Source of the DNA: an uncultured Eubacteriales bacterium
Lineage (GTDB): Bacteria; Acidobacteriota; Aminicenantia; Aminicenantales; UBA8522
Direction: 5' to 3'
NCBI GenBank assembly: GCA_964445305.1
Contig: CAYUKK010000020.1
Span: 6,352-70,351, forward strand
Length of the DNA stretch: 64,000 bases
Part shown: positions 1-64,000 of the stretch, piece by piece
How positions within the stretch are numbered: position 1 is the first letter of the stretch
Layout: each line of letters starts with the position of its first letter
The notes under the pieces: generated by a model
The model's input: the letters and a program-made list of their open reading frames with translations, nothing else
Told to the model about the DNA's origin: nothing
Database searches by the model: none
Program-made: the position numbers and the translations under genes

Positions 1-1302
1 TGCGTTGTGCTGGGCATCGCCGATGCGAGGACAGCCTTCGCTCCTTTTGCCGACCCCATCATCTTCCTTTTCATGGGCAGCTTCCTCATCGCCCGGGCGA
101 TGTCCGTTCACGAGCTGGACAAGCGCTTCGCCTTTGGTCTTCTTTCCTTACGCTTTGTCGGCCATAGCGCTGGCCGTCTCCTTTTCGTCTATGGCGGCGT
201 CTGCGTCCTTCTTTCCATGTGGATTTCGAACACAGCCACAACGGCCATGATGTTCCCCATCGCCATCGGCATCGTCTCCGCCGTCGCTAAAATGATGGCT
301 CGCCAGGCCGGCCGGGAGATTCACGCGGACAGGCTCCGCTTCACGACGGGGATGATGCTCATGGCCGCCTATGCCTCCTCGACGGGCGGAATTGGCACTC
401 CTGTTGGAACGCCGCCTAACCTGATTGGCCTGGCCATGCTCGAGAAATTTGCCCGGTTCAAAATTCCCTTTTTCCAGTGGCTTCTCTTCGCCATCCCCCT
501 TCTTTTCATCATGTATCTTTTTCTTTTCTTTTTCATGCTCCTGCTCCATAGGCCAGAGGTCAACCAGATCAGCGGGAGCAGGGAATTTGTACGCGAGGAG
601 CGGGAGAAGCTGGGGCCGTGGACGCGCGGCCAGAAGAATACGCTCACGGCTTTCCTCGTAGCGGTCGTCCTGTGGGTTGCGCCCGGCTTCCTGTCCATCC
701 TTTGCGGTGGCGATTCTCCCCTGACTAAAGCATATGCAAACCGCTTTCCCGAGGCTGTCGCCGCGGTTGTGGCCGCCCTGCTTCTTTTCATCCTCCCGGT
801 CAATTGGAAAAACCGCGAGTTTACCCTCACCTGGAAGCAAGCAGCCTCGATCGACTGGGGCACTCTCCTTCTTTTCGGCGGCGGTCTGTGCCTGGGCGAC
901 CTCATGTTCAGGACAAAGCTCGCCGAGACGCTGGGCAGGGGGCTTCTCGACCTCTGCGGCGCCACATCCCTATGGGGTCTCACCCTCGCCGGGATTTACC
1001 TGGCTATTTTTATTAGCGAGACGACTTCCAATACGGCCGCGGCAACAATGGTCGTGCCCATCATGATCTCGCTGGCCATGTCCGCTGGCCTTAACCCCGT
1101 CCCGCCAGCCATCGGTGCGACCATCGGAGCGAGCTACGCCTTTATGCTCCCTGTCTCAACACCGCCCAACGCCATCGTTTATGGCTCTGGCCTCGTTCCC
1201 CTGACAAGAATGCTCCGCGCCGGAACTATTCTTAACCTGAGCGGTGGGCTGGTTATCTGGAGCTCCTTGCGCCTTCTCCTTCCCCTTGTCGGCCTGGCCT
1301 GA
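1..1302 (+). CDS. DASS (SLC13/CitT-like) family Na+-coupled anion symporter, 5'-truncated by the window edge
   Basis: Open frame from the window start. Duplicated SNTA(T/A) transporter motifs (WISNTATTAMMFPIA and ISETTSNTAAATMVVPI), TPPNLIGLAM and many TM helices. No start codon; stop at 1302. Confidence 0.7.
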   Translation, partial: CVVLGIADARTAFAPFADPIIFLFMGSFLIARAMSVHELDKRFAFGLLSLRFVGHSAGRLLFVYGGVCVLLSMWISNTATTAMMFPIAIGIVSAVAKMMARQAGREIHADRLRFTTGMMLMAAYASSTGGIGTPVGTPPNLIGLAMLEKFARFKIPFFQWLLFAIPLLFIMYLFLFFFMLLLHRPEVNQISGSREFVREEREKLGPWTRGQKNTLTAFLVAVVLWVAPGFLSILCGGDSPLTKAYANRFPEAVAAVVAALLLFILPVNWKNREFTLTWKQAASIDWGTLLLFGGGLCLGDLMFRTKLAETLGRGLLDLCGATSLWGLTLAGIYLAIFISETTSNTAAATMVVPIMISLAMSAGLNPVPPAIGATIGASYAFMLPVSTPPNAIVYGSGLVPLTRMLRAGTILNLSGGLVIWSSLRLLLPLVGLA

Positions 1303-1397
1303 ATCTGGATGATGGCGGGAATCGGAATCCATTGACCGAATGCAATAATTAAATCGAGGCGACAAGGCAAACGGGGTCAAAAGAAAACAGGACCTGA

Positions 1398-1460
1398 TGG
1401 GGCGTGGTTGGGGGTCAGAAGGCGACAAGACCCGTCGGGTGCTTTGATCGGCAATTTCGG
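1398..1460. repeat. Copy 1 of a conserved roughly 65-nt intergenic element (core gacccgtcgggtgctttgatcggcaatttcgg)
   Basis: The 32 nt at 1429-1460 are identical to 15315-15346. The 5' half is a diverged version of copies 2 and 3. Lies 70 nt upstream of the APC permease start. Confidence 0.6.
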
Positions 1461-1529
1461 TAACCATTTATCTATTGATTAAGGTGAGCTTTTTCTATAT
1501 AGATAGCATCATAGATGGAGTTTTAAGGA

Positions 1530-2900
1530 ATGAACAAGGGAGAGAGCGAGACGAGCGTCTGCTCCGGCCCCGGGAAAAAAGAGGAGCTTCCCCGAGTTCT
1601 CGGCTTCTGGGACATCATCGGCATCATCGTCGGCGGGGTCATCGGCTCGGGCATTTTTATCGTCCCGGCGGCTGTGGCAGCCGGGGTGGGCTCCCCTATC
1701 CTCATGCTGGCCGTCTGGGTCGTCGGTGGCCTGCTCTGCTTTTTTGGCGCCCTCTCCTTTGCCGAGCTCGGCGCCGCCTATCCTCAGGCGGGCGGAATGT
1801 ACATTTACCTGAGAGAGGCATACGGACCGCTCGTGTCCTTCCTTTTTGGCTGGACTCTTTTTCTCGTTATCGATTCTGGAGCCATCGCCACCCTGGCCGT
1901 CGCTTTCTCATCCAAGTATCTCCCTCACTTTGTGGCACTCAGCAAGTTGGAGACGAAGCTCATTGCCGTGGGGTTGATCGCCTTCCTGGCCATCGTCAAC
2001 TACGTCGGGGTTAGATGGGGGGCGGTGCTGCAGAATGTCCTTACCCTGATCAAGTTCGGAGCTATCGTGGCGGTTTGTGCCGTCGTTTTTGCTCTGGCCA
2101 AGGGCAACCCTTCTCATTTTTTCTTTCCCGCGCCCCAGGCTTTCTCCCTTGACCTCATCGCCAGGTTCGGTGTGGCCCTCGTGGCCACCCTTTGGGCCTA
2201 TAAGGGTTGGGAGAGCTCAACCTTCAGTGGCGGCGAAATCCGCAACCCGGAACGAAACCTGCCAGCCGGTCTTCTCGCCGGCACCCTCATCATCATCGGC
2301 ATCTACCTTCTTACCAACATCGCTTATCTCTATGCCTTCCCGGCGAGCGAAATCGCCAAATCTGACCGCATCGCCAGCGACGCCATGAATTTCGCCATCG
2401 GCCCGGCCGGCGCTTCCATCATCGCCCTGGTCATCCTTTTTTCTATTACCGGCGCGACCAATCAGAATTTCCTGTGCAGCCCGCGGGTCTATTTTGCCAT
2501 GGCCCGGGATGGCCTCTTTTTCAAAAACATCGCCCGCATCCATCCCCGGTTCCTCACCCCACACGTGTCCATCTTCGCCCTGGCCGGCTGGAGCGCTGTG
2601 CTCAGCTTGTCGGGAACTTTCGAGCAGCTTTTTACTTATGTTATCTTTGGCCAGTGGATCTTCTTCGGCCTGACTGTGGCTGCGGTGATGATTCTACGCC
2701 GGAAAAGGCCCGAGGTTCGCCGGCCATACAAAACATGGGGATATCCGGTGACACCCATTATTTTCATCCTGAGCGCCCTGTTTGTCTCCGTCAACACGCT
2801 CGTCAATCAATTCTGGAATTCATTCGCCGGCCTGGCCATCATCTTCCTCGGCCTTCCCGCTTATTTTTACTGGCGGAAAAAAGCCATGTCGAGGAGTTAG
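1530..2900 (+). CDS. APC-superfamily amino acid permease
   Basis: 456-aa ORF with 12 predicted TM segments and the GSGIF signature near the N-terminus (IVGGVIGSGIFIVPAAVA), typical of APC amino-acid/polyamine transporters. Confidence 0.75.
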   Translation: MNKGESETSVCSGPGKKEELPRVLGFWDIIGIIVGGVIGSGIFIVPAAVAAGVGSPILMLAVWVVGGLLCFFGALSFAELGAAYPQAGGMYIYLREAYGPLVSFLFGWTLFLVIDSGAIATLAVAFSSKYLPHFVALSKLETKLIAVGLIAFLAIVNYVGVRWGAVLQNVLTLIKFGAIVAVCAVVFALAKGNPSHFFFPAPQAFSLDLIARFGVALVATLWAYKGWESSTFSGGEIRNPERNLPAGLLAGTLIIIGIYLLTNIAYLYAFPASEIAKSDRIASDAMNFAIGPAGASIIALVILFSITGATNQNFLCSPRVYFAMARDGLFFKNIARIHPRFLTPHVSIFALAGWSAVLSLSGTFEQLFTYVIFGQWIFFGLTVAAVMILRRKRPEVRRPYKTWGYPVTPIIFILSALFVSVNTLVNQFWNSFAGLAIIFLGLPAYFYWRKKAMSRS

Positions 2901-3015
2901 GCAAGATGGGTGCACCCGCCTGGCCTTTAAGGGTTTCCCCCTCTCCACCACTCGCCTCTTTTCTCCGAACGTCCCATTGAGTTGCCCCTCGGGTTCAACT
3001 AACTGGGGGACGGGT

Positions 3016-3801
3016 TCAGGCCAGAAGGACAACAAAAAGAAGTATCGAGCCAGCAATAAGTCGGTAAGCTCCGAAAAGATGAAGGGTATGGCGCTGGAGG
3101 TAGCGGATAAACCATCGGACAGCCAGGTAAGCAACGCCAAAAGCAATGACTGCTCCGGCCGCGAGCAAGCCAGCGCTTTGGGCCGAGTGGAGGATGAGTT
3201 CCCTCGTTTTATATAGGTCATAAACACCAGCGGCAAGGAGCGTGGGCACGGCTAAAAGGAAGGAAAATGCGGCAGCGTCGTCCCGCCGAAACCCCAGGGC
3301 CATCATCGCCAGGATGACCGCGCCAGCCCTCGAGACCCCAGGGAGAAAAGCCAGGCACTGGGCGAGACCAATAATTATAGCATTCCCATAGGTTAACTCA
3401 GATATGGGTTTGATCGGCTGAAGCAAGCTCTTCTTGACAAGACCTTCGAAGACAAAAAAGATTGCCCCGACCAGAATAAAGATGACGACCATGGCGAGGT
3501 CCGACTCGAAAAAAACCTGCTTGATGAGGACATAGGAAACTGCACCCAGGAAGGCTGTAGGAAGAAAGGCGAGGAGGGTCTTCACGAGGAGCCCTCTTTC
3601 CTGGAAGACCCTTTTCCAGTAAAGGATGAGAACAGCCAAGATCGCGCCGCTCTGGATAAAAACGTTGAAGAGCTTGACAAAATCGCCATGGGCGATGCCC
3701 AGAGCTTTGGAGGCGAAAATGAGGTGGAATGTGCTCGAGATGGGGAGAAACTCCGTCAGCCCCTCGATGAGGCCAAGAATTAGCGCTTCCCAAAAGTCCA
3801 T
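3016..3801 (-). CDS. uppP: Undecaprenyl-diphosphatase UppP/BacA
   Basis: The N-terminus MDFWEALILGLIEGLTEFLPISSTFHL is the canonical BacA signature. Start moved to the internal ATG at 3801, because the ORF-track start at 3882 adds a non-homologous 27-aa extension. Polytopic membrane protein. Confidence 0.8.
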   Translation of the reverse strand: MDFWEALILGLIEGLTEFLPISSTFHLIFASKALGIAHGDFVKLFNVFIQSGAILAVLILYWKRVFQERGLLVKTLLAFLPTAFLGAVSYVLIKQVFFESDLAMVVIFILVGAIFFVFEGLVKKSLLQPIKPISELTYGNAIIIGLAQCLAFLPGVSRAGAVILAMMALGFRRDDAAAFSFLLAVPTLLAAGVYDLYKTRELILHSAQSAGLLAAGAVIAFGVAYLAVRWFIRYLQRHTLHLFGAYRLIAGSILLFVVLLA

Positions 3802-4107
3802 TTTCTCTTCGCGCTGGCCGGCCCTAAGAAAAAACCTCTTTTTTGGCTGTGTACTATATCCGCCTTGCCTCCCCCTTGTCAAATCCTCGAAAATGGGGAC
3901 AGTTTACATATTACCCTATTTTTCCTTATTTTTCTTTTCCATTGAACAGCTTGACCGTGAAAAAGACGGGCGAGCCATCGTCAAGCGCAGCAGCAAATAG
4001 AAGCTCTCATCCATGTATCTCTTGGGCCATTAGATTGACGATAAACCGGTCAACCGGAAAGGGGAAAAAATTAGGTGAATTGATAAACTGTCCCCAATTA
4101 ACCCCAA

Positions 4108-7100
4108 TTATCTACGGATATCTTTATAAACCTTGTAGACTTCCCGCCACGACTTGATCACCAGGGCAGTCTGGGGCACAGGTTGAGCGAGAACCTGGCT
4201 GGGCGGCTCCGGCCCGCCCTCGCCTGGCTGAGTGAAGCTCTGGACAAAAACTTTTCTTTTCATCACCGCCTGCTGTCCTTCTTCTCCGCTGATGATTTGA
4301 GTCTCGCCAATCGTCACGGCTGACCTGACTTTCTGCTTGGTTACCTTGTATGCTTCTGGAGCCCCCTCGGCGCTCAATAAAGCCGTGCCACCCATCTGGT
4401 TGCCCAAAATATATCGAGCATAGAGCTTTCCACTTCCAGCCAGAGCCTGGCAGGGGTTGAGCGACTCAATGCTCCCTTGAAGGGTGGCGATGTAGACAAT
4501 CCGGTCAGCGATGATATCGTCGGCCCAGACTTTTTCTCCCTGGACAAATTCTCCTTTCTTGCGGTCGATGTTGATCCCCAGCCGAGTAGCCAGGTCATCA
4601 GGGCCGAGATACCACTCCACGGTAGCCGACGCGCCGGTATCTTTAATGGCGACGAAAGAATAGTACTCGGTGTCGGGAGCTTTGTCGTCACCGCCAGTGC
4701 CCACGTAGAGGCTCACCGTTTTATCGACTTTGTTAACGAAGATGGCCGGCCGCGTGACGATGGGGTGCAAATAAGGGTCGCGGTAGATGACGGTGGGCTC
4801 CCACTTTCTCACATCATCGGTTAAATCAATCTTCCAGACCCTCCCGATCAAATCGCCAAAATACACAGCATCAGCAAAGCCGTTGTCGTCTTTGTCCACA
4901 ACCGCGGGCGAACCCGGGAGAGTATTTTGAATGCCGAAGGGGCTTGTGGGCTCCCTTCTTTCCGCAATTTCAAAAGACTTGATGAGGGAGCCGGTTTCAA
5001 CATCAACGACATAGAAATAATGACCGATTTTCTCCCTCGGGTCGTTATCGTTATCATAGCCTGAGCCGAAGAAAACGACCCACTTATTGGGTGATTCAAT
5101 CTTGGCAATGGCCGGCACCGACCATGTTTCGCCCATGTATTCATCCGTGAATTCCCAGAGAGGCTGGGGCGATTCAGGGTCGGTCACATCAAGGGCAAAA
5201 TAGTAACACTTCTGGTTCTTTCCCCATCCGGAACCCTGGCCGCAGACGACAACCGTGTGCCAGCCACCGCCATAATAAACATCTTGGATGGACGGTGTCC
5301 CGTCGACGAAGAATTCGTGATTCAGGTAATAGCCGCAATCCGGGTCAAGGACGCGCATTCTTCTCAGCTTGTAAAGCAGGTTGTTGGGGATAAAAGCCCA
5401 GAGCTCCTCCAGGGTGGCGGCGTCAAAGCAATGGAGCATACCGTCATTAGCACCGACAAGGACAACCTTCCGCCGGTTCTTATAGGCCTCCTTAAACGCC
5501 TCGTAACCCGAGCCCATCAGGGACGGCGTGCCGCGCGGCGGCTCGAGAACCTTGGGCGAAGAGTGGTTGATATCACCCAGCTTCCAGTCCCGGCTGTCGC
5601 CGAGGACGAAACGAATGAGCGGGACGACTTCCGGGCTCCCTATGCCAAGCTGGAGAAAATCATCCAGTGTATCCGCCTCCGAGGGAGCAAAATCAAGCCG
5701 GTCATTCATTATTCCATCCGCCTCTCGGTCATAGGCGGTATAAACGACACGACTCGACCAGTCCCTGGCCCTCAAATTCACTCCTGCATCTTCAATAAAA
5801 GTGGCACCCACATCCAGGATGTCCGCCAGCTGCGAGCCGCGTGTGTAAGCAAGCTCGAGGTCGCTTACATTCCACGACCGGAGATGCCCCTTCCACTTGG
5901 GAAATTCGAACGAAGCCGAATAGAGGACTTCCTCATTGCCTTCCTGGCTCGGGTTGACATCAACGGTCGTAAAAGCATGGGATGTCCGCGAATACTCCCT
6001 CTTGGTGATGTACTTATACTCGATATCCAGAGTCCAGAGCTTGGGTGTTAAGGCCTCATCCGTCGTCGAAAACACAGCTTTCCAGCGAAGGAAATTGCCC
6101 GGACTTTCAAACTCGAATTCGACCCGCGGCGTCACCGGCCCTTCCCATCTCGGGTTGCCGGTGATATCGTTGGAATTGGAAAGATAATAAACGATATTCG
6201 TCCCGGCCGGTTTTGTCTCATCGACATAGATGGTCGCCGCGACGAGGGCATGGTCAGAAGTGATGAAATCGCAAGCCAGGCGGTTCCGGGAATAGGTCGT
6301 GCCTTCTTTTACATAAATGGGATAGGTTTCGTTCATGAAGAAATAACAATTCCGGGAGTCGTTGCCGTCGGCGACGAAGAAATCCAAATCGCCGTCATCG
6401 TCAAAATCGCCAATCGCTCCCGAGTCAAGGTCGCCGGAAGGGGAAACTTGAGCGCCGCTCTCTGGGATGGGCCGACTCGTGAAAATTCCTGTTCCGTCGT
6501 TTTCGTACCAGTAAACATAGCCGCCCGGGGGGTTGGCTGTCCAGCCGTCTGTGGCCAGGACAAAGTCGACATCGCCATCGTTATCGACGTCGCCGGAGCG
6601 GAGGTAGGTACAGGAGCCATGGCTCGCCGGGATGGTAACCGTCTTTCGGTTGTCCTGCCTGAAACTTCCGCCATCATTACGATAAAAGTACAAATCCCTT
6701 GAGTTGGCCGAGCCGACCATGAAATCGACATCGCCATCGCCGTCAAAATCGCCAGCAGCAACGCCGCAAACGCCGTATTGAGCGCTCGCGGGATAAGGGT
6801 TGATGGTTTGGGCAAGACGGGAAAAAACTCCTGAGCCGTTATTGATATAGATAACAACCAAACCCCATCTGTTTCTGGCCCGATAAGTTGGGATTCCCAC
6901 AATCAAGTCTAAGTCTCGGTCACCATCGACGTCGACGCACTCGATGTTGCTCTCCCACCGCCAGTATCTTGAATCCGTCCCGAACTCGCCGTAGCCGTCG
7001 GCGATTAAATCTCCGAGCAGCGTGGGAACAGAGTCAAATTGAGGGATGTCTCCTGGGCTCAAGTTGTTTTCGACATAGAGGTTCTTGAAAATCCAGAGAC

Positions 7101-7629
7101 GGCCCTGCCAGGAAAGGGCGGCAAAGTCGGCATCCCCATCCCCGTCAAAATCGCCGGCGCCAAGAGCCATGATTTCATAGGTTCTAAAGGTCGAAAGATA
7201 GTCGATGTAGTAAGGTCCGTTAAAAGCAAAGCGAAGCGGATCACCGGGGTCTTTTCCGCGGCTGATAAAAATGGCGATATTCGTGTCTGTGGCGTTAGCG
7301 TTGTTGTCGCATGTCCGGCCTCCCTCGACAAGGTCAACCAGTCCATCGCCGTTGAAGTCTGCTGCTGCGCCCGTCATCCGGTAGTTCGTCGTCACTGGAT
7401 AGTTACTCGTCTCCTTCCAGTTGGCTCCCTTGCCCTTGAGGCGGAGAAAGCGAATCGCCCCTTCCGCATCACTTTCGATGCCGTCCATGACGGCGAGGAC
7501 AGAAGGGTCGCCGCGGTAGCCGACAACGCGGTCGCTCTGAGTTTCACAAACCTGGCTATGGGCCCGGATATAAAATAAAGCTGCCAGGCCAAATCCCAAA
7601 ATGATTAGCCCTAAGTAAAGTTTCTTCAT
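4108..7629 (-). CDS. pilY1: PilY1-like type IV pilus tip adhesin/biogenesis protein with N-terminal FG-GAP (integrin-alpha-like) repeats
   Basis: 1173 aa with an N-terminal signal peptide (MKKLYLGLIILGFGLAALFY). Multiple DxDGDGxxD FG-GAP/VCBS repeats in the N-terminal half. The central and C-terminal region carries the PilY1 propeller signature (VVLVGANDGMLHCFDAATLEELWAFIP). It is the last gene of a minor-pilin operon. Confidence 0.75.
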   Translation of the reverse strand: MKKLYLGLIILGFGLAALFYIRAHSQVCETQSDRVVGYRGDPSVLAVMDGIESDAEGAIRFLRLKGKGANWKETSNYPVTTNYRMTGAAADFNGDGLVDLVEGGRTCDNNANATDTNIAIFISRGKDPGDPLRFAFNGPYYIDYLSTFRTYEIMALGAGDFDGDGDADFAALSWQGRLWIFKNLYVENNLSPGDIPQFDSVPTLLGDLIADGYGEFGTDSRYWRWESNIECVDVDGDRDLDLIVGIPTYRARNRWGLVVIYINNGSGVFSRLAQTINPYPASAQYGVCGVAAGDFDGDGDVDFMVGSANSRDLYFYRNDGGSFRQDNRKTVTIPASHGSCTYLRSGDVDNDGDVDFVLATDGWTANPPGGYVYWYENDGTGIFTSRPIPESGAQVSPSGDLDSGAIGDFDDDGDLDFFVADGNDSRNCYFFMNETYPIYVKEGTTYSRNRLACDFITSDHALVAATIYVDETKPAGTNIVYYLSNSNDITGNPRWEGPVTPRVEFEFESPGNFLRWKAVFSTTDEALTPKLWTLDIEYKYITKREYSRTSHAFTTVDVNPSQEGNEEVLYSASFEFPKWKGHLRSWNVSDLELAYTRGSQLADILDVGATFIEDAGVNLRARDWSSRVVYTAYDREADGIMNDRLDFAPSEADTLDDFLQLGIGSPEVVPLIRFVLGDSRDWKLGDINHSSPKVLEPPRGTPSLMGSGYEAFKEAYKNRRKVVLVGANDGMLHCFDAATLEELWAFIPNNLLYKLRRMRVLDPDCGYYLNHEFFVDGTPSIQDVYYGGGWHTVVVCGQGSGWGKNQKCYYFALDVTDPESPQPLWEFTDEYMGETWSVPAIAKIESPNKWVVFFGSGYDNDNDPREKIGHYFYVVDVETGSLIKSFEIAERREPTSPFGIQNTLPGSPAVVDKDDNGFADAVYFGDLIGRVWKIDLTDDVRKWEPTVIYRDPYLHPIVTRPAIFVNKVDKTVSLYVGTGGDDKAPDTEYYSFVAIKDTGASATVEWYLGPDDLATRLGINIDRKKGEFVQGEKVWADDIIADRIVYIATLQGSIESLNPCQALAGSGKLYARYILGNQMGGTALLSAEGAPEAYKVTKQKVRSAVTIGETQIISGEEGQQAVMKRKVFVQSFTQPGEGGPEPPSQVLAQPVPQTALVIKSWREVYKVYKDIRR

Positions 7630-7654
7630 GGCCGCTTCCTTTTCCTTTTTTCGT

Positions 7655-8209
7655 TTATGTCGATTCCTGGATTTCTATCATGACTTCGATTCTGGCATAG
7701 GTATTCCGGCCGGCCCGGCCGATGCAGATAACAAGGCAATCACGGTCGTTGGGAGTGCCTCCGCCGGCCTCATCATTAATCAAGAAGACCGTGTAACTCA
7801 GAGACGGGTCGTTGGGTAGAGGTCGGCTAAGGAAGAGAACGTTGGTCGGGTCCCTCTCGAATTCAGCGATGAGCTCAGCATCGGTGAGAAGGCGGAAATA
7901 ATAGGGGTTGTCTACGGCGGAGGTCGGCGGGACATCCAGTGGCTGCCCGTTATAAGTCGTCCGGTATTGGGAGGAGAAATCCGTTATCGCGCCGCTGACG
8001 ATGTTTTCATTCAGCACCCGCCATGCGGCGTCAAACCCGGCTTCGGCAGCGTTAAAAGCGCGCTCCTGCAGCCGGATATTCCCCGCCACTTGAGGCCCCG
8101 TACCGGTCACGTAAAGCAGGGTGAGACCGACCGCGAAAAGAAAGGCAATGACCATGATGAGGACGATGATTCCCGCCCCTCGCTCTTTGTGGTCTTTTGG
8201 GCTGCCCAT
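7655..8209 (-). CDS. pilX: PilX-like type IV minor pilin
   Basis: Start set at the internal ATG giving MGSPKDHKERGAGIIVLIMVIAFLFAVGLTLLYV, i.e. the PilX N-terminal hydrophobic helix plus a short polar leader. The ORF-track start at 8473 would overlap pilW by 250 bp. Position between pilW and pilY1 is canonical. Confidence 0.6.
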   Translation of the reverse strand: MGSPKDHKERGAGIIVLIMVIAFLFAVGLTLLYVTGTGPQVAGNIRLQERAFNAAEAGFDAAWRVLNENIVSGAITDFSSQYRTTYNGQPLDVPPTSAVDNPYYFRLLTDAELIAEFERDPTNVLFLSRPLPNDPSLSYTVFLINDEAGGGTPNDRDCLVICIGRAGRNTYARIEVMIEIQEST

Positions 8210-8220
8210 TTTTTGCCTCG

Positions 8221-9339
8221 CTAACGGGTCCCCGTGTTGTATAAATTCAGGCTCAAGTTTCGCATCGTCGACGAGGATTCGAGGAGGAACCTCTTGTGCC
8301 TGTCCGGCTGGTTTGAGCCCATCGTGTTCGAGAGAGGTGGCCTCTGGTAAAGATAAAGGTCGGACGGAGGGGTTCCAGAAACGCTGACAAAAGGCTGCGG
8401 CGTCCGGCCGAGGATATAAATCCTGATTTCCCGGATCCGGCTGACTTGGTCTAATGTCCACATATCCGACCAAGGACGAAAGCCATCCAGCCTGCCATCG
8501 TCATCCAAATCGCCATTGTATTCAAACTGAAGGTTCTCGACGTTCTGGGCTAAAGGATAATGGATGGCGTTGAGGGTCATGTAGAGAATCCCTCCCTGGC
8601 CATTTCCGATGTAGCCGCTAACCCCGGCCGTCAGACCTGGATAATTCCCGGTGACATCGAGCCAGAACTCCTTGACATCGATAAACGTCACGAGACCGCC
8701 GTCATAATCGTTCGAGCTGGCACATGTTCCAGACAGCCCCCCGGGTGGGTTAATTCCTGGGGCGAGGCCGGGCGAGAAGTTTAGCCTCTCATTTGTTCCG
8801 CCCGTGCTGTGGGTGACGTGGGTAATCTTGCGTACTTCCCCCGCCCGACAGGCAGAGCTCGGGTTAGGAAGAATCAGGACGACCTTATTGGCATAGTATT
8901 CATCAGGATAGGGATACTGCTCAAGGGAGTAGTCTTCCAAGGACAAGTTGATGCTCGCCCCTTGGTAGCTCTCGATCTCAAGGACGAGGGGATCCTCGAT
9001 ATTGCCCATCATGAGGAGGCGGTCTGGCGTTACCTCCGCACCCTGGTCCTCATTGTCTGTGCCCTCAAAATAATAACCGCAAAATTCAATCGGCAAACCC
9101 ACTCCGGCCATCCGGATATCCCGAGCGATAAAATACATGGCCGAGCGGATATCATGCTGGAGCTCGGCGTACATGCTGTGGTCCACAGAAACCTTGTTGC
9201 TCCTCATGTAAACAGCCAGAGCCCCGACAATGATAACGAGCATAGCTGCGCTGGCCACGAGGAGCTCAATCAGCGTGAAGCCATTGCCCCGGCCTCCATC
9301 TTTTTTGTCCCTGAATATTTTTTGAGCTTTCCTGGTCAT
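8221..9339 (-). CDS. pilW: PilW-like type IV pilus minor pilin
   Basis: The N-terminus has a class III signal with a prepilin cleavage/methylation motif (GNGFTLIELLVASAAMLVIIVG). About 370 aa, typical PilW size. Operon position between pilV and pilX. Confidence 0.7.
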   Translation of the reverse strand: MTRKAQKIFRDKKDGGRGNGFTLIELLVASAAMLVIIVGALAVYMRSNKVSVDHSMYAELQHDIRSAMYFIARDIRMAGVGLPIEFCGYYFEGTDNEDQGAEVTPDRLLMMGNIEDPLVLEIESYQGASINLSLEDYSLEQYPYPDEYYANKVVLILPNPSSACRAGEVRKITHVTHSTGGTNERLNFSPGLAPGINPPGGLSGTCASSNDYDGGLVTFIDVKEFWLDVTGNYPGLTAGVSGYIGNGQGGILYMTLNAIHYPLAQNVENLQFEYNGDLDDDGRLDGFRPWSDMWTLDQVSRIREIRIYILGRTPQPFVSVSGTPPSDLYLYQRPPLSNTMGSNQPDRHKRFLLESSSTMRNLSLNLYNTGTR

Positions 9340-9357
9340 TTTTCCCCGCCGCTCATC

Positions 9358-9849
9358 CTATCGACTGATGATCGTGCTCACCATCGCCCGAACGCGGTAG
9401 CGCTGCGGGTCGCTGATGAGCTGAGCCCTTTCCTTATCGAATTGCTCTTGGGAGAAAACATAAACGTCCACCTCCCAGGCACTCATGGTAAACTCTGTGG
9501 AATTCCGGACACGGGTTATCCGACGGTAGTCGTTGGAAGTGTCGCCGTTGATGTCGATGAGCTCGTCCCAGGAAATGTCGGGGACTCCATCATTGTTAAG
9601 GTCGATATTAGCGTTGGAGGTGAGATAGTCCAGCTCGGCCACAGTCAAGTTCCTCAGGGCATCCACCCTTTGCTGGGCCAGAAAGGAAGCCCCCGTAATC
9701 CTGTCCGACCGCATGTTGTTGAGCACACTCAGGGTGAACATTTCCGCCAGGCCGAGCACAGCGATGGCCAGCAAAGCAATCCCGATAACGACTTCGATAA
9801 GGGTGAAAGCAGCCTCAGCGCCCAGCTTCCGTAGCATCTTATCTTTCAT
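9358..9849 (-). CDS. pilV: PilV-like type IV minor pilin
   Basis: Prepilin-type N-terminus AFTLIEVVIGIALLAIAVLGL. Start chosen at the ATG preceded by GGAGGGAAGG (MKDKMLRKLGAEAAFTLIEV). The ORF-track start at 9909 would overlap the upstream gene. Confidence 0.6.
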   Translation of the reverse strand: MKDKMLRKLGAEAAFTLIEVVIGIALLAIAVLGLAEMFTLSVLNNMRSDRITGASFLAQQRVDALRNLTVAELDYLTSNANIDLNNDGVPDISWDELIDINGDTSNDYRRITRVRNSTEFTMSAWEVDVYVFSQEQFDKERAQLISDPQRYRVRAMVSTIISR

Positions 9850-9871
9850 CCTTCCCTCCATCTCCGCTCCA

Positions 9872-10417
9872 TCAAGTGGATTTGACGTATTGAATTGACC
9901 CACCGGCATAGATGATGATATTCCGCGTGCCGGGTTGCCCTTTGGCGCTCAGATTAGGGCTTTGAAGGGAAATATTGTGCTGGGCCGGATTGTAATTGAG
10001 GACCATCCCCAGGGGGTTGAAAACAACCACCTGGTTTGGTACGTTCACCGTCACAACATACTTGGCGGGAATCGTTTTTCGCCATTCTTGGGACACCCTT
10101 ACCCAGGTCCCCGACTGCTCCTCGCGTTCCACATAGTAAGCCCAGTAGCCTTCGCTATTATCGAAGGTGAGCCGGTGCTTGAGTTTGAGCTTGACGGCCT
10201 GGAATTTAACCTGGTGGAGCGTGGTGAGAACTTCCCGGGCGCTGTTTTCCAGGCCTCGAGTCTCCAAGGTGTTGAGAATGGCCGGATAACTGGCCACAAG
10301 AAGAATGCCCAGAATGGCGACGACCACGATCATCTCGATGGCCGTAAAACCCCTGTTGAGCAGATTTTTCCTCACGGTGGGGAAGATTATTGTCCAATCA
10401 TCGTTTTTTGTCAACAT
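9872..10417 (-). CDS. FimT/GspH-like type IV minor (pseudo)pilin
   Basis: RGFTAIEMIVVVAILGILLV prepilin motif. An in-frame GTG at 10375 would give the textbook short leader MRKNLLNR-GFT, so the true start may be 10375 rather than 10417. First gene of the minor-pilin operon. Confidence 0.6.
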   Translation of the reverse strand: MLTKNDDWTIIFPTVRKNLLNRGFTAIEMIVVVAILGILLVASYPAILNTLETRGLENSAREVLTTLHQVKFQAVKLKLKHRLTFDNSEGYWAYYVEREEQSGTWVRVSQEWRKTIPAKYVVTVNVPNQVVVFNPLGMVLNYNPAQHNISLQSPNLSAKGQPGTRNIIIYAGGSIQYVKST

Positions 10418-10603
10418 GGTCCGGCGGAGAAGACTCCTTTATTTCCACAGAAATTCGGTCATTTTTATCCTGACCTGCCTTCTTCCCCTGGTAAATCACC
10501 CTTTGGGGTGAATTTACGGATGATTTTCATCGGCTGGAAGGGGAGAAAATGGCGGCAAAAAAGGGCATTTTTCTAACCCCGGTTGATTTTTTTCCAATCC
10601 AGA

Positions 10604-10616
10604 CCCATTCTGGTAT
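10604..10616 (+). promoter_or_regulatory. Candidate sigma70 -10 box (TATAAT) upstream of the P-type ATPase
   Basis: ggTATAATggg is about 35 nt upstream of the ATG at 10646, with TTCCAA about 16-17 nt further upstream. Sequence-only inference. Confidence 0.3.
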
Positions 10617-10645
10617 AATGGGCAGCCAAGGCTTGAAATCAACCC

Positions 10646-13357
10646 ATGAGAACACTCGTCTGGCATGCCGAAGAAGCGGACAGGGTCTTAGCGTCGCTCG
10701 AATCTGACCCTCACCGAGGACTTTCCTCTGAGGAAGCCAGCCGCCGCCTCGGGGAGTTTGGCCCCAACGAGCTCAGGAAGGAAGAAAAAGTCTCGGCCTG
10801 GAGCCTTTTCTTCAATCAATTCAGGAATATCCTCATCCTCATCCTCCTGGTCGCCATCGCCCTGTCTGTCATCATCGGCGAAATCTTCGACGCGGTCCTG
10901 ATCGCCGTCATTGTTCTCCTGAGCGCTATTCTCGGATTTATTCAGGAATACAAAGCCGAGAAGGCTCTCGAGGCTCTCAAGAAAATGCTCTCGCCCATGG
11001 TCACTGTTCTCCGGGACGGCCGGGAAGAAGAGATTCCCAGTCGAAATCTTGTTCCTGGTGACATCCTTCTTCTTGAGGCCGGGGATAAGATTGCCGCCGA
11101 CGCCCGTCTCCTTGAGGTCCGCTCCCTCGAATGTGACGAAGCCTCGCTGACCGGGGAATCGGCACCCGTTCGAAAGGATACTGCTCCTGAAGGGCTGGAT
11201 ATTTCTATTCCTGACAGAAAGAATATGGTCTTTGCCGGAACCATCGTTACTTACGGAAGAGGCAAAGCCATCGTCACGGCCACGGGAATGAGCACGGAGT
11301 TCGGCCGGATCGCCGAGCAGGTAGCCGCCGCAGAGCCCAAGAAAACACCGCTTGAGAAAAGGACGGCCGAGATCGGCAAATGGCTGGGCTTTTTGGCCCT
11401 GGCCATCTGTCTCGTCGTGGCCGGAGTGAGCACCATCCGAGAAGCCTTCTCCGGCCGTTTGACCATGGAGTTCGCCATCCAGGCGCTCATGTTCGCCGTC
11501 GCTCTGGCCGTGGCTGCTGTCCCGGAAGCGCTCCCGGCCATCGTGACGGGCGCTCTGGCCATCGGAATGCACCAGATGGCCAAGCGGAATGCCCTGGTCA
11601 GGAAAATGCCGGCCGTCGAAACCCTCGGTTGCGCTACCGTTATCTGCTCGGATAAAACAGGGACAATTACCAAGGGCGAAATGACAGTCAGGAAGATCTG
11701 GGTGGCCCATCGAACAATCGGCGTGACGGGCGTCGGTTACGAGCCCAAGGGGGAATTTTACGGCGAGCTTCTTTCTTCCGTCGAAAAAGATAAGCCCCTC
11801 GGGGAGCTCTTCCGCGCTGCCATCCTCTGCAACGACTCCCAGCTCGAAGAAAAAGAGGGAAGATGGACGATCAAAGGCGACCCGACGGAGGGAGCTCTTC
11901 TTGTCGCGGCTGCCAAGGCGGGAGTTTCCATCCGCGAAACCAGGCTCGATAACCCCCGGCTTGAAGAAATTCCTTTTAGCTCCGAAAGAAAGCGGATGAC
12001 AACCATCCATGAAGAGCCCGGCGGCCAAAGGATGGCTTTCATGAAAGGGGCTCCGGAGGAAATCCTGAGTCGGTGCTCGAGCCTCTTGACAGGCAGGGGA
12101 ATCATTCCCCTGTCTGAGTCCCATAAAAAAGAAATCCTGGGGAAAAACTTTGAGATGGCCCAAGAAGCGTTGCGCGTGCTCGGCGTTGCCTCAAGAGTCA
12201 TTCCCCAAAACAGGAATCGCTTCAATGAGACAGACGAGCAGGACATGGTCTTCCTTGGGCTTCTCGGGATGATGGACCCTCCCCGGGAAGAAGCCATCGA
12301 AGCAGTTAAAACCTGCAAGAAGATTCATATCAAGCCCATCATGATCACCGGCGACCATGAAATCACAGCCGAGACCATCGCCAGGGAAATCGGCATCTAC
12401 GAGGAGGGAGATATCGTCCTCAACGGAGAAAAACTTGCCGAGATGTCCGAGGAGGAGCTCGAAAAAATTGTCGACAGGGTGACGGTCTATGCCCGGGTGT
12501 CGCCGATCGACAAGCTCAAGATCGTCCGCGCCTGGAAGAAAAGGGGTGAGGTTGTGGCCATGACCGGCGATGGGGTCAACGACGCTCCCGCCCTCAAGCA
12601 GGCCGATATCGGCGTAGCCATGGGCATCACCGGAACCGAGGTGACCAGGGACGCCGCTGACCTTGTCCTCAGCGACGACAATTTTGCCACCATCCTCAAA
12701 GCCATCGAGCGCGGCCGGTGGATTTATGACAACATCAAAAAATACTTGACCTATCTTCTCCGCTGCAATATTACCGAAGTCGCCGTCATTGGCGGCATTG
12801 TCCTCATCAAAGGGCCCCATTATCTCCCCCTGCTCGCCGCTGCCATCCTCTATATCAACCTGGCCACCGATGGCATACCAGCCCTTGCCCTCGGCGTTTC
12901 TCCTCCGGACCCGGACATCATGGAGTGGCCTCCCCGCAGCCCGAAAGAAAGCGTCTTTTCCTTCGAGGTCCTGGTTTTCCTCGTCATGGCCCTGATCATT
13001 GAAACACCGTTTTTCTATTTTCTTTTTTTCCATGAGCTCGGCGATATCGCCGTGGCCAGGACAGAAATCTTTTTTCTCTTTATCATCGTCGAGCTCGTGG
13101 TGGCCATGAATTTCCGCTCCCTGAGGTTCAGCGTTTTCAAGGTTCCCCCTCATCGTTGGTTGGTATTGGCCATCCTCTACGAGGTCATCCTGGTATCCAT
13201 CCTGGTACAGATCCCCTCCGTAAGGGAGTCTTTCGGCATCCTCAAGCCCACCCCATCCGGTCTGGCGATTATTTTTGCCTTCAGCCTTTTCGTCTTCATG
13301 GCCATGGAAGCAGTCAAGGCGTTTTTGAGAAAGAAGTTAGCCCGAAATCGCCGGTAG
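10646..13357 (+). CDS. P-type (P2-type, Ca2+/Mg2+-like) cation-transporting ATPase
   Basis: 903 aa. Phosphorylation motif ICSDKTGTITKGEM, hinge motif MTGDGVNDAPALKQADIGVAMG, an N-terminal cation-ATPase domain, and 10 TM helices. Confidence 0.85.
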   Translation: MRTLVWHAEEADRVLASLESDPHRGLSSEEASRRLGEFGPNELRKEEKVSAWSLFFNQFRNILILILLVAIALSVIIGEIFDAVLIAVIVLLSAILGFIQEYKAEKALEALKKMLSPMVTVLRDGREEEIPSRNLVPGDILLLEAGDKIAADARLLEVRSLECDEASLTGESAPVRKDTAPEGLDISIPDRKNMVFAGTIVTYGRGKAIVTATGMSTEFGRIAEQVAAAEPKKTPLEKRTAEIGKWLGFLALAICLVVAGVSTIREAFSGRLTMEFAIQALMFAVALAVAAVPEALPAIVTGALAIGMHQMAKRNALVRKMPAVETLGCATVICSDKTGTITKGEMTVRKIWVAHRTIGVTGVGYEPKGEFYGELLSSVEKDKPLGELFRAAILCNDSQLEEKEGRWTIKGDPTEGALLVAAAKAGVSIRETRLDNPRLEEIPFSSERKRMTTIHEEPGGQRMAFMKGAPEEILSRCSSLLTGRGIIPLSESHKKEILGKNFEMAQEALRVLGVASRVIPQNRNRFNETDEQDMVFLGLLGMMDPPREEAIEAVKTCKKIHIKPIMITGDHEITAETIAREIGIYEEGDIVLNGEKLAEMSEEELEKIVDRVTVYARVSPIDKLKIVRAWKKRGEVVAMTGDGVNDAPALKQADIGVAMGITGTEVTRDAADLVLSDDNFATILKAIERGRWIYDNIKKYLTYLLRCNITEVAVIGGIVLIKGPHYLPLLAAAILYINLATDGIPALALGVSPPDPDIMEWPPRSPKESVFSFEVLVFLVMALIIETPFFYFLFFHELGDIAVARTEIFFLFIIVELVVAMNFRSLRFSVFKVPPHRWLVLAILYEVILVSILVQIPSVRESFGILKPTPSGLAIIFAFSLFVFMAMEAVKAFLRKKLARNRR

Positions 13358-13406
13358 CAAGGCCAAGCGAGAATTGGGTTAGCTCAAGCTCTTCAAGCTC
13401 CCGGCG

Positions 13407-13841
13407 TCAGCTCTTCCGGCATTTTTCGCAAAAACCGAAAACCTGGATCGAAAATTTATCCAGGCGATAACCCTTCTCCTGACCGATTCTTTCGATGGAC
13501 TCGCGGATCTCCGCGTGGGAAAACTCACGGACACGGCCACAGCTCAGGCAAATGAGATGACCGTGGGCCGTCCTTGTCCGCTCGGGCTCGAAGTGACTGT
13601 GATTCTCGCCGAGGTCAATCGAGCTCACCAAGCCGCTTCGGACGAGAAGGTTGAGCGTCCGGTAGATCGTGGCCAGGGAAACCCGGTGGCCCCTGCGGAG
13701 GAGTTTTTCTCGAATTTCATAGGCGTTAGGATGCAAAGAAGAAGAAGAGAAAATTTCCTCAAAGACGAGCTCTCTGGTCCGCGTCAGTCTGAGATCATGA
13801 GCTTTCAAAAAAGCTCGGAATTTCTTAAAACCTCGCTTCAT
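13407..13841 (-). CDS. fur: Fur-family transcriptional regulator (Fur/Zur/PerR)
   Basis: 144 aa with a winged-helix region (VSLATIYRTLNLLVRSGLV), an HxH metal site (HSHF, HGHLIC) and two CxxC pairs (CLSC, CEKC). Its start overlaps the stop of the upstream gene. Confidence 0.8.
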   Translation of the reverse strand: MKRGFKKFRAFLKAHDLRLTRTRELVFEEIFSSSSLHPNAYEIREKLLRRGHRVSLATIYRTLNLLVRSGLVSSIDLGENHSHFEPERTRTAHGHLICLSCGRVREFSHAEIRESIERIGQEKGYRLDKFSIQVFGFCEKCRKS

Positions 13842-15151
13842 TTATTCTCCATGCTTTTCCGATGAGCCAGCTTCTTCTTGAGGCGTTCGAGCCGCCGGGA
13901 GAAATCCTGAGTGTAGCTCTTCGATATCCCCTGAGCGATGATGAACCCCTCCTCGGCCAGCTGGCGAGCCTTTTCGTAATCCTTCTCCCTGTGCTCATAA
14001 TACATCGCTAACTCCCGGAAACAGAAGAGATGTCCCAGCGGGGTGACTTGTTCCCAGAGACGAACGGCTTGCAGCCAATCGCGCTGCCGTTTGAAATAGG
14101 AGGCCAACTTCTTCTTGGCCAGGACGGAGATGTCCTCGGGCAACTTCGTCTCCAGGGCTCGCTGGATGAACCGGGCCGACCGCTCAACATCCCCCCTCCT
14201 CTCCAGCACCCTGGCCGCGCCAAAGAGGTCGAGGCCGTCAATCCGACACTCGCTGACTGCTTCCATCTCTTCATCCAGGAGCGCTCCGCCAACCGTCACA
14301 ATGCCGAGGAGCGACAGGATATCTTCCTGGTTATGGTAAAGCACGGGCTCGATGAGCCCGAAATCGCCCGAGCGGAGGAACTGGAAATAGCGAGCGGGTA
14401 TTTCGGCCGAAGGAATATCCTCGGCCCTGTCTGCGCCCAAAACTTCTTGGGCCAGGAAGTAGAGGCGACAGCTTTCATGCTTGTGTCCCCAGAGGTTGCG
14501 GGCAGCGAAAAGAAAATCGAGGTGGGGGAGCCCACTCAGGGCCAGCTCAGCGCGATGAAGAATGAAGCGCGTCTCCAGAAGCGGCAGGTCAAACGCTTTG
14601 CCGTTAAAAGTGACGACCGACCGGAAATTCATCCGCGATAAAAAGAGCTGGAGTTCATGGATGAGCTGCTCCTCGAAGGCCAGGTCGCCGAGGAAAAACT
14701 GGACAACATGGAATTTATTATCCCCATAGAAACCCAGACCGACGAGGAAGGGAACAACGCCCACGCCACCGGACAACCCCGTCGTCTCGCAATCCAAGAA
14801 GAGGGCGCTCCCGAGGTCAAGATGGCCGAAATTCTCATCCCGGCTGAGGAGAAAGAGAGTTTTTCCGCTTATTTTAAGGCCAGCCTCAATTGGCACTCGG
14901 CCATACCTGGCGCGAACGGGGAAATCGTTTTCAAAAATTTGAAGGGGTAAGCGCCTTTCGGTCTCAGCAGGGAGGGGTGGCTCTTTTTTGGGCCCGCTTT
15001 CCTTGGTCAGGCGAATGAGTCTCTCCAGTTTTTCCCGTGTCGATAGCTCTCTTTGCCGGGAGATTTCCTGCCATGCCCGGTTGATCTTTTCTGACCTCGT
15101 CGCCCTCGGGCCCGATTTTCTGACGAGCTTGAGCTTATCCTCGAAGTCCAT
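13838..15151 (-). CDS. YprB-like RNase H-fold predicted exonuclease with C-terminal TPR repeats
   Basis: A DEDD-like Exo I motif LFLDCETTGL, followed by the RNaseH-like fold region typical of COG3359/YprB proteins. The C-terminal about 120 aa are TPR-like (YFKRQRDWLQAVRLWE, YYEHREKDYEKARQLAEEGF). The 4-nt overlap with the fur start implies co-transcription. Confidence 0.55.
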   Translation of the reverse strand: MDFEDKLKLVRKSGPRATRSEKINRAWQEISRQRELSTREKLERLIRLTKESGPKKEPPLPAETERRLPLQIFENDFPVRARYGRVPIEAGLKISGKTLFLLSRDENFGHLDLGSALFLDCETTGLSGGVGVVPFLVGLGFYGDNKFHVVQFFLGDLAFEEQLIHELQLFLSRMNFRSVVTFNGKAFDLPLLETRFILHRAELALSGLPHLDFLFAARNLWGHKHESCRLYFLAQEVLGADRAEDIPSAEIPARYFQFLRSGDFGLIEPVLYHNQEDILSLLGIVTVGGALLDEEMEAVSECRIDGLDLFGAARVLERRGDVERSARFIQRALETKLPEDISVLAKKKLASYFKRQRDWLQAVRLWEQVTPLGHLFCFRELAMYYEHREKDYEKARQLAEEGFIIAQGISKSYTQDFSRRLERLKKKLAHRKSMENK

Positions 15152-15287
15152 ATCTCCCTCTTTTAAAATCCATGATAGAACAATCCCTCAAACTTTTCAA
15201 AGTCAGACTCAAGAGCAAACCCAAAATTGCGGATAGGGAATGCTCGTTTAGCAAGAGGGCTCAAGATATCAAGAAATTATTATGATA

Positions 15288-15350
15288 GGGGGCGCCGGGG
15301 GTGAACCACGACAGGACCCGTCGGGTGCTTTGATCGGCAATTTCGGGGCC
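15288..15350. repeat. Copy 2 of the conserved roughly 65-nt intergenic element
   Basis: gggggcgccgggggtgaaccacgacaggacccgtcgggtgctttgatcggcaatttcgggg. The 40 nt at 15288-15327 match 25931-25970 with one mismatch. The 32 nt at 15315-15346 are identical to 1429-1460. Lies 67 nt upstream of rhaB. Confidence 0.65.
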
Positions 15351-15416
15351 AACGGAAAGCTTGCAATAAAAAAGAAATGATTATATAAGATAACTTGCTT
15401 TCCAAAAGGGACGAAG

Positions 15417-16907
15417 ATGAAAGGACATCATTTCCTCGCTTTTGATTTGGGAGCAGAGAGCGGCCGGGCCATTTTGGCAAAGCTCGAAGATGACCAAGTC
15501 GAAACCAAGGAGATCGCGCGATTTGCCAACACCCCGCTTCGCCTCCACGGGCATTCCCACTGGAATGTCTACAGCCTTTTTGAGGAAATCATCAGGGCCC
15601 TGAAGTCTTGCCTGGCCGATCACGGCGTCAGACTTGAGAGTCTGGCTGTGGATACCTGGGGAGTCGATTTTGGCCTCCTGGCCAAAGATGGGAGTATCCT
15701 GGGGCTGCCCTTCACCTACCGGGATGAAAGGACGCGAGGGGCGATGGAGGAATTCTTCGAGCGTGTGCCGCGCCAACGCCTTTATGAGCTTACGGGCATC
15801 CAGTTTTTGCCCTTCAACACACTCTTTCAGCTCTTCGCCATGAAGCGAGATCAATCGCCTCTTCTCGAATGTGCTTCCCACCTTCTCTTCATGCCCGACC
15901 TTTTCCACTTCCTCCTGACCGGGGAAAAGACAAGCGAATTCACCATTGCTTCCACTTCCCAGCTTCTCGACCCGTGGCGGAAAAATTGGAACGAGGAGCT
16001 TCTTCAAGCGCTCGAGCTTCCCGAGACCTTGAAAATGCCCGATATCCTTACTCCGGGCACGGTCATCGGCCGTCTCAGCCCGGATTTGGCAAGGGTGACA
16101 GGTCTCGAGGAGACTCTGGTCGTGGCCGCCTGCGGCCACGATACGGCGGCGGCTGTGGCCGCCGTTCCGGCCAGAGGAGAAAATTGGGGTTATATTAGTT
16201 CAGGGACGTGGTCTCTTCTTGGCGTTGAAACAGAAAAGCCGGTCATCAACGCTGACGCCCTCGAAGCCAACTTCACCAACGAGGGCGGGGTCGAAGGGAC
16301 GACCCGCTTCCTGAAGAACATCACCGGACTTTGGCTCCTCCAGCAGTGCCGGAGAGAATGGTCCTCGCGCTCGCCCCTGAGTTATGATGAAATCACCAAA
16401 CTGGCCGAGGATGCGCTCGCCTTCCCGGCCCTCCTCGACCCCGACTGGCCAGGGTTTCTCAACCCGCCGAGCATGGTCGAGGCGATTCGTTCCTATTGTC
16501 GCCACACCCGGCAGCCTTCGCCCCGCACACCAGGCGAGATGGCTCGGGCCATCCTGGAGAGCTTGGCCCTCAAATATCGCTGGACCCTCGACCAACTGGA
16601 AAAGCTCACTGCCAGGAAAATAGAGAAAATCCACATCATCGGCGGCGGCGCCCGAAACGAACTCCTCTGTCAGTTTACAGCTGATGCGGCTCAAATCCGC
16701 GTCGTCGCTGGCCCCTTTGAAGCCACAGCTCTGGGAAACGTCACCATGCAGGCGTTAGCTCTCGGCTATGTCCGTTCCCTCCCGGAAATTCGCGACATCA
16801 TCCACCGCTCAGTCGAGCCCAAAACCTACGAGCCTCGCGCCACCACCGAATGGGAGCGAGCCTACGAGCGCTATCAAGACATTTGCCTCTTGAATAAGTG
16901 CCCATGA
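15417..16907 (+). CDS. rhaB: Rhamnulokinase (FGGY carbohydrate kinase family)
   Basis: The N-terminus FDLGAESGRAILAKL matches the rhamnulokinase ATP-binding loop (DLGASSGR in E. coli RhaB). FGGY-family length of 496 aa. Immediately followed by rhaA. Confidence 0.8.
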   Translation: MKGHHFLAFDLGAESGRAILAKLEDDQVETKEIARFANTPLRLHGHSHWNVYSLFEEIIRALKSCLADHGVRLESLAVDTWGVDFGLLAKDGSILGLPFTYRDERTRGAMEEFFERVPRQRLYELTGIQFLPFNTLFQLFAMKRDQSPLLECASHLLFMPDLFHFLLTGEKTSEFTIASTSQLLDPWRKNWNEELLQALELPETLKMPDILTPGTVIGRLSPDLARVTGLEETLVVAACGHDTAAAVAAVPARGENWGYISSGTWSLLGVETEKPVINADALEANFTNEGGVEGTTRFLKNITGLWLLQQCRREWSSRSPLSYDEITKLAEDALAFPALLDPDWPGFLNPPSMVEAIRSYCRHTRQPSPRTPGEMARAILESLALKYRWTLDQLEKLTARKIEKIHIIGGGARNELLCQFTADAAQIRVVAGPFEATALGNVTMQALALGYVRSLPEIRDIIHRSVEPKTYEPRATTEWERAYERYQDICLLNKCP

Positions 16908-16922
16908 AAGGAGGGTGGGAAG

Positions 16923-18203
16923 ATGGACCCTTCAGCGATTGAAAAAGCTTATGCCTGGAGCCGCAGTCGCTTTGAGGAAATGGGCGTCGACGTCGACAAG
17001 GCCCTGGCCAGTTTGAAGACCATTTCCCTTTCCCTTCCCTGCTGGCAGGCGGACGACGTTCGGGGCTTCGAAAAAAGGGAGGAGGGAGCCACAGCGGGCG
17101 GAATTCTCGTCAGCGGCCATTATCCGGGACGACCGCGCCATGTCGATGACCTCCGCCAGGACCTGGAGAAGGCGTTTTCTCTGATCCCCGGCGACCACCG
17201 GCTCAACCTTCACTCCATTTACGGAGAGTTCGGCAGCCGCCCCGTTCCGCGAAACGAGCTCGAACCCTCCCATTTCCGGAACTGGGTCAGCTGGGCCAAG
17301 CAGAAGAAAATCAAACTCGATTTCAACGCCACCTGCTTCGGCCACCCCATGGCCAGTTCCGGGTTCACGCTGAGCAGCCGGGACAAGACTATCCGCAAGT
17401 TCTGGATTGAGCATGTCAAGTGTTGCCGCCGCATCGCCGCTTTCTTCGGCCGCGAGCAGAAAAGCGCCTGCCTCCATAACCTCTGGATTCCCGACGGCTC
17501 CAAGGATTCCCCCATCGACCGCTGGACCCATCGGGCCCTGCTCAAGGAATCCCTGGATGAAATCTTCAGGCTTGAGTACAGCGCCTCAACGATGAAGGAT
17601 AGCCTTGAGGGCAAGCTCTTTGGCATCGGCAGCGAAGCCTATGTCGTCGGCTCTCATGAGTTTTACCTGGGCTATGCAGCGGCGCGGGGAAAGATGCTCT
17701 GCCTCGACCTCGGCCACTTCCATCCGACGGAGTCGGTGGCTGACAAGATCTCGGCCTTGCTTCTCTTTTTCGATAGTTTGGTCCTGCATCTCAGCCGGCC
17801 CGTTCGCTGGGACTCTGACCATGTCGTTATCCTCGACGAAGAGCTCAAGGCTGTGGCTGAAGAGGTCGTCCGCGGCGAAGCGCTCCCGCGCGTCCACCTG
17901 GCCCTCGATTTCTTCGATGCCTCGATGAACAGGGTGGGGGCGCTCGTTCTCGGGGCTCGAGCGACGCTCAAGGCTTTCCTTTTCGCCCTCCTCCAGCCTC
18001 TCGACCGTCTGGCTGAGCTCGAAGAAAACGGGAATTATTTCGGTCGTCTGGCCCTGCTCGAAGAGGTGAAAACACTTCCCTTCAGCGCTATCTGGGATTA
18101 TTATTGCTTGACCCGCAACGTTCCCCCTGCCGAGGCCTGGATCAAAGAAATCGAAGCCTATGAAAGAAACGTCCTGAGCAAGCGAGAACCGGGAAAGAGG
18201 TAG
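16923..18203 (+). CDS. rhaA: L-rhamnose isomerase
   Basis: Collinear, high-identity match to E. coli RhaA throughout (WQADDVRGFE, LNLHSIYGEF, HFRNWVSWAK, LCLDLGHFHPTE, SRPVRWDSDHVV, LDFFDASMNRV, RLALLEEVKTLPF). 426 aa. Confidence 0.9.
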   Translation: MDPSAIEKAYAWSRSRFEEMGVDVDKALASLKTISLSLPCWQADDVRGFEKREEGATAGGILVSGHYPGRPRHVDDLRQDLEKAFSLIPGDHRLNLHSIYGEFGSRPVPRNELEPSHFRNWVSWAKQKKIKLDFNATCFGHPMASSGFTLSSRDKTIRKFWIEHVKCCRRIAAFFGREQKSACLHNLWIPDGSKDSPIDRWTHRALLKESLDEIFRLEYSASTMKDSLEGKLFGIGSEAYVVGSHEFYLGYAAARGKMLCLDLGHFHPTESVADKISALLLFFDSLVLHLSRPVRWDSDHVVILDEELKAVAEEVVRGEALPRVHLALDFFDASMNRVGALVLGARATLKAFLFALLQPLDRLAELEENGNYFGRLALLEEVKTLPFSAIWDYYCLTRNVPPAEAWIKEIEAYERNVLSKREPGKR

Positions 18204-18326
18204 GCCAGCCTCGTCCATTGTCTTTTCTTTTCCCGGCCGATTTCGCGAGATTGGGCATGTTTCCAAAATAAGAGGGCAGGGTCGTTGGTTTGACCACGGG
18301 GCCGAAAACGACTATAATAAGAGAGC

Positions 18327-20123
18327 GTGATCTGGAAGAAAGCTCACTCGCCAGGAACCCCCGAAATCCAAGACTCCGAGCTGGTTAGCCCGGCCCAGGT
18401 AACGAAGGTCAAGGAAATCCTTCTCCTTTTCGCCAGCGCTGTCCAAGCCGCGAAGATATTTCCACCCCATCACCGGACTGTTCTCAACTTCGCTTCCGAC
18501 CTCCACGCCAAGCTTAAAGATTATCTCGACCGGTACTATAAGCTTGAGCTTGGCGTTGAGGAAAAAGCCTTTACATTTTTTGGGGATAAAGTGTACGAGG
18601 ACCCTCACCCCGTCAAGAGTTTGCCTTTTTTCTTCTTTAAGGACGGAATGCAAACACTCTATTTTTACCGCGGCTTGAGCATCGAGGAAGTGAGAGCTTT
18701 CCTCGAAACGATCAGGAAGGTCTCCCAGCTTCCACCCGAGGAGGGGGATATCGTCAGCGCTCTCTGGGAGCAGGACTTCCCCAATATCCGCTATGTTGCT
18801 CCCGATGATTTCCTGGAGACCCGGATCGGTGTGGGCAAGCCGCCTCTCGAAATGCGCGTCGACAGGGAAGAGTTTTCTCGGGGCCGGATCGACCTGGCGC
18901 CAGAGGACCTGGAGGAAATCCGCACGGACGCACTCAAAGAAAGGAGCCGCGAACCCATGCCCGGGGGGGAAGCCATCCCCGCTTTGCCCGAAAAATTCAA
19001 CCTTCTGTTGATGCCATCGGATGAGAAGGAGCTTGAGGAGATAGAGGCCCTCCTCCTTTCCAGCCGAAAAGTCTCCTCAGAAGAAGAACACCAGAGCCTG
19101 GCCACCGAGCTCCTGTGTCTGGAAGAGAGAAAGGACCAGTGGCCCGGCTTAGCGGCAGCCCTTAAGGAAATGCACCACACAGCCCTCCAGAAAAAGGATT
19201 TTGGAAGCGCTTCCCGTCTCCTCATCTCCCTTCACGAGCTCAGGGATGCCGTCTTCGAGGAGAATGGGGAAAAAGCCGCGTTTATCGACTCCCTCATCGT
19301 CGAGATGGGCCAGGATAGCCTGTTGGCTGAGCTTCAGGATTCTTTGGAGTGGACGCGCCTCCAGGATACAGATTCTTTCCTGGAGTATCTGAGTCTTCTC
19401 GGCCCCGGAGCGGGCCGTCTGGCCGCTTCCCTGTTTGAGGCGACAGTGGATCCCCACCTCCGTCAGAAAATTCTCCATATTCTCGAAGCCATAGGAAAAA
19501 AGGACAGCGACGCCTTGATCATGCTCGCCCAGGATTCCAAGCCGTCCCTGACCAAGGAAATCATCCGGCTCATCGGTCGACTCCATGAGAAAAAACCTCT
19601 CCCCTTTCTGGCTGGTTTTATCCGGTCCCAGAGCAAAGACATTAAACTCGAAGCCATCCGGGTCCTCGGCCAGGCCGGCGAGGAAGCAGCGGATAGGATT
19701 CTCCTCGGCTTTTTGTCTGACGGCGATGAGGCAGTGCGCATCGCCGCCCTGCAAAGACTTAACACCATCCATACATCCGTCCTCCCCTATCTCCTGGCCC
19801 TGACGAGGAACAAAGCTTTCAAGAAAAAAAGCCTGGCGGAAATCAAGGCCGTCTTCGATGGCCTGGCCCGAAGTGGCTCGCCAGAGGCGGGCTCTGTTCT
19901 AAAAATCTACCTTCAAAAATGCTTCTGGTGGTCAAGTCCGAAAAAAACAGAGATAGCCTGCCTCGCCGTAGCGGCGCTGAGCGCAATGCCTGATGCCTTG
20001 GCCAGAGAAGCCTTGCGAAAAGGTTCTAAAGCCAAATCCAAAAAGGTCAGACGGGCCTGCCTGGAGGCTTTGTCTTCTTTCCACCGTGAAGATTCCCACT
20101 CGGAGTCTGGGACAAGAGTATGA
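18327..20123 (+). CDS. HEAT/ARM-repeat protein with an N-terminal domain homologous to the N-terminus of the downstream HD-GYP protein
   Basis: 598 aa with a GTG start. The C-terminal half has HEAT-like repeats (DEAVRIAALQRL, KKVRRACLEALS). The N-terminal segment (AVQAAKIFPPHHRTVLNF...) aligns with the N-terminus of the next gene (LKSARIYEPHNTLFQRQV...). A 4-nt ATGA overlap with the downstream gene. Confidence 0.55.
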   Translation: MIWKKAHSPGTPEIQDSELVSPAQVTKVKEILLLFASAVQAAKIFPPHHRTVLNFASDLHAKLKDYLDRYYKLELGVEEKAFTFFGDKVYEDPHPVKSLPFFFFKDGMQTLYFYRGLSIEEVRAFLETIRKVSQLPPEEGDIVSALWEQDFPNIRYVAPDDFLETRIGVGKPPLEMRVDREEFSRGRIDLAPEDLEEIRTDALKERSREPMPGGEAIPALPEKFNLLLMPSDEKELEEIEALLLSSRKVSSEEEHQSLATELLCLEERKDQWPGLAAALKEMHHTALQKKDFGSASRLLISLHELRDAVFEENGEKAAFIDSLIVEMGQDSLLAELQDSLEWTRLQDTDSFLEYLSLLGPGAGRLAASLFEATVDPHLRQKILHILEAIGKKDSDALIMLAQDSKPSLTKEIIRLIGRLHEKKPLPFLAGFIRSQSKDIKLEAIRVLGQAGEEAADRILLGFLSDGDEAVRIAALQRLNTIHTSVLPYLLALTRNKAFKKKSLAEIKAVFDGLARSGSPEAGSVLKIYLQKCFWWSSPKKTEIACLAVAALSAMPDALAREALRKGSKAKSKKVRRACLEALSSFHREDSHSESGTRV

Positions 20124-21571
20124 GTGCCCCGGCGTTGAAAAAGAGCGAAGGCGAGACCAGCCGGGCACTCCACAGCCTGGCTGTCGAAATCATCATCCGC
20201 CTCCACGCTGTGTTGAAAAGTGCCCGCATCTATGAGCCCCATAACACTCTTTTTCAGCGTCAGGTTTCCCTGCTCTTATCCCTCATCCGCAAGGCGATGG
20301 CAGAATTCGGGGAAGCTGCGTTCTCCATCCGCCAGAGCACTCTTTTTTTCAACAATATCCGGCTCCGGTACGGGTTTGCCAATTATCATTTTTTCAAATT
20401 CGTTATCGAAGAGTTCAGAAAAAGAGGGGTCGGCAGCCTCCGTTTCGAACCCGGTCTGAACGCCGCCGACCTCACCTCCTTCATCCATCTTCTAGCCCGG
20501 GGAGAAGAAAAGCGGGCCGAACCTTCGCAGGCCATCGCTTCCGAGATGAAGAAAATGGGAGTGAGGACCATCACCATGGAAAAAACACTCCCAGCTGACC
20601 TCGCTCCACGCCGGGAGAAGGCGGCAGCCAAGGCCTTTTTTCTGGGCATCACCCATCTTGAAGAGGCTTTCGCCAGCGCCGCCTCGGAGGAGAAAATCAA
20701 GCTCAGCACCACCCGCCGGCTCATGCAGGCGATCTTCAATCACATCGTCGACAACGAAGCCTTTGTCCAGGGCCTGACCAATATCAAGAACTTCCATGAA
20801 TATACGCTCAACCACTCGATGAACGTCTGCATTCTGGCCATCGCCCTGGGAAAGAGGCTCGGGCTGGACAGGAACGAACTTGTGGATTTGGGGATAAGCG
20901 CCTTTTTCCACGACTTCGGAAAGCTCGACACCCCCCGGGAAATCCTGGAGAAGCCAGCGCGGCTCGATGACCAGGAAAGAAAGATTATCGAGAAACACCC
21001 CTACCAGGGCGCGGCCAAGCTGGTCCAGTTCAAGGGGTTCAAGAACCTTCCCGTCCACGCTGTCCATGTAGCCATGGAGCATCACATCAAGGAAGATTGG
21101 GGGGGCTACCCGCGCTTTTTTCGAAAACAGACGATCAGCCTGTTCAGCAAGATCGTTAAAATTGTCGATTTTTTTGACGCCATCACGACCAAGCGCCCTT
21201 ACCGCTCAAGGGTCTACACCCGAGACGAAGCCCTGAGCTTGATGCTCGAGCAATCAGGAAAAGAATTCCATCCTGTGCTCCTTCGGGAATTCGTCAGGAT
21301 GATGGGCATTTACCCCGTTGGTACCCTGGTCATGCTGGATACAGGGGAGCTTGGCATCGTCGTCCAGAATCACTCCGAGACAGAACTCCTGCTTCGACCT
21401 CTGGTCAAGCTCATTACTGATGCTGACAGAAACAAATTGGACGGCGACATCGTCGACTTGAGCGAGCTTGACCCCGAGACGAACAAGTACAAGAAAACCA
21501 TCATCAAAACCCTCGACCCCGAAAAGTATCATATCCGCGTCACCGACTATCTTTTGGCTCAGGCGGAATGA
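20120..21571 (+). CDS. HD-GYP domain cyclic-di-GMP phosphodiesterase with N-terminal sensor-like (DUF3391-type) domain
   Basis: HD motif (AFFHDFGKLDTP), metal-binding HHIKED, and the HD-GYP signature WGGYP. 483 aa. Confidence 0.8.
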   Translation: MSAPALKKSEGETSRALHSLAVEIIIRLHAVLKSARIYEPHNTLFQRQVSLLLSLIRKAMAEFGEAAFSIRQSTLFFNNIRLRYGFANYHFFKFVIEEFRKRGVGSLRFEPGLNAADLTSFIHLLARGEEKRAEPSQAIASEMKKMGVRTITMEKTLPADLAPRREKAAAKAFFLGITHLEEAFASAASEEKIKLSTTRRLMQAIFNHIVDNEAFVQGLTNIKNFHEYTLNHSMNVCILAIALGKRLGLDRNELVDLGISAFFHDFGKLDTPREILEKPARLDDQERKIIEKHPYQGAAKLVQFKGFKNLPVHAVHVAMEHHIKEDWGGYPRFFRKQTISLFSKIVKIVDFFDAITTKRPYRSRVYTRDEALSLMLEQSGKEFHPVLLREFVRMMGIYPVGTLVMLDTGELGIVVQNHSETELLLRPLVKLITDADRNKLDGDIVDLSELDPETNKYKKTIIKTLDPEKYHIRVTDYLLAQAE

Positions 21572-21646
21572 CCCGACTTCCATGATGACGACCTTCAGGA
21601 AGCACAAGGGCGAAGCTAAAATAATTCTTATCAAAGGAGTCAAATC

Positions 21647-22336
21647 ATGGCTATGATCAGTCCTGAGGTCCAGGAAGCAACCAAGAAAAAACTTTCCTCG
21701 GAAATGGCCGAGCGGGTGACCATCCTCTTTTTTACCCAGGAGCCCAGCCGACTGGTTTTGCCCGACCGTCTCCAGGGGCAAGAATGTCTCTACTGTCAGG
21801 AAACAAGACAGTTGCTCGAGGAAGTGGTCAGCCTGACCGACAAGATTGACCTCAGAACACATGATTTTGTGGCTGAAAAAGCTAAGGCCGATGAACTCGG
21901 CGTGGACAAAATTCCTGCCATCGTCATCAGCCCCGAACAAGGCTACGGAATTCGGTTTTTCGGCATTCCCTCGGGCTATGAGTACGTGAGCCTTCTCGAA
22001 GCCGTCGTCGACGTTTCTCGTCGCCGCACAGCTCTGGCCGAGAAAACAAAGACAGCTCTGGCCGACCTGGCGAACGACGTCCATATCCAGGTCTTTGTCA
22101 CTCCCACCTGTCCCTACTGCACTTTGGCGGTTCGCCTGGCCCACCAGTTTGCCGTAGAAAGTCCGCGCATCCGCGCCGACATGGTCGAAGCGACGGAATT
22201 CCCCCACCTGGCCCAAAAATACCACGTTTTTGGTGTCCCCAAGACCGTTATAAACGAAGCCGTATTCATCGAAGGAGCAGTTCCCGAATCTGTCTTTCTC
22301 GACCATGTCCTCCGAGCGGCTAAGCCGGTTAGGTAG
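21647..22336 (+). CDS. Glutaredoxin-like protein disulfide oxidoreductase (two thioredoxin-fold units, 2x CxxC)
   Basis: Two CxxC active sites (CLYC and CPYC) in a 229-aa protein. The architecture resembles PDO/glutaredoxin-like proteins of thermophiles and anaerobes. Confidence 0.6.
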   Translation: MAMISPEVQEATKKKLSSEMAERVTILFFTQEPSRLVLPDRLQGQECLYCQETRQLLEEVVSLTDKIDLRTHDFVAEKAKADELGVDKIPAIVISPEQGYGIRFFGIPSGYEYVSLLEAVVDVSRRRTALAEKTKTALADLANDVHIQVFVTPTCPYCTLAVRLAHQFAVESPRIRADMVEATEFPHLAQKYHVFGVPKTVINEAVFIEGAVPESVFLDHVLRAAKPVR

Positions 22337-22342
22337 CGTTCC

Positions 22343-24460
22343 ATGGAAGGACTTGAGGCGATTTTCTACCCGCGGTCGATTGCAGTCGTGGGCGCTTCCC
22401 GGCAGGCAGGTAGCGTTGGCCAGTCCGTCCTCGCCAACCTCATCGGCAGTCGATTTCAGGGAGTGGTCTTCCCGGTCAACCCCCATGCCCAGAGCATTCT
22501 TGGCATCAAAGCTTATGCCCGAATATCGGATGTTTCCGATGTGATTGACCTGGCCGTTATTGTCGTTCCCAGCCCCATCGTGCCCGCTGTCCTTGAAGAG
22601 TGCGGTCAGAAGGGAGTCAGGGGAGCGATCATTATCACGGCTGGGTTTAAAGAAATCGGCGGGGCAGGAATTGAACTCGAGGAACGCGTCCAGAAGATCG
22701 CCAACCATCATGGCATTACCCTCGTCGGGCCGAATTGCCTTGGGGTTATCAACACCGACCCTGGCGTGTCCATGAACGCCACTTTTGGCACGCAAATGCC
22801 CAGAGAGGGAAATATCGCCTTCATCTCCCAGAGTGGAGCACTCTGCGTGGCGGTGCTCGATTATGCCAAGGAAGCGAATATCGGCTTTTCCAAGTTCATC
22901 AGCATGGGCAACAAAGCTGGTGTCAACGAAAATGAGCTCCTCCAGTATCTCCAATCCGACCCCAAAACGGGCGTCATCCTCATGTACCTGGAAGACCTTG
23001 TCCGCGGCCGTGATTTTATGGACATCGCCCGCCAAATCACGAGTTCGAAGAAGCGACCCAAGCCTATCCTCGCTCTCAAGGCCGGCCGAACCATGGTGGG
23101 AGCGCGCGCCGCTTCCTCCCACACGGGCTCCCTGGCCGGCTCGGATCGAGTCTATGATGCCATCTTTGAACAGTGCGGTGTCTTGCGCGTCGACACCCTT
23201 GAAGAACTCTTCGATTATGTCAAGGCCTTCTCCAGACAACCGTTGCCCAGGGGCCGGAATGTGGCCATCATTACCAACTCGGGCGGCCCGGGCATTCTGG
23301 CCACGGATTCGTGCATCCAGCATAACCTCAACGTTCCCCGACTCACTCCCGCCACCAAAAAAAGCCTGCGTCAAATTCTGCCGGCCACAGCCAGCCTCCA
23401 CAACCCCATCGACCTCATCGCCGAGGCCCAGGAAGAACAGTACGAGATTTCGCTCCGGGCTGTGCTCCGGGATAGGAACGTCCATTCAGCCATCGTCATC
23501 CTGACGCCAACCGCTTTCACCCGAGTCGAAAGCATCGCCAGGGCCATCGTCAACGTCGCCCGCGCCTCCCAAAAACCTGTCCTGTGCTGTTTTCTCGGAA
23601 TTTACGATGTTTCCAAGGGGGTGGGCATCCTTGAGCAAAACGGCATCCCCAATTTCAGGTTTCCTGAATCGGCGGCGCGTGTCCTGGCCGAAATGGCCAA
23701 CTTCACCGACTGGCTGAATAGGCCGCAGACGGGCATCAAAATTTACCGCGCCGATAAAGAAAAAGCTCGGGCTATCCTCGACGTGGTTTGTCAAGAAGGA
23801 CGTCAGTTTCTCCTCGAGCATGAGGCTTACGAAGTTCTCAAAGCCTACGGCTTCCCGGTCGTCAGGTCAGTCCTCGCCCACACCGAGCGGGAGGCGGTGG
23901 AGGCGGCCGAAAAACTTGGCTTCCCGGTGGTCATGAAAATCGCCTCACCGGATATCGTTCATAAATTTGATTATGGTGGCGTCAAACTGGGTCTCAAGAG
24001 CAAAAGCGATGTGCGGAAAGCCTACGAGGAAATCAAAGAGCGCGTGCTCCAGGCCAAGCCAGAAGCAAGGATTGTCGGTTTACTCATCGAGGAGATGGTC
24101 CAGGGCGGCAAGGAAGTGATTCTGGGCATGAACCGGGATCCTCAATTCGGCCCTATCCTCATGTTCGGCATGGGCGGGATTTATGTCGAGGCGCTCGAAG
24201 ATGTCTCCTTCCGTCTCGCCCCCATCCGGGAGTATTCCGCCCTGGCCATGATCCGGAGGACGAAAACCCACCGCATTCTGGAAGGATTCCGCGGCGGACC
24301 TGTCTACGACGTCGACGCTGTAGCTGACTGTCTCAAGCGGCTCAGCCAGCTGGTCGTCGACTTCGAGGAGATCCAGGAGCTGGACATTAACCCGCTCATC
24401 GTGCTCGAGAAAGGAAGGGGGGCGAGAATTGTCGACGCCCGCATGGTCATCCGAGGGTAG
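22343..24460 (+). CDS. Acetate--CoA ligase (ADP-forming), fused alpha/beta (CoA-binding + succinyl-CoA-synthetase-like + ATP-grasp)
   Basis: N-terminal CoA-binding Rossmann motif (IAVVGASRQAGSVG), the ligase-CoA domain, and a C-terminal ATP-grasp. 705 aa. No GNAT domain, so not a Pat acetyltransferase. Confidence 0.75.
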   Translation: MEGLEAIFYPRSIAVVGASRQAGSVGQSVLANLIGSRFQGVVFPVNPHAQSILGIKAYARISDVSDVIDLAVIVVPSPIVPAVLEECGQKGVRGAIIITAGFKEIGGAGIELEERVQKIANHHGITLVGPNCLGVINTDPGVSMNATFGTQMPREGNIAFISQSGALCVAVLDYAKEANIGFSKFISMGNKAGVNENELLQYLQSDPKTGVILMYLEDLVRGRDFMDIARQITSSKKRPKPILALKAGRTMVGARAASSHTGSLAGSDRVYDAIFEQCGVLRVDTLEELFDYVKAFSRQPLPRGRNVAIITNSGGPGILATDSCIQHNLNVPRLTPATKKSLRQILPATASLHNPIDLIAEAQEEQYEISLRAVLRDRNVHSAIVILTPTAFTRVESIARAIVNVARASQKPVLCCFLGIYDVSKGVGILEQNGIPNFRFPESAARVLAEMANFTDWLNRPQTGIKIYRADKEKARAILDVVCQEGRQFLLEHEAYEVLKAYGFPVVRSVLAHTEREAVEAAEKLGFPVVMKIASPDIVHKFDYGGVKLGLKSKSDVRKAYEEIKERVLQAKPEARIVGLLIEEMVQGGKEVILGMNRDPQFGPILMFGMGGIYVEALEDVSFRLAPIREYSALAMIRRTKTHRILEGFRGGPVYDVDAVADCLKRLSQLVVDFEEIQELDINPLIVLEKGRGARIVDARMVIRG

Positions 24461-24469
24461 TCTGGTCGG

Positions 24470-24480
24470 TCCTGTGCTAT
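24470..24480 (+). promoter_or_regulatory. Candidate -10 box (TATAAT) upstream of the first NPP-family gene
   Basis: gtgcTATAATggtc lies about 15 nt upstream of the ATG at 24495. Sequence-only. Confidence 0.25.
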
Positions 24481-24494
24481 AATGGTCTTTAAAA

Positions 24495-25799
24495 ATGGCG
24501 TGGCTAAAAAAGAAGAGAAAGCCTTCAGTCTGCATCATCGGCCTCGACGGGGTGCCGCACTCCCTCGTCATGGACTTGACCAGCCGGTCGATTATGCCCG
24601 CCCTTGCTCAGCTCATTGACCGAGGCTCTCTCCGTCGATTGAGAGCGAGCCTTCCCGAAATTTCAGCCGTGAGCTGGACGGATTTCATGACCGGCGCCAA
24701 CTCCGGAACGCACGGCATCTTCGGGTTCACCGACTTTAAGCGTGGCTCCTATGAAATCCGTTTCCCCAATTTTTTGGACCTCAAGTGCCCCACTTTCTGG
24801 GACCGCTTGGCTGAGATGGGCAAGAGATGCATCATCATCAACCAGCCTTCCACTTATCCGGCGCGCCGGGTGAACGGCATCCTTATCTCCGGGTTTGTCG
24901 CTCTCGAGCTTGAGAGGGCGGTCTATCCCCCCTCCGAAAAAGCGAACCTCGAGAAGATGGGCTACCAGATTGATATCGACACGGTGAAGGCCAGGCAGGA
25001 TGCCGACTTCCTCTGGCAGGAGCTTGACCGAACCTTCACCAGCCGAGAGCGCGCGTTTCGGCATTTTTGGCAAGGGGATTGGGATTACTTTGAGCTGGTC
25101 ATTACCGGGACAGATAGGCTTCACCATTTCCTCTGGCGGTCGGGTTTGGACCCCCAGAACTCCCACCATCAAAAATTCCTGGATTATTACCGCCGCATCG
25201 ACCGCTTCATTGGCGAAATTGCTTCTGCTTTTGAGAAGCTCACAGGAGGTCTGGAAGGATTCTATATTCTCTCCGACCACGGATTTTGCAGCATCGAAAA
25301 AGAAGTATACCTCAATGCCTGGCTGGAGAGGGAAGGCTACCTTCGATTCCGGGCTAATGAGGCGAAAGGGCTGGAGGAGATAGCCGACGGGAGTGTGGCT
25401 TTCGCCCTCGACCCCAGCCGCATTTACCTTAACGTCGAGGGTCGATTCCCGCGCGGCATCGTGACCCCGGCCGAGCGCGACATTCTAAGAAAAGAGATTG
25501 GCCAGAAGCTGGCCCGGCTCGAGGACGGGGGGAAGAAAGTCATCCGCCATGTCTTTCGGGCCGAGGAGGTCTATTCTGGACCTCTTCTTCCTGAGGGCCC
25601 TGACCTCATTGTGGTCTCAGAACCCGGTTTCGACATCAAGGGGTCAGTGAAAAAAAGGGAGGTTTTCGGTTCAACCGACCTCCAGGGCATGCACACCTGG
25701 GAGGATGCTTTCGTCTGGTCGATCACTCCCCTCGGCCAGAACCTGGCCATTGGCCAGTTGGCTGGGTTTATCCTTGATCACTTCAACGAAAAAAGATAA
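24495..25799 (+). CDS. Alkaline-phosphatase-superfamily type I phosphodiesterase/nucleotide pyrophosphatase family protein (paralog 1)
   Basis: 434 aa. An NPP-core nucleophile region (IIGLDGVPHS...ISAVSWTDFMTGANSGTHGIF) and a distal metal-site motif (LSDHGF). Confidence 0.7.
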   Translation: MAWLKKKRKPSVCIIGLDGVPHSLVMDLTSRSIMPALAQLIDRGSLRRLRASLPEISAVSWTDFMTGANSGTHGIFGFTDFKRGSYEIRFPNFLDLKCPTFWDRLAEMGKRCIIINQPSTYPARRVNGILISGFVALELERAVYPPSEKANLEKMGYQIDIDTVKARQDADFLWQELDRTFTSRERAFRHFWQGDWDYFELVITGTDRLHHFLWRSGLDPQNSHHQKFLDYYRRIDRFIGEIASAFEKLTGGLEGFYILSDHGFCSIEKEVYLNAWLEREGYLRFRANEAKGLEEIADGSVAFALDPSRIYLNVEGRFPRGIVTPAERDILRKEIGQKLARLEDGGKKVIRHVFRAEEVYSGPLLPEGPDLIVVSEPGFDIKGSVKKREVFGSTDLQGMHTWEDAFVWSITPLGQNLAIGQLAGFILDHFNEKR

Positions 25800-25801
25800 G
25801 G

Positions 25802-28171
25802 ATGCTGAAAAAAACAGCCCTTGGCTCGCCAGAGCAACAAAACCGGTTCCCTCTCGGCGGGGCCCCCCGCCGGCCCGAGCGTTTGAGGCTAATGTTCTAC
25901 CTCCTTGATAATCAACAAGATAGTCGGCGAGGGGGCGCCGGGGGTGAACCGCGACAGGACCCGTCGGGTGATTCTATCGGCAATCCTGGGTTCAGGCCAG
26001 CACGGAGGCCGCTCAAAGTCGGAGGGAAGATCTATCGATACGCCGCACCCTTGAAAATTTGCTACTTCCTTTGCTTGGGCGCCCTGACCATCTTGTGTTT
26101 GCCTGTCGAAGCTTACATCGGCCCTGGGGCTGGTTTCGCCTTCCTCTCTTCCTTCCTCGTTTTCTTTCTCACCTTTTTTCTGGCCTTGTTTTCTTTCCTT
26201 TCCTGGCCAATTCGATTCTTTTTCCGTCTGCTCAAGGGAAAAAGAGCTTATCGGAAAGCTCAAGTCGGTCGAATTGTCATCATCGGGCTTGACGGTTTGG
26301 AACCCAAGCTGGTGGAAAAATACATGGCGGAAGGCAAATTGCCGCACCTGGCCAAGCTCCGTAAAGTCGGAAGCTACACAAGACTCCGAACCACGACGCC
26401 GGCCATTTCTCCAGTCGCCTGGTCTTCTTTCATGACCGGAACCGAGCCATCCAAGCACAACATTTTCGACTTTCTGCGTCGAGAACCCAAGACCTACCTG
26501 CCCGAACTCTCCTCAGCTCGCATCGGCCCACCCCGCCGCGTCTTATCCATAGGAAAATACAGACTGCCTCTGGCCAGGCCCGAAATCAGGAATTATCGAA
26601 AAAGCATTCCCTTTTGGAAAACTCTCGGCGAGGCTGGCATTTTCAGCACTGTGCTGCGGGTTCCCATCACCTTTCCGCCCGAAAAATTTGCTGGCCATCT
26701 CCTCGCCGGCATGTGCACACCCGACCTCAAAGGGAGCCAGGGGACGTTCGCTTTTTACACCACCAACAAGAGTAAAGTCCACCGAAAAGAGGGCGGCATA
26801 GTCATTCCCGTCGACGTTGTGGACGGTCGCATCCAGACCTACGTTTCTGGGCCTGAGAATTCGCTCTTGAAAAAACCAGAGGAAATCCGCCTTCCGCTGA
26901 TTATCCGCATCGACGCTGGCCGAGGCGAAGCGGTGCTCGCTGTTTCTGGTGAGCGGTTCAGGCTCAAGCCACGAGTTTTTTCTCCCTGGATCAGGCTCGT
27001 TTTCCGAGCCGGGCTGGGGATTAAAATCCGCGCCATTGCCAAGTTTTATGTTTCCTCGCTCGAGCCGGACTTCGAGATGTACGTTACCCCGCTCAACATC
27101 GACCCAGAAAAACCGGCTCTCCCCATTGCCCATCCTTTCCTCTATTCTGTCTACTTGAGCAAGCTCCTGGGAAGCTTCATCACGCTGGGAGAAGCCAACG
27201 ACACTTGGGCGTTGAATGAAGGAGTGTTGAAGGAAGACGCCTTCCTCGAACTCACCTACTCCAACCATGCCGAATGGGAAGCGATGCTTTTCAACGCCAT
27301 CGACAAGACGAGAAAAGGAGTGGTCGTTTGTGTCTTTGAAACAACGGACAGCATCCAGCACATGTTCTGGCGCTATCTTGATTCCCATCATCCTGCCCTG
27401 AAAACCACGACCCCGACGATGAACGCTCGCGTCATCGAGGAGCTTTACCAGCGCATGGACGACCTCGTGGGAAGAGTGAGCCAAAAAGCGGGTCCGCGGA
27501 GCTTGCTCTTGGTCATGTCCGACCATGGTTTCGCCTCCTTCCGCCGCGGCGTCAACCTGAATTCATGGCTTTACACTAACGGATACCTCTCTCTCAAGGA
27601 TGGGAAAGAAGAAAGCGAGGAATGGCACAAGGACGTCGATTGGGAAAGGACAAGAGCTTATGCCCTTGGTCTGGGCGGCCTCTACATCAACCAGAAGGGC
27701 CGGGAAGCCCAAGGCATCGTTTCACCTGGCCAGGAAACAGAGGTTCTTAAAGCAGAGCTCATCAAAAAGTTGCGCCTTCTCCGGGACGAGGAAAAAGGAG
27801 AAGTGGCTATCACGGAAGTTTACGATAGCGAGCGCCTTTATGCCGGCCCATACAAAGAGAATGCCCCCGACCTCATCATCGGTTACAATCAGGGTTACCG
27901 GGCGTCCTGGGATGGAGTGACGGGAAAAGTCTCCCGGCGTGTTTTTGAGGATAACCTCAAAGCCTGGAGTGGAGACCATTGCATCGACCCGACGCATGTC
28001 CCCGGCGTGCTCTTCTCCAGCTGGAAGCTGAGCGCCACATCACCCTCGATCATGGATATCGCCCCGACCGTGTTGAGCCTTTTTGGCCTGCCCATCCCTG
28101 CTCACATGGACGGCAAGCCCCTTTTCGAAAGAGGGTCGAGCTTTTCGAAGAAGAAAGGAAAAGAAAAATGA
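25802..28171 (+). CDS. NPP/alkaline-phosphatase-family protein (paralog 2) with an N-terminal membrane anchor; start codon uncertain
   Basis: Catalytic core VIIGLDGLEP...TTPAISPVAWSSFMTGTEPSKHNIF, distal motifs MSDHGF and WSGDHC, and N-terminal hydrophobic helices. The maximal ORF begins at 25802, but copy 3 of the conserved element sits at 25931-25990. The real start may therefore be downstream, for example TTG 26051 or the earlier ATG 25892. The stop overlaps the start of paralog 3. Confidence 0.6.
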   Translation: MLKKTALGSPEQQNRFPLGGAPRRPERLRLMFYLLDNQQDSRRGGAGGEPRQDPSGDSIGNPGFRPARRPLKVGGKIYRYAAPLKICYFLCLGALTILCLPVEAYIGPGAGFAFLSSFLVFFLTFFLALFSFLSWPIRFFFRLLKGKRAYRKAQVGRIVIIGLDGLEPKLVEKYMAEGKLPHLAKLRKVGSYTRLRTTTPAISPVAWSSFMTGTEPSKHNIFDFLRREPKTYLPELSSARIGPPRRVLSIGKYRLPLARPEIRNYRKSIPFWKTLGEAGIFSTVLRVPITFPPEKFAGHLLAGMCTPDLKGSQGTFAFYTTNKSKVHRKEGGIVIPVDVVDGRIQTYVSGPENSLLKKPEEIRLPLIIRIDAGRGEAVLAVSGERFRLKPRVFSPWIRLVFRAGLGIKIRAIAKFYVSSLEPDFEMYVTPLNIDPEKPALPIAHPFLYSVYLSKLLGSFITLGEANDTWALNEGVLKEDAFLELTYSNHAEWEAMLFNAIDKTRKGVVVCVFETTDSIQHMFWRYLDSHHPALKTTTPTMNARVIEELYQRMDDLVGRVSQKAGPRSLLLVMSDHGFASFRRGVNLNSWLYTNGYLSLKDGKEESEEWHKDVDWERTRAYALGLGGLYINQKGREAQGIVSPGQETEVLKAELIKKLRLLRDEEKGEVAITEVYDSERLYAGPYKENAPDLIIGYNQGYRASWDGVTGKVSRRVFEDNLKAWSGDHCIDPTHVPGVLFSSWKLSATSPSIMDIAPTVLSLFGLPIPAHMDGKPLFERGSSFSKKKGKEK
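25931..25990. repeat. Copy 3 of the conserved roughly 65-nt element
   Basis: gggggcgccgggggtgaaccgcgacaggacccgtcgggtgattctatcggcaatcctggg. Lies inside the 5' part of the maximal ORF of paralog 2. Confidence 0.6.
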
Positions 28172-30165
28172 ACCCGATAAAAAGAAGAGACTTCCTCAAG
28201 TGGGGGGTCGTCACTACCTCTTTTCTGGCCTGGGGCGGCAACCCACCGCTCATCTCCAAGACAGGAGGAAAAAGGGAGACAGGGACGAAAATCCTCGTCC
28301 TCGGGTTTGATGGCCTCGACCCCCGCCTTCTCGCGAGATGGATGGAGGAAGGAAGGCTCCCCGCATTCCAGCGTCTGGCCAATCAAGGCAGTTTCCAGCC
28401 CCTCCAGACCAGCATCCCGCCCCAGAGCCCTGTCGCCTGGGCAAATTTCATCACCGGCATGGACCCTGGTGGTCATGGCATTTTCGACTTCATGCACCGC
28501 GACCCAAGCTCCTACATTCCCATTTTCTCTGCCTCTTCGACCGAAGAAGCCAAATCGACGGTCAAGCTGGGAAACTTAGTCCTCCCTCTTGGTGGAGGAA
28601 AAGTAAGGAATCTCATCCGTGGCCCGGCCTTCTGGCAGTTACTTGAGGAAGACGATATCCCGGCCACAATCTTTAAGATGCCGTCCAACTATCCGCCCGT
28701 GCCGACCAAACAAAGGACTCTCTCCGGGATGGGAACACCGGACATCAAGGGCTATTATGGCCTTTTCAATTATTATACGACGCAGCCCATCGAGATCAAC
28801 GAAGACATCGGCGGCGGCCGTATCCACAGGGTTCAGGTCGTCAACAACACGGTCGAGGCCAGCCTGCCAGGCCCGACGAATACCTTCCGCCGAGACAGGC
28901 CTGAGTCCACTCTCAATTTCAAGGTGATTCTGGACCCTGTCCATCCCGTGGCCAAGATTACCTATCCAGGAGAAGAGTTTATCCTGCGGGAGAGAGAATG
29001 GAGCGGCTGGAAAAGAGTTCGTTTCCATCTTATCCCTACCCAGAGCGTCAGCGGCATCTGCATGTTTTACCTCAAGGAAATCAGGCCTCACTTCAAGCTC
29101 TACGTCTCAGCTATCCACATCGACCCAGCCGAACCTGCTCTCCCCATTTCGACTCCAGAGAGCTACGCCAAGGAACTCGAGAAAAAATTTGGCCCCTTCT
29201 TCACTAAGGGTTTACCCGCTGACACCAGTGCCCTCGACCACGATGTCCTCGACGAGGGAGAGTTCCTCGAGCAGGACAACATGGTTCTGGAAGAACGCAA
29301 GCGAATGTTCGAGTATGAATTCAATCGCTTTGATTCGGGGCTTCTCTTTTATTACGTCTCGAGCACGGACCAGCGACAGCACATGTTCTGGCGGCTTCTC
29401 GATGAGAGTCATCCGATGTACGACGCTCAGCTGGCCTCCAAATATGGCCGGACCATCGAGAATATCTATATCGAGGCCGACATGCTCCTCGACAGAGTCC
29501 TTCAGAGAATATCCCGCGACACCCTCCTTCTCGTCATGTCTGACCACGGGTTCAACCCCTTCCGCAGGGGTTTCAACCTTAACACTTGGCTCTTCGAAAA
29601 CGGCTATCACAGGCTGCGCAACCCCTGGCGCCGCGAGGAGAGCAGCCTCTTCGATAACACCGATTGGTCAAGAACGAAGGCTTATGGAGTGGGTCTCAAC
29701 GGTCTCTATCTTAACCTGCGAGGCCGGGAAAGGGAGGGTATCGTCAACCCCGGCGCGGAGAGTGACAACCTCCTCCATGAACTCGCCCGGCGGCTCGAGG
29801 AGGTCACCGACCCGAAGACCGGCCAGCGCGCCATCCTCCACGCTTACATCACCAAGGAAGTCTATCAAGGCAGGCATCTCGAGCATGCGCCAGATATAGT
29901 CCTCGGGTTCAACTACGGCTACCGGATTTCCTGGGGATCTCCGCTCGGCAGGTTCCCGCGCTCGGTCTTCGAGGACAACACAGAAAAATGGAGCGGCGAC
30001 CACATGAGCGCGCCGGATGTCATCCCCGGCATTCTCCTGACCAATCGCCCGGTTAAAGCCTCCCGACCCGCCCTCCATGACCTCACGGCGACCATCCTCA
30101 GCGTTTACGGCATTCCGAAGCCAAAGGAGATGATTGGCCGCTCCATCTTCGAAGAAGGAGGATAA
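28168..30165 (+). CDS. NPP/alkaline-phosphatase-family protein (paralog 3), Tat-secreted
   Basis: Start at the ATG overlapping the upstream stop (ATGA), with an AAAGGAAAAG ribosome-binding site. Twin-arginine signal MNPIKRRDFLKWGVV. Clear paralogy to paralog 2 (ILVLGFDGLDP..., MSDHGF, WSGDHM). 665 aa. Confidence 0.75.
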   Translation: MNPIKRRDFLKWGVVTTSFLAWGGNPPLISKTGGKRETGTKILVLGFDGLDPRLLARWMEEGRLPAFQRLANQGSFQPLQTSIPPQSPVAWANFITGMDPGGHGIFDFMHRDPSSYIPIFSASSTEEAKSTVKLGNLVLPLGGGKVRNLIRGPAFWQLLEEDDIPATIFKMPSNYPPVPTKQRTLSGMGTPDIKGYYGLFNYYTTQPIEINEDIGGGRIHRVQVVNNTVEASLPGPTNTFRRDRPESTLNFKVILDPVHPVAKITYPGEEFILREREWSGWKRVRFHLIPTQSVSGICMFYLKEIRPHFKLYVSAIHIDPAEPALPISTPESYAKELEKKFGPFFTKGLPADTSALDHDVLDEGEFLEQDNMVLEERKRMFEYEFNRFDSGLLFYYVSSTDQRQHMFWRLLDESHPMYDAQLASKYGRTIENIYIEADMLLDRVLQRISRDTLLLVMSDHGFNPFRRGFNLNTWLFENGYHRLRNPWRREESSLFDNTDWSRTKAYGVGLNGLYLNLRGREREGIVNPGAESDNLLHELARRLEEVTDPKTGQRAILHAYITKEVYQGRHLEHAPDIVLGFNYGYRISWGSPLGRFPRSVFEDNTEKWSGDHMSAPDVIPGILLTNRPVKASRPALHDLTATILSVYGIPKPKEMIGRSIFEEGG

Positions 30166-30167
30166 AT

Positions 30168-30358
30168 TGGGAAAATCCAAAGTCAAACTACCTAAGGACC
30201 TTCTGGAGAGGGTCAAGAAGTTAGCCCGCTTGGCGGGCTATTCCTCAGCCGAGGAGTTCATCGTCCATTGCCTGGAAAAGGAAATCGTCAAGCTCGAGGA
30301 AGCACAGTCAGAAGAAGAGGTTAAGAAAAAGCTCAAAGGGTTGGGCTATATTTCCTGA
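30168..30358 (+). CDS. Small ribbon-helix-helix-like protein (63 aa, TTG start) downstream of the NPP triplet
   Basis: TTG start 6 nt after a GGAGGA site. KVKLPKDLLERVKKLA is a typical RHH beta-strand plus helix. The ORF track offers an ATG at 30134, inside the preceding gene. Confidence 0.35.
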
Positions 30359-30382
30359 AACGGAGGTTAATCCTTAGCTCCA

Positions 30383-31210
30383 ATGGGGTTTCTTAATTCG
30401 ATTCTCGGCCGGGTCTTCAGCCTTCTCTTTCTGCCCTGGCGTTCTCTCAACCCCTGGCTGGCGATGATTTTTATTTCCTTTCTCACTGGCCTGTTCATGC
30501 TTTTTATCTTTCGCTGGACGTCGAACCAGGCGGGAATTCGCCAGGCCAAGAACACAATCAAAGCCCATCTTCTCGAGATTCGCCTCTACAAAGACAGCCT
30601 GCCCATCGCGCTTCAAGCCTACGGGAAAATCCTCCGCTCCAACCTAAAATATGTTGCTTTATCGGCCAAACCCATGCTCGTCATGCTCCTTCCTCTTCTC
30701 CTTGCCCTCACCCATCTCAACCTCTGGTTTGGCTATGAACCTCTGCGCGTTGGCGATGCGACCATCCTCAAAATTTTTTGGGATAAAAACGTCATCCCTT
30801 TGAACACCGAGGTCGAGCTCGAAACTCCGGATGGCCTTGCCGTAGAAACTTTGCCCCTTCGCCTCGAAGAAGCGAGGGAAACCAACTGGCGCATCCGAGC
30901 CGAAAAAGAAGGTTTTTACGTGCTGAAAATCAAGCCTGGAGGTGTGGCCTCCATTTCAACCGCTGTGGTTGTTGGAACTCGTTCTTTGGCCCCCATTTGC
31001 CCCCGGCGCTCCCAACGCTTCCTTGATAACCTTTTCTACCCCGGCCAAAAGCCCCTCCCCTCTTTCACATCCATCCAGTCGGTCGAAATCAAGTACCCCG
31101 CCCGACGAATGACCTTCTTCGGTCTGAAACTCCATTGGCTCATTCCCTATTTCTTTTTATCCCTCGTCTTCGGGTTTGCCCTAAAGCGTCCCTTAGGAGT
31201 GGAAATCTAA
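30383..31210 (+). CDS. Hypothetical membrane protein (N-terminal TM pair, central soluble region, C-terminal TM)
   Basis: 275-aa ORF with a GGAGG site upstream, hydrophobic helices at both ends, and coding-like composition. No recognisable family. Confidence 0.45.
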   Translation: MGFLNSILGRVFSLLFLPWRSLNPWLAMIFISFLTGLFMLFIFRWTSNQAGIRQAKNTIKAHLLEIRLYKDSLPIALQAYGKILRSNLKYVALSAKPMLVMLLPLLLALTHLNLWFGYEPLRVGDATILKIFWDKNVIPLNTEVELETPDGLAVETLPLRLEEARETNWRIRAEKEGFYVLKIKPGGVASISTAVVVGTRSLAPICPRRSQRFLDNLFYPGQKPLPSFTSIQSVEIKYPARRMTFFGLKLHWLIPYFFLSLVFGFALKRPLGVEI

Positions 31211-31255
31211 CCCGAAACGAGCTATCATCGAGACCGAAAAGGAAAGGAGAAGCAG

Positions 31256-32380
31256 ATGAAAATCGAACATTTCAAGATGGAGCGTATGCAGTCGACTTGG
31301 GAAAACGTCGTTGCCTACAACCTTTCCGAGAGCGGCGTCCACCCCTTAACTCTCAATGAGCTGGTCAGCGAAGAAGAGCTCAAAGAAATAGCTAACTCGG
31401 GCCTTGGCTACAGCCAGACTAACGGCACGCCAGAATTGCGCGAGCAAATTGCCCATCTTTATCCTGGCCTTTCCATCGAGGAGATTCTGGTTACGACGGG
31501 ATCCTCGGAGGCCAATTTTCTCCTCATGTGGAGCCTGGTCGAGAGAGGGGATGAAGTCGTCTTCATGATGCCCAACTACATGCAGATGTGGGGGCTTTTG
31601 CGCGGCTTCGGAGCTGTAGTCAAGCCGTTCTGGTTGCGAGAGAGCCTGGCCTGGGCACCCGACCTCGATGAGTTGAAGAAAGTGGTCAGCAAGAGAACCA
31701 AGCTCATCATCCTCACCAACCCCAACAACCCGACCGGCGCCGTCCTGAGTGAAGAGGCCATGGAATGCATCGTCGACCTGGCCGATGCGAGCGGAGCCTG
31801 GATTATCGCCGATGAAGTCTACCAAGGCGCGGAGCGAAGGGCCGACCCAACTCCAAGCTTTTTTGGAAAACACGAGCGCGTCGTTGTCGTCAACGGTCTT
31901 TCCAAAGCCTATGGCCTCCCCGGCGTCAGGATTGGCTGGATCGTCGGACCGATGGGTTTGATCCAGAAAATCTGGCCCTACCACGATTACACAACCATCT
32001 CCCCGAGCACCCTGAGCGACCGGTTAGCTCGCATCGCCTTGAGCCCTTCAACAAGAGAGAAAATCCTGGCTCGAACTCGACATATCCTTCAACAGAATTT
32101 CCCAATTCTCCAGGCCTGGCTTGAAAAACAACCCGGTCTTTTTGATTTCATCCCCCCGCAGGCAGGAGCCATTGCCTACGTCCGCTACCACCTGCCCATC
32201 GATTCCCTCGACTTCGTCACCAGGCTCATCCAGGAAAAGAGCGTCCTCCTCGTTCCGGGCGAACATTTCGAGATGGGCCGCTACCTCCGCTTCGGCTATG
32301 GGGCAGAATGCCACTATCTCCAGCAGGGGCTGGCCCGGGTCAAGGATTTCATCCAGGAATTTCAGGCGGGCAAGTGTTAG
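31256..32380 (+). CDS. PLP-dependent aminotransferase, class I/II fold
   Basis: PLP-lysine region VVVNGLSKAYGLPGVRIGWIVGP and the NPNNPTG motif. 374 aa. Confidence 0.75.
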   Translation: MKIEHFKMERMQSTWENVVAYNLSESGVHPLTLNELVSEEELKEIANSGLGYSQTNGTPELREQIAHLYPGLSIEEILVTTGSSEANFLLMWSLVERGDEVVFMMPNYMQMWGLLRGFGAVVKPFWLRESLAWAPDLDELKKVVSKRTKLIILTNPNNPTGAVLSEEAMECIVDLADASGAWIIADEVYQGAERRADPTPSFFGKHERVVVVNGLSKAYGLPGVRIGWIVGPMGLIQKIWPYHDYTTISPSTLSDRLARIALSPSTREKILARTRHILQQNFPILQAWLEKQPGLFDFIPPQAGAIAYVRYHLPIDSLDFVTRLIQEKSVLLVPGEHFEMGRYLRFGYGAECHYLQQGLARVKDFIQEFQAGKC

Positions 32381-32535
32381 CTCTTTCAAGACCATTTTCC
32401 TGGATATGACGAGATGAGGCCCCCAACGAGGTGCCACAGCACCCTTCCGGGGCATGTAATTCTCCCCGTAGCGTTGACTTTGTCGTCCCATGGCTTGGCT
32501 TAAATTCTAATACTTCGGGGAAACGGTCATTGAGC

Positions 32536-33822
32536 TTATGAGCGAGAATTCAGGGCGAAAGCAGATATGTCCAGGAAACCGTGGCCGGAGAGGTTAAAAA
32601 GGAGCACTTCCTCCCGACCCTGCTCCCTGGCCCTCAGGGCCTCATCAATGACAGCGGCAATAGCATGGGCCGATTCAGGGGCGGGCAAAATCCCCTCCGA
32701 CTTCAAAAAGAGCCGCGCGGCAGAGAAAACTTTCTCCTGGGAATAGGCCCTGGGTTCGATAATCCCCTTGTCGACAAGGTGGCTGACGAGAGGGGCCATG
32801 CCGTGGTAGCGAAGGCCCCCCGCATGGATCGAAGGCGGCACAAAATCCATGCCCAAAGTGTGCATGTAAAGAAGGGGCGTCAACCCTACGCTATCGCCGT
32901 GGTCGTAGCGGAGATTTCCTTTCGTCAAGGAGGGGCACGCCTCTGGCTCGACGGCGATGAAGCGAGTCTTCGTCCGGCCTGTCAATCTTTTGCCGATAAA
33001 GGGAAAAGAAAGGCCGGCAAAGTTGGACCCTCCACCGACACAGCCAACGACGATATCCGGCTCTAAGCCCGCCTCGGCCAGCTGTTTCTCAGCTTCCAGC
33101 CCGATGATGGTCTGGTGCATGAGAACAGCGTCAAGGACAGAACCCAGGGAATATTTAGCGCCGGGCTGGCGGACCGCCGTTTCGACTGCTTCTGAGATGG
33201 CAATGCCCAAGCTTCCGGGATGGTCGGGGTCCTGGGCGAAGAATTTTCTTCCCGCTTCCGTCAAGGCACTGGGGCTCTCCACGACGGAAGCCCCGAAGAG
33301 TTCCATCAAAATTCTCCGGCCAGGTTTCTGGCGATGGCTGATACGGACCATGAAAACCTTGACCGAGATACCGAAAGTGGAACCGGCATGGGCCAGGGCC
33401 GATCCCCACTGTCCAGCGCCCGTTTCCGTGGTTAGAGTTTCGACTCCATCCTGGGCAGCAAGGTAGGCTTGCATGAGGGCCGTGTTGCTCTTATGGCTTC
33501 CCGTCGGGCCTACTCCCTCGTACTTGTAAAAAATCCGGGCTGGAGTTGATAGCGCTTCTCGTAGCGCGCTGGCATAGACAAGGGGAGTTGGCCGATAAAC
33601 CGAGAATGCCTTCCGAACCTCGCCAGGAATGGGAATTTCCCTGGCCGAGGAAATCTCCTGGGCGATGAACCCCCGCGGAAAAATGATTTCGAGCTCTTCT
33701 GGTCGAAGCGGCTCTTTAGTCTGCGGGTTGAGCGGGGGTTTCGGCAAGTCATCCAAGTCTGCCTTGATGTTATAGAAAGCCTGGGGCAAGATATCGCTTT
33801 CTCTTGAAGAGAATCTTTCCAT
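32536..33822 (-). CDS. TrpB2-type tryptophan synthase beta-like PLP enzyme
   Basis: PLP-lysine motif VGPTGSHKSNTAL, a glycine-rich PLP phosphate loop (GCVGGGSNFAG), and the long N-terminal extension typical of TrpB2 (COG1350). 428 aa. Confidence 0.7.
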   Translation of the reverse strand: MERFSSRESDILPQAFYNIKADLDDLPKPPLNPQTKEPLRPEELEIIFPRGFIAQEISSAREIPIPGEVRKAFSVYRPTPLVYASALREALSTPARIFYKYEGVGPTGSHKSNTALMQAYLAAQDGVETLTTETGAGQWGSALAHAGSTFGISVKVFMVRISHRQKPGRRILMELFGASVVESPSALTEAGRKFFAQDPDHPGSLGIAISEAVETAVRQPGAKYSLGSVLDAVLMHQTIIGLEAEKQLAEAGLEPDIVVGCVGGGSNFAGLSFPFIGKRLTGRTKTRFIAVEPEACPSLTKGNLRYDHGDSVGLTPLLYMHTLGMDFVPPSIHAGGLRYHGMAPLVSHLVDKGIIEPRAYSQEKVFSAARLFLKSEGILPAPESAHAIAAVIDEALRAREQGREEVLLFNLSGHGFLDISAFALNSRS

Positions 33823-33899
33823 CTTTAACCTCCTTTTGGAGCGTAGAAAAAAATCCCTTTGGATTCATTGGAATAAAAATGAAGATGAGGTGGATTACT

Positions 33900-33917
33900 G
33901 GGCGGTGGAACCCGCCC
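33900..33917 (-). terminator. GC hairpin (gggcgg-tggaac-ccgccc) downstream of the large outer-membrane gene; weak terminator candidate
   Basis: Perfect 6-bp GC stem with a 6-nt loop. On the minus strand the U-rich run (cauuuuuauucc) is about 20 nt away, not adjacent, so not a classic intrinsic terminator. Confidence 0.2.
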
Positions 33918-34026
33918 ACCAGAAAAGGAGGGAGATGCAAAGAACTTTCGGGAAAACGAGCGTCTTTTCCGGGCGCAGCATGGTCCTTATTTTATAAAAT
34001 CACAGGCCGTTGTCAAGAGCCCATTT

Positions 34027-37000
34027 CTAAAATCCGGGGAAAAAGCTGAGCTGGAAGACCCAGTCCTTGTTCGGTCGGTCGAACGGTTTAACGGCATTGA
34101 AACCAAGGATCAGATAACCGAAAACGTTGAAGCGAAGACCAACGCCAGCGCTCGAAACGGGTTTTCGAGTCCCGTTGAGAAACGTAGGCTTGGCTGCATT
34201 TTCCCAGGCCACACCCCAATCATAGAAGAAGACCATGTCCACCGGGAAGACGCCGTAGTATCCCTTGCCGATGCCGAGCACCCGGAAAAGAGGAAAACGG
34301 AGTTCAGCATTCCCGACCAAAATCTTGCTGCCATAAAGACGATTGAGATCGAAGGCGTTTGGACCCGACAATTCCTCATAATTAAAAGAATAATAATCGT
34401 AACCACGGACGAGGCTCTCGTACCCGATATAAACAGGCCAGAGGCGCTCATCTTCCGCGTCTTTTCCGTAACGTCCGTAATGGAGCAAGCGGAAGGCGAG
34501 GGTGAAAGGCTTGGCCGGCACGAAATAACGCCGGTAATCAGCGAGGAGCGTCTGGTAAGAGATAGAGCCGATGGTCGGTGTAAGCTCGAGAAGGTAGCTC
34601 TGCCCCAGAATGGGACCTGTAGCCCCCCACAAAGCGCTGTCATAGACGAGAGCCAGGCTGGTGTAGAAAAAGTGGATGCTGTCGGGCGCGGGAAGTTGCT
34701 GGATGTCTCGAACGAGCTGCGTTCCGTCGTAAGCCGAAAACATCTGCGTGACGATTTCCTGGCTGAAGTCGATGTACTGGAAACCGCTCCGCATCTCGAC
34801 ACGCCGAACCTGGTTAAACGGGTAAGCGAGGAAACCCTGGATTTGATAATTTATCTGCCAATAGAGATAGTCCTCCTCGATGTAGACGGGCTCGCCGTAA
34901 AAATAGCCTGTACCGACGGAATAAGACCCAATGACATAAGGAATCCGACCGACGGCTCCACCCCAATTCAACCGCCGTCGGGAATTCTGGTAACTGAGGA
35001 TGGCTGTGGCATCCTTGAGGCGACTGGAGACTTGAGCTAAGGTCCCCAGGCTGTGGTAGCCGAGCATATCGGACCAGAAGAGGGCCACCCCGCCGCCCGT
35101 ATAGGTCCCAAAACGGTCGATGCCGACGCCCACCTGGGGCGGTGCCACGTAATCCAGGCTCAGCTTCGGCTTGTATTCAGACACGGGGAATTCCATCTGC
35201 TCGGGAAGCCCGAAAAGGGGGTTGCGGAGGAGGCCGAGAAGGGAGCCAGACGGCTCTTCCCGCGGCGGGAGAACAGAGAGGAGCTTCCCTTCGAACCGAG
35301 CTAATTCGGGTTTTCCGGCGAGGATTTCCTTTTCCTCAAGAGCATAGATGGAAAACCGGCCTTCTTCATAGGCAGAATAGATCATCCTCCCCGTCGCCGA
35401 GGCGACCGAAAGCGTCGGGCTCAACTCGGTGATACCACTCACGCCCGTGTAGAGGTTGGTCACCTGGAAAATATTCCCTGAGCTCAATTCAAGCCGGTAT
35501 ACATCCGGCTTGCCGCTGACATCAGAGACAAAATAGAGGCTTCGCGAGTCGGGAGACCACTGGGGGTTGATGTTCTTGGCGCCGTTAAACGCCTCAACAC
35601 GGGTGATTTTGCCTGATTCCGGGTCAATGAGGGCCAGCTCGTAATCGCCGTAGCTCAGGAGCGAAAGGTCAGTGCCGAAGCGGTCGGTGACGAAGGCGAT
35701 GGCCCGGCCATCGGGCGACCAGGCAGCTTGGAGGTCAGCAAAAGGGTCGTCCGTCAGCTGTTTCAATCTCCCTGAGCCAAGGTCATAAACATAGAGGTCA
35801 GTCTGTCCCCTGGACAGGGCGGTGAAAACGATGTGTCGGTTGTCGGGCGACCAGGAAGGGTTAAAAATTTCATCCAGGTTCGAGAAGGGGATTTCATCGA
35901 TTATCTTCTCCCGCTCGACATCATAAAAAGTCAGGATGGGCTTGCCCTTGCTAACTGCGCCAAAAACGAACCTCTTCCCCTGCCCATCCCACGCTCCAGA
36001 AGACCGGATGAACTGGATGCTCTCGAACTCTGGGTCGACAGCGGTTTCGGTAATCTTTTTCTTGATGGAACCGGTCTTGGGGTCGGCGAGGTAGAGGTCG
36101 ATGGAAAACAGATCCCGGGTGGAGAGGAAGATGATGTCTTTCCCGTCCGGACTGAGAGCCGGGGCAACGTTATACGGGTTCATCTCCGTCCCTTTGAAAA
36201 TGACTTTGGCTGTTAGGCTGGGGACCTCGGTCTGGGAGACAAGCGGCTCATACCTTTTCTTATAGGCTTCGAGCCATTCCTTGGACAGGGTTTCGTAATT
36301 TACACCAAGAACTCTTGTCATCACGCTTTCCAGGTCGCCAACTCGGCCCACGCCCTTGAGGAGTCGAGCGATCGTCTCATCTCCCCACTTGCCCGTGATG
36401 TAGGCTAAGAGGCCGTGGCCGTAACGATAGGGGAAGTATTTGTAAGGATTGTCCAGCTTCTTGATCGGAGGAATCTCCTTTCTCTGGGTGGCGTCCCTCA
36501 TCCACATGGCCGTTTGAGCGTCGACCGACCCAATCGACAGATATTCAGACATCCCCTCAATGAACCACAGGGGAACACGCATGGCGGTGGAGCCAGCGTA
36601 GCCACCAGGCCGCCCCTGGGAGGTAATATCAAACTGGAAGGCGTGGACGAGCTCATGGCCGATGACATGGTCGGTTTCGGCAAGCGACGACCCGACGGGA
36701 AGGATGATCCGCCGCTTGAAAGCCTCGGTGACGCCACCCGTTCCTTCTGAGATTAAATCTGGAATGGCGGTCGTCTGCTGGAAATGGGTCGAGCTGGAAT
36801 AGAGGATGAGGGGCTGGCGACCTTTGAGTTCATGGTTGAGGATCCGGCTTAGCCGAGAATACCACCGCTCAGCCATGCGAGCGGCATGGTTGGCCATGGC
36901 CCCGAACTCAGGATAATAATAGATGTCAAAGTGTTTCGTCTTGAGGATTTTGAAGTCAAAATGCTCATACTGGACCTTGTTCCGGCCAAAGTACTGGGCC

Positions 37001-37083
37001 GTTGCACTCAAGGCGAAAAAGCTGAGGCAAAGAAAAGCCGCCATGAGGCTGGCTATCCCGCGACGATATATCTTTGGCTTCAT
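34027..37083 (-). CDS. Large outer-membrane protein: N-terminal HExxH zinc-metallopeptidase-like domain + PD40/TolB-type beta-propeller repeats + C-terminal Omp85 (BamA/TamA-like) beta-barrel
   Basis: Signal peptide (MKPKIYRRGIASLMAAFLCLSFFALSATAQ). A zinc-binding motif HELVHAF within a peptidase-MA-like region. At least 4 PD40 repeats (LSPDGKDIIFLSTRD, WSPDNRHIVFTAL, WSPDGRAIAFVTDRFG, WSPDSRSLYFVSDVSGKPDVYRLE). The C-terminal 300 aa have alternating beta-strand character and end GVGLRFNVFGYLILGFNAVKPF...QLSFFPGF, an Omp85-type barrel terminus with the aromatic last residue. Confidence 0.65.
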   Translation of the reverse strand: MKPKIYRRGIASLMAAFLCLSFFALSATAQYFGRNKVQYEHFDFKILKTKHFDIYYYPEFGAMANHAARMAERWYSRLSRILNHELKGRQPLILYSSSTHFQQTTAIPDLISEGTGGVTEAFKRRIILPVGSSLAETDHVIGHELVHAFQFDITSQGRPGGYAGSTAMRVPLWFIEGMSEYLSIGSVDAQTAMWMRDATQRKEIPPIKKLDNPYKYFPYRYGHGLLAYITGKWGDETIARLLKGVGRVGDLESVMTRVLGVNYETLSKEWLEAYKKRYEPLVSQTEVPSLTAKVIFKGTEMNPYNVAPALSPDGKDIIFLSTRDLFSIDLYLADPKTGSIKKKITETAVDPEFESIQFIRSSGAWDGQGKRFVFGAVSKGKPILTFYDVEREKIIDEIPFSNLDEIFNPSWSPDNRHIVFTALSRGQTDLYVYDLGSGRLKQLTDDPFADLQAAWSPDGRAIAFVTDRFGTDLSLLSYGDYELALIDPESGKITRVEAFNGAKNINPQWSPDSRSLYFVSDVSGKPDVYRLELSSGNIFQVTNLYTGVSGITELSPTLSVASATGRMIYSAYEEGRFSIYALEEKEILAGKPELARFEGKLLSVLPPREEPSGSLLGLLRNPLFGLPEQMEFPVSEYKPKLSLDYVAPPQVGVGIDRFGTYTGGGVALFWSDMLGYHSLGTLAQVSSRLKDATAILSYQNSRRRLNWGGAVGRIPYVIGSYSVGTGYFYGEPVYIEEDYLYWQINYQIQGFLAYPFNQVRRVEMRSGFQYIDFSQEIVTQMFSAYDGTQLVRDIQQLPAPDSIHFFYTSLALVYDSALWGATGPILGQSYLLELTPTIGSISYQTLLADYRRYFVPAKPFTLAFRLLHYGRYGKDAEDERLWPVYIGYESLVRGYDYYSFNYEELSGPNAFDLNRLYGSKILVGNAELRFPLFRVLGIGKGYYGVFPVDMVFFYDWGVAWENAAKPTFLNGTRKPVSSAGVGLRFNVFGYLILGFNAVKPFDRPNKDWVFQLSFFPGF

Positions 37084-37602
37084 TGTTTCCTCCGTCTTTT
37101 CTTGGCCGCTTTAATTCTTACTTTTCCTATCTATTATATCGAAATAATAAATTTTAAGCTACACTCGCCCGGCGATTTTTCCTTTTTTATCTTTGACAGC
37201 GCAGCTCGCAAATTATTGGTCGCGTCCTTTTCTCCCTTCATATCCATTATAAACAAAACTCCACCCATTATTAAGCAAATTTTGTGCCAAAATGGAGCTT
37301 TCTTTTGCCTTAGCCCCATGCCTCTATCCAGAAAGAAATGTCTTTACCCGAGGACACCTGTCATCTAACGACAAACGGCGCGTTTCTTATCTCTTTTTCT
37401 TTTTTCTTTATCCTCGACTAAAATGAATGGATGGCGAGCATATGGACCTCCAATAAAATCGGCTATGGTCTCGGCTATGAGTCAAGTACTTACGCGATGG
37501 CCCCAGGCCGCACGATCCGCCCCCGAAGGTCCTGCTGCCTCCAGAAGAGCGGTTTCGCTTGAATTTTCGATGCAGAGAAAAGATAATGCGAAGGAGATGC
37601 TC

Positions 37603-38049
37603 ATGACCAAGAAAATTTTGGCGCCCCTATTTGTCGTCTGCTTGAGCTTCTCTTTTCTCCCCGGACAGACAAACCCGTATGGTCTTGGCCTCATTGTCAT
37701 TGAGCCCACGGGCTTGACAGGAAAAATCTGGTGGAGCCGGACGGCGCTGGATGCGGCCATAGGCTGGTCTTCCCTCTCCGGACACCGCCTCCACCTCCAC
37801 GCTGATTATCTTTTTTATAAATATTCTCTTCATGCCGATAGCCGGGTCGATTTCTCCTTCTATCTTGGAGCGGGGGGCAAGGTCATCTTTGAGGAGCATG
37901 ACAATGCCTGGTTCCGTTTTCCTCTGGGCATCGACTTCCTGAGCAAGAAGTCGCCCGTCAATGTCTTTTTTGAGGTCGTGCCCTCTTTCAACTTCAAAGA
38001 GCTCGACCTTGTGGGCGCTCTCGGCCTCCGCTACACCTTCTGCCGGTAG
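37603..38049 (+). CDS. Small secreted beta-rich protein, possible 8-strand outer-membrane barrel
   Basis: Start at the ATG 6 nt after AAGGAG. Signal peptide MTKKILAPLFVVCLSF, alternating hydrophobic pattern, C-terminal aromatic residue. Confidence 0.4.
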   Translation: MTKKILAPLFVVCLSFSFLPGQTNPYGLGLIVIEPTGLTGKIWWSRTALDAAIGWSSLSGHRLHLHADYLFYKYSLHADSRVDFSFYLGAGGKVIFEEHDNAWFRFPLGIDFLSKKSPVNVFFEVVPSFNFKELDLVGALGLRYTFCR

Positions 38050-38356
38050 GACGAGCCCGCCTTCAACCTGATCTTCCTTCAGAACCAGAGAAGGAGGCAT
38101 CTTTTTTCCCGTGAGAAAAGCCAAACTCTTTTTAGGAATGGGTGACACGGCGCCAGTCCCCGCAACGCCCGGAAAGGCAGGGGCTCCCCACGGGGATGGG
38201 TGAGGCGAGGACGGACAGGGACAGACCGGGACAGGCGCCTTTCTCATCACGGAATTAGAGATGCTTGCATCCGAGAAAAAATCTTTGCACTGGGATGCTT
38301 TTTCTGTTATAGTTTTAGCTGCCCATCCAAGGAAGGTTCTATCGAGGAGGAAAACA

Positions 38357-39352
38357 ATGAAGAAATCTACCGCCTTAGTTTTGACCTTCTTTACCTTTTT
38401 CCTCTGGTCTTGCGCTAAGAAGCCCGCCGCTCCGCAGGCTGGAAGCGCCAAGGCAGAGGACATGATGTCCCTTTTGCCCAAGGAGGCAAGAGGGATGATC
38501 ATCGTCGACGTCCACAGGGCCATGGCGACAGAGGCAGCTCAAAAAATGCTTCAGGAGGACAAGAATTACCAGAAATACCAGGAATTCATCCAGGAGACGG
38601 GCATTGACCCGAAAAAAGATGTATTTTTCCTCGCTGCCGCCATGGGTGGCGAAATCGGCAAGGAAGAAGCACAGCAGGGAGTCGCTGTTCTCAACCTGAA
38701 ATACAACCGCGACCTCCTCGTGAGCAAAATCAAGAAAGAAGGCGCCAAAATCCAGGAGACTGATTATAACGGGGTCCGCCTCTATCAGGGAATCCAGATG
38801 GAGGCGGAAGAAAAACCGGTGAGCGGGGCCTTCCTTGACGATTCGAACATCGTCGTCGGTAGCGACCCCTTCGTCCGGGCGGTGATCGACGTCTACCAGA
38901 AGAAAGCAGACAACATCCTCAAGAATCAGGAAATGGCTGGCCTAGTCAAAGGGATGAACAAGACGGCCATGGTTTACGGCGCTTTCCTCGTTCCGCCCGG
39001 TGCTCTGACCGAGGTTGCCTCCAAGAATCCTATGCTCAGCCCCTTCGAGAGCATCACTTCGGTGCTCCTTTCCTTCGATTATCGAGACAAAGTTTTTGAG
39101 GCGGAAATCAAAGCTCAAAGCGCCGACGCTGATAAGAACAAACAAATGGCCGATGCTTTGAACGGCTTCAAGGCTCTTGGCTCGGCCGCTGCGTCCAAGG
39201 AACCCGAATTGGCCGAGGTGCTCAATCGTTTGGAAATCGTCTCGACGCCGGAGCATGTCAGGATTTCCATCTCCCTGCCCGAAACCCTCATCGACCACCT
39301 GAGCCAGAAGCTGAAAGCCAAGCCCCAAGAGGAAAAACAAGAGGAGAACTAA
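38357..39352 (+). CDS. Lipoprotein of unknown function
   Basis: GAGGAGG site followed by ATG. Lipobox LWSC at the end of the signal peptide (MKKSTALVLTFFTFFLWSCAKK). Acidic, Lys/Glu-rich C-terminus. Confidence 0.5.
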   Translation: MKKSTALVLTFFTFFLWSCAKKPAAPQAGSAKAEDMMSLLPKEARGMIIVDVHRAMATEAAQKMLQEDKNYQKYQEFIQETGIDPKKDVFFLAAAMGGEIGKEEAQQGVAVLNLKYNRDLLVSKIKKEGAKIQETDYNGVRLYQGIQMEAEEKPVSGAFLDDSNIVVGSDPFVRAVIDVYQKKADNILKNQEMAGLVKGMNKTAMVYGAFLVPPGALTEVASKNPMLSPFESITSVLLSFDYRDKVFEAEIKAQSADADKNKQMADALNGFKALGSAAASKEPELAEVLNRLEIVSTPEHVRISISLPETLIDHLSQKLKAKPQEEKQEEN

Positions 39353-40137
39353 TCCTCGAGGTTGTATTCTTTCTGAGAAAAAAGCAAACAGGCCAGCCCC
39401 AGAAATCCGGCTGTAATGAGGAAGAGAATCAAGAGGGCAAGGCCGGGCTTCGTCGGCTCTAAGCGAAAGGTAAGGAAGGAAAACCTTCCGGAAGACGGAA
39501 GAGGGAGGAAAGATTTCAAGTAGTGGACGATGGCGAAGCGCTGGGTTGACCCCGGAAAATACTGGATGACGTTTTCCCAGCCAAAGCTGAAGAGAAGCCC
39601 GGCAAAGATGGATTTCCTCAGGAAGCTACCAAAAAAGGTGAAAAATGCTCCATAAGCCAAAAGCCCCAGGGTGAGTACCCCGAAATAGCGGCCCAGGACG
39701 GCAAGCCGTCTAAGCTCCCCGAGCCGGTCAAAGTTCAAGACAAGGAAGGAAGCGAGCAAGCCCAGTCCCACCATCGCGATGGGAATGACCATGTAGGCAG
39801 CATACTTGCCCAGAACCACTGCTGATTTGGGCAGGGGCCTGGTGACCAGGTAAGGAAGCGTTTTTCCCTCAACCTCCTCGGCGCAGACAGAAGTTCCGTA
39901 AAAAAGGGCCAGAATCAGGATGATGAATTGGAGGTAAAAAATCATGATGATGTTAGAAAAAAGGTAGAGGCCTTCCCTCAGTCCCCGGCCCTGGCCGAAG
40001 GCTTGATGGAACCTGATGATAATAGCCACGACGACAGGCAGGAAGCTCGCCACGAAGAACAACTTGGTCCGCCGTGACCTTCTCCCCAGAAAAAAGGCGA
40101 AGGAAAAAACACGGCCGAGAGCGCTCCAGAAACTCAT
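39349..40137 (-). CDS. ABC-2 type transporter permease
   Basis: 262 aa with 6 TM helices. Its stop is adjacent to the ATPase gene on the same strand. Confidence 0.55.
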   Translation of the reverse strand: MSFWSALGRVFSFAFFLGRRSRRTKLFFVASFLPVVVAIIIRFHQAFGQGRGLREGLYLFSNIIMIFYLQFIILILALFYGTSVCAEEVEGKTLPYLVTRPLPKSAVVLGKYAAYMVIPIAMVGLGLLASFLVLNFDRLGELRRLAVLGRYFGVLTLGLLAYGAFFTFFGSFLRKSIFAGLLFSFGWENVIQYFPGSTQRFAIVHYLKSFLPLPSSGRFSFLTFRLEPTKPGLALLILFLITAGFLGLACLLFSQKEYNLED

Positions 40138-41064
40138 CTACTTTCCCACAAGATAATCAAAAACCGCCTGCAAGTTATCATCGGCCGAGGTAATTTCCTC
40201 GACCCCGATCCTGTGCTCGACGATAAGAGAAAGAAGCAGGCTAAAGAACTTATCCCGGTTTCTCGTCTCGACGACCAGAGACCGCCCATCTGAGCCGAAC
40301 ATCAGCTTGAGGACATTCTCGTCGTTCATGAAAAGGCTGGCCAGCCGACGCGGCTCGGCGCAGCGGATGGAAATGAGGTGCGGATGGCTCTCGATGAGCT
40401 CGCGGATGTCCTGGACATCCCCCTGGGCAAAAACCTTACCCTGATGGATGAGGATAATCGTCGTCGTCAAAGCCTCGATCTCGGGAAGAATATGACTCGA
40501 AACGATGACTGTCCTCCCCTCCCGCTTGAAATCCTTGATCAACCGGATGAGCTTCCTTTTCCCCAATGGGTCCATGCCGCTGAGCGGCTCATCCAGGATA
40601 ATCACCTCAGGGTCGTGGGCGATGGCCTGGGCCACCTTCAACCTCTGCCTCATCCCCCGGCTGTAGGCTCGGATAAGCCTATCCTTGTCCTGATAGAGGT
40701 CGACGATGTGGAGCGTCTTTTCCGCCTTCGCTCTTGCCTCCGCGGCCGAAAAGCCATGGAGCTTGAGCAAGCCGAGCAGGAATTCCCAGCCCGTTATTTC
40801 CTCGTAGAAAGAATCATGCTCGGGGCAGAACCCGACACGGAAAAAAAGGGCGGGGTTATTCTTCACCCGCTGCCCGAAAATCGTGACCGAGCCGATGCTC
40901 GGCCGGAGCTGCCCGGTGAGCAACTTGAGGAGAGTGGACTTACCCGCGCCGTTGGGACCGAGCAAGCCCGTGATGCCCGGCTCTATTTCGAGGCTGACAT
41001 CGCTCAGCCCGAGGACATTCCCGTACCACTTGGAAAGCCTTGCCGTGACGATGACAGCGCTCAT
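40138..41064 (-). CDS. ABC transporter ATP-binding protein
   Basis: Walker A (GLLGPNGAGKSTLLKLL), ABC signature (LSGMDPLGKRKL) and Walker B (IILDEP). Confidence 0.85.
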   Translation of the reverse strand: MSAVIVTARLSKWYGNVLGLSDVSLEIEPGITGLLGPNGAGKSTLLKLLTGQLRPSIGSVTIFGQRVKNNPALFFRVGFCPEHDSFYEEITGWEFLLGLLKLHGFSAAEARAKAEKTLHIVDLYQDKDRLIRAYSRGMRQRLKVAQAIAHDPEVIILDEPLSGMDPLGKRKLIRLIKDFKREGRTVIVSSHILPEIEALTTTIILIHQGKVFAQGDVQDIRELIESHPHLISIRCAEPRRLASLFMNDENVLKLMFGSDGRSLVVETRNRDKFFSLLLSLIVEHRIGVEEITSADDNLQAVFDYLVGK

Positions 41065-41927
41065 CGAACCACCTCAACTCCCCTGACCTTGCGGCGGAGG
41101 ACAAGAACCGCGACAAGGCAAATGCCCACCAGAATAAGGAAAGAATACAGCCAGGAAACGGGATAGGGAGGCTTCTGCTGGAAAAAGAAGGCGCCTGTTT
41201 GCTGGAGGTTTCTTTTGAGGGACAGGAGAACGAAGCCAGGCTTTCTGAAATTCTCGTAGAAAAAACCGAAGAAAATATCCGAAGCAACATAAATAGCAAA
41301 AATAAGGATGGAGACGTACCTCCTGTTCCGGCTTAAAGAAGACAGGAGGAGGGTGTAGAGGCAAAAAAAGGCCGTTGTCAGAAGAGAGCTCGCCACCACA
41401 GCTGTCGGCAGCCAGGGATATGTCGCCAGGAAGCTAAAGCTTCCGGCAAAAAGCAGTTTGAAGACGATGAAGAGAAGGCCGGGCACGAGGGTCAAGGAAA
41501 GAAGGAAGAAAACCAGGACAGCCATCTTCCCCATTAAATAATCTTTCTTCGCCAACGGACGCGCAAAATAAAGCTGGAGGGCGTTATATTTCAGGTCGTC
41601 AGAAATCAACCCCGCCCCGCTCACGAGCATGATCATGAGCATCATGAAAAGCAAGAAATCGCTGTTGAAATAAGTCAAAAAATATTTTGGGTTGACTTCG
41701 AGAACCCTCGGGCCGCGCAACATGGACTGAAAGTCCTCGACCCGCTCAGCGATATAGATGCCGACAATAAAGGCAAAAGCCGGCCCAAACGCGCCGGCGT
41801 AGATGAACTTGAAATATTTCTTCTTGAAGGCGAGTCGGATTCCTAACCTGGTGATAGGCCACCACGCCAGGCGCCTCGCCCGGAGCTCTCCCTCCCAGTG
41901 CGTGTAGCCCTTTTCTCGAATGGTCAT
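41061..41927 (-). CDS. ABC-2 type transporter permease (second)
   Basis: 288 aa polytopic membrane protein. 4-nt overlaps with both flanking ATPase genes. Confidence 0.55.
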   Translation of the reverse strand: MTIREKGYTHWEGELRARRLAWWPITRLGIRLAFKKKYFKFIYAGAFGPAFAFIVGIYIAERVEDFQSMLRGPRVLEVNPKYFLTYFNSDFLLFMMLMIMLVSGAGLISDDLKYNALQLYFARPLAKKDYLMGKMAVLVFFLLSLTLVPGLLFIVFKLLFAGSFSFLATYPWLPTAVVASSLLTTAFFCLYTLLLSSLSRNRRYVSILIFAIYVASDIFFGFFYENFRKPGFVLLSLKRNLQQTGAFFFQQKPPYPVSWLYSFLILVGICLVAVLVLRRKVRGVEVVR

Positions 41928-42838
41928 CCGTCGGCTCCGACAACTTTGGCGAAAAGGTCTTCGAGAGAAGTCTGGCTGCGAACAAAATGGCGGACCTGGA
42001 TTTTCTCCTCAGCCGCAATCCGAAAAACCTCCAGGATATCCATGTCCGAGGGAACGAAGAGGCGAAGGAGCTTATCCTCTGTCTCCTCGACCTTGCATCC
42101 GAGCTCGCCGAGCCTCATCTTGAATCCTTCTCCATCGCCTTTGATTTTGAGTTCGTAGAGCCTGAAGTCGAGACGCTTGAGTTCGCTCAGCTTTCCCTGA
42201 GTCACGACCAGGCCTTTGTTCAGAATAACGACTGAGGAGCAAACCGATTCGATATCGGAAAGGATGTGGGAGGAAATCAAGACCTGGATGTCTTTCCGGG
42301 AGGAAATATCCTGGATGAGCTCGAGGATTTCCTGGCGTCCTTGGGGGTCGAGGTTGGAAGTTGGTTCGTCGAGAAAAAGAAGCTTAGGGTCATGGACGAT
42401 GGCCTGAGCCAACTTCAGACGCTGCCTCATCCCGGCCGAGTAGGTTTCGAGGAGACGGTACCGGGACTCCCCCAGACCAACGTAGAAAAGGACTTCGTGG
42501 GCCCTTTTCATCGCCTCCTGGCGGGGCATCCCCGAAAGCTCCCCGAAATGAGCTGTGAACGTCACGGCGTCCAGGCCAGGAATCAAGCAATCGTCCTCGG
42601 GCATATAGCCGACATACCGGCGAATGGAAGGCTGCTCCTGCTTGATGTCAAAGCCCAGAACCCTCCCTTCTCCCTGCTGGGGTGGCAGGAAGCCGAGCAG
42701 GATGCGAAGGAGGGTGCTCTTTCCCGCTCCATTGGGCCCGAGAAGGCCGGTCGCACCTTCCTCCAAGCTCAAGTCGATGCCGCGAAGGGCCGGGGTTTGG
42801 CCGTAGCTAAAGTGGATATTTTTGAGCTCGATGATCAT
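41924..42838 (-). CDS. ABC transporter ATP-binding protein (second)
   Basis: Walker A (GLLGPNGAGKSTLLRIL), ABC signature (YSAGMRQRLKLAQA), and Walker B (LFLDEPTSNLD). Confidence 0.85.
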   Translation of the reverse strand: MIIELKNIHFSYGQTPALRGIDLSLEEGATGLLGPNGAGKSTLLRILLGFLPPQQGEGRVLGFDIKQEQPSIRRYVGYMPEDDCLIPGLDAVTFTAHFGELSGMPRQEAMKRAHEVLFYVGLGESRYRLLETYSAGMRQRLKLAQAIVHDPKLLFLDEPTSNLDPQGRQEILELIQDISSRKDIQVLISSHILSDIESVCSSVVILNKGLVVTQGKLSELKRLDFRLYELKIKGDGEGFKMRLGELGCKVEETEDKLLRLFVPSDMDILEVFRIAAEEKIQVRHFVRSQTSLEDLFAKVVGADG

Positions 42839-43163
42839 GCTGCCCGTTCTTCTTCTCTCGTTTCTCTATCTTCTACGAAACTTGTCGGTCAAAGTTTCCT
42901 CTCGACGGCTTCTCCCCTCTTCGTCCAAGAAAAGCATGGACAGCACTCCGAACTCCCCACTGACTCTTCTCCTCAAGGGGTGAACTTATCTTTCCAAGTT
43001 TCGGCTCATATCCCAAACGCGAAGCGACGGATGATTTAAGGCTAATACTATAAGGACGAGAAAAAAAGTTGTCAATCACCATCGATGGAGATTGGCTTTT
43101 CTTGACGGAATGATTCCTCCACACTACATTAAGAGGGCAATGAAATCTCGTCAGGGAGGAATC

Positions 43164-45209
43164 ATGAACAAAAAAAATTTTCTCATCCCTTTTCTGGCCA
43201 TAGTTCTGGCTTTTCCCCTTCTTGGCGGCGAAAACCCCAAGCGGGCCCTCCGCTTCGACGACTTCATCCGCCTCCACAGGCTCTCTGACCCACAGGTCTC
43301 GCCCGACGGAAAGTTGATTGCCTTTGTCGTTACGGTCATGGACAGGGAAGCCAACCGGGGAAATAGCGACATATGGATAGTTCCCGCCCAGGGTGGCGAA
43401 ATGCGCCGGATGACGGCCAGCCCCGCCGCTGATTATTTCCCCCGCTGGTCGCCCGACGGCAAGAAAATCGGCTTTCTCTCCACTCGGTCGGGGACGTCGC
43501 AGGTGTGGGTGATTGACGTTTCCGGAGGGGAAGCCAGGCCCCTTACAACCGTGGCTACGGGAGTTTCGAGCTTCCTCTGGTCGCCCACGGGTCGGCATCT
43601 TGCTTTCACTTCCTCTGTCTACCCGGATTGTGCCGACGAGGAATGCAATCGAAAGCGGAAGGAGGCGGAGGAAAAAAACCCGGTTAAGGCCCGCCTCTAT
43701 GACCACCTCCTCTACCGCCACTGGAACAGCTGGTGGGACGGCACGCGCAGCCATGTCTTTATCATGCCGGCCGAGGGAGGCAAAGCGATAGATTTGACTC
43801 CGGGCGATTTCGACACTCCGCCCCTGGCCCTCGGCGGCAACCAGGATTATATGTTTTCTCCCGACGGCATGGAAATCTGTTTGGTCCGCAACGAGGACCC
43901 AGAACTCAGACTCGGCCTGGGAACGAACAACGACCTCTTCCTGACCTCCGTTGAGGGAGGCGCGCTGATTCGGATAACAGAAAATCGGGCCAACGATAAT
44001 CAGCCTGCTTACTCCCCTGATGGCCAGTCCATCGCCTACCGAGCCATGGCCCGGCCAGGTTTTGAAGCGGATAAGTATGCCCTCATCCTGTTCAACAGAA
44101 AAACGCGTCAGCTAACTTCCCTTACTGCTGACCTCGATTATTCAGTCGAGGAAATGGCCTGGGCACCGGATGGCTCCTCTCTTTATTTTACGGCCGAAGA
44201 AAAAGGCCGAATCGCTCTCTTCCGAATCAGACTGGCGACCAAGGTCAGGGAGAAAATCCTTGACGGCCACTTTCTCACCTCCCTTCGCGTCTCGCCCGAC
44301 GGGAAAAAACTCTACTTTCTTGAACAGAGCCTCCATCAGCCAGCCGAACTCGTTTCCCTGGACCTGGCTACAAAGCAGCTTAAGCCCTTAACCTCTGTCA
44401 ACAAGGACCTTCTCGCTGAGCTCGAGTTGCCGCCAGCCGAAGAATTCTGGTTTAAGGGGGCAGGCGGAGATATGGTCCATGGCTTTCTCCTCAAACCACC
44501 CTTCTTCGACGCGGCCAAGAAATACCCCCTCGTCATGCTCATCCACGGTGGTCCTCAATCGGCCTGGGGGGATAGCTTCCATTACCGCTGGAATGCTCAG
44601 ATGTTTGCCTCACCGGGGATCGTCGTGGCCATGGTCAATTTCCACGGCAGCACGGGCTACGGACAAGCTTTCACGGACTCCATCAGCGGCGACTGGGGAG
44701 GAAAGCCCTTTCAGGACATCATGGTTGGTTTGGACTACCTCCTGGCCAACTATAACTTTATCGACAGGGACCGCCTGGCTGCTGCCGGCGCTTCCTATGG
44801 TGGGTACATGGTCAACTGGATTCTGGGTCAGACAGACAGGTTCCGCTGCCTCGTTTCCCATTCGGGAGTTTTCGACCTCGTCTCGATGTACGGCTCGACG
44901 GAAGAACTCTGGTTTCCAGAATGGGAATTCCGGGGCACTCCCTGGACAAACCCGGATGAATACCTGAAATGGTCGCCCAGCTCCTACGTCTCCAATTTCA
45001 AAACGCCCTGTCTCGTCATCCACAGTGCTAACGACTTCCGCGTTCCTCTTTGCCAGGGGTTACAGCTATTCACTGCTCTCCAGCGCCAGAATATCCCTTC
45101 CCGGTTTCTTTATTTTCCGGATGAGGACCATTTTGTCCAGAAGCCCAGAAACGCAGAGCTGTGGTGGCAGACCGTGCTCGAATGGCTCAAAGCTTACCTG
45201 GAAAAATAG
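43164..45209 (+). CDS. S9 family serine peptidase (prolyl oligopeptidase/acylaminoacyl-peptidase type) with N-terminal PD40 propeller
   Basis: ATG after AGGGAGGA, a signal peptide, PD40 repeats (SPDGKLIAF, WSPDGKKIGFLSTRSG), a nucleophile elbow GASYGGYM, and the distal catalytic region (LVIHSANDFRVP, DEDHF). Confidence 0.8.
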   Translation: MNKKNFLIPFLAIVLAFPLLGGENPKRALRFDDFIRLHRLSDPQVSPDGKLIAFVVTVMDREANRGNSDIWIVPAQGGEMRRMTASPAADYFPRWSPDGKKIGFLSTRSGTSQVWVIDVSGGEARPLTTVATGVSSFLWSPTGRHLAFTSSVYPDCADEECNRKRKEAEEKNPVKARLYDHLLYRHWNSWWDGTRSHVFIMPAEGGKAIDLTPGDFDTPPLALGGNQDYMFSPDGMEICLVRNEDPELRLGLGTNNDLFLTSVEGGALIRITENRANDNQPAYSPDGQSIAYRAMARPGFEADKYALILFNRKTRQLTSLTADLDYSVEEMAWAPDGSSLYFTAEEKGRIALFRIRLATKVREKILDGHFLTSLRVSPDGKKLYFLEQSLHQPAELVSLDLATKQLKPLTSVNKDLLAELELPPAEEFWFKGAGGDMVHGFLLKPPFFDAAKKYPLVMLIHGGPQSAWGDSFHYRWNAQMFASPGIVVAMVNFHGSTGYGQAFTDSISGDWGGKPFQDIMVGLDYLLANYNFIDRDRLAAAGASYGGYMVNWILGQTDRFRCLVSHSGVFDLVSMYGSTEELWFPEWEFRGTPWTNPDEYLKWSPSSYVSNFKTPCLVIHSANDFRVPLCQGLQLFTALQRQNIPSRFLYFPDEDHFVQKPRNAELWWQTVLEWLKAYLEK

Positions 45210-45218
45210 GGTGGGGGC

Positions 45219-46115
45219 TCACTCCTTGAGAGGAAGATTAAGGAGGGCAAGAGGGTCAACCCGGCTATCCAAAACCTTCGCTCCCCAGTGGAGATGAGGC
45301 CCGGTTGACCTCCCGGTGCTGCCGACCAAGCCGATGATATCCCCCTTCTGAACAAGCTTGCCCCGGCGGACGTTCAGGCTAGAAAAATGGCAGTAATACG
45401 TAAAAAGCCCAAGTCCGTGGTCAAGGATAACCGTCTTGCCCGAAAAATAGAGGTCTCGGGCTAAGACAACGCGACCCGTGTTGGAAGCTCGAACCGGGTC
45501 GCCGGCCGAGCCCGAAATATCCACCCCCGAGTGCGTCGATCGCGGCACGTTATTATAAACCCGTTTCTCACCGAAGTTCGGCGCTATCCGTCCTTCGTGG
45601 GGAACGATGAAGGGACCTTGGGCCAACCATCGGGGGGTGAAGGTCTGGTAAATGGTGCGGAGAAGCTCAGCCTCCCAGGCAATCCTCTCCTGGACTTCAG
45701 GGGGCGGGGTCACGTACTTCTCCTCCACCCAGAGCTTTTTCACGGGGAATTCCCTCGGCCGCACAGAAAATTCCTGTTTGACCGTCTCCACTTGATTTTC
45801 TTTGCCAACGAAGACAACTTCGAGAACGTGCGACCCCGGTGCGATGGCAAGGTCGAGTCCAATGAGTGCCAGGGGCTCAAAACCTCCCTCGCGAGAACCC
45901 AACTCGAAGGTGGCTCGAGCATAACGAACAACGGCTTTCTTTAGCGACGCGGGGTTCTCCAGACGAGCCACAAGAATATCCCCGGGCGTGAAGGAAGCAG
46001 CCTCAACCTCAAGCCGGGCCCCGAGCGACGACATAACGACGATAGTTTCGCCGGCAGACAAGGAAATCAAGCCAGTCATCATCGTCATAAAAAAGAGAAA
46101 AAACTTTTTTCCCAT
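45219..46115 (-). CDS. M23 family metallopeptidase (LytM-like)
   Basis: HxxxD and HxH motifs of the M23 family (RSTHSGVDISGSAGDPVRA, GRSTGPHLHWGAKV). Signal peptide present. Confidence 0.8.
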   Translation of the reverse strand: MGKKFFLFFMTMMTGLISLSAGETIVVMSSLGARLEVEAASFTPGDILVARLENPASLKKAVVRYARATFELGSREGGFEPLALIGLDLAIAPGSHVLEVVFVGKENQVETVKQEFSVRPREFPVKKLWVEEKYVTPPPEVQERIAWEAELLRTIYQTFTPRWLAQGPFIVPHEGRIAPNFGEKRVYNNVPRSTHSGVDISGSAGDPVRASNTGRVVLARDLYFSGKTVILDHGLGLFTYYCHFSSLNVRRGKLVQKGDIIGLVGSTGRSTGPHLHWGAKVLDSRVDPLALLNLPLKE

Positions 46116-46118
46116 GCT

Positions 46119-47813
46119 CTACACCCTCTTCTTGAGGATTTTCCCAGCGAGACGGCCGGTGTGCTCGCCGCCGGCGATAGCCACCTGACCGTTGACAAGG
46201 ACAAACTCGATTCCCTGTGGATATTGGTGAGGCTCCTCCCATGTCGCTCGATCAGCCACTCGGCTCGGGTCAAAAACTACCAGGTCAGCCACTGCCCCCA
46301 ACTCGATTGTCCCTCTTTTTCCCAGCCCAAAACGCGATGCCGGGATGGAGGTCATTTTCTTGATCATCTCCTCGAGCGAGCAAACTTTCTCCTCCCGCAC
46401 GTACTTTCCCAGGACTCTCGGAAATGTGCCGTAGTTTCGGGGATGGGGCTTGCCCAAACTCAAGCGGCCGTAGGGAGCCACGGCGGAGCCATCACAGCCG
46501 ACACCGACGAGGGGATGGCCGAGAATCTTCTTCAAGTTCTCTTCACTCATCATGAACGCTATCATCCCCACCTGGCCTTTCTCCTCAACCAGAAGGTCGC
46601 GCATGAAAGCAAAGGCATCCTTGCCGCACGAATCGGCCGCTTCCTTGATTGTTTTGCCTTGAAAATGCCTGTTTTTCTCGGAGATGATGGAGCTCAGCAA
46701 CACTTTTTCCCAGGAGCCGAGTTTTTTCTCCTGCTCGGCGACATAAGCCCTGAGGCTAACTTCCAGAGACGGGTCCTGGAGACGGTTGAGGAAATCCTCC
46801 GTCTTCCCTTCTTTGGCCCACATGGGAAAATAGAAACTGAGACCCGTAGACCCCGCAATGTAGGGATAGCGGTCCGCGAAGATGTCCATTCCTTCCTGTT
46901 TCGCTCTTTCTAAGCGCGCCAACGCTTCGTCGATTTTCGGCCAATTGCGAGGATAGGCCACCTTCAGATGGGAGACTTGGAGTTTGACCCCACTCGCGCG
47001 CGCTGTCGAAATGGATTCGTCGAGAGATTCCAGAAGAAAGTCCCCTTCATCCCTCATGTGGGTGGCGTAAACACCGTCGAACTCACGGACGACTCGACAG
47101 AGAGCCGTTATTTCCTCCGGGCTGGCAAAACTTCCTGGCGCGTATTCCAGGCCGGTAGATAGGCCAAAAGCGCCGGCCCGGAGATGCTTCCGGACTTCCT
47201 CTCTCATTCTGGCCATCTCGTCTTCGGATGGGGGCCTGTTTTCAAACCCCATGACGTCGCCCCGCAGAGAGCCAAGGCCGAGGAGAGTGGCATAGTTTAT
47301 CCCCAGTCCGGCCTTCTCCAAGCGCTGGAAAAAGCCGTTCATGTCGCGCCAGTCGAGGTCGACGTCGTAGACTCTTTTCAAATTCTCCCTTTCCTCCTCC
47401 AAAGTGGCTTCCGCGACGGGGAATGGAGAGGAGCCGCAGTTGCCGCTGATAACAGTGGTAATGCCCTGGTGGATAAGGCTCTCGGCTCGGGGGTTGACCA
47501 AGAGGCTCACGTCCGTGTGGTCATGGACATCGATGAAACCCGGACAAACGGCTAAATTTTTAGCCTGGATAATCTCTTTAGCCCGGTTTTTTCTTACTTT
47601 TCCGATAAATACGATCGAATCGCTTATAATTCCGATATCCGCTTCTCGCGGCTCGCCTCCCCGGCCGTCGTAAACCAGCCCGTTTTCGATGAGGATGTCA
47701 TAATCTTTTTTCGAAGAACAACCCTTGAGCAAAGGTCCGGTCCCCGCCAATCCTAAGATCGCCACTTGCGCTGTTTTCTCAAGAAAAGCTCGCCGGCCAA
47801 ATCGATGTCTCAT
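46119..47813 (-). CDS. N-acyl-D-amino-acid deacylase (D-aminoacylase) family amidohydrolase, Tat signal
   Basis: Twin-arginine leader MRHRFGRRAFLEKTAQVAILGLAG, amidohydrolase metal site FIDVHDHTD. 564 aa, typical D-aminoacylase length. Confidence 0.7.
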   Translation of the reverse strand: MRHRFGRRAFLEKTAQVAILGLAGTGPLLKGCSSKKDYDILIENGLVYDGRGGEPREADIGIISDSIVFIGKVRKNRAKEIIQAKNLAVCPGFIDVHDHTDVSLLVNPRAESLIHQGITTVISGNCGSSPFPVAEATLEEERENLKRVYDVDLDWRDMNGFFQRLEKAGLGINYATLLGLGSLRGDVMGFENRPPSEDEMARMREEVRKHLRAGAFGLSTGLEYAPGSFASPEEITALCRVVREFDGVYATHMRDEGDFLLESLDESISTARASGVKLQVSHLKVAYPRNWPKIDEALARLERAKQEGMDIFADRYPYIAGSTGLSFYFPMWAKEGKTEDFLNRLQDPSLEVSLRAYVAEQEKKLGSWEKVLLSSIISEKNRHFQGKTIKEAADSCGKDAFAFMRDLLVEEKGQVGMIAFMMSEENLKKILGHPLVGVGCDGSAVAPYGRLSLGKPHPRNYGTFPRVLGKYVREEKVCSLEEMIKKMTSIPASRFGLGKRGTIELGAVADLVVFDPSRVADRATWEEPHQYPQGIEFVLVNGQVAIAGGEHTGRLAGKILKKRV

Positions 47814-47856
47814 GTGTATCCTCCACCAGAGACCTGTCTTGGCATGGATAATGACC

Positions 47857-48681
47857 TCAGAAATGATAACTCACGACTAATGACTTATATCCTGGAGAGA
47901 GATGGAGGGAAAAACGTGCCCTCGTCTCCTCTTTATCTCTGTTCAGGCGGCATATTTTCCTGGCGATGAAATATCCGAGAGCTGAGCCGACGAGGACGTC
48001 GGACGTCCAGTGCTTATCCTGGACAATCCGAGCCACCCCAACGAGGGAGGCCAGGCTGTAAGCCAAGATGTCGACAGGGACAGCTTTGGTTTCCTCGGCT
48101 ATGGCCGTGGCTACAGCGAAAGCGGAAGCGGCGTGGCCGGAGGGGAAGGATGTCCGTCCCGAGGCGAAAGAAAAGGGACGGAACGTCGAGCTCGATTCAC
48201 CTGTCGAAGGCCTGGAGCGACCCAGCACAAACTTGGCGCCCCAGATAAAGATCGTCGTCGTCACCAGACTCTCCAAACAAAGAAGGGAAGTTCGACGGAG
48301 CGAATCCTTCTTTCCCATTTCACCGGTAAGGTAGAGAGCAGCCAGACCGCCCAGCAGAAAGCCGCCATCCCCGAAAGAGGAAAAAAACGAAGCTCCCTCT
48401 TCGACGTCCGGAGTTCGCTTCGCCAAGACCTCTCGGCGGATGTCCGCGTCGAGGGCAAAGCAGAGAAAAGTCGTCCCGGATAAGGCAGCCACAGTGAGTG
48501 CATCGCGTTTCTGCCAGTGAGCTGGCGAGCTCACCACACTCGCCAAGTCTTTTCCGCAACGGAGAAAGAAATCCTCATTGAGCCTGTTGGCATCGGCCTC
48601 TTGTTCCCCTCCCCAGAGGAGCATGACGGAGAAAATGAAAACAAGAAAGCCCATTCTTGCTCTATTCGCCCTTTTGGCCAT
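47857..48681 (-). CDS. PAP2-family phosphatase
   Basis: PAP2 motifs KFVLGRSRP, SFPSGHA, and the conserved His in VGVARIVQDKHWTSDV. Start moved to an internal ATG to avoid overlapping waaA. Confidence 0.7.
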   Translation of the reverse strand: MAKRANRARMGFLVFIFSVMLLWGGEQEADANRLNEDFFLRCGKDLASVVSSPAHWQKRDALTVAALSGTTFLCFALDADIRREVLAKRTPDVEEGASFFSSFGDGGFLLGGLAALYLTGEMGKKDSLRRTSLLCLESLVTTTIFIWGAKFVLGRSRPSTGESSSTFRPFSFASGRTSFPSGHAASAFAVATAIAEETKAVPVDILAYSLASLVGVARIVQDKHWTSDVLVGSALGYFIARKICRLNRDKEETRARFSLHLSPGYKSLVVSYHF

Positions 48682-48682
48682 T

Positions 48683-49975
48683 CTATGTTCGTCCTGGCAC
48701 CGGGTGATGCTCGGCCATAAAACTTTCGATGACACGGAGAGTTCGCTCCGTCGCCCCCTGTAACGATCGGAGAACAGCCCGGCCGCGCTCTCCCATTTCC
48801 AGCAGAGCTGGCCCCTCCTCGCCCAGAAAAAGCGCCGTCAACTCCTCTGGCCGGAGGACAAGTCGAGCCGCTCGCTGACGGAGGAATTCCTCAGCCAAAA
48901 AGGCGAAGTTGTCCATGTGCGGTCCGAAGATAATCGGTTTCCCGTAAAAAGCCGGCTCGAGGAGGTTCTGGCCGCCTCGGGGAACCAGGCTTCCGCCAAC
49001 GAAAGAGAGGTCGGAAAGATTGTAGAATTGATACAATTCGCCCATGGTATCGAGAATCAGAACATCCCAGCTCTTTCCCGACCCAGCGCGGCTCCGGCGT
49101 TCAACCTCAAAGCCCCTGTCCCGGGCGAGCCTCTCCACTTCTGGCGCTCGGCCGATATGGCGGGGGACAAGAATCAACCTCAAGTTCTCTTCTTTCTGCC
49201 GCGCCTTCTCGAAGCTCTCCAGCAACACCTCTTCCTCTCCTGGGTGGGTGCTTCCCGCAACGATGACCCTCTTCCCTTCGGGAAGACCGATCCGCCGCTT
49301 GAGTTCAGCTTTTTCCGCATCACTCAAGGCAGGAAGTTGGACATCGCATTTGAGATTGCCGACGACATCGATTCTTTCCCCTGGCACGCCGAGCTTGACC
49401 AGCCGCCAGCGGTCAACTTCCGTCTGGACCAAGAACCTGTCCAGCTGGCCGAGAATACGGCGCACGAGCGGTTTGGCCAATCGGTACTTCTGGAAAGAAC
49501 GACCGGACACCCGGCCATTGACCAACAGAACAGTCCTGGCTCTTTTTCTGGCGACCCGGATCAAATTGGGCCAGAATTCCGACTCGACGAGGATAAAAAG
49601 GTCGGGACGCAGGGCCCGAAAAAACCTGTCCACAGCCGCCCGGAAATCGAGCGGCGCGTAGAAAATGGACATGGCACCGACGAGCTTCTCTTCAGCGACC
49701 ATTAAGCCAGCGCTCGTCAGTGTCGAACAATGGACTTCCCAATCTGGCTGCCTCTTTCGGATTTCCCGAAAAAGATTCCTTAAGCTCAAAACTTCGCCCA
49801 CGGAGACGGCGTGAAACCACAAGCATGGCCGGTCTGATTGCCTGGCCTTTAGCCCGAAGCCCAGCCGAGCCCGGAGATAGAGGCTGGCCCCCCTTCCTTT
49901 CTTCCCTTTCCAAAGGTAAAGGGGAGCATAGATGACCAGGGCGAGGAAAAGGAGGATGGCGTAGAGAACATACAC
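48683..49975 (-). CDS. waaA: 3-deoxy-D-manno-octulosonic acid (Kdo) transferase
   Basis: N-terminal membrane anchor, the HAVSVGE motif, and a GT-B fold. 430 aa. Confidence 0.8.
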   Translation of the reverse strand: MYVLYAILLFLALVIYAPLYLWKGKKGRGASLYLRARLGFGLKARQSDRPCLWFHAVSVGEVLSLRNLFREIRKRQPDWEVHCSTLTSAGLMVAEEKLVGAMSIFYAPLDFRAAVDRFFRALRPDLFILVESEFWPNLIRVARKRARTVLLVNGRVSGRSFQKYRLAKPLVRRILGQLDRFLVQTEVDRWRLVKLGVPGERIDVVGNLKCDVQLPALSDAEKAELKRRIGLPEGKRVIVAGSTHPGEEEVLLESFEKARQKEENLRLILVPRHIGRAPEVERLARDRGFEVERRSRAGSGKSWDVLILDTMGELYQFYNLSDLSFVGGSLVPRGGQNLLEPAFYGKPIIFGPHMDNFAFLAEEFLRQRAARLVLRPEELTALFLGEEGPALLEMGERGRAVLRSLQGATERTLRVIESFMAEHHPVPGRT

Positions 49976-50022
49976 AGGGTCATGACTATACTAAAATCCG
50001 CCCGGAGCTTCAAGTCGGCGCA

Positions 50023-50259
50023 TTGCCAGAGAAAGAAAAATCTGCTATTCTTATGAAAAAAACTTGGAAAGAATGGAACATGACGGACGAGAAAAGCGGT
50101 GAATCCAGGGCCAAAGCCAATCGGAATAAGAAAATCAACCAGATGACTCTCGAGGAAATCGAAAGAAAACTCGAGGAAATCAAGACCACGATGGGCGGAC
50201 ATTCCTCTCGGTATGCCCGGGAGCTCTTGCGACGGAGAGAGGTTTTGCTTTCCCGCTAA
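50023..50259 (+). CDS. Hypothetical small charged protein (78 aa) in the waaA-rpsO intergenic region
   Basis: ORF only. Lys/Glu-rich with predicted helices (TLEEIERKLEEIKTT). No ribosome-binding site checked. Could be non-coding. Confidence 0.2.
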   Translation: MPEKEKSAILMKKTWKEWNMTDEKSGESRAKANRNKKINQMTLEEIERKLEEIKTTMGGHSSRYARELLRRREVLLSR

Positions 50260-50483
50260 ATTCGGCCCTATTAGAATTAGTCCTTTGGCGGACACCGGCG
50301 CGGAACCCCCAAAATTGCTCCTGGTTAAATCGAGAAGGAGGCTCTCGATCAGGCCGACAGGCAGGGAGAAAAGCTATCTTTCCCTGACGGGAATTTCCTG
50401 ACTCCAATCTTGAGGCAGAAAAGGTGGTTTACAACCCGGGGGAAATCTGATAGACTTAGGACTTGATTGAAGGAGTTAGAGTT

Positions 50484-50750
50484 GTGTTGAGCAAGGAACA
50501 CAAAACGAAAATCATGGAGAGCCACAGGCACAAGCCCGAGGACACGGGTTCTCCCGAGGTCCAAATCGCTCTTCTCAGCGAAAGGATCCGTTTGCTCACC
50601 GAGCATCTCATCACGCACAAGAAAGACTTTACTTCTCGGGTCGGGCTGATGAAATTGGTCGGGAAGCGAAAGAGGCTCCTGGCTTATCTAAAAAGGGAAG
50701 ACGCTGCCCGCTACGAGAAACTCATCCAGAAGCTTAACCTCCGAAAATAG
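50484..50750 (+). CDS. rpsO: 30S ribosomal protein S15
   Basis: GTG start 8 nt after [28 protein letters not shown] and [40 protein letters not shown] match S15. Followed by pnp, the conserved rpsO-pnp arrangement. Confidence 0.85.
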
Positions 50751-50770
50751 ACAACTCGACAGGGAAGACC

Positions 50771-52939
50771 ATGTCTCAAACCATTGTCCTTGAAATCAAT
50801 AATCGTCCTCTGTCTATTGACATTGGCAAGATCGGCCGTCAAGCCGACGGGTCCGCCATGGTCCGTTATGGCGAAACCATCATGTTCTGTGCGGCGACGT
50901 CGAAAAAAGAAGCCAAGGAGGAGAAATCCTTTCTCCCCCTGATTGTGGATTACCGTGAGAACACGTATGCGGCGGGGAAAATTCCGGGCGGCTTTTTTAA
51001 GCGCGAGGGAAGGCCGACCGAGCGCGAAATCCTCGTCAGTCGCTTGATCGACCGCCCCATCCGCCCTCTTTTTCCGGAGGGTTATCATTTTGACACCCAG
51101 ATTGTCTCCCTCCTTCTTTCGGCTGACCTGGAAAACGAGCCCGATACTCTGGGCATCATCGGAGCCTCGGCCGCCCTTTATTTTTCAGATATTCCCTTCA
51201 CGACTCCCCTCGGGGCAGTCAAAGTCGGCCTGGTCGACGGCGAGTTCATCATCAACCCGACGGTTGCCCAGCTCGAAAAGAGCCGGTTAAACATGGTTGT
51301 CGCCGGCACAGAGGAAGGGATCATTATGGTCGAGGCCGGCGCCGTGGAGGTAGAAGAAGAAAAGATTGTTGAAGCCATAACCCTGGCCCAGGAGCCCATC
51401 CGGAGAATTATCGACGCCCAAAAAGAGCTTTTTGCTCGGCTCAATATCAAGAAGCGGGAATTCAGCGCCAAGCCGCTGGATAAAGAAAAATTCGAAAAAA
51501 TCGAGCAGCGCATCGGGACCGAGCTCCTCCAGGCCATTCAGATCAAAAGGAAGAAGGAGAGCGAGGCCGAGACGATGCGGCTCCTGAAGAGCTTGCTCGA
51601 TGAAATCCCGGCCGACAACGAGGACGAGATCAACGAAACCAAGGAAATTTTCTTCGCCCTGGAGAAGAAGCTCGTCCGCGATTTGGTGCTCAACCAGGGG
51701 CGAAGAGCGGATGGCCGCGGGTTTGACGAGATCCGCCCCATCTCCATCGAAGTCGGGCTCCTGCCGCGGACGCACGGTTCAGCCCTCTTCACGCGGGGGG
51801 AGACGCAATGTCTGGCCACGGTCACGCTGGGAACGTTCGAGGACGTGCAGAGGCTTGACGGAATCGGAGAAGAAGCGGAAAAACGGTTCATGCTCCACTA
51901 CAACTTCCCTCCCTTTTCTGTTGGCGAGGTGGCTTTTATGCGGGCACCGGGAAGGCGAGAGATTGGCCACGGCGCTCTGGCCGAAAAATCCATTCTCCCG
52001 GCCATTCCGCCTGAGGAAGTCTTTCCCTACACCATTCGTATCGTTTCCGACATCCTGGAATCGAACGGCTCCTCTTCCATGGCCACGGTCTGCGGCGGAG
52101 TCCTGTCGCTCATGGACGCGGGCGTGCCCCTGACCATGACTGTAGCCGGCATCGCCATCGGTTTGATCAAGGAAGGATCGAAATACGCCGTCCTTACGGA
52201 CATTGCTGGCCTCGAAGACCATCTTGGCGACATGGACCTCAAGGTGACGGGGACAGAAAAAGGGGTCACCGCCATCCAGCTCGACCTCAAGATTCCCGCC
52301 ATCTCGACGGAGATTTTTCGGGAAGGGATCGAGAAGGCACGACAAGCCAGGTTAGAGGTTTTGGCCAAAATGAAAGAAGTGCTCCCTGCTCCCCGGCCTG
52401 AGATTTCCCCTTACGCTCCCCGCATCATTACTCTCTTCATCAACCCTGAGAAGGTGAGCGAGGTCATCGGTCCGGCCGGCAAGGTCATCAAGAAAATCAT
52501 CGCCCAGACCAAAGCCAAGATCGACGTCGAAGAAGACGGCAAGATCACCATCGCCTCCGTTGACATGGCGGCAGCCGAAAAAGCCAAGGAGATGATTCGG
52601 GAGATCACCCTCGAAGCTGAAGTTGGAAAAGTCTACCAGGGCAAAGTTGTTCGCATCGAGGATTACGGCGCCTTTGTCGAAATCCTGCCCAACATCGTCG
52701 GCCTTCTCCACGTTTCCGAGATCGCTCACCATCGAGTCCGAAGTGTCAGGGATGTGCTCAAGATTGGCCAAACCATCGAGGTCAAAGTCCTCAAGGTGGA
52801 CGAAGACAACAAAATAAGGCTGAGCCGGAAGGCGCTCGAAGAAAGGCCAGAAGCGCCAGCCAGCCCGGCCCAGCAGCGTTATCCCCGCCGCCGAACCTAC
52901 CATGGCGAGCGGCGGTCGCACGATAAATTCAGGCTTTGA
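50771..52939 (+). CDS. pnp: Polyribonucleotide nucleotidyltransferase (PNPase)
   Basis: 722 aa with two RNase PH domains, a KH domain and a C-terminal S1 domain (GKVVRIEDYGAFVEILPNIVGLLHVSEIAHHRV). Confidence 0.9.
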   Translation: MSQTIVLEINNRPLSIDIGKIGRQADGSAMVRYGETIMFCAATSKKEAKEEKSFLPLIVDYRENTYAAGKIPGGFFKREGRPTEREILVSRLIDRPIRPLFPEGYHFDTQIVSLLLSADLENEPDTLGIIGASAALYFSDIPFTTPLGAVKVGLVDGEFIINPTVAQLEKSRLNMVVAGTEEGIIMVEAGAVEVEEEKIVEAITLAQEPIRRIIDAQKELFARLNIKKREFSAKPLDKEKFEKIEQRIGTELLQAIQIKRKKESEAETMRLLKSLLDEIPADNEDEINETKEIFFALEKKLVRDLVLNQGRRADGRGFDEIRPISIEVGLLPRTHGSALFTRGETQCLATVTLGTFEDVQRLDGIGEEAEKRFMLHYNFPPFSVGEVAFMRAPGRREIGHGALAEKSILPAIPPEEVFPYTIRIVSDILESNGSSSMATVCGGVLSLMDAGVPLTMTVAGIAIGLIKEGSKYAVLTDIAGLEDHLGDMDLKVTGTEKGVTAIQLDLKIPAISTEIFREGIEKARQARLEVLAKMKEVLPAPRPEISPYAPRIITLFINPEKVSEVIGPAGKVIKKIIAQTKAKIDVEEDGKITIASVDMAAAEKAKEMIREITLEAEVGKVYQGKVVRIEDYGAFVEILPNIVGLLHVSEIAHHRVRSVRDVLKIGQTIEVKVLKVDEDNKIRLSRKALEERPEAPASPAQQRYPRRRTYHGERRSHDKFRL

Positions 52940-52959
52940 AAAGCCAGTTTCAAAGAAGA

Positions 52960-53460
52960 ATGGCTAAGCGCTGGCGTCGGCCGAGAGGTTTTACTCTTGT
53001 CGAAATGCTGGTGACGATTGCCATCCTCGCCGTCCTGGCCACGGCCATCATGCCCCTGGCCAAGGTGGCAGTCAAGAGAGAAAAAGAAATCGAGCTCCAG
53101 CGCAACCTCCGCCTCCTTCGCGAGGCCATCGACGCCTACAAGAAACTGGCCGATGAGAAGAAAATCGAAGTCGAAGAAGATAGCTACGGCTATCCCCCCG
53201 ATTTGGAAACCCTGGTCAAAGGAGTGGAGCTTAAGGCGGGCGGGGAACCAGGAGCAAGCAAGGAGCGATCTGATGAACCCCAGATTATCAAGTTCCTGCG
53301 GCGGATCCCGCGTGACCCGATGACCAACTCCACGGACTGGGGGCTTCGCTCCTACCAGGACGAACCGGATGCGGACGTCTGGGGAGGGGAAAATGTTTAT
53401 GATGTCTACACCAAGAGCAACGCCACAGCCCTCGACGGGACTAAATACAGGGATTGGTAA
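52960..53460 (+). CDS. GspG-like type II secretion / type IV pseudopilin (paralog 1)
   Basis: Prepilin N-terminus RGFTLVEMLVTIAILAVLATA. C-terminal segment FLRRIPRDPMTNSTDWGL resembling the T2SS-G conserved tail. A TTG at 52936 is an alternative start. Confidence 0.65.
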   Translation: MAKRWRRPRGFTLVEMLVTIAILAVLATAIMPLAKVAVKREKEIELQRNLRLLREAIDAYKKLADEKKIEVEEDSYGYPPDLETLVKGVELKAGGEPGASKERSDEPQIIKFLRRIPRDPMTNSTDWGLRSYQDEPDADVWGGENVYDVYTKSNATALDGTKYRDW

Positions 53461-53464
53461 ACTC

Positions 53465-53875
53465 ATGAGGAGGACAAACGCCCGTCCTCGGCGCGGCTTC
53501 ACGCTCATCGAACTCATCATTGTCTTCGCCCTCATCGGAATCCTGGTCGGGCTTGCCCTCCCCCAGTACAAGACGAGCTTGAAAAAAGCCCGCGAGGCCG
53601 TCCTCAAAGAAGACCTTTATATCCTGAGGAAGCTCATCGACCAATATCACACCGATAAGGGAAAGTATCCGTCTTCGCTCCGGGCTCTAGTAGAAGAAGG
53701 ATACCTCCGCCAGATCCCCGTCGACCCGATGACAAGGTCGGCCGAAACCTGGGTGGAAATCCGGGAAACGCCCTCCTATGAGGAATTGCTACCCGGCGTA
53801 GAGTTCGGCGTTATCGATGTGCGATCCGGCTCTCAGGAAAAAGCCCTTGATGGCACGACATACGACACATGGTAG
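53465..53875 (+). CDS. GspG-like pseudopilin (paralog 2)
   Basis: ATG after GGA. RRGFTLIELIIVFALIGILVGLALPQ prepilin motif and a DPMT tail (LRQIPVDPMTRSAETW). Confidence 0.7.
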   Translation: MRRTNARPRRGFTLIELIIVFALIGILVGLALPQYKTSLKKAREAVLKEDLYILRKLIDQYHTDKGKYPSSLRALVEEGYLRQIPVDPMTRSAETWVEIRETPSYEELLPGVEFGVIDVRSGSQEKALDGTTYDTW

Positions 53876-54485
53876 GTTAGCTTTGCCCAAACCTCAAGGC
53901 TACGTTCTGCTCATGCTGCTTCTCCTTGTTACCATCTTGAGCATCGGCCTGATGGTGGCTGTTCCGGTCTGGCAAACCCAAATTCAAAGAGAAAAAGAAG
54001 AAGAGCTCATTTTCCGCGGAAAACAGTATGTCGAGGCCATCCGCATCTACCAGCTGAAACATCCGGGTCGCTTTCCCACTCAACTGAAAGAGCTCCTCGA
54101 CGAAAAGTGCATTCGGCGCCTCTATCGGGACCCGATGACTTCCCATGGGCAATGGAACCTTGTCCTTCTCCAATCAGGCGTCGGGGCTCAGAGGCCCCAA
54201 GCCCGAGCGGCTGTCCCGTCAAGCCCCATGCCCCCCGTTTCCCGCCGCGAGGCTCGCGGCCAAGCGCAGACCTTTTCGCCCCAGAGAGTCCTCATCGTTG
54301 CCGAGAAAGCTCTGAGCTCAATCAAGGACGCGCAAATTCTCGGGGTGGTGAGCTCCTCCTCGCAAAAATCGATCCGCCGTTACAACGACGAGGAGAGCTA
54401 CGATAAATGGCTTTTTTATTATGGTCAGGACCAGCAACGAAAGCCAGAAATAATCTTTCCTACCCAAACCCCCAAATCTCCATGA
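53850..54485 (+). CDS. Pseudopilin-like protein (paralog 3, degenerate prepilin motif); start uncertain
   Basis: The hydrophobic N-terminus QGYVLLMLLLLVTILSIGLMVAVPV lacks the canonical G-F-T-L-x-E. The DPMT tail is conserved (RRLYRDPMTSHGQW). The 5' end overlaps the stop region of paralog 2, so the true start may be a downstream TTG/ATG near 53885-53910. Confidence 0.45.
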   Translation: MARHTTHGRLALPKPQGYVLLMLLLLVTILSIGLMVAVPVWQTQIQREKEEELIFRGKQYVEAIRIYQLKHPGRFPTQLKELLDEKCIRRLYRDPMTSHGQWNLVLLQSGVGAQRPQARAAVPSSPMPPVSRREARGQAQTFSPQRVLIVAEKALSSIKDAQILGVVSSSSQKSIRRYNDEESYDKWLFYYGQDQQRKPEIIFPTQTPKSP

Positions 54486-55621
54486 ACACGGTCCTCATCG
54501 TGGCCGGCGAAAACTCGGGCGAAAAATACGGGGCCGATGTCGTGCGGGAATTCCGCAGGATTTATCCCCACTTCTCCTTCTTCGGCATCGGCGGGAAGGC
54601 CATGGCCGCTGAAGGAGTTGACCTCCTCTTCCCCATCGAGGCTCTCAGCGGCATCGGCGTTTTTGAGGTCATCTCCGCCCTCCCCCGCATCCATCGCATC
54701 TTCAGGCGCATCGACCGGGAAGTCGATTCGAGAAAGCCGCGGGCGGCCATCCTCATCGACTGCCCTGACTTCAACCTTCGCTTGGCCAAGAGGCTAAAGC
54801 GGCGGGGTGTCCCCGTTCTTTATTATATCGGTCCGACAGTGTGGGCTTGGCGGAAACAAAGGTTGAAGACGATCAAGAAGGCAGTGGCCAAGATGCTCTT
54901 GATTTTCCCGTTCGAAAAACCCCTCTACGACGCCCAGGGGATTCCTGCTGTTTTCGTCGGACACCCCCTCAAGCAAAAAGTTAGGGTGGAGGCGAGTCGG
55001 TCCGCTTTCTGGCAAAAATATTCCCTTCCGCCCAACATGCCTCTCGTCTCGCTTCTTCCGGGCAGTCGGCAGACCGAAATGCTGAACCACTGGCCAGTCC
55101 TGCGTCAGGCTATGGACCGGATACGGTCAGAAATCCCCGTCGTTTTTCTCTGGGTGGTAGCGGAAAGCCTGGACAGCCGGTGGGTCGATCAGCTCCGCCA
55201 ATGCATCGACACTCAAGACAGAGTATTAATTGAAGACCGGTATGAAGCCATGGCTTATTCGGACTTGGTCCTTTCCGCCTGCGGCACAGCCAACCTCGAG
55301 GCGGCGTTGTTAGGAACGCCGCTTATCGCTTTCTACCGTCTTTCTCCTCTCACCTATTATCCCTTTCGGCCATTGGTAAAAATTCAAGATTTTAGCATCG
55401 TTAATATCCTGGCTCAAAAGCGCATCATCCCCGAGCTCATCCAGCGCCAGTTCAACCCGGACCGCCTGGCCCGAGAAGCAGTCGAGCTTCTCCGCTCTAA
55501 CGAAAGAAAAGCCAAGATGAAAGCAGAACTGGCAGGACTCGACAGATTACTGAGCGATGAAAATGCCGCAGCTAATGTGGCCAGCGAACTCGGAAAGCTC
55601 CTCGCTGGGCGGGGGTTCTAA
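54482..55621 (+). CDS. lpxB: Lipid-A-disaccharide synthase
   Basis: N-terminus MNTVLIVAGENSGEKYGADVV...FFGIGGKAMAAEGV is the LpxB signature. GT-B fold, 379 aa. ATGA overlap with the upstream gene. Confidence 0.8.
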   Translation: MNTVLIVAGENSGEKYGADVVREFRRIYPHFSFFGIGGKAMAAEGVDLLFPIEALSGIGVFEVISALPRIHRIFRRIDREVDSRKPRAAILIDCPDFNLRLAKRLKRRGVPVLYYIGPTVWAWRKQRLKTIKKAVAKMLLIFPFEKPLYDAQGIPAVFVGHPLKQKVRVEASRSAFWQKYSLPPNMPLVSLLPGSRQTEMLNHWPVLRQAMDRIRSEIPVVFLWVVAESLDSRWVDQLRQCIDTQDRVLIEDRYEAMAYSDLVLSACGTANLEAALLGTPLIAFYRLSPLTYYPFRPLVKIQDFSIVNILAQKRIIPELIQRQFNPDRLAREAVELLRSNERKAKMKAELAGLDRLLSDENAAANVASELGKLLAGRGF

Positions 55622-57498
55622 AGCGCCTCCAGAACCTGAAGAGCCAAGTCGATCCGGCCGAGCGGCGGGCTCACCTGAACTCCCTGGACCAAGTCCTTGA
55701 TGTCCACGAGGATTTCTCGAGCAATCCTCACTCCCTCTTGCCTGGCTTTTTCCGGCCCAGCTTCCTGGGCCCGTCGCATTCTGTCCATAATTCCTTCTGG
55801 AACGGCACAACCGGGCATCTCGTGGTGCACGAACTCAGCGTTTCGGAGGCTCGACAGGGGCCAGATTCCCGCCAGGACAGGAATGCGGCAATGAGTAACT
55901 CTCTTCAGGAAATTCTCAAGAAGGCGGACATCGAAAACAGGCTGGGTAATGGCAAACTCTGCTCCCGCGTCCACCTTCCACTCGAAGCGAGAGATTTCAT
56001 AATCAAGGTTGATCGCCCCTGGATTAGCGCCAACGCCGATAAAAAAACCGGTTGGCCGGTCAAGCAACTTGCCGCCGATGTCAAGCCCTCGGTTGAGCGA
56101 GCTGACGACATTGGTCAGACCAATCGAATCGACGTCGAATACCGCCGTCGCATCCGGATAGTCGCCGAGCTTGGGAGGGTCGCCGGTAATGAGAAGAAGG
56201 TTGCGAATCCCCTGCGCATAAAGCCCGAGCAAATCCGACTGCATGCCGAGAAGGTTTCTATCCCGACAGGTGTAATGGAGGAGCACCTCGCACCTCGCCT
56301 GCCTGGTCAGGATAACCGCCAGGGCCAGGGAACTCATCCGGGCGCTCGCCCGCGGCCCGTCCGGAATGTTGACGCAATCCACTCCCGCTTGCTTCAGCTT
56401 AAGGGCCGCTGCCACGGCAGCCGATGCGTCGATTCCCCGCGGCGGGAGGATCTCGACGCAAGTGACAAATTGGCCGTCCTCGATTCTGCGAGCCAGGCCG
56501 GATTTAGCCCGGCGCGGAACCATCTTTACCTCTCGCTTTTTCTCTTCCGCCAGAGAAACACTGATCGCTCGGCGCCGCGGCGGCTGGAGAGCCCGGATGG
56601 CTCGCGAAATGGCCTTGATATGAGCGGGTGTCGTGCCGCAACAACCCCCGATGAGCTTGACCCCGACTTGGATAAAACGCTTGGCATACTCGGCCAGGTA
56701 ATCAGGGGAACAAAGATAAATGTTCCGTCCCTCGACTTCGCGCGGGATGCCCGCATTGGGCATAGCCGAAAGCGGCAGCTTGGTCAGGCGAGCCATTCGC
56801 TCAATGCACTGGAGCATGGCCGCCGGGCCGACGCTGCAATTTACGCCGACAACATCAGCCCCCCATTCCTCGAGCTTTTTCGTGAAGACCTCGGGCGTTG
56901 TGCCGTAGAGGCTGTTGCCGTCTTCCGTGATGGTCATCTCCGCGACCAGAGGAATGTTCCCGCCAATCCGACGGACGGCCTTGATCGCCTGGTGAATCTC
57001 GTTGATGTCGGAGAACGTCTCCAGGATGAAAAGGTCAACGCCACCCTCGAGGAGGGCCTCCGCCTGCTCAAGGAAAGCCTGCTCGGCTTCCTCCACGGCC
57101 GTGGGTCCCCAGGGTTCAATCTTTATCCCCAGAGGCCCGATGGAGCCGGCCACAAAAATCTCCGGGCCCGCTTCTTCCCGAACGATCTTAGCGCCGGCGC
57201 GGTTGATGTCCCGGACCTTGTCATCCAGGCCAAATTTCTTGAGCTTATAACGGTTCGCACCGAAGGTGTTCGTCTCGATGACCTCGGCTCCGCTCTCGAT
57301 GTATTCGCGATGGACTTCCCTGACGAGGGCCGGGTTGGTCAGGTTAAGCTCATCGAAGCAGGTGTGGAGGTAAACTCCTTTGCTGTAAAGCATTGTTCCC
57401 ATTCCACCATCGCCGAGAAGGACACGCGTTTGGACAAGGTCAAGGAATTGGCTCTCTATTTTTTTTCTCCCTTCCCGCTCCATTTTCAGTGCGGCCAT
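55618..57498 (-). CDS. Bifunctional homocysteine S-methyltransferase / 5,10-methylenetetrahydrofolate reductase (YitJ-like)
   Basis: N-terminal Hcy-binding domain (LLGDGGMGTMLYSKGV, the zinc site GGCCGTTPAHIKAI) followed by an MTHFR domain (VEILPPRG, LLHYTCRDRN, ITGDPPKLGDYPDA). Start at the ATG 10 nt after GGTGGAGG. Confidence 0.75.
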   Translation of the reverse strand: MAALKMEREGRKKIESQFLDLVQTRVLLGDGGMGTMLYSKGVYLHTCFDELNLTNPALVREVHREYIESGAEVIETNTFGANRYKLKKFGLDDKVRDINRAGAKIVREEAGPEIFVAGSIGPLGIKIEPWGPTAVEEAEQAFLEQAEALLEGGVDLFILETFSDINEIHQAIKAVRRIGGNIPLVAEMTITEDGNSLYGTTPEVFTKKLEEWGADVVGVNCSVGPAAMLQCIERMARLTKLPLSAMPNAGIPREVEGRNIYLCSPDYLAEYAKRFIQVGVKLIGGCCGTTPAHIKAISRAIRALQPPRRRAISVSLAEEKKREVKMVPRRAKSGLARRIEDGQFVTCVEILPPRGIDASAAVAAALKLKQAGVDCVNIPDGPRASARMSSLALAVILTRQARCEVLLHYTCRDRNLLGMQSDLLGLYAQGIRNLLLITGDPPKLGDYPDATAVFDVDSIGLTNVVSSLNRGLDIGGKLLDRPTGFFIGVGANPGAINLDYEISRFEWKVDAGAEFAITQPVFDVRLLENFLKRVTHCRIPVLAGIWPLSSLRNAEFVHHEMPGCAVPEGIMDRMRRAQEAGPEKARQEGVRIAREILVDIKDLVQGVQVSPPLGRIDLALQVLEAL

Positions 57499-57640
57499 TA
57501 TAATCTCGCCTCCACCTGCTGTCAACGAACGAGGGCACCGCCTCGAATTCCGATATCAACACTCGAGGGGGGTCCTCCTGTCATCACTTAGCGTGGGGGC
57601 CCCTCTCGCGGTTGATTCTTTTATTGCCCGGATGTCGCCA

Positions 57641-58093
57641 TCAGATGAGCTTCGGAGGAAGGATGAATTCGAGCTTATCGTAGAGCCGGAGGCCGTGCCT
57701 CTTTACCCAGCCGGCTCGCAACTCGAGCACGTACTGGGCCGCTTGCGATGGCCCATAAGAAGGACAGGGGTCGCCGGGACAGGGCGGAACTTCGGCCTCG
57801 ATGTGGACAATCCTCCGGTCTTTATCCAACCAGAGGATGTCGATGGAGAATTTCATGTTCTTCATCCAGAAAGGATAGATGCCTTCGGTCTCAAAAATAA
57901 AAAGCATCGCCTGGTCTTCAGAAAGGTTGTCCCGAAACATCAATCCCCGTTGCCTCTGGGCTTCGGTCACGGCCAGTTCAGCCACAACTTCATGCCCTTG
58001 CGGGAAAAAAACCCGGACAAATTCATTTTTTCCTGCCTGCTGCGGGCAAATCAAGCTCATGACCAGAATGGTTAAAAAAAGTTGCCTCTTCAT
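57641..58093 (-). CDS. DUF192 domain protein (secreted)
   Basis: Signal peptide plus DUF192 hallmarks (EAQRQRGLMFR, QAMLFIFE, FWMKNMKFSIDILWLDKDRRIV). Confidence 0.65.
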   Translation of the reverse strand: MKRQLFLTILVMSLICPQQAGKNEFVRVFFPQGHEVVAELAVTEAQRQRGLMFRDNLSEDQAMLFIFETEGIYPFWMKNMKFSIDILWLDKDRRIVHIEAEVPPCPGDPCPSYGPSQAAQYVLELRAGWVKRHGLRLYDKLEFILPPKLI

Positions 58094-58135
58094 TTTTTTC
58101 TCCTCTTCCGCCGGCAGGCTCTCACCCCATATGCG

Positions 58136-58777
58136 TCAATGTGTCGACACCAATGGCACGAAGCGAACCGGGAGGAGTTTCTTCTTCTTGAATTCTTTCT
58201 TGTCCCGGGTGATAAGGACGAGGTCCTGAAAGCCAGCTCCTACAGGGATGATCATTCTCCCAGAGATTTTGAGTTGCTCCTGGAGTTTTTTGGGCACAGA
58301 AGTTGGTGCTGCCGTAACCATGATGGCATCGAAGGGCGCGTATTCTGGCCAACCGAAAGTTCCATCTCCTATTTTGAAATGAATGTTGGTGTAGCCCAGC
58401 TTCTGAAGAACTTCCTGGGCGCGCCGGGACAACTTGTCGATGAGCTCAATCGTATAGACCTCCTTGGTTACCTCAGCCAGGACCGCCGTTTGATAGCCCG
58501 AACCGGTGCCGACTTCGAGAACCACTTCCCCCCCTTCGAGCTCGAGCGCTTCTGTCATGTAAGCGACAATATAAGGCTGAGAAATCGTCTGCCCCTCCCC
58601 GATGGGAAGAGGCTCGTCATCGTAGGCATAGGGTCTCATCTCCTCGGGCACAAAGAGATGCCGAGGCACCTTGCCCATGACCTCGAGGACCCTGGGATTG
58701 TGAATCCCCCGCGCCCGGAGCTGGGTTTCGACCATGCTCCGCCTTGCCCTGACATACTCTTCTTCCTTTTCCGACAC
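58136..58777 (-). CDS. pcm: Protein-L-isoaspartate O-methyltransferase
   Basis: QTISQPYIVAYMTE and the SAM-binding VLEVGTGSGYQTAVLA motif. 213 aa. Confidence 0.85.
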   Translation of the reverse strand: MSEKEEEYVRARRSMVETQLRARGIHNPRVLEVMGKVPRHLFVPEEMRPYAYDDEPLPIGEGQTISQPYIVAYMTEALELEGGEVVLEVGTGSGYQTAVLAEVTKEVYTIELIDKLSRRAQEVLQKLGYTNIHFKIGDGTFGWPEYAPFDAIMVTAAPTSVPKKLQEQLKISGRMIIPVGAGFQDLVLITRDKKEFKKKKLLPVRFVPLVSTH

Positions 58778-58877
58778 CGAAGATCAAACCCCCGCTTTTT
58801 TCTTTTACCTCCCTTGCTTGAGCCTTCTTTCCATCGCCCTCCGTCAGGCTGATTCTCTGAATCAGAAAGGCCTGAAA

Positions 58878-60344
58878 TCAGTAAGCTCGGGCAAAAAAGA
58901 CCAGCTCCTGTCCTCTTCTCTGGCAGCAAACACATGGCCTCACTGGCTCTTCCTTATCGCGATCCAACGGGATGACGCGAACCGAGGCCATGGTCTCTTC
59001 CTTGATCTTGTCCTCGCATGACTCCTGGCCACACCACCAGGCTTTGATAAACCCTCGTCGGTTTTCGAGAATCTCCTTGAACTCCTCATAGGTAACTACG
59101 GAGTGAGTATTCTGGCGCTGGAATTCAAGAGCTTGCTTGAACAGGCCAGCTTGGATATCAGCCAGGAGCTCGGGAACCTTTTGGGCTAAGGATTCCAGGC
59201 TCAGCGAATCTTTAGCTAAGGTATCCCGGCGCACGGCGATGCATCGATTCTCCTTCACATCCCGGGGACCAACTTCAAGCCGAAGCGGCACGCCGCGCAT
59301 TTCCCATTCGGAAAACTTCCAGCCCGGAGTGAACTCCTCTCGCCAATCGAGGTGCACGCGCCAGCCAAGCTGGCTTAGCTCGCGCCGGATATTCTCGCAC
59401 ACGGGGAGGACATTCTCCTTCCAATTGCCCAGGGCTATGGGGATAATAATGACCTGGATAGGAGCTACCTGAGGCGGAAAGCGAAGCCCCGAATCATCGC
59501 CATGACTCATGACCAGGGCGCCAATCAAGCGCGTCGATACCCCCCATGACGTCTGCCAGACATACTGAAGCTTTTGCTCCCGGTCCTCAAAGCGGATGTT
59601 GAAAACCTTCGAGAAATGCTGGCCGAGGTTATGGGATGTTCCCATCTGCAAAGCTTTACCATCGGACATGAGAGCCTCGATGGAATAAGTCTCCTCAGCG
59701 CCGGCGAACTTTTCGCGTGACGTCTTCTTACCCTCAATGACGGGGATGGCCAGCTCTTGCTCGCAAAATTCCTTATACAAATAAAGAATCTTGAGCGTTT
59801 CGGCCCGCGCTTCCTCGGCCGTTTCATGGGCCGTGTGACCTTCTTGCCATAAGAACTCGGTCGTCCGCAGGAAGGGGCGGGTGACCTTCTCCCAGCGGAC
59901 GATATTGGCCCACTGGTTGATCAAGATGGGCAAATCTCGCCAGGATTGTATCCACTTGGCATACATCGAGCCGATAATGGCCTCGGAAGTGGGCCGGACA
60001 GCCAGCCTTTCTTCCAGCTCTTCCTGGCCACCGTGCGTCACCCAGGCAACCTCGGGCGCAAACCCTTTGAGGTGCTCCATTTCTTTTTTCAATAAACTCT
60101 CCGGAATAAAAAGGGGGAAGTAGGCGTTGACGTGACCGGATTCTCTAATCCGCTTGTCCATGAGCCGCTGGATATTCTCCCAAACAGCGTAACCATAAGG
60201 CCGAATGACCATCATCCCCTTCATCGGTGCATAGTCAGCCATTTCGGTCTTGCGAATAATCTCAACATACCAGCGCGAAAAATCCTCGCTCTTCGGCGTT
60301 ATTTTCTTAACCAAACGCTCTTCCTGGCTCACCGAACACTCCAC
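58878..60344 (-). CDS. proS: Proline--tRNA ligase, archaeal/eukaryotic-type
   Basis: The N-terminus (FSRWYVEIIRKTEMADYAPMKGMMVIRPYGYAVWENIQ), class II motifs and a C-terminal zinc-binding domain typical of the short archaeal-type ProRS. 488 aa. Confidence 0.85.
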   Translation of the reverse strand: MECSVSQEERLVKKITPKSEDFSRWYVEIIRKTEMADYAPMKGMMVIRPYGYAVWENIQRLMDKRIRESGHVNAYFPLFIPESLLKKEMEHLKGFAPEVAWVTHGGQEELEERLAVRPTSEAIIGSMYAKWIQSWRDLPILINQWANIVRWEKVTRPFLRTTEFLWQEGHTAHETAEEARAETLKILYLYKEFCEQELAIPVIEGKKTSREKFAGAEETYSIEALMSDGKALQMGTSHNLGQHFSKVFNIRFEDREQKLQYVWQTSWGVSTRLIGALVMSHGDDSGLRFPPQVAPIQVIIIPIALGNWKENVLPVCENIRRELSQLGWRVHLDWREEFTPGWKFSEWEMRGVPLRLEVGPRDVKENRCIAVRRDTLAKDSLSLESLAQKVPELLADIQAGLFKQALEFQRQNTHSVVTYEEFKEILENRRGFIKAWWCGQESCEDKIKEETMASVRVIPLDRDKEEPVRPCVCCQRRGQELVFFARAY

Positions 60345-60557
60345 GATTTTTTTTGGCGCTTTTTATCCTAATGACCGCTTCTTTCTTTGTCAAGAAACAG
60401 AGAAAGTAGAAATCTTAAGGGCAGCTGCTCCCGGCCGCTCGATCTATCCCACCTAACGTTTTGCTGGTTCAAAAAACAGGCTTTCTGTTGTTGACACATG
60501 CTCACCCTGGGGCTAAAATGGCCGAAAGATGGATTAATCCTCCTGGAGCAGACCAAT

Positions 60558-62975
60558 ATGAGAATCTATGAAAAGCTCGGTCTTTTTTATCTTGGCAAGA
60601 TCGTCGACCCAGAAAGCCAATCGATAACCGAAAACTATCTCCTCTACGATTCCAAGGATTTAGTCACTCACGCGGTATGCGTGGGAATGACGGGAAGCGG
60701 CAAAACCGGCCTGTGTATCGGTCTTCTTGAGGAAGCAGCCATTGACCGTATCCCGGCCATCATCGTTGACCCCAAAGGGGACCTCGGCAACTTACGCCTT
60801 CTCTTCCCCGAACTGAAACCCGAGCATTTCCTTCCCTGGATTAATGAAGATGAGGCCGCCCGCCAGGGTCTCTCCCCTGAAGACTACGCCCGCCAGCAGG
60901 CGGAGCGCTGGAAGAGTGGTTTACTCGAATGGGAGCAGGACGAAAGCCGGATCTCCCGACTCCTCGAGGCGGTGGACATTCCCATCTTCACTCCAGGAAG
61001 CAAGTCCGGTCTTCCGCTATCTGTCCTCAAATCCTTTTCGGCGCCCGCGGCCGAACTCCTGGAGGACGTGGACTTGTTGCGTCAGCGCATTTCCACGGTT
61101 GTCTCCGGCCTCCTCGGACTCCTCGGCTTTCAAGTTGACCCCCTTCGGAGCCGCGAACACATCCTTCTCTCCAGCATCCTCGAAGCTTCGTGGATGGCCG
61201 GGGAAAGCTTGGACATTGCTGATTTGATCCAGAGAATCCAGTCCCCTCCTTTCCGCCGGGTTGGGGTTTTCGCGGTTGATGCTTTCTACCCGCCTGCCGA
61301 GCGCTACAAACTCGCCGTCCTCCTCAATAACCTCCTGGCTGCGCCGGCATTCTCTTCGTGGATGGAGGGACAGCCTTTGGCTATCGAGTCCCTCCTCTAC
61401 GCACCGGATGGAAAGCCGAGGCTGAGCATCATCTCCATTGCCCATCTCTCCGACGCCGAAAGAATGTTCTTCGTCACCCTGCTCCTCAACGAACTCCTTG
61501 GCTGGATGAGAAGACAGCCAGGAACATGGAGCCTGCGGGCTCTTTTCTACATGGATGAGATTTTTGGCTTTTTCCCCCCTGTTAGCGAACCCCCTTCCAA
61601 GAGGCCGCTCCTCAGTCTCCTGAAGCAAGCAAGAGCATTCGGTCTTGGGCTGGTGCTCACGACACAGAATCCTGTCGACCTGGATTACAAAGGTCTGGCC
61701 AACGCGGGCACATGGTTTATTGGACGCCTCCAAACCGAACAGGATAAGTCTCGGTTGCTGGACGGCCTTGCCGGCGTGGCCGGCCACATTGACCTCGGTC
61801 AGGTTTCGGATATCCTCAGTCGACTGAAAAAGCGCGTCTTCCTGATGCACAACGTCCACGAGGACAAGCCAGTCCTTCTCCATACGCGCTGGACACTCTC
61901 CTATCTCCGTGGTCCCCTGACCACGCAGCAAATCAAGAGGCTTGTGGAAGAGAAAAGAGTCCTTCCCGAAATGGCTCCGCCCGGTCCCCCGCAGCCAGCT
62001 GCCATGTTTGCCATCTCTGGTTTAGAAAAAGATTTGGCCCAGCGACCGCCCTTACCTCCCGGCGTTAACGAGCTTTTTTTCCCCGTGACAAGACAAGCTT
62101 CTTCTTCGGGCCGACTCGTCTACCACCCAACGATAGCCGCGTTCGCCCGGGCCGGCATATTTGACAATCGGCTCGGGGTCGCTGCCATGGAGAACGTTTC
62201 CCATGTCCTGGAAATGGGCGAGAACATGCTTGGTTTTCTCTGGGACAAAGCAAGCCGGTTGACGGCTGAACTTCAGCTTCTTTCCAAAGCGCCAGAAGAA
62301 CAGGCGACCTTCCGAGCTCTACCAGAGCGAGCCTTCCCATTCTTAAAGTCGGCCGGCCCTGCTTATGTCGACTTCTTGACCCGAAGCTTTCAGCTCGCCC
62401 TGTGGAAGAGCCCGACGCTCAATGTCATCTCGGCGCCCGGCGAGTCGGAGCGGGATTTCCGCATCCGCCTGAGCCAGCTCATTCGAGAGAGAAGGGACAG
62501 GGAGCTCGAACGGCTGCGCCAGAAATACGCTGTTCGAATAGCGGCTCTGGAAAAGCAACTTCTGGTCGCTCGGCAACGACTCGAGAGAGAACAAGAACAA
62601 TACAAAGAACAGATGACGCACACAGCGATCTCCATGGGGGCGACCATCCTTGGCGCTATCTTGGGTCGAAAAACTTCTCAAATCGGGCGAGCTACGACAA
62701 GCGCCCGGACAGCTAGCCGAGCCTATTATGAAAAAATGGATATCGAGCGAGCCCGGCAACAAGTCGAGGCGACCAAATCGCGTTTGAAGGAGCTCGAAGT
62801 AGAGCTGGAGCGAGAAGCCTCCCGCGTGAGGAGCGATTTGGAGGAAACAGCAGAGATTCTCCAACCCATCCTGCTGCGTCCAAAGAAAAAGGATATCGCC
62901 CTCGAATGGTCCGGACTCCTCTGGTTCCCTTTTTGGCACCTCGACGAAGGCGGCCAAGAGCCCGCCTTTCATTGA
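60558..62975 (+). CDS. HerA/FtsK-superfamily (DUF87/DUF853-like) P-loop ATPase with a long C-terminal coiled-coil tail
   Basis: Walker [19 protein letters not shown], Walker [12 protein letters not shown], and the HerA/FtsK-type motif [32 protein letters not shown]. The last 300 aa are Arg/Glu-rich heptad-like ([41 protein letters not shown]). Start at the ATG 10 nt after GGAG; the ORF track has a TTG at 60498. Confidence 0.6.
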
Positions 62976-63006
62976 CTATTTTCATTCCAACGAGAAAGGA
63001 GAGGCC

Positions 63007-63462
63007 ATGCTTAAAGAATTCAAGGAATTCGCGCTTCGGGGGAGCGTCATCGACATGGCTGTCGGGATCATCATCGGAGCTGCCTTTGGAGCCATTGTCA
63101 ACTCTCTCGTCGCCGACGTCATCATGCCGCCCATTGGGCTGGTCCTGGGGAAAGTGGATTTTTCCAACCTTTTTCTCGTGCTTAAACACGGCGCTCCGGG
63201 TGGACCCTATGCTTCCTTGGCAGCAGCGAAACAAGCAGGGGCGGTGACCCTGAACCTGGGAGTTTTTATCAACACCCTCGTCAGCTTTCTTATCATCGCC
63301 TTGGCGATTTTTCTCGTTGTTCGCCAGATCAACAGGCTGAGAAGGAAAGCCGAGGCTCCCGAAGCTCCTCCAGCGACAAAGACTTGTCCCTTCTGTTTCT
63401 CTTCCATCCCCGCGCCAGCCATCCGTTGTCCCTTCTGTACCTCCTCATTGGACAAAAGCTAA
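63007..63462 (+). CDS. mscL: Large-conductance mechanosensitive channel MscL with C-terminal CxxC-x10-CxxC zinc-ribbon tail
   Basis: [44 protein letters not shown] is the MscL TM1 signature, and TM2 is present. The C-terminus [23 protein letters not shown] replaces the usual helical bundle. Confidence 0.8.
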
Positions 63463-63611
63463 AAATGGTTAATTATCGAGGGTGAGAGGGCGCCTGAGCA
63501 GGACTAAAAAATACCGCCGATAAATTCACCCCTTGTTTCATCCGTAGGGGTGATTGACGGCCTCTTGAGGGGATGGCATTTTAAGCTCTCCAATAAGGAA
63601 AAGGAAGCGTC

Positions 63612-63971
63612 ATGTTAAACAAAACTCCGCTCTTCAGCCTGGGGAGGCGCGAGAGCAAGGAACAGGTTTTCAACCTTCCCCTCCCCACTCTCGTCGAAGG
63701 TCGCAATGCCATTGGGAAATTATTTCGAGAAAAAACGGTCCTCTTCTACATCAGTCATCAGGGAGCTTCTTTCAACCTGAGCAACGTCATCACCTTGGGC
63801 TCGAAGCTCAAATTGATCATCGACCTTCCGCCGGGTCTGGCCGAGGATAAGAACCTCAAGCTGGTCATTCATGGCAAGGTCGCTTTGGTTGAAGCGAATA
63901 ACTCCCATCCGGGAAAGCAGAGAATTTCGATCAGGTTCGAGAACAAATATTTTATTAAAGAGGATGCCTGA
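63612..63971 (+). CDS. PilZ-like small protein (possible c-di-GMP receptor)
   Basis: 119 aa. N-terminal RRESKE (approximates the RxxxR motif) and ISHQGASF (approximates D/NxSxxG), separated as in PilZ domains. Beta-rich. Weak motif match only. Confidence 0.35.
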   Translation: MLNKTPLFSLGRRESKEQVFNLPLPTLVEGRNAIGKLFREKTVLFYISHQGASFNLSNVITLGSKLKLIIDLPPGLAEDKNLKLVIHGKVALVEANNSHPGKQRISIRFENKYFIKEDA

Positions 63972-64000
63972 GAAAAACTCCTTTCCTCTTCATTTTCATG

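Follow-up and report, generated by a model that had tools for sequence, protein, structure and literature searches.

Decayed copies of a MITE family upstream of unrelated genes in an uncultured Aminicenantes bacterium, with flanks that point to promoter-directed insertion

Results

The window analysed here, a stretch of 64,000 nt from the genome of an uncultured Aminicenantes bacterium, contains three same-strand copies of a repeated sequence, first noticed at 1398-1460, 15288-15350 and 25931-25990, that lie upstream of plus-strand genes of unrelated function. These genes specify an amino-acid permease (copy 1), an FGGY kinase and RhaA (copy 2) and a Phosphodiest/NPP protein (copy 3), with 69, 70 and about 61 nt, respectively, separating the end of the element from the start codon. 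A core sequence, GACCCGTCGGGTG, occurs exactly three times in the window, without any mismatch and always on the plus strand, at positions 1429 (spanning 1429-1451 in copy 1), 15315 and 25958. The 32-mer common to copies 1 and 2, as well as the 40-mer that copies 2 and 3 share with one mismatch, also read just as the earlier note had given them. The same note took the repeat for a unit of ~65 nt; what it had seen was the right arm only, and matches to a family profile reach further left in each of the copies.

Scanning collections of Aminicenantes-type MAGs and metagenomes, we obtained 138 matches to the core, with 18 loci in genomes and 115 in metagenomes, many of the matches being situated at contig ends. 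Carriers include the MAGs JBBILQ01, JARYMI01, CAZKBY01 and OY970261, and filled loci come from metagenomes including Ga0209102 and FWPV01; at least seven copies were present in one MAG, and one metagenome held dozens of contigs with the element. In its canonical form the element is a MITE of ~230 nt, 28 distinct copies measuring 228-231 nt; it has terminal inverted repeats (TIRs) of 18 nt and a long internal inverted repeat, whilst deletions and insertions give rise to size variants between 128 and 444 nt long. The TIR sequence, CCCAAAWTTGCCGATAGG, is found inverted at both ends with 0-3 mismatches, and the family end, which starts with CCC, can be used as a search word (CCCAAAWTTGCCGATAG). 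Changes at one end are paralleled at the other (AAATTT versus AAAATT, pair 7 : 226). Directly outside CCC...GGG, at offset 0, 16 of 55 distinct full copies carry an exact 5-bp target-site duplication, for which the chance expectation is 1/1024 per copy, and many further full copies show duplications matching at four of five positions. Conservation across species is high in the arms and TIRs and far lower at positions 20-75. An internal motif, TTGATG-N18-GATAAT, is also conserved, its spacer varying in length, and resembles an outward-facing promoter; it is missing from short variants of 128-148 nt, which persist without it. No ORF, and no transposase-like ORF, was found within the copies at the scanned loci.

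Seen against the family, the window copies are remnants of differing extent. Copy 1 (1384-1461, plus strand) consists of the right arm and a fused left arm and represents a decayed short MITE of the 148-nt class; profile positions 157-229 align at 1384-1460 (nhmmer, E = 6.7e-9), and a very degenerate left part possibly extends back to about 1333. Copy 2 (15220-15347, plus strand) is an internally deleted MITE of 128 nt, with its left TIR at 15220-15237 (CCCAAAATTGCGGATAGG, one mismatch to the consensus) and its right TIR at 15330-15347; nhmmer matched profile positions 1-68 and 169-229 at 15220-15287 and 15286-15346. Its right arm is 100 % identical to copies on unrelated metagenome contigs, and the element is bordered by a target-site duplication, GCAAA on the left (15215-15219) and GCCAA on the right (15348-15352), that agrees at four of five positions. 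Copy 3 (25859-25990, plus strand) lacks the left end and matches profile positions 99-229 (25859-25989, nhmmer E = 1.4e-38, envelope from 25839), with 80-92 % identity to dozens of copies elsewhere. Additionally, a strongly decayed fourth copy or related subfamily is located at 50308-50415; it starts with CCCCAAAATTGCT, ends 12 nt before a −35 hexamer (TTTACA, 50428-50433) and adjoins the same promoter as a well-preserved copy in the orthologous contig L111, the family profile matching it only weakly (nhmmer, E = 5.7). Another repeat, D16 (37102 and 47578), was set aside as a chance match, one copy being intergenic and the other inside a gene. The preservation of a different half in each copy had been read as purifying selection; different deletions and the decay of three independent insertions account for it better, and the three are better explained as drawn from slightly different subfamilies.

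Next to copy 1 lies the native permease promoter (1475-1503, plus strand), with a −35 hexamer TTGATT (1475-1480) that begins 13 nt past the element end, a 17-nt spacer and a −10 hexamer TATAGA (1498-1503). Likewise, the promoter of the FGGY-kinase/rhaA operon (15361-15389, plus strand; score 9) begins 13 nt past copy 2 on its right side, with −35 TTGCAA (15361-15366), a 17-nt spacer and −10 TATAAG (15384-15389). On the other side of copy 2, 19 nt from its left end, a divergent promoter (15172-15200, minus strand; score 10) with −35 TTGAAA (15195-15200) and −10 TATCAT (15172-15177) serves an RNase_H-fold gene (13838-15151, minus strand). Inspection of the right flank of copy 3 revealed no promoter-like site.

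We found an outward-facing sigma-70-type promoter in 84 of 179 distinct MITE flanks, and 56 of these 84 have the first base of the −35 hexamer at exactly 13-14 nt beyond the MITE, in either orientation. At a threshold of ≥ 9/12 for promoter-like sites, outward-facing sites were present in 63/126 right and 23/53 left flanks, as compared with inward-facing sites in 6/126 and 2/53. The distance to the −35 hexamer is equal for spacers of 17 and 18 nt; it appears to be the −35 box that fixes the spacing. Downstream of 55 of 59 fixed-spacing promoters lies an ORF of ≥ 100 aa on the same strand, the predicted leader having a median length of about 27 nt. Copies were not always 5' of genes in the same orientation, as the earlier note had suggested they might be: of the copies with an adjoining promoter, 16 have it at the right end alone, 12 at the left end alone and 10 at both. 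For about a quarter of full copies (13/51), window copy 3 among them, no recognizable promoter was present on either side. The association with gene 5' regions was correctly perceived from the window, and is in fact stronger than could be seen there. We rejected the idea that the promoter belongs to a longer element, given that the target-site duplications abut CCC/GGG, that copies within the same genome lose all similarity exactly at these ends and that orthologous loci free of the MITE still possess the promoter.

Such loci were found in both directions. In the intergenic region of L015 orthologous to that of copy 1 the element is absent and the permease promoter conserved, whilst in the window a TTGACA-N18-TATAGT promoter (3853-3882, minus strand; gene starting at about 3801 on the minus strand) constitutes an empty site identified by synteny with L015. 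There, the orthologous promoter (TTGACA/TATAGT, spacer 18) has a 326-nt MITE 14 nt upstream of its −35 hexamer. A promoter without the MITE in one ortholog was likewise seen on comparing L006 with L055. The genomes compared are about 20 % diverged, so that intergenic flanks cannot be aligned base for base and the empty sites do not match to the exact base. A BLAST search with reconstructed junctions recovered no clean, near-identical empty site, with L006 versus L055 as the one diverged case.

The fixed spacing might alternatively reflect selection instead of targeting, if the MITE end acted as a promoter-upstream module and only well-placed insertions were retained and exapted. In that case the AAATTT tract would come to lie at about −57 to −52, the place of the distal UP-element subsite, or the end could be the site of a bound protein. 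The identical TIR at both ends fits the lack of orientation bias, and the cross-species conservation of arms and TIRs and the internal promoter-like motif are also in keeping with such a role. Against it, 13 of the 16 copies whose 5-bp duplications are intact, and which are presumably of recent origin, are promoter-adjacent and already show the 13-14-nt spacing; the heavy decay seen at 50308-50415 and on the left side of copies 1 and 3 argues against purifying selection on inserted copies; and orthologs that lack the MITE have kept the promoters, which presumably function there. We regard selection as an unlikely source of the spacing as a whole, although it could contribute to it after insertion.

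With respect to RNA structure, 81-nt windows of the three copies folded no better than shuffled sequences on either strand (z = −0.19, −0.13 and +0.34), so that the small hairpins listed in the earlier note are not energetically special, whilst the whole 230-nt element folded better than shuffles (z = −5.3). Rfam returned no match to the element, either for the whole window at the gathering score or for three element-bearing loci at E ≤ 1; a tRNA/tmRNA scan found none. By eye, a tRNA-like T-arm, a sigma-54 −24/−12 site and an ECF site (GGAAC-N16-CGTC) were considered and discarded, their spacing failing to fit all copies. The search for covariation in support of hairpins came out negative: the RNAalifold covariation term was −0.35 kcal/mol, double changes occurred in 3 of 51 pairs, and neither the number of covarying pairs nor the pair types exceeded those of shuffles. 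One-sided stem substitutions on the plus strand gave G.U at 21 pairs versus A.C at 9, an excess to which the prediction of the structure on this strand itself contributes, and that comes from sequences that are not independent. The conservation of the arms relative to positions 20-75, together with one-sided changes that favour G.U, is not an obvious property of a purely selfish element. REP/BIME-type extragenic palindromes, which are short (20-40 nt), lack TIRs and target duplications and typically lie between convergent genes or at 3' ends, do not describe a 230-nt unit with TIRs and 5-bp duplications located upstream of promoters.

Two RNA-based explanations can be weighed on these data. 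An element that formed part of the 5' UTR of the downstream genes, as a cis-regulatory leader or a riboswitch-like structure, the option listed first in the earlier note, would suit the position of the window copies, 60-70 nt away on the strand of those genes, and the local palindromes in their sequence. This reading fails because a good sigma-70-type promoter stands between element and gene in copies 1 and 2; moreover, genes and promoters adjoin either end of the MITE family-wide, the −35 box lies beyond the element end at the fixed distance in 56 flanks elsewhere, the Rfam, folding and covariation results are those given above, and TIRs and target-site duplications denote mobility. We consider it effectively refuted. 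Alternatively, the element might be a mobile small-RNA gene whose internal promoter drives a structured right-arm RNA as the functional product. Here the conserved internal −35/−10-like pair (albeit with a variable spacer), the retention of the right arm in all three window copies and the predominance of G.U among one-sided stem changes would be accounted for. The absence of a terminator after the right end, the persistence of the short variants from which the internal promoter has been deleted, the partly built-in G.U excess among non-independent sequences and covariation no higher than in controls make this very improbable.

Discussion

The three repeats in the window are very probably remnants of a family of non-autonomous DNA transposons (MITEs), widespread in Aminicenantes genomes, whose flanks point to promoter-directed integration, followed by decay. 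Their identity as MITEs follows from the small, non-coding unit, the TIRs, the target-site duplications, the dispersal in multiple copies, the size variants and the presence or absence at orthologous loci. TIRs and target-site duplications had been named beforehand as signs that would speak against a regulatory RNA, and both were found. The earlier note offered three options, an RNA leader, a binding module for a regulator or sigma factor, and a miniature repeat family, and inclined to purifying selection on a functional element. That of a miniature repeat family has been borne out by the TIRs and 5-bp duplications, whilst that of an RNA leader has fallen to the promoter located 3' of copies 1 and 2. 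As first described, then, the elements are explained as ordinary transposon remnants and not as a new regulatory RNA. A literature search retrieved neither a description of this family nor of any insertion anchored on a −35 box.

For its movement the MITE must depend on a transposase supplied in trans, one that cuts the target with a 5-bp stagger. We infer that integration is directed to a point 13-14 bp upstream of a sigma-70-type −35 hexamer, roughly −48 from the transcription start, in either orientation. Most likely, the transpososome would read the −35 box itself, or would dock on promoter-bound RNA polymerase or on its bent upstream DNA; the inserted copies would then decay through deletion and substitution. 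Direction to promoters would account for the position of the copies, 60-70 nt 5' of unrelated genes, and decay after insertion for the different part that each window copy has kept. Tn7/CAST-like targeting was rejected, since the MITE inserts in both orientations. Whether the family stands for a 'promoter hunter', a bacterial TIR transposon whose transposase picks its target by the promoter itself and in either orientation, seems to us evenly balanced; to our knowledge, integration of this kind has so far been known only from eukaryotic retroelements. In about 1 Mb of fetched loci and in viral contigs we found no autonomous element with the MITE ends. Across all loci, the DNA between TIRs spaced at 0.5-6 kb holds ordinary genes, for instance for radical-SAM-like proteins, glycosyltransferases, ABC ATPases and permeases, and the 11 matches of a TIR 17-mer in viral contigs were chance matches, none with an element.

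Bacterial mobile elements are known to target attachment sites, REP sequences, res/dif sites and short consensus words. If real, a transposon that places itself by a distance of 13-14 bp from a −35 box would represent a new targeting logic. Insertion at this position would be safe for the host because genes and core promoters are not disrupted, and it would be ideally placed for rewiring upstream regulation. Each copy would also mark a real promoter, thereby providing a ready-made promoter map for the Aminicenantes, for which we know of no cultured representative and no promoter data. The transposase, once in hand, could furnish a tool for promoter-directed integration.

Several known systems share features with this family. 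TIMEs (Tn3-derived inverted-repeat miniature elements) are a few hundred bp long and generate a 5-bp target-site duplication, and are thus alike in miniature size and duplication. Tn3-family ends are about 38 bp and start with GGGG, whereas those of the present MITE are ~18 bp and start with CCCAAA; we therefore do not assign it to the TIMEs. Xer-site IS elements, which are of the DDE type, are similar in having TIRs and in lying at a constant, short distance from the binding site of a protein, not on a consensus within the duplication. They are autonomous elements of 1.5 kb in a single orientation beside Xer sites, whereas the present MITE is non-autonomous, occurs in both orientations and has the promoter −35 box as its landmark. 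Among eukaryotic LTR retroelements, Ty3 integrates at Pol III start sites and Tf1 at Pol II promoters, and thus they too occupy a fixed position relative to a landmark of the transcription machinery; their tethering to polymerase factors has been shown experimentally, whilst for the MITE it is a proposal.

The Correia elements of Neisseria, covered in a review of prokaryotic MITEs (PMC10969869), are akin to the present family, hosted by uncultured Aminicenantes, in that such MITEs are < 500 bp, non-coding and multi-copy, have TIRs with flanking direct repeats in young copies and strong stem-loop potential, and are intergenic, often immediately 5' of genes (PMC10969869). In Correia elements the duplicated target is TA and the promoters are part of the element itself, whereas here any 5 bp are duplicated and the promoter is in the flank; the review describes no prokaryotic MITE with a flanking promoter at a constant distance of 13-14 nt (PMC10969869). 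Finally, the 'putative mobile promoters' reported under the title Promoter propagation in prokaryotes, near-identical upstream segments preceding non-homologous genes, represent the same raw observation as the window copies (PMC3488235). The difference is that here the repeat is not the promoter: the latter is native, locus-specific and present in orthologs that lack the MITE.

Architecture of the element and its copies in the window

The 13-mer GACCCGTCGGGTG has three matches without mismatch in the 64-kb window, all on the plus strand (1429, 15315 and 25958), and the top family returned by a repeat finder consists of the same three members. The 32-mer common to copies 1 and 2, and the 40-mer that copies 2 and 3 share with one mismatch, read as the earlier note had written them, and the downstream genes are indeed unrelated, encoding an amino-acid permease, an FGGY sugar kinase followed by RhaA, and a Phosphodiest/NPP protein, respectively. 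An early ATG creates an artefactual ORF (25802-28171) that formally spans copy 3; the NPP protein begins, with its conserved hydrophobic N-terminus, at a TTG at 26051. This gene and the next one downstream share blocks of 65-76 % nucleotide identity (26461-27393 versus 28479-29414) at a constant offset of 2021 nt, and are thus tandem paralogs; counting the NPP gene at 24495-25799, three lie in a row. A different kind of repeat occurs in the 1173-aa ORF at 4108-7629 (minus strand), where several AAATCGACATCGCCATCGCCGTCAAAATCGCC-like direct repeats of 40-52 nt (6361-7163, spaced 159-402 nt apart) probably correspond to Asp/Gly-rich modules that recur in a large secreted or surface protein.

What had been described as a ~65-nt element proved to be one arm of a larger one. 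In the aligned copies, similarity runs ~170 nt to the left of the ~65-nt segment and ends abruptly at both sides, with CCCAAAWTTGCCGATAGG as the left end and its reverse complement, ...CCTATCGGCAAWTTTGGG, as the right end. Twenty-eight distinct copies (alignment A3) have the canonical length of 228-231 nt, and further size classes of 128-148, 192, 262, 317-340 and 430-444 nt were found, the short ones being products of internal deletion. In the 326-nt class, a 96-nt hairpin module is added at the left-arm tip (L001:4213-4538, L005:827-1151 and L015:4729-5054; L numbers denote element-bearing loci or contigs from our genome and metagenome scans), made of two nested inverted repeats, CGAGACGCT...AGCGTCTCG and CCCCTCTTA...TAAGAGGGG; this module and the 430-444-nt classes may represent nested small elements or added hairpins. 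As the left arm, CACCCGAKGGGTGGCGYGGTTCGGGGGCC..., and the ~65-nt segment, ...GGCGCCGGGGGTGAACCRCGACAGGACCCGTCGGGTG, are mutually inverted, the element as a whole folds into one long hairpin (z = -5.3), and no comparable folding signal was seen in 81-nt pieces of the window copies. The interior (A3 columns 123-152; 25886-25917 in copy 3) holds a conserved TTGATG and a conserved GAWNAT (mostly GATAAT), separated by a variable 18-nt spacer; this pair looks like an internal promoter aimed at the right end of the element and is absent from the short deletion variants.

Using a profile of the 230-nt class, we placed each window copy, all on the plus strand. Copy 1 (1384-1460) covers profile positions 157-229; by eye it retains a fused left arm, as in the 148-nt class, and a highly degenerate left end may survive near 1333. 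Copy 2 (15220-15347) covers positions 1-68 and 169-229, having kept both ends, flanked by the 5-mers GCAAA/GCCAA, and lost the middle, whilst copy 3 (25859-25989) covers positions 99-229 and has lost its left end. That a different half is conserved in each copy, previously taken as purifying selection, is therefore explained by three independent insertions that decayed differently, and selection on two half-sites is not the cause. Two unrelated metagenome contigs (L074 and L106) carry copies that match the right arm of copy 2 at 100 % identity, as expected of a recently active family. A fourth, badly decayed match at 50308-50415, followed by a flank promoter (TTTACA 50428-50433, TAGACT 50451-50456), belongs to the same element, either as a copy in advanced decay or as a distant subfamily. 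At this very promoter the orthologous contig L111 carries a copy in good condition; either one old insertion was inherited by both lineages and decayed in one of them, or the promoter was hit twice independently.

Mobility and distribution of the family

Directly outside the CCC...GGG ends, 16 of 55 distinct full copies have an exact 5-bp match between left and right flank, where chance (55/1024) would yield ~0.05 copies, and in many other full copies the flanking 5-mers agree at 4/5 positions. The duplicated words (e.g. TTCCT in L003, CCGTT in L014, ATTCT in L068, CTGAT in L087 and AATAAT in L064) have no common sequence. Filled and empty sites were also found. Contig L015 is syntenic with window positions 1015-8800 (72-80 % identity), and the permease promoter TTGATT-N17-TATAxA is conserved in both, with copy 1 upstream in the window only; conversely, a TTGACA-N18-TATAGT promoter in L015 is preceded, at 14 nt, by a 326-nt copy, and its window counterpart (minus strand, 3882-3853) is without an element. 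Likewise, an orthologous dehydrogenase gene is preceded by an element in L006 and not in L055. A further contig, L112, is collinear with window positions 58878-60345 and 63478-63972; between these blocks L112 has ~0.6 kb, including a 262-nt element copy, and the window ~3.1 kb, which is a rearrangement or gene gain/loss beside an element copy.

Terminal inverted repeats (TIRs) and target-site duplications, which the earlier note had named beforehand as signs of a miniature transposon, are both present, and its option of a miniature repeat family was the correct one. With 18-bp TIRs, 5-bp duplications, no ORF, dispersed copies and deletion derivatives, the element is a miniature inverted-repeat transposon (MITE) according to the features listed for prokaryotes in PMC10969869. 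No autonomous partner with the same ends was found in the fetched loci or in viral contigs. Despite the 5-bp duplication, the ends do not resemble those of the Tn3 family.

Scanning one genome per species with the pattern GACCCGTCGGGTGNTTNNATCGG returned 18 loci, up to seven per metagenome-assembled genome (MAG), all in MAGs of Aminicenantes or labelled Eubacteriales/Clostridiales; metagenome contigs added at least 115 loci. Many matches lie <100 nt from a contig end, as expected since a repeat breaks assemblies. Near-identical copies occur in MAGs labelled Clostridiales/Eubacteriales (L003, L004, L006 and L007 in JARYMI01; L001, L008, L010-L012 and L016 in CAZ... MAGs), so that either these labels are wrong or the element crossed phyla.

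Placement at a fixed distance from native promoters

Flanks, oriented outward from the element, were searched for promoters with ≥ 9/12 matches to TTGACA/TATAAT and a 16-18-nt spacer. Such sigma-70-type promoters point outward in 63 of 126 distinct right and 23 of 53 left flanks, compared with 6/126 and 2/53 when the same flanks are read inward. Among 84 promoter-bearing flanks (of 179), the -35 box starts 13 nt from the element end in 34 and 14 nt in 22, where uniform placement over the 50 scanned positions would give ~3 of 84. TTGACA-like and TAnnnT hexamers peak sharply at 13-14 and 36-38 nt, respectively, and the flank position-frequency table contains no further strong signal, including in the duplicated 5-mer. 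The distance is equal for 17- and 18-nt spacers, and is thus set from the -35 box, not the -10 box. On sequence grounds the predicted promoters are real: 55 of 59 are followed by a same-strand ORF of ≥ 100 aa (median predicted leader ~27 nt), and three are conserved in element-free orthologs. Copies sit at about -48 of native promoters in either orientation. The same-orientation placement 5' of genes noted in the window does not extend to the family, where 51 full copies have a promoter on the right only (16), the left only (12), both sides (10) or neither (13); copy 2 itself lies between divergent promoters, 13 nt from the rhaB-type one and 19 nt from that of the gene at 13838-15151 (minus strand).

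The promoter positions also bear most decisively on the proposal of a cis-regulatory RNA leader. For copies 1 and 2 a good promoter lies between element and gene, placing the element upstream of the transcription start. No Rfam family was matched in the whole window at gathering score, or at E ≤ 1 in three element-bearing loci, and no tRNA or tmRNA was found in the window. The hairpins likewise lack meaningful covariation: RNAalifold on the 28 copies gave a covariation term of only -0.35 kcal/mol, with double changes in 3 of 51 pairs (one in the TIR, whose two copies have to suit one transposase), and counts of covarying pairs and pair types did not exceed those of shuffles. On this evidence the element is not an RNA leader.

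In the long internal stem (A3 columns 77-117 with 174-212), one-sided substitutions give G.U on the plus strand at 21 pairs and A.C at nine, and pair 93:193 occurs as C-G, U-G and U-A without a C-A intermediate. This bias is weak and possibly stems from structure prediction, yet a purely selfish DNA element would not predict it.

Most likely, the position is picked by the transposase complex itself. The complex could recognise the -35 hexamer, with strand transfer at a set distance from it, or dock on RNA polymerase bound at the promoter or on the bent DNA upstream of the polymerase; if the transpososome is symmetric, the lack of orientation preference would be explained. Alternatively or additionally, selection could have favoured insertions at the 13-14-nt spacing, as the AAATTT tract at the element end would fall at about -57 to -52, the region of the distal UP-element subsite. 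However, old copies have decayed, and the pattern already exists in presumably young insertions: where the 5-bp duplication is intact, a promoter lies 11-15 nt from one end of the element in 13 of 16 copies. We therefore argue that targeting is probably the main cause of the fixed spacing.

Comparison with known systems

The element works like a bacterial MITE, with the size, TIRs, target-site duplications and dispersal expected of one, and is to that extent ordinary, being explained as a new MITE family of Aminicenantes and not as a novel RNA or a site for a regulator. What is unusual is how precisely it is placed near promoters, a feature that is statistically well supported and worth follow-up; within an open-access subset of the literature, and in a 2024 MITE review (PMC10969869), no bacterial IS or MITE was found to be described as inserting at a position anchored to the -35 box. 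The best analogy for insertion at a fixed distance beside a protein-binding landmark is the ISAjo2/IS1202 group (PMC10132070), whose members insert at dif-like sites, 5 bp from the XerC site; they are autonomous and keep to one orientation, whereas the Aminicenantes MITE is non-autonomous and inserts in both. The raw observation also resembles that of 'putative mobile promoters' (PMC3488235), but in our case a native promoter merely has the repeat parked beside it.

Follow-up and report, generated by a model that had tools for sequence, protein, structure and literature searches.

A shared N-terminal domain on adjacent HEAT-repeat and HD-GYP proteins of Aminicenantes

Two adjacent genes in a 64,000-nucleotide stretch of DNA from a member of the Aminicenantes (the whole stretch analyzed, here called the window) encode a HEAT-repeat protein (A) and an HD-GYP protein (B) whose N-termini, as judged by profile comparison, are homologous over a domain of about 135 residues. 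The best reading of the pair is that A and B form one signaling module in which A regulates B through pairing of the shared domains, and a probability of about 0.5 was assigned to it. Of the two classes of c-di-GMP-degrading enzymes, HD-GYP phosphodiesterases are less well understood. Many members carry unrecognized N-terminal regions according to a 2021 census of HD-GYP architectures, and one of these regions is now defined as a discrete domain that is predicted to fold with confidence. A literature search for c-di-GMP work on Aminicenantes found none, and the pair gives a first handle on second-messenger signaling in this widespread uncultured lineage.

Gene pair and conservation of its arrangement

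Gene A was located as an ORF at 18327-20123 on the + strand (GTG start, 598 aa; N-domain and HEAT repeats, no catalytic domain) and gene B as an ORF at 20120-21571 on the + strand (ATG start, 483 aa; N-domain, HD-GYP domain, and C-terminal domain). A candidate promoter-like site, TTGACC-17-TATAAT, was identified by consensus scan at 18290-18318 (+ strand, 11/12 matches) and ends 8 nt before the GTG of gene A. The start codon of B lies on the stop codon of A in an ATGA at 20120-20123 (+ strand, sequence gagtATGAgtg), and the 4-nt gene overlap claimed in the initial annotation can thus be read directly from the sequence. The same 4-nt overlap was present in 24 of 71 orthologous loci, and a B start codon lies between -14 and +18 nt from the A stop in 71/71 evaluable loci. 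This close spacing is consistent with translational coupling, and tight coupling appears from these loci to be a trait of the family.

Whether the two genes remain neighbors in related genomes, a check suggested with the initial annotation, was examined in 80 Aminicenantes GTDB species loci, 77 of which extended far enough to be evaluable. Gene A is followed by gene B, adjacent and on the same strand, in 77/77 of these, and the same order was found in 5 metagenome loci and in 6/6 distant or variant family members, where the flanking genes are unrelated and all different. In every evaluable genome examined, the operon also encodes a dedicated HEAT-repeat partner that bears the N-domain. At one locus (L037), the pair is duplicated as a unit in the order A1-B1-A2-B2, with A1 and A2 51% identical and B1 and B2 65% identical.

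Type IV pili and a PilZ-like protein had also been reported in the window. A type IV pilus minor-pilin cluster is indeed present at 4108-10417, 8 kb from the pair, on the other strand and beyond unrelated genes, but none of the real ORFs in the window contained a PilZ domain. Pilus genes did not flank the pair in any of the other genomes with annotated flanks, and a link of the pair to type IV pili or PilZ was rejected on both counts. A role of the pair in anti-phage defense was also rejected; PADLOC returned only a generic HEAT-repeat match.

The shared N-terminal domain

The N-domain of A spans aa 21-165 (18387-18821, + strand; hhalign; AF2 pLDDT 88, pTM 0.76), with aa 21-156 as the part aligned to B, and the N-domain of B spans aa 14-155 (20159-20584, + strand; HMM and hhalign; AF2 pLDDT 78.9, pTM 0.71). 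The initially claimed alignment of the two N-termini is real, although it is marginal by BLASTP alone (E = 0.013, 19% identity over 100 aa), and comparison of shallow profiles of 4-5 sequences gave E = 0.035 with a probability of 1.5%. Word-indexed searches returned 3, 4, and 13 proteins, and homolog depth was obtained with an exhaustive representative search. The profile-profile check proposed for the two N-termini was then significant: hhalign of the N-domains from 77 A and 69 B proteins gave a probability of 94.7% and E = 5.9e-8 over 136 columns (A 21-156 to B 14-153), and an independent local hhalign run gave 93.2% and 2.9e-7. The window B protein scored 28-29 bits against an HMM built from 146 A-family N-domains (E = 3.5e-11 for one comparison), where the best of 2000 composition-preserving shuffles scored 8.9 bits and the reversed sequence -1.5. 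Reciprocal HMM searches were run on about 4500 ORFs from the window and 90 loci, and every match inspected (weak hits and selected loci) was in an A or B gene. Full-length A and B profiles align in the N-domain region only, and no internal repeat was found in either N-domain. A similarity of helical N-termini that is due to chance or composition, in genes that merely adjoin, would agree with the marginal BLASTP result and the non-significant shallow profiles, but it is refuted by the shuffle control, the deep hhalign, and the reciprocal searches, sits poorly with an A/B alignment that is collinear through strands and helices and with a pair kept in every evaluable locus examined, and has next to no probability.

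The AF2 models of both N-domains have a common order of elements, namely two long helices, a three-stranded beta unit, a helix, a strand, two helices, and a strand. The two domains are about 18% identical, and the most conserved motifs differ between the families. An (I/Y)xPH motif pointed out initially is seen in the window proteins but is not conserved across the families, in which the turn differs: it reads K-I-F/Y-P-x-x-H in A (H49 about 90% conserved) versus K/R-I-Y-E-P-N-N in B (N42 invariant). Alignment thus places the conserved position at A-H49/B-N42 and not at P-H, and a conserved polar residue lies in the turn between helix 1 and helix 2 of both families.

No Pfam or NCBIfam family matched the shared N-domain, no PDB relative of either N-domain was found by sequence profile, and Foldseek on the two models returned no relative (best E values of 2.2 and 0.83, TM < 0.3). 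The suggestion of a DUF3391-type domain did not hold: PF11871 had no match at E ≤ 1 in the window proteins or in 69 B or 77 A members, and the predicted order of helix-helix-strands-helix-strand-helix-helix-strand differs from the four beta-strands followed by two long helices described in the census. A GAF domain was rejected, with no Pfam GAF match in 69 B members, Foldseek TM-scores to GAF structures of about 0.15, and neither a GAF profile nor a six-stranded antiparallel sheet flanked by helices in the N-domain. A REC domain of the RpfG type was rejected, with no PF00072 match in B; an NCBIfam NosR-type response-regulator model matched B in the HD-GYP part only (74 bits versus a cut-off of 400). 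Based on the two models, the shared domain is an undescribed, discrete, and confidently foldable unit without a Pfam, NCBIfam, or PDB match. Two alignments and two models give it a sequence definition from which a new domain family could be built; the A-type alone amounts to about 2300 clusters at 50% identity.

Architecture of proteins A and B

Within A, conservation is highest in the N-domain, which contains the motifs SLPFFFFKDG (98-107) and DIVxALWExDFxNIxYxAPDDFLE (141-164). The N-domain is followed by an acidic middle region or linker of variable sequence (aa 166-340; 18822-19346, + strand), which is the least conserved part of A by per-block conservation, and by a HEAT-repeat solenoid (aa ~341-590; 19347-20096, + strand; Pfam HEAT_2, HEAT, and HEAT_PBS). 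The tandem repeats matched PF13646 in 5 stretches (7.8e-19) and PF02985 (5.1e-5), and aa 345-507 matched designed alphaRep HEAT proteins down to 2.4e-14. Mean distances within A were 0.75 for the N-domain, 1.33 for the HEAT region, and 1.74 for the middle region. The slow evolution of the A N-domain, together with invariant surface-type motifs that are absent from B, fits a conserved binding function. The A family comprises 2332 clusters (50% identity) at E ≤ 1e-3; the best 150 of these 2332 hits were inspected, and nearly all were about 590-600 aa, while beyond these 150 some A-like proteins may lack a B partner, or the domain may be part of other architectures. Fusions of Pkinase, N-domain, and HEAT repeats are present in some lineages, and the kinase-fused A is still followed by an HD-GYP gene with a 4-nt overlap; judging from the fusions and the gene that follows, A is a signaling protein.

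In B, the N-domain is joined to the HD-GYP core by a conserved helical connector (aa 167-215; 20618-20764, + strand; FFLxIxHLxExF ... TTRRLMQ), in which residues 167-186 form a helix in the AF2 model (low confidence there); the connector includes near-invariant residues in 69 orthologs. The HD-GYP catalytic domain (aa 216-395; 20765-21304, + strand) was placed by alignment to PmGH and contains H232, H264-D265-K268, H293, H321-H322, G329-Y330-P331, D350/D353, and R359. A conserved C-terminal domain of about 88 aa follows (21305-21568, + strand) with the motifs GxxPxGxLVxLxtGExGiv ... lRPxvKli ... DY and no Pfam match. The annotated divergence of the C-termini into HEAT repeats and an HD-GYP domain was borne out by HEAT_2 in A (7.8e-19) and by HD_5 (1e-20) and HD (3.5e-11) in B, in which the HD and GYP motifs are present.

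The metal ligands of B (H232, H264-D265, H293, H321-H322, and D350) align to H189, H221-D222, H250, H276-H277, and D305 of PmGH, and all are invariant in 69 orthologs. The signature loop EHHIKEDWGGYP at 320-331 is of the HHExxDGxGYP type, EHH...GYP is conserved across the B family, and the substrate-binding K268 and R359 are present; the roles of metal and substrate residues were taken from PMC4159591. Tyr228 of B stands at the position of PmGH E185, the eighth ligand of the trinuclear-iron subgroup, and EYTLNH is invariant in the 69 orthologs, which puts B in the seven-ligand subgroup of PMC4159591. From Tyr228, a site with two metals would be expected. By sequence, the catalytic site of B is intact, and with metal and substrate motifs invariant in 69 orthologs, B is probably an active HD-GYP enzyme. 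Its substrate is assumed from family membership to be c-di-GMP. The PDB matches of B included 4MCW (PmGH, 1.5e-24), a c-di-GMP phosphodiesterase, and 5Z7C (V-cGAP3, 1.1e-22), a cGAMP phosphodiesterase. Because V-cGAP3 scores nearly as well as PmGH, the substrate could be 3′3′-cGAMP rather than c-di-GMP.

Proposed regulation of B by A and comparison with known systems

The initial annotation had claimed that the module was duplicated onto a HEAT scaffold without catalytic function, encoded just upstream of the HD-GYP enzyme, and this is accepted because the N-termini are similar by profile and the pair is conserved as neighbors. In the proposed mechanism, A and B would be two subunits of one signaling module, and one transcript with translational coupling would encode both. 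B would be a catalytically competent HD-GYP cyclic-dinucleotide phosphodiesterase with an activity probably set by its N-domain and linking helix, as in other HD-GYP enzymes, and A would be a non-catalytic paralog of the N-terminal module of B carried on a HEAT-repeat solenoid. The N-domain of A would pair with that of B in a heteromer that replaces, or exists beside, a B-B homodimer, and A would then switch, tune, or localize the phosphodiesterase activity of B. The HEAT solenoid may attach to a third partner or to a site in the cell, and the input signal may be supplied in some lineages by the fused Ser/Thr kinase. The N-terminal sensor domain and long connecting helix are all that holds the HD-GYP dimer of PmGH together (PMC4159591), and a paralogous N-domain is therefore a plausible competitor or partner at that interface. 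Like the heterodimer or partner switch suggested initially, the physical contact between A and B and the direction of the regulation, from A to B, are inferred. By functional analogy with heteromeric pairs of an enzyme and a pseudo-paralog regulator, the two paralogous domains would form a complex, for which strict pairing, close gene spacing, and co-duplication give indirect support. The pair thus provides a testable hypothesis for partner control of an HD-GYP enzyme.

Several points weigh against regulation through the shared domain. The A-N and B-N distance matrices correlate at r = 0.82 by mirror-tree and partial correlation, which is no higher than for other region pairs (0.66-0.86, through shared phylogeny) and gives no specific co-evolution signal. 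With about 18% identity and differing motifs, the two N-domains may each have evolved toward a partner or ligand of their own. A conserved operon pair would be just as likely if the HEAT repeats, and not the N-domain, contact B. A narrower and less probable form of the proposal is an obligate asymmetric heteromer in which one protomer of the N-domain dimer is replaced by the catalytically empty, HEAT-bearing paralog (bearing a Ser/Thr kinase in some lineages) and a HEAT-bound partner gates or localizes the phosphodiesterase. If true, this would be a previously undescribed regulation of cyclic-dinucleotide turnover, on a fold for which Foldseek found no solved relative.

The same lack of an A-N/B-N signal would suit a rather doubtful reading in which the shared domain is a small-ligand sensor and A and B sense the same signal independently with different outputs (hydrolysis by B, a HEAT target for A), without contact between the N-domains. 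The N-terminal domains of HD-GYP proteins are usually sensory (2021 census), the predicted fold is a compact alpha/beta domain, and the polar A-H49/B-N42 is conserved in the helix 1-2 turn. However, the most conserved residues differ between A and B and give no hint of a pocket for one common ligand, Foldseek found no relative with a ligand-binding fold, and strict adjacency, close spacing, and co-duplication suggest that the two proteins are produced together in stoichiometric amounts, as is typical of complexes. It also seems unlikely that A grips B through its solenoid, for example at the C-terminal domain or the HD-GYP lid, with the N-domain as a separate homo-oligomerization module in each protein. 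HEAT repeats are generic protein-binding surfaces, the conserved C-terminal domain of B has no family match, and the N-terminal domains of PmGH drive homodimerization (PMC4159591), but the HEAT (1.33) and middle (1.74) regions evolve much faster than the A N-domain (0.75), opposite to what would be expected if a conserved interface to the slow-evolving B lay in the HEAT repeats, and the paralog of the B N-domain on the partner in every inspected lineage is left unexplained.

The pair was compared with four known systems. The C-terminal half of A matches HEAT_2, HEAT_PBS, and NblB-type repeats of the PBS-lyase type, but at the repeat level only (NblB, 24.6 bits versus a cut-off of 300); none of the NblB-type scaffolds bears the N-domain described here or has a link to HD-GYP genes, and a literature search linking HEAT repeats with HD-GYP found nothing relevant. 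PmGH (GAF + HD-GYP, Persephonella marina, PDB 4MCW) is the best solved relative of the B catalytic domain (E = 1.5e-24) and has the same layout of N-terminal regulatory domain, long helix, and HD-GYP domain, but the N-domain of B is not GAF, Tyr228 of B replaces the third-metal ligand E185, B has an extra C-terminal domain, and PmGH has no paralogous partner protein. The Bd1817 family (DUF3391 + HD-GYP; also PA4108 and VC2497) is similar in its cytoplasmic N-domain of unknown ligand and a long helix to the catalytic domain (census); DUF3391, however, consists of four beta-strands and then two long helices, whereas the domain described here consists of two long helices and then a mixed alpha/beta unit. 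The structure 3TM8 matches only the HD-GYP part of B. In the RpfG family (REC + HD-GYP), as in the mechanism proposed here, the HD-GYP output is governed by an N-terminal regulatory domain together with protein-protein contacts, according to established knowledge of this family and the census. B differs in having no REC domain and an input other than a histidine kinase, and its operon supplies the partner, a paralog of the N-domain of the enzyme itself.

The gene pair and its HD-GYP enzyme

Two ORFs on the plus strand together fill positions 18327-21571 of the window: gene A (18327-20123, GTG start, 598 aa) and gene B (20120-21571, ATG start, 483 aa). The junction reads ...gagtATGAgtg..., so the ATG of B and the TGA of A overlap by 4 nt, as the initial annotation had stated. 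Pfam assigned only HEAT repeats to A (HEAT_2, 7.8e-19, aa ~345-560), which is publicly annotated merely as a "HEAT repeat domain-containing protein", and only HD_5 (1e-20) and HD (3.5e-11) to B, at aa 229-385. No Pfam family was found for the first ~190 residues of A or B or the last ~88 of B, and NCBIfam added no specific family for either protein. The solved structures nearest to B were the Persephonella marina HD-GYP c-di-GMP phosphodiesterase PmGH (4MCW, 1.5e-24) and V-cGAP3 (5Z7C, 1.1e-22), which acts on cGAMP; both alignments cover the HD-GYP part only.

With PmGH as the reference, the catalytic residues of B are intact (H232, H264-D265-K268, H293, H321-H322, G329-Y330-P331, D350/D353, and R359) and invariant in 69 orthologues, so B is most likely an active enzyme and not a degenerate receptor. 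The sole exception is the variable eighth ligand, E185 in PmGH and Tyr228 in B, so that B belongs to the seven-ligand subgroup (PMC4159591). The N-terminal domain (N-domain) of B is joined to the catalytic core by a helical segment (aa 167-215) that is strongly conserved. B ends in a conserved domain of ~88 residues (aa 396-483, window 21305-21568; GxxPxGxLVxLxTGExGiV ... LRPxVKLI ... DY) that PmGH lacks and that matched no Pfam or NCBIfam family; possibly it serves as an additional module for binding.

A sigma-70-like promoter candidate (TTGACC-17-TATAAT, 11/12 consensus matches) was found at 18290-18329, its end 8 nt before the GTG of A, and only two sense codons lie in frame upstream of that GTG. 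If functional, it would give the A-B transcript no leader or almost none, an unusual arrangement for a GTG start. Directly 3' of B (21647-30165) are a thioredoxin/glutaredoxin-like gene, an ADP-forming acetyl-CoA synthetase gene, and three successive PF01663 (type I phosphodiesterase/nucleotide pyrophosphatase) genes, an order that close relatives (L001-L003) keep and distant ones do not.

Homology of the N-terminal domains

Single sequences and shallow profiles gave marginal similarity between the two N-termini (BLASTP E=0.013, 19% identity over 100 residues; profiles of 4-5 sequences, E=0.035). Used as the query of an exhaustive HMMER search, the A N-domain returned 2332 clusters at E<=1e-3, and in almost all of the best 150 of these the protein was ~590-600 aa long. 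An HMM built from 146 of these N-domains matched B of the window at 28-29 bits (E=3.5e-11 as a single comparison), collinear across HMM positions 26-136; 2000 shuffles of B residues 1-200 peaked at 8.9 bits, and the reversed sequence scored -1.5. Alignment of profiles from the genome loci (A, n=77; B, n=69) using hhalign gave a probability of 94.7% and E=5.9e-8 over 136 columns (A 21-156, B 14-153), and a second, local run gave 93.2% and E=2.9e-7. Full-length profiles did not align outside the N-domain, and no internal repeats were found in either N-domain. Both HMMs were also run reciprocally on ~4500 ORFs (the window plus all loci), and all matches inspected (weak matches and selected loci) fell within A or B genes. 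Confident AlphaFold2 models (A 1-185, pLDDT 88, pTM 0.76; B 1-200, pLDDT 78.9, pTM 0.71) agree in the succession of their elements: two long helices, three short strands, a helix, a strand, two helices, and a strand. Deep profiles, the shuffle control, reciprocal searches, and the common element order thus established the N-domains as homologous and excluded chance similarity, bearing out the initial proposal of a paralogous module on a non-catalytic HEAT scaffold upstream of the HD-GYP gene. The (I/Y)xPH motif proposed with it does not hold across the families, in which the conserved turn aligns as K-I-F-P-x-x-H (A) with K/R-I-Y-E-P-N-N (B).

Within A, conservation is by far the highest in the N-domain (mean distance 0.75, vs 1.33 for HEAT and 1.74 for the middle region), and this N-domain evolves more slowly than that of B (1.23). 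It carries two invariant motifs not found in B, SLPFFFFKDG and DIVxALWExDFxNIxYxAPDDFLE.

Conservation and variants of the pair

Scanning genomes with the A family gave 80 species-level loci, essentially all from Candidatus Aminicenantes MAGs, a few with generic or evidently wrong taxonomic labels, and the finding is restricted mainly to this uncultured lineage. Many MAGs in L006-L085 with clear Aminicenantes-type pairs (31-53% identity to the window for A, 46-70% for B) are titled "uncultured Eubacteriales" or "Clostridiales", and single loci "Candidatus Desulfaltia" and "Bathyarchaeia archaeon"; either the labels are generic or erroneous or the contigs are mis-binned, in all probability. At 77 of the 80 loci, A was followed on its own strand by a B orthologue, which directly adjoins it in all except L037; the contigs of the remaining three stop just beyond A. 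Spacing was close, with a B start codon -14 to +18 nt from the stop of A at 71/71 evaluable loci and with the identical 4-nt overlap at 24 of them. Five metagenome contigs with close relatives carry the same pair, and all six of the distant or architecturally variant A-family members examined (N-domain E ~1e-21 to 1e-43) are followed by an abutting or overlapping HD-GYP gene (~470-540 aa), with flanking genes that differ each time. At L086 and L089, the N-terminus of the protein encoded downstream is matched by the B-type HMM. The conserved unit is thus the A-B pair, not its neighbourhood, with co-location obligate at the loci examined.

The complete unit is duplicated in tandem (A1-B1-A2-B2) in one Aminicenantes-like MAG (L037:4938-11794; A1/A2 51% and B1/B2 65% identical), a natural test case for the specificity of cognate pairs. 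In some lineages, a Ser/Thr protein kinase is fused to the N-terminus of A (Pkinase + N-domain + HEAT, 943-957 aa; proteins P0145 and P0156; marine TARA contigs L086:3914-8268, L087, and L088), and the HD-GYP gene is still directly downstream with a 4-nt overlap. In two independent assemblies (L003:108-1308 and L004:451-1651), A is divided between a 152-aa N-domain ORF, without the conserved DIVxALWE...APDDFLE segment, and a 209-aa HEAT ORF, and the ~200-aa middle region is missing; either the copy is decaying or A naturally exists here as two polypeptides. A comparable split occurs in L005 (153 + 426 aa). In the long-read-style contig L001:6201-9451 (ERZ25039502:contig_233767), apparent frameshifts break both A and B into several ORFs, and P0006 and P0165 have out-of-frame tails of the same kind; these should not be taken for truncated natural variants.

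The initial annotation had also pointed to type IV pili and a PilZ-like protein. A minor-pilin cluster does lie at 4108-10417 on the minus strand (PilY1 of 1173 aa with FG-GAP repeats, PilW-like, and N-methyl pilins), and searches for a PilZ domain or signature found none in the plausible ORFs of the window. A P-type ATPase, an RNase-H-like gene, and rhamnose catabolism genes separate the cluster from the pair, and no pilus genes adjoin the pair in other genomes with annotated flanks, so the suggested link to pili is unsupported.

Possible regulation and comparison with known HD-GYP proteins

Dimerisation of PmGH is mediated solely by the N-terminal sensor domain and the long connecting helix (PMC4159591). 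In the partner regulation proposed here, the N-domain of A would pair with that of B at the equivalent interface, and this would let the HEAT scaffold switch, tune, or localise the enzyme, with input from the HEAT arm or, where fused, the kinase; we give this reading a probability of roughly 0.5. Mirror-tree comparison does not discriminate between it and the alternatives, since all regions of A and B correlate (0.66-0.86) through shared phylogeny. Of these alternatives, it is rather unlikely that the two N-domains sense a common ligand independently, and unlikely that contact is made through HEAT, the N-domain being merely a homo-oligomerisation module. The strongest partial correlation of the A N-domain was with the HD-GYP core of B (0.40, vs 0.24 with the B N-domain).

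Pfam searches at E<=1 on 69 B and 77 A N-domains gave no recurring family and no DUF3391 (which the initial annotation had proposed checking for), GAF, PAS, or REC match. Profile searches against PDB sequences gave nothing below E=0.4 for either N-domain, and Foldseek comparison of the two models with PDB structures nothing below E=0.8, with all TM-scores <0.3. The HD-GYP architecture census of Galperin and Chou includes REC, GAF, DUF3391, DUF3369, and several membrane domains and does not mention HEAT partners; DUF3391 as described there (four strands, then two long helices) differs in element order from the N-domain. A literature search found no paper joining HEAT repeats to HD-GYP. HD-GYP enzymes that carry regulatory domains at the N-terminus were already known; the novelty lies in the N-domain itself, which is missing from Pfam 2025, NCBIfam 20, and the PDB, and in its duplication onto an obligate partner with HEAT repeats.
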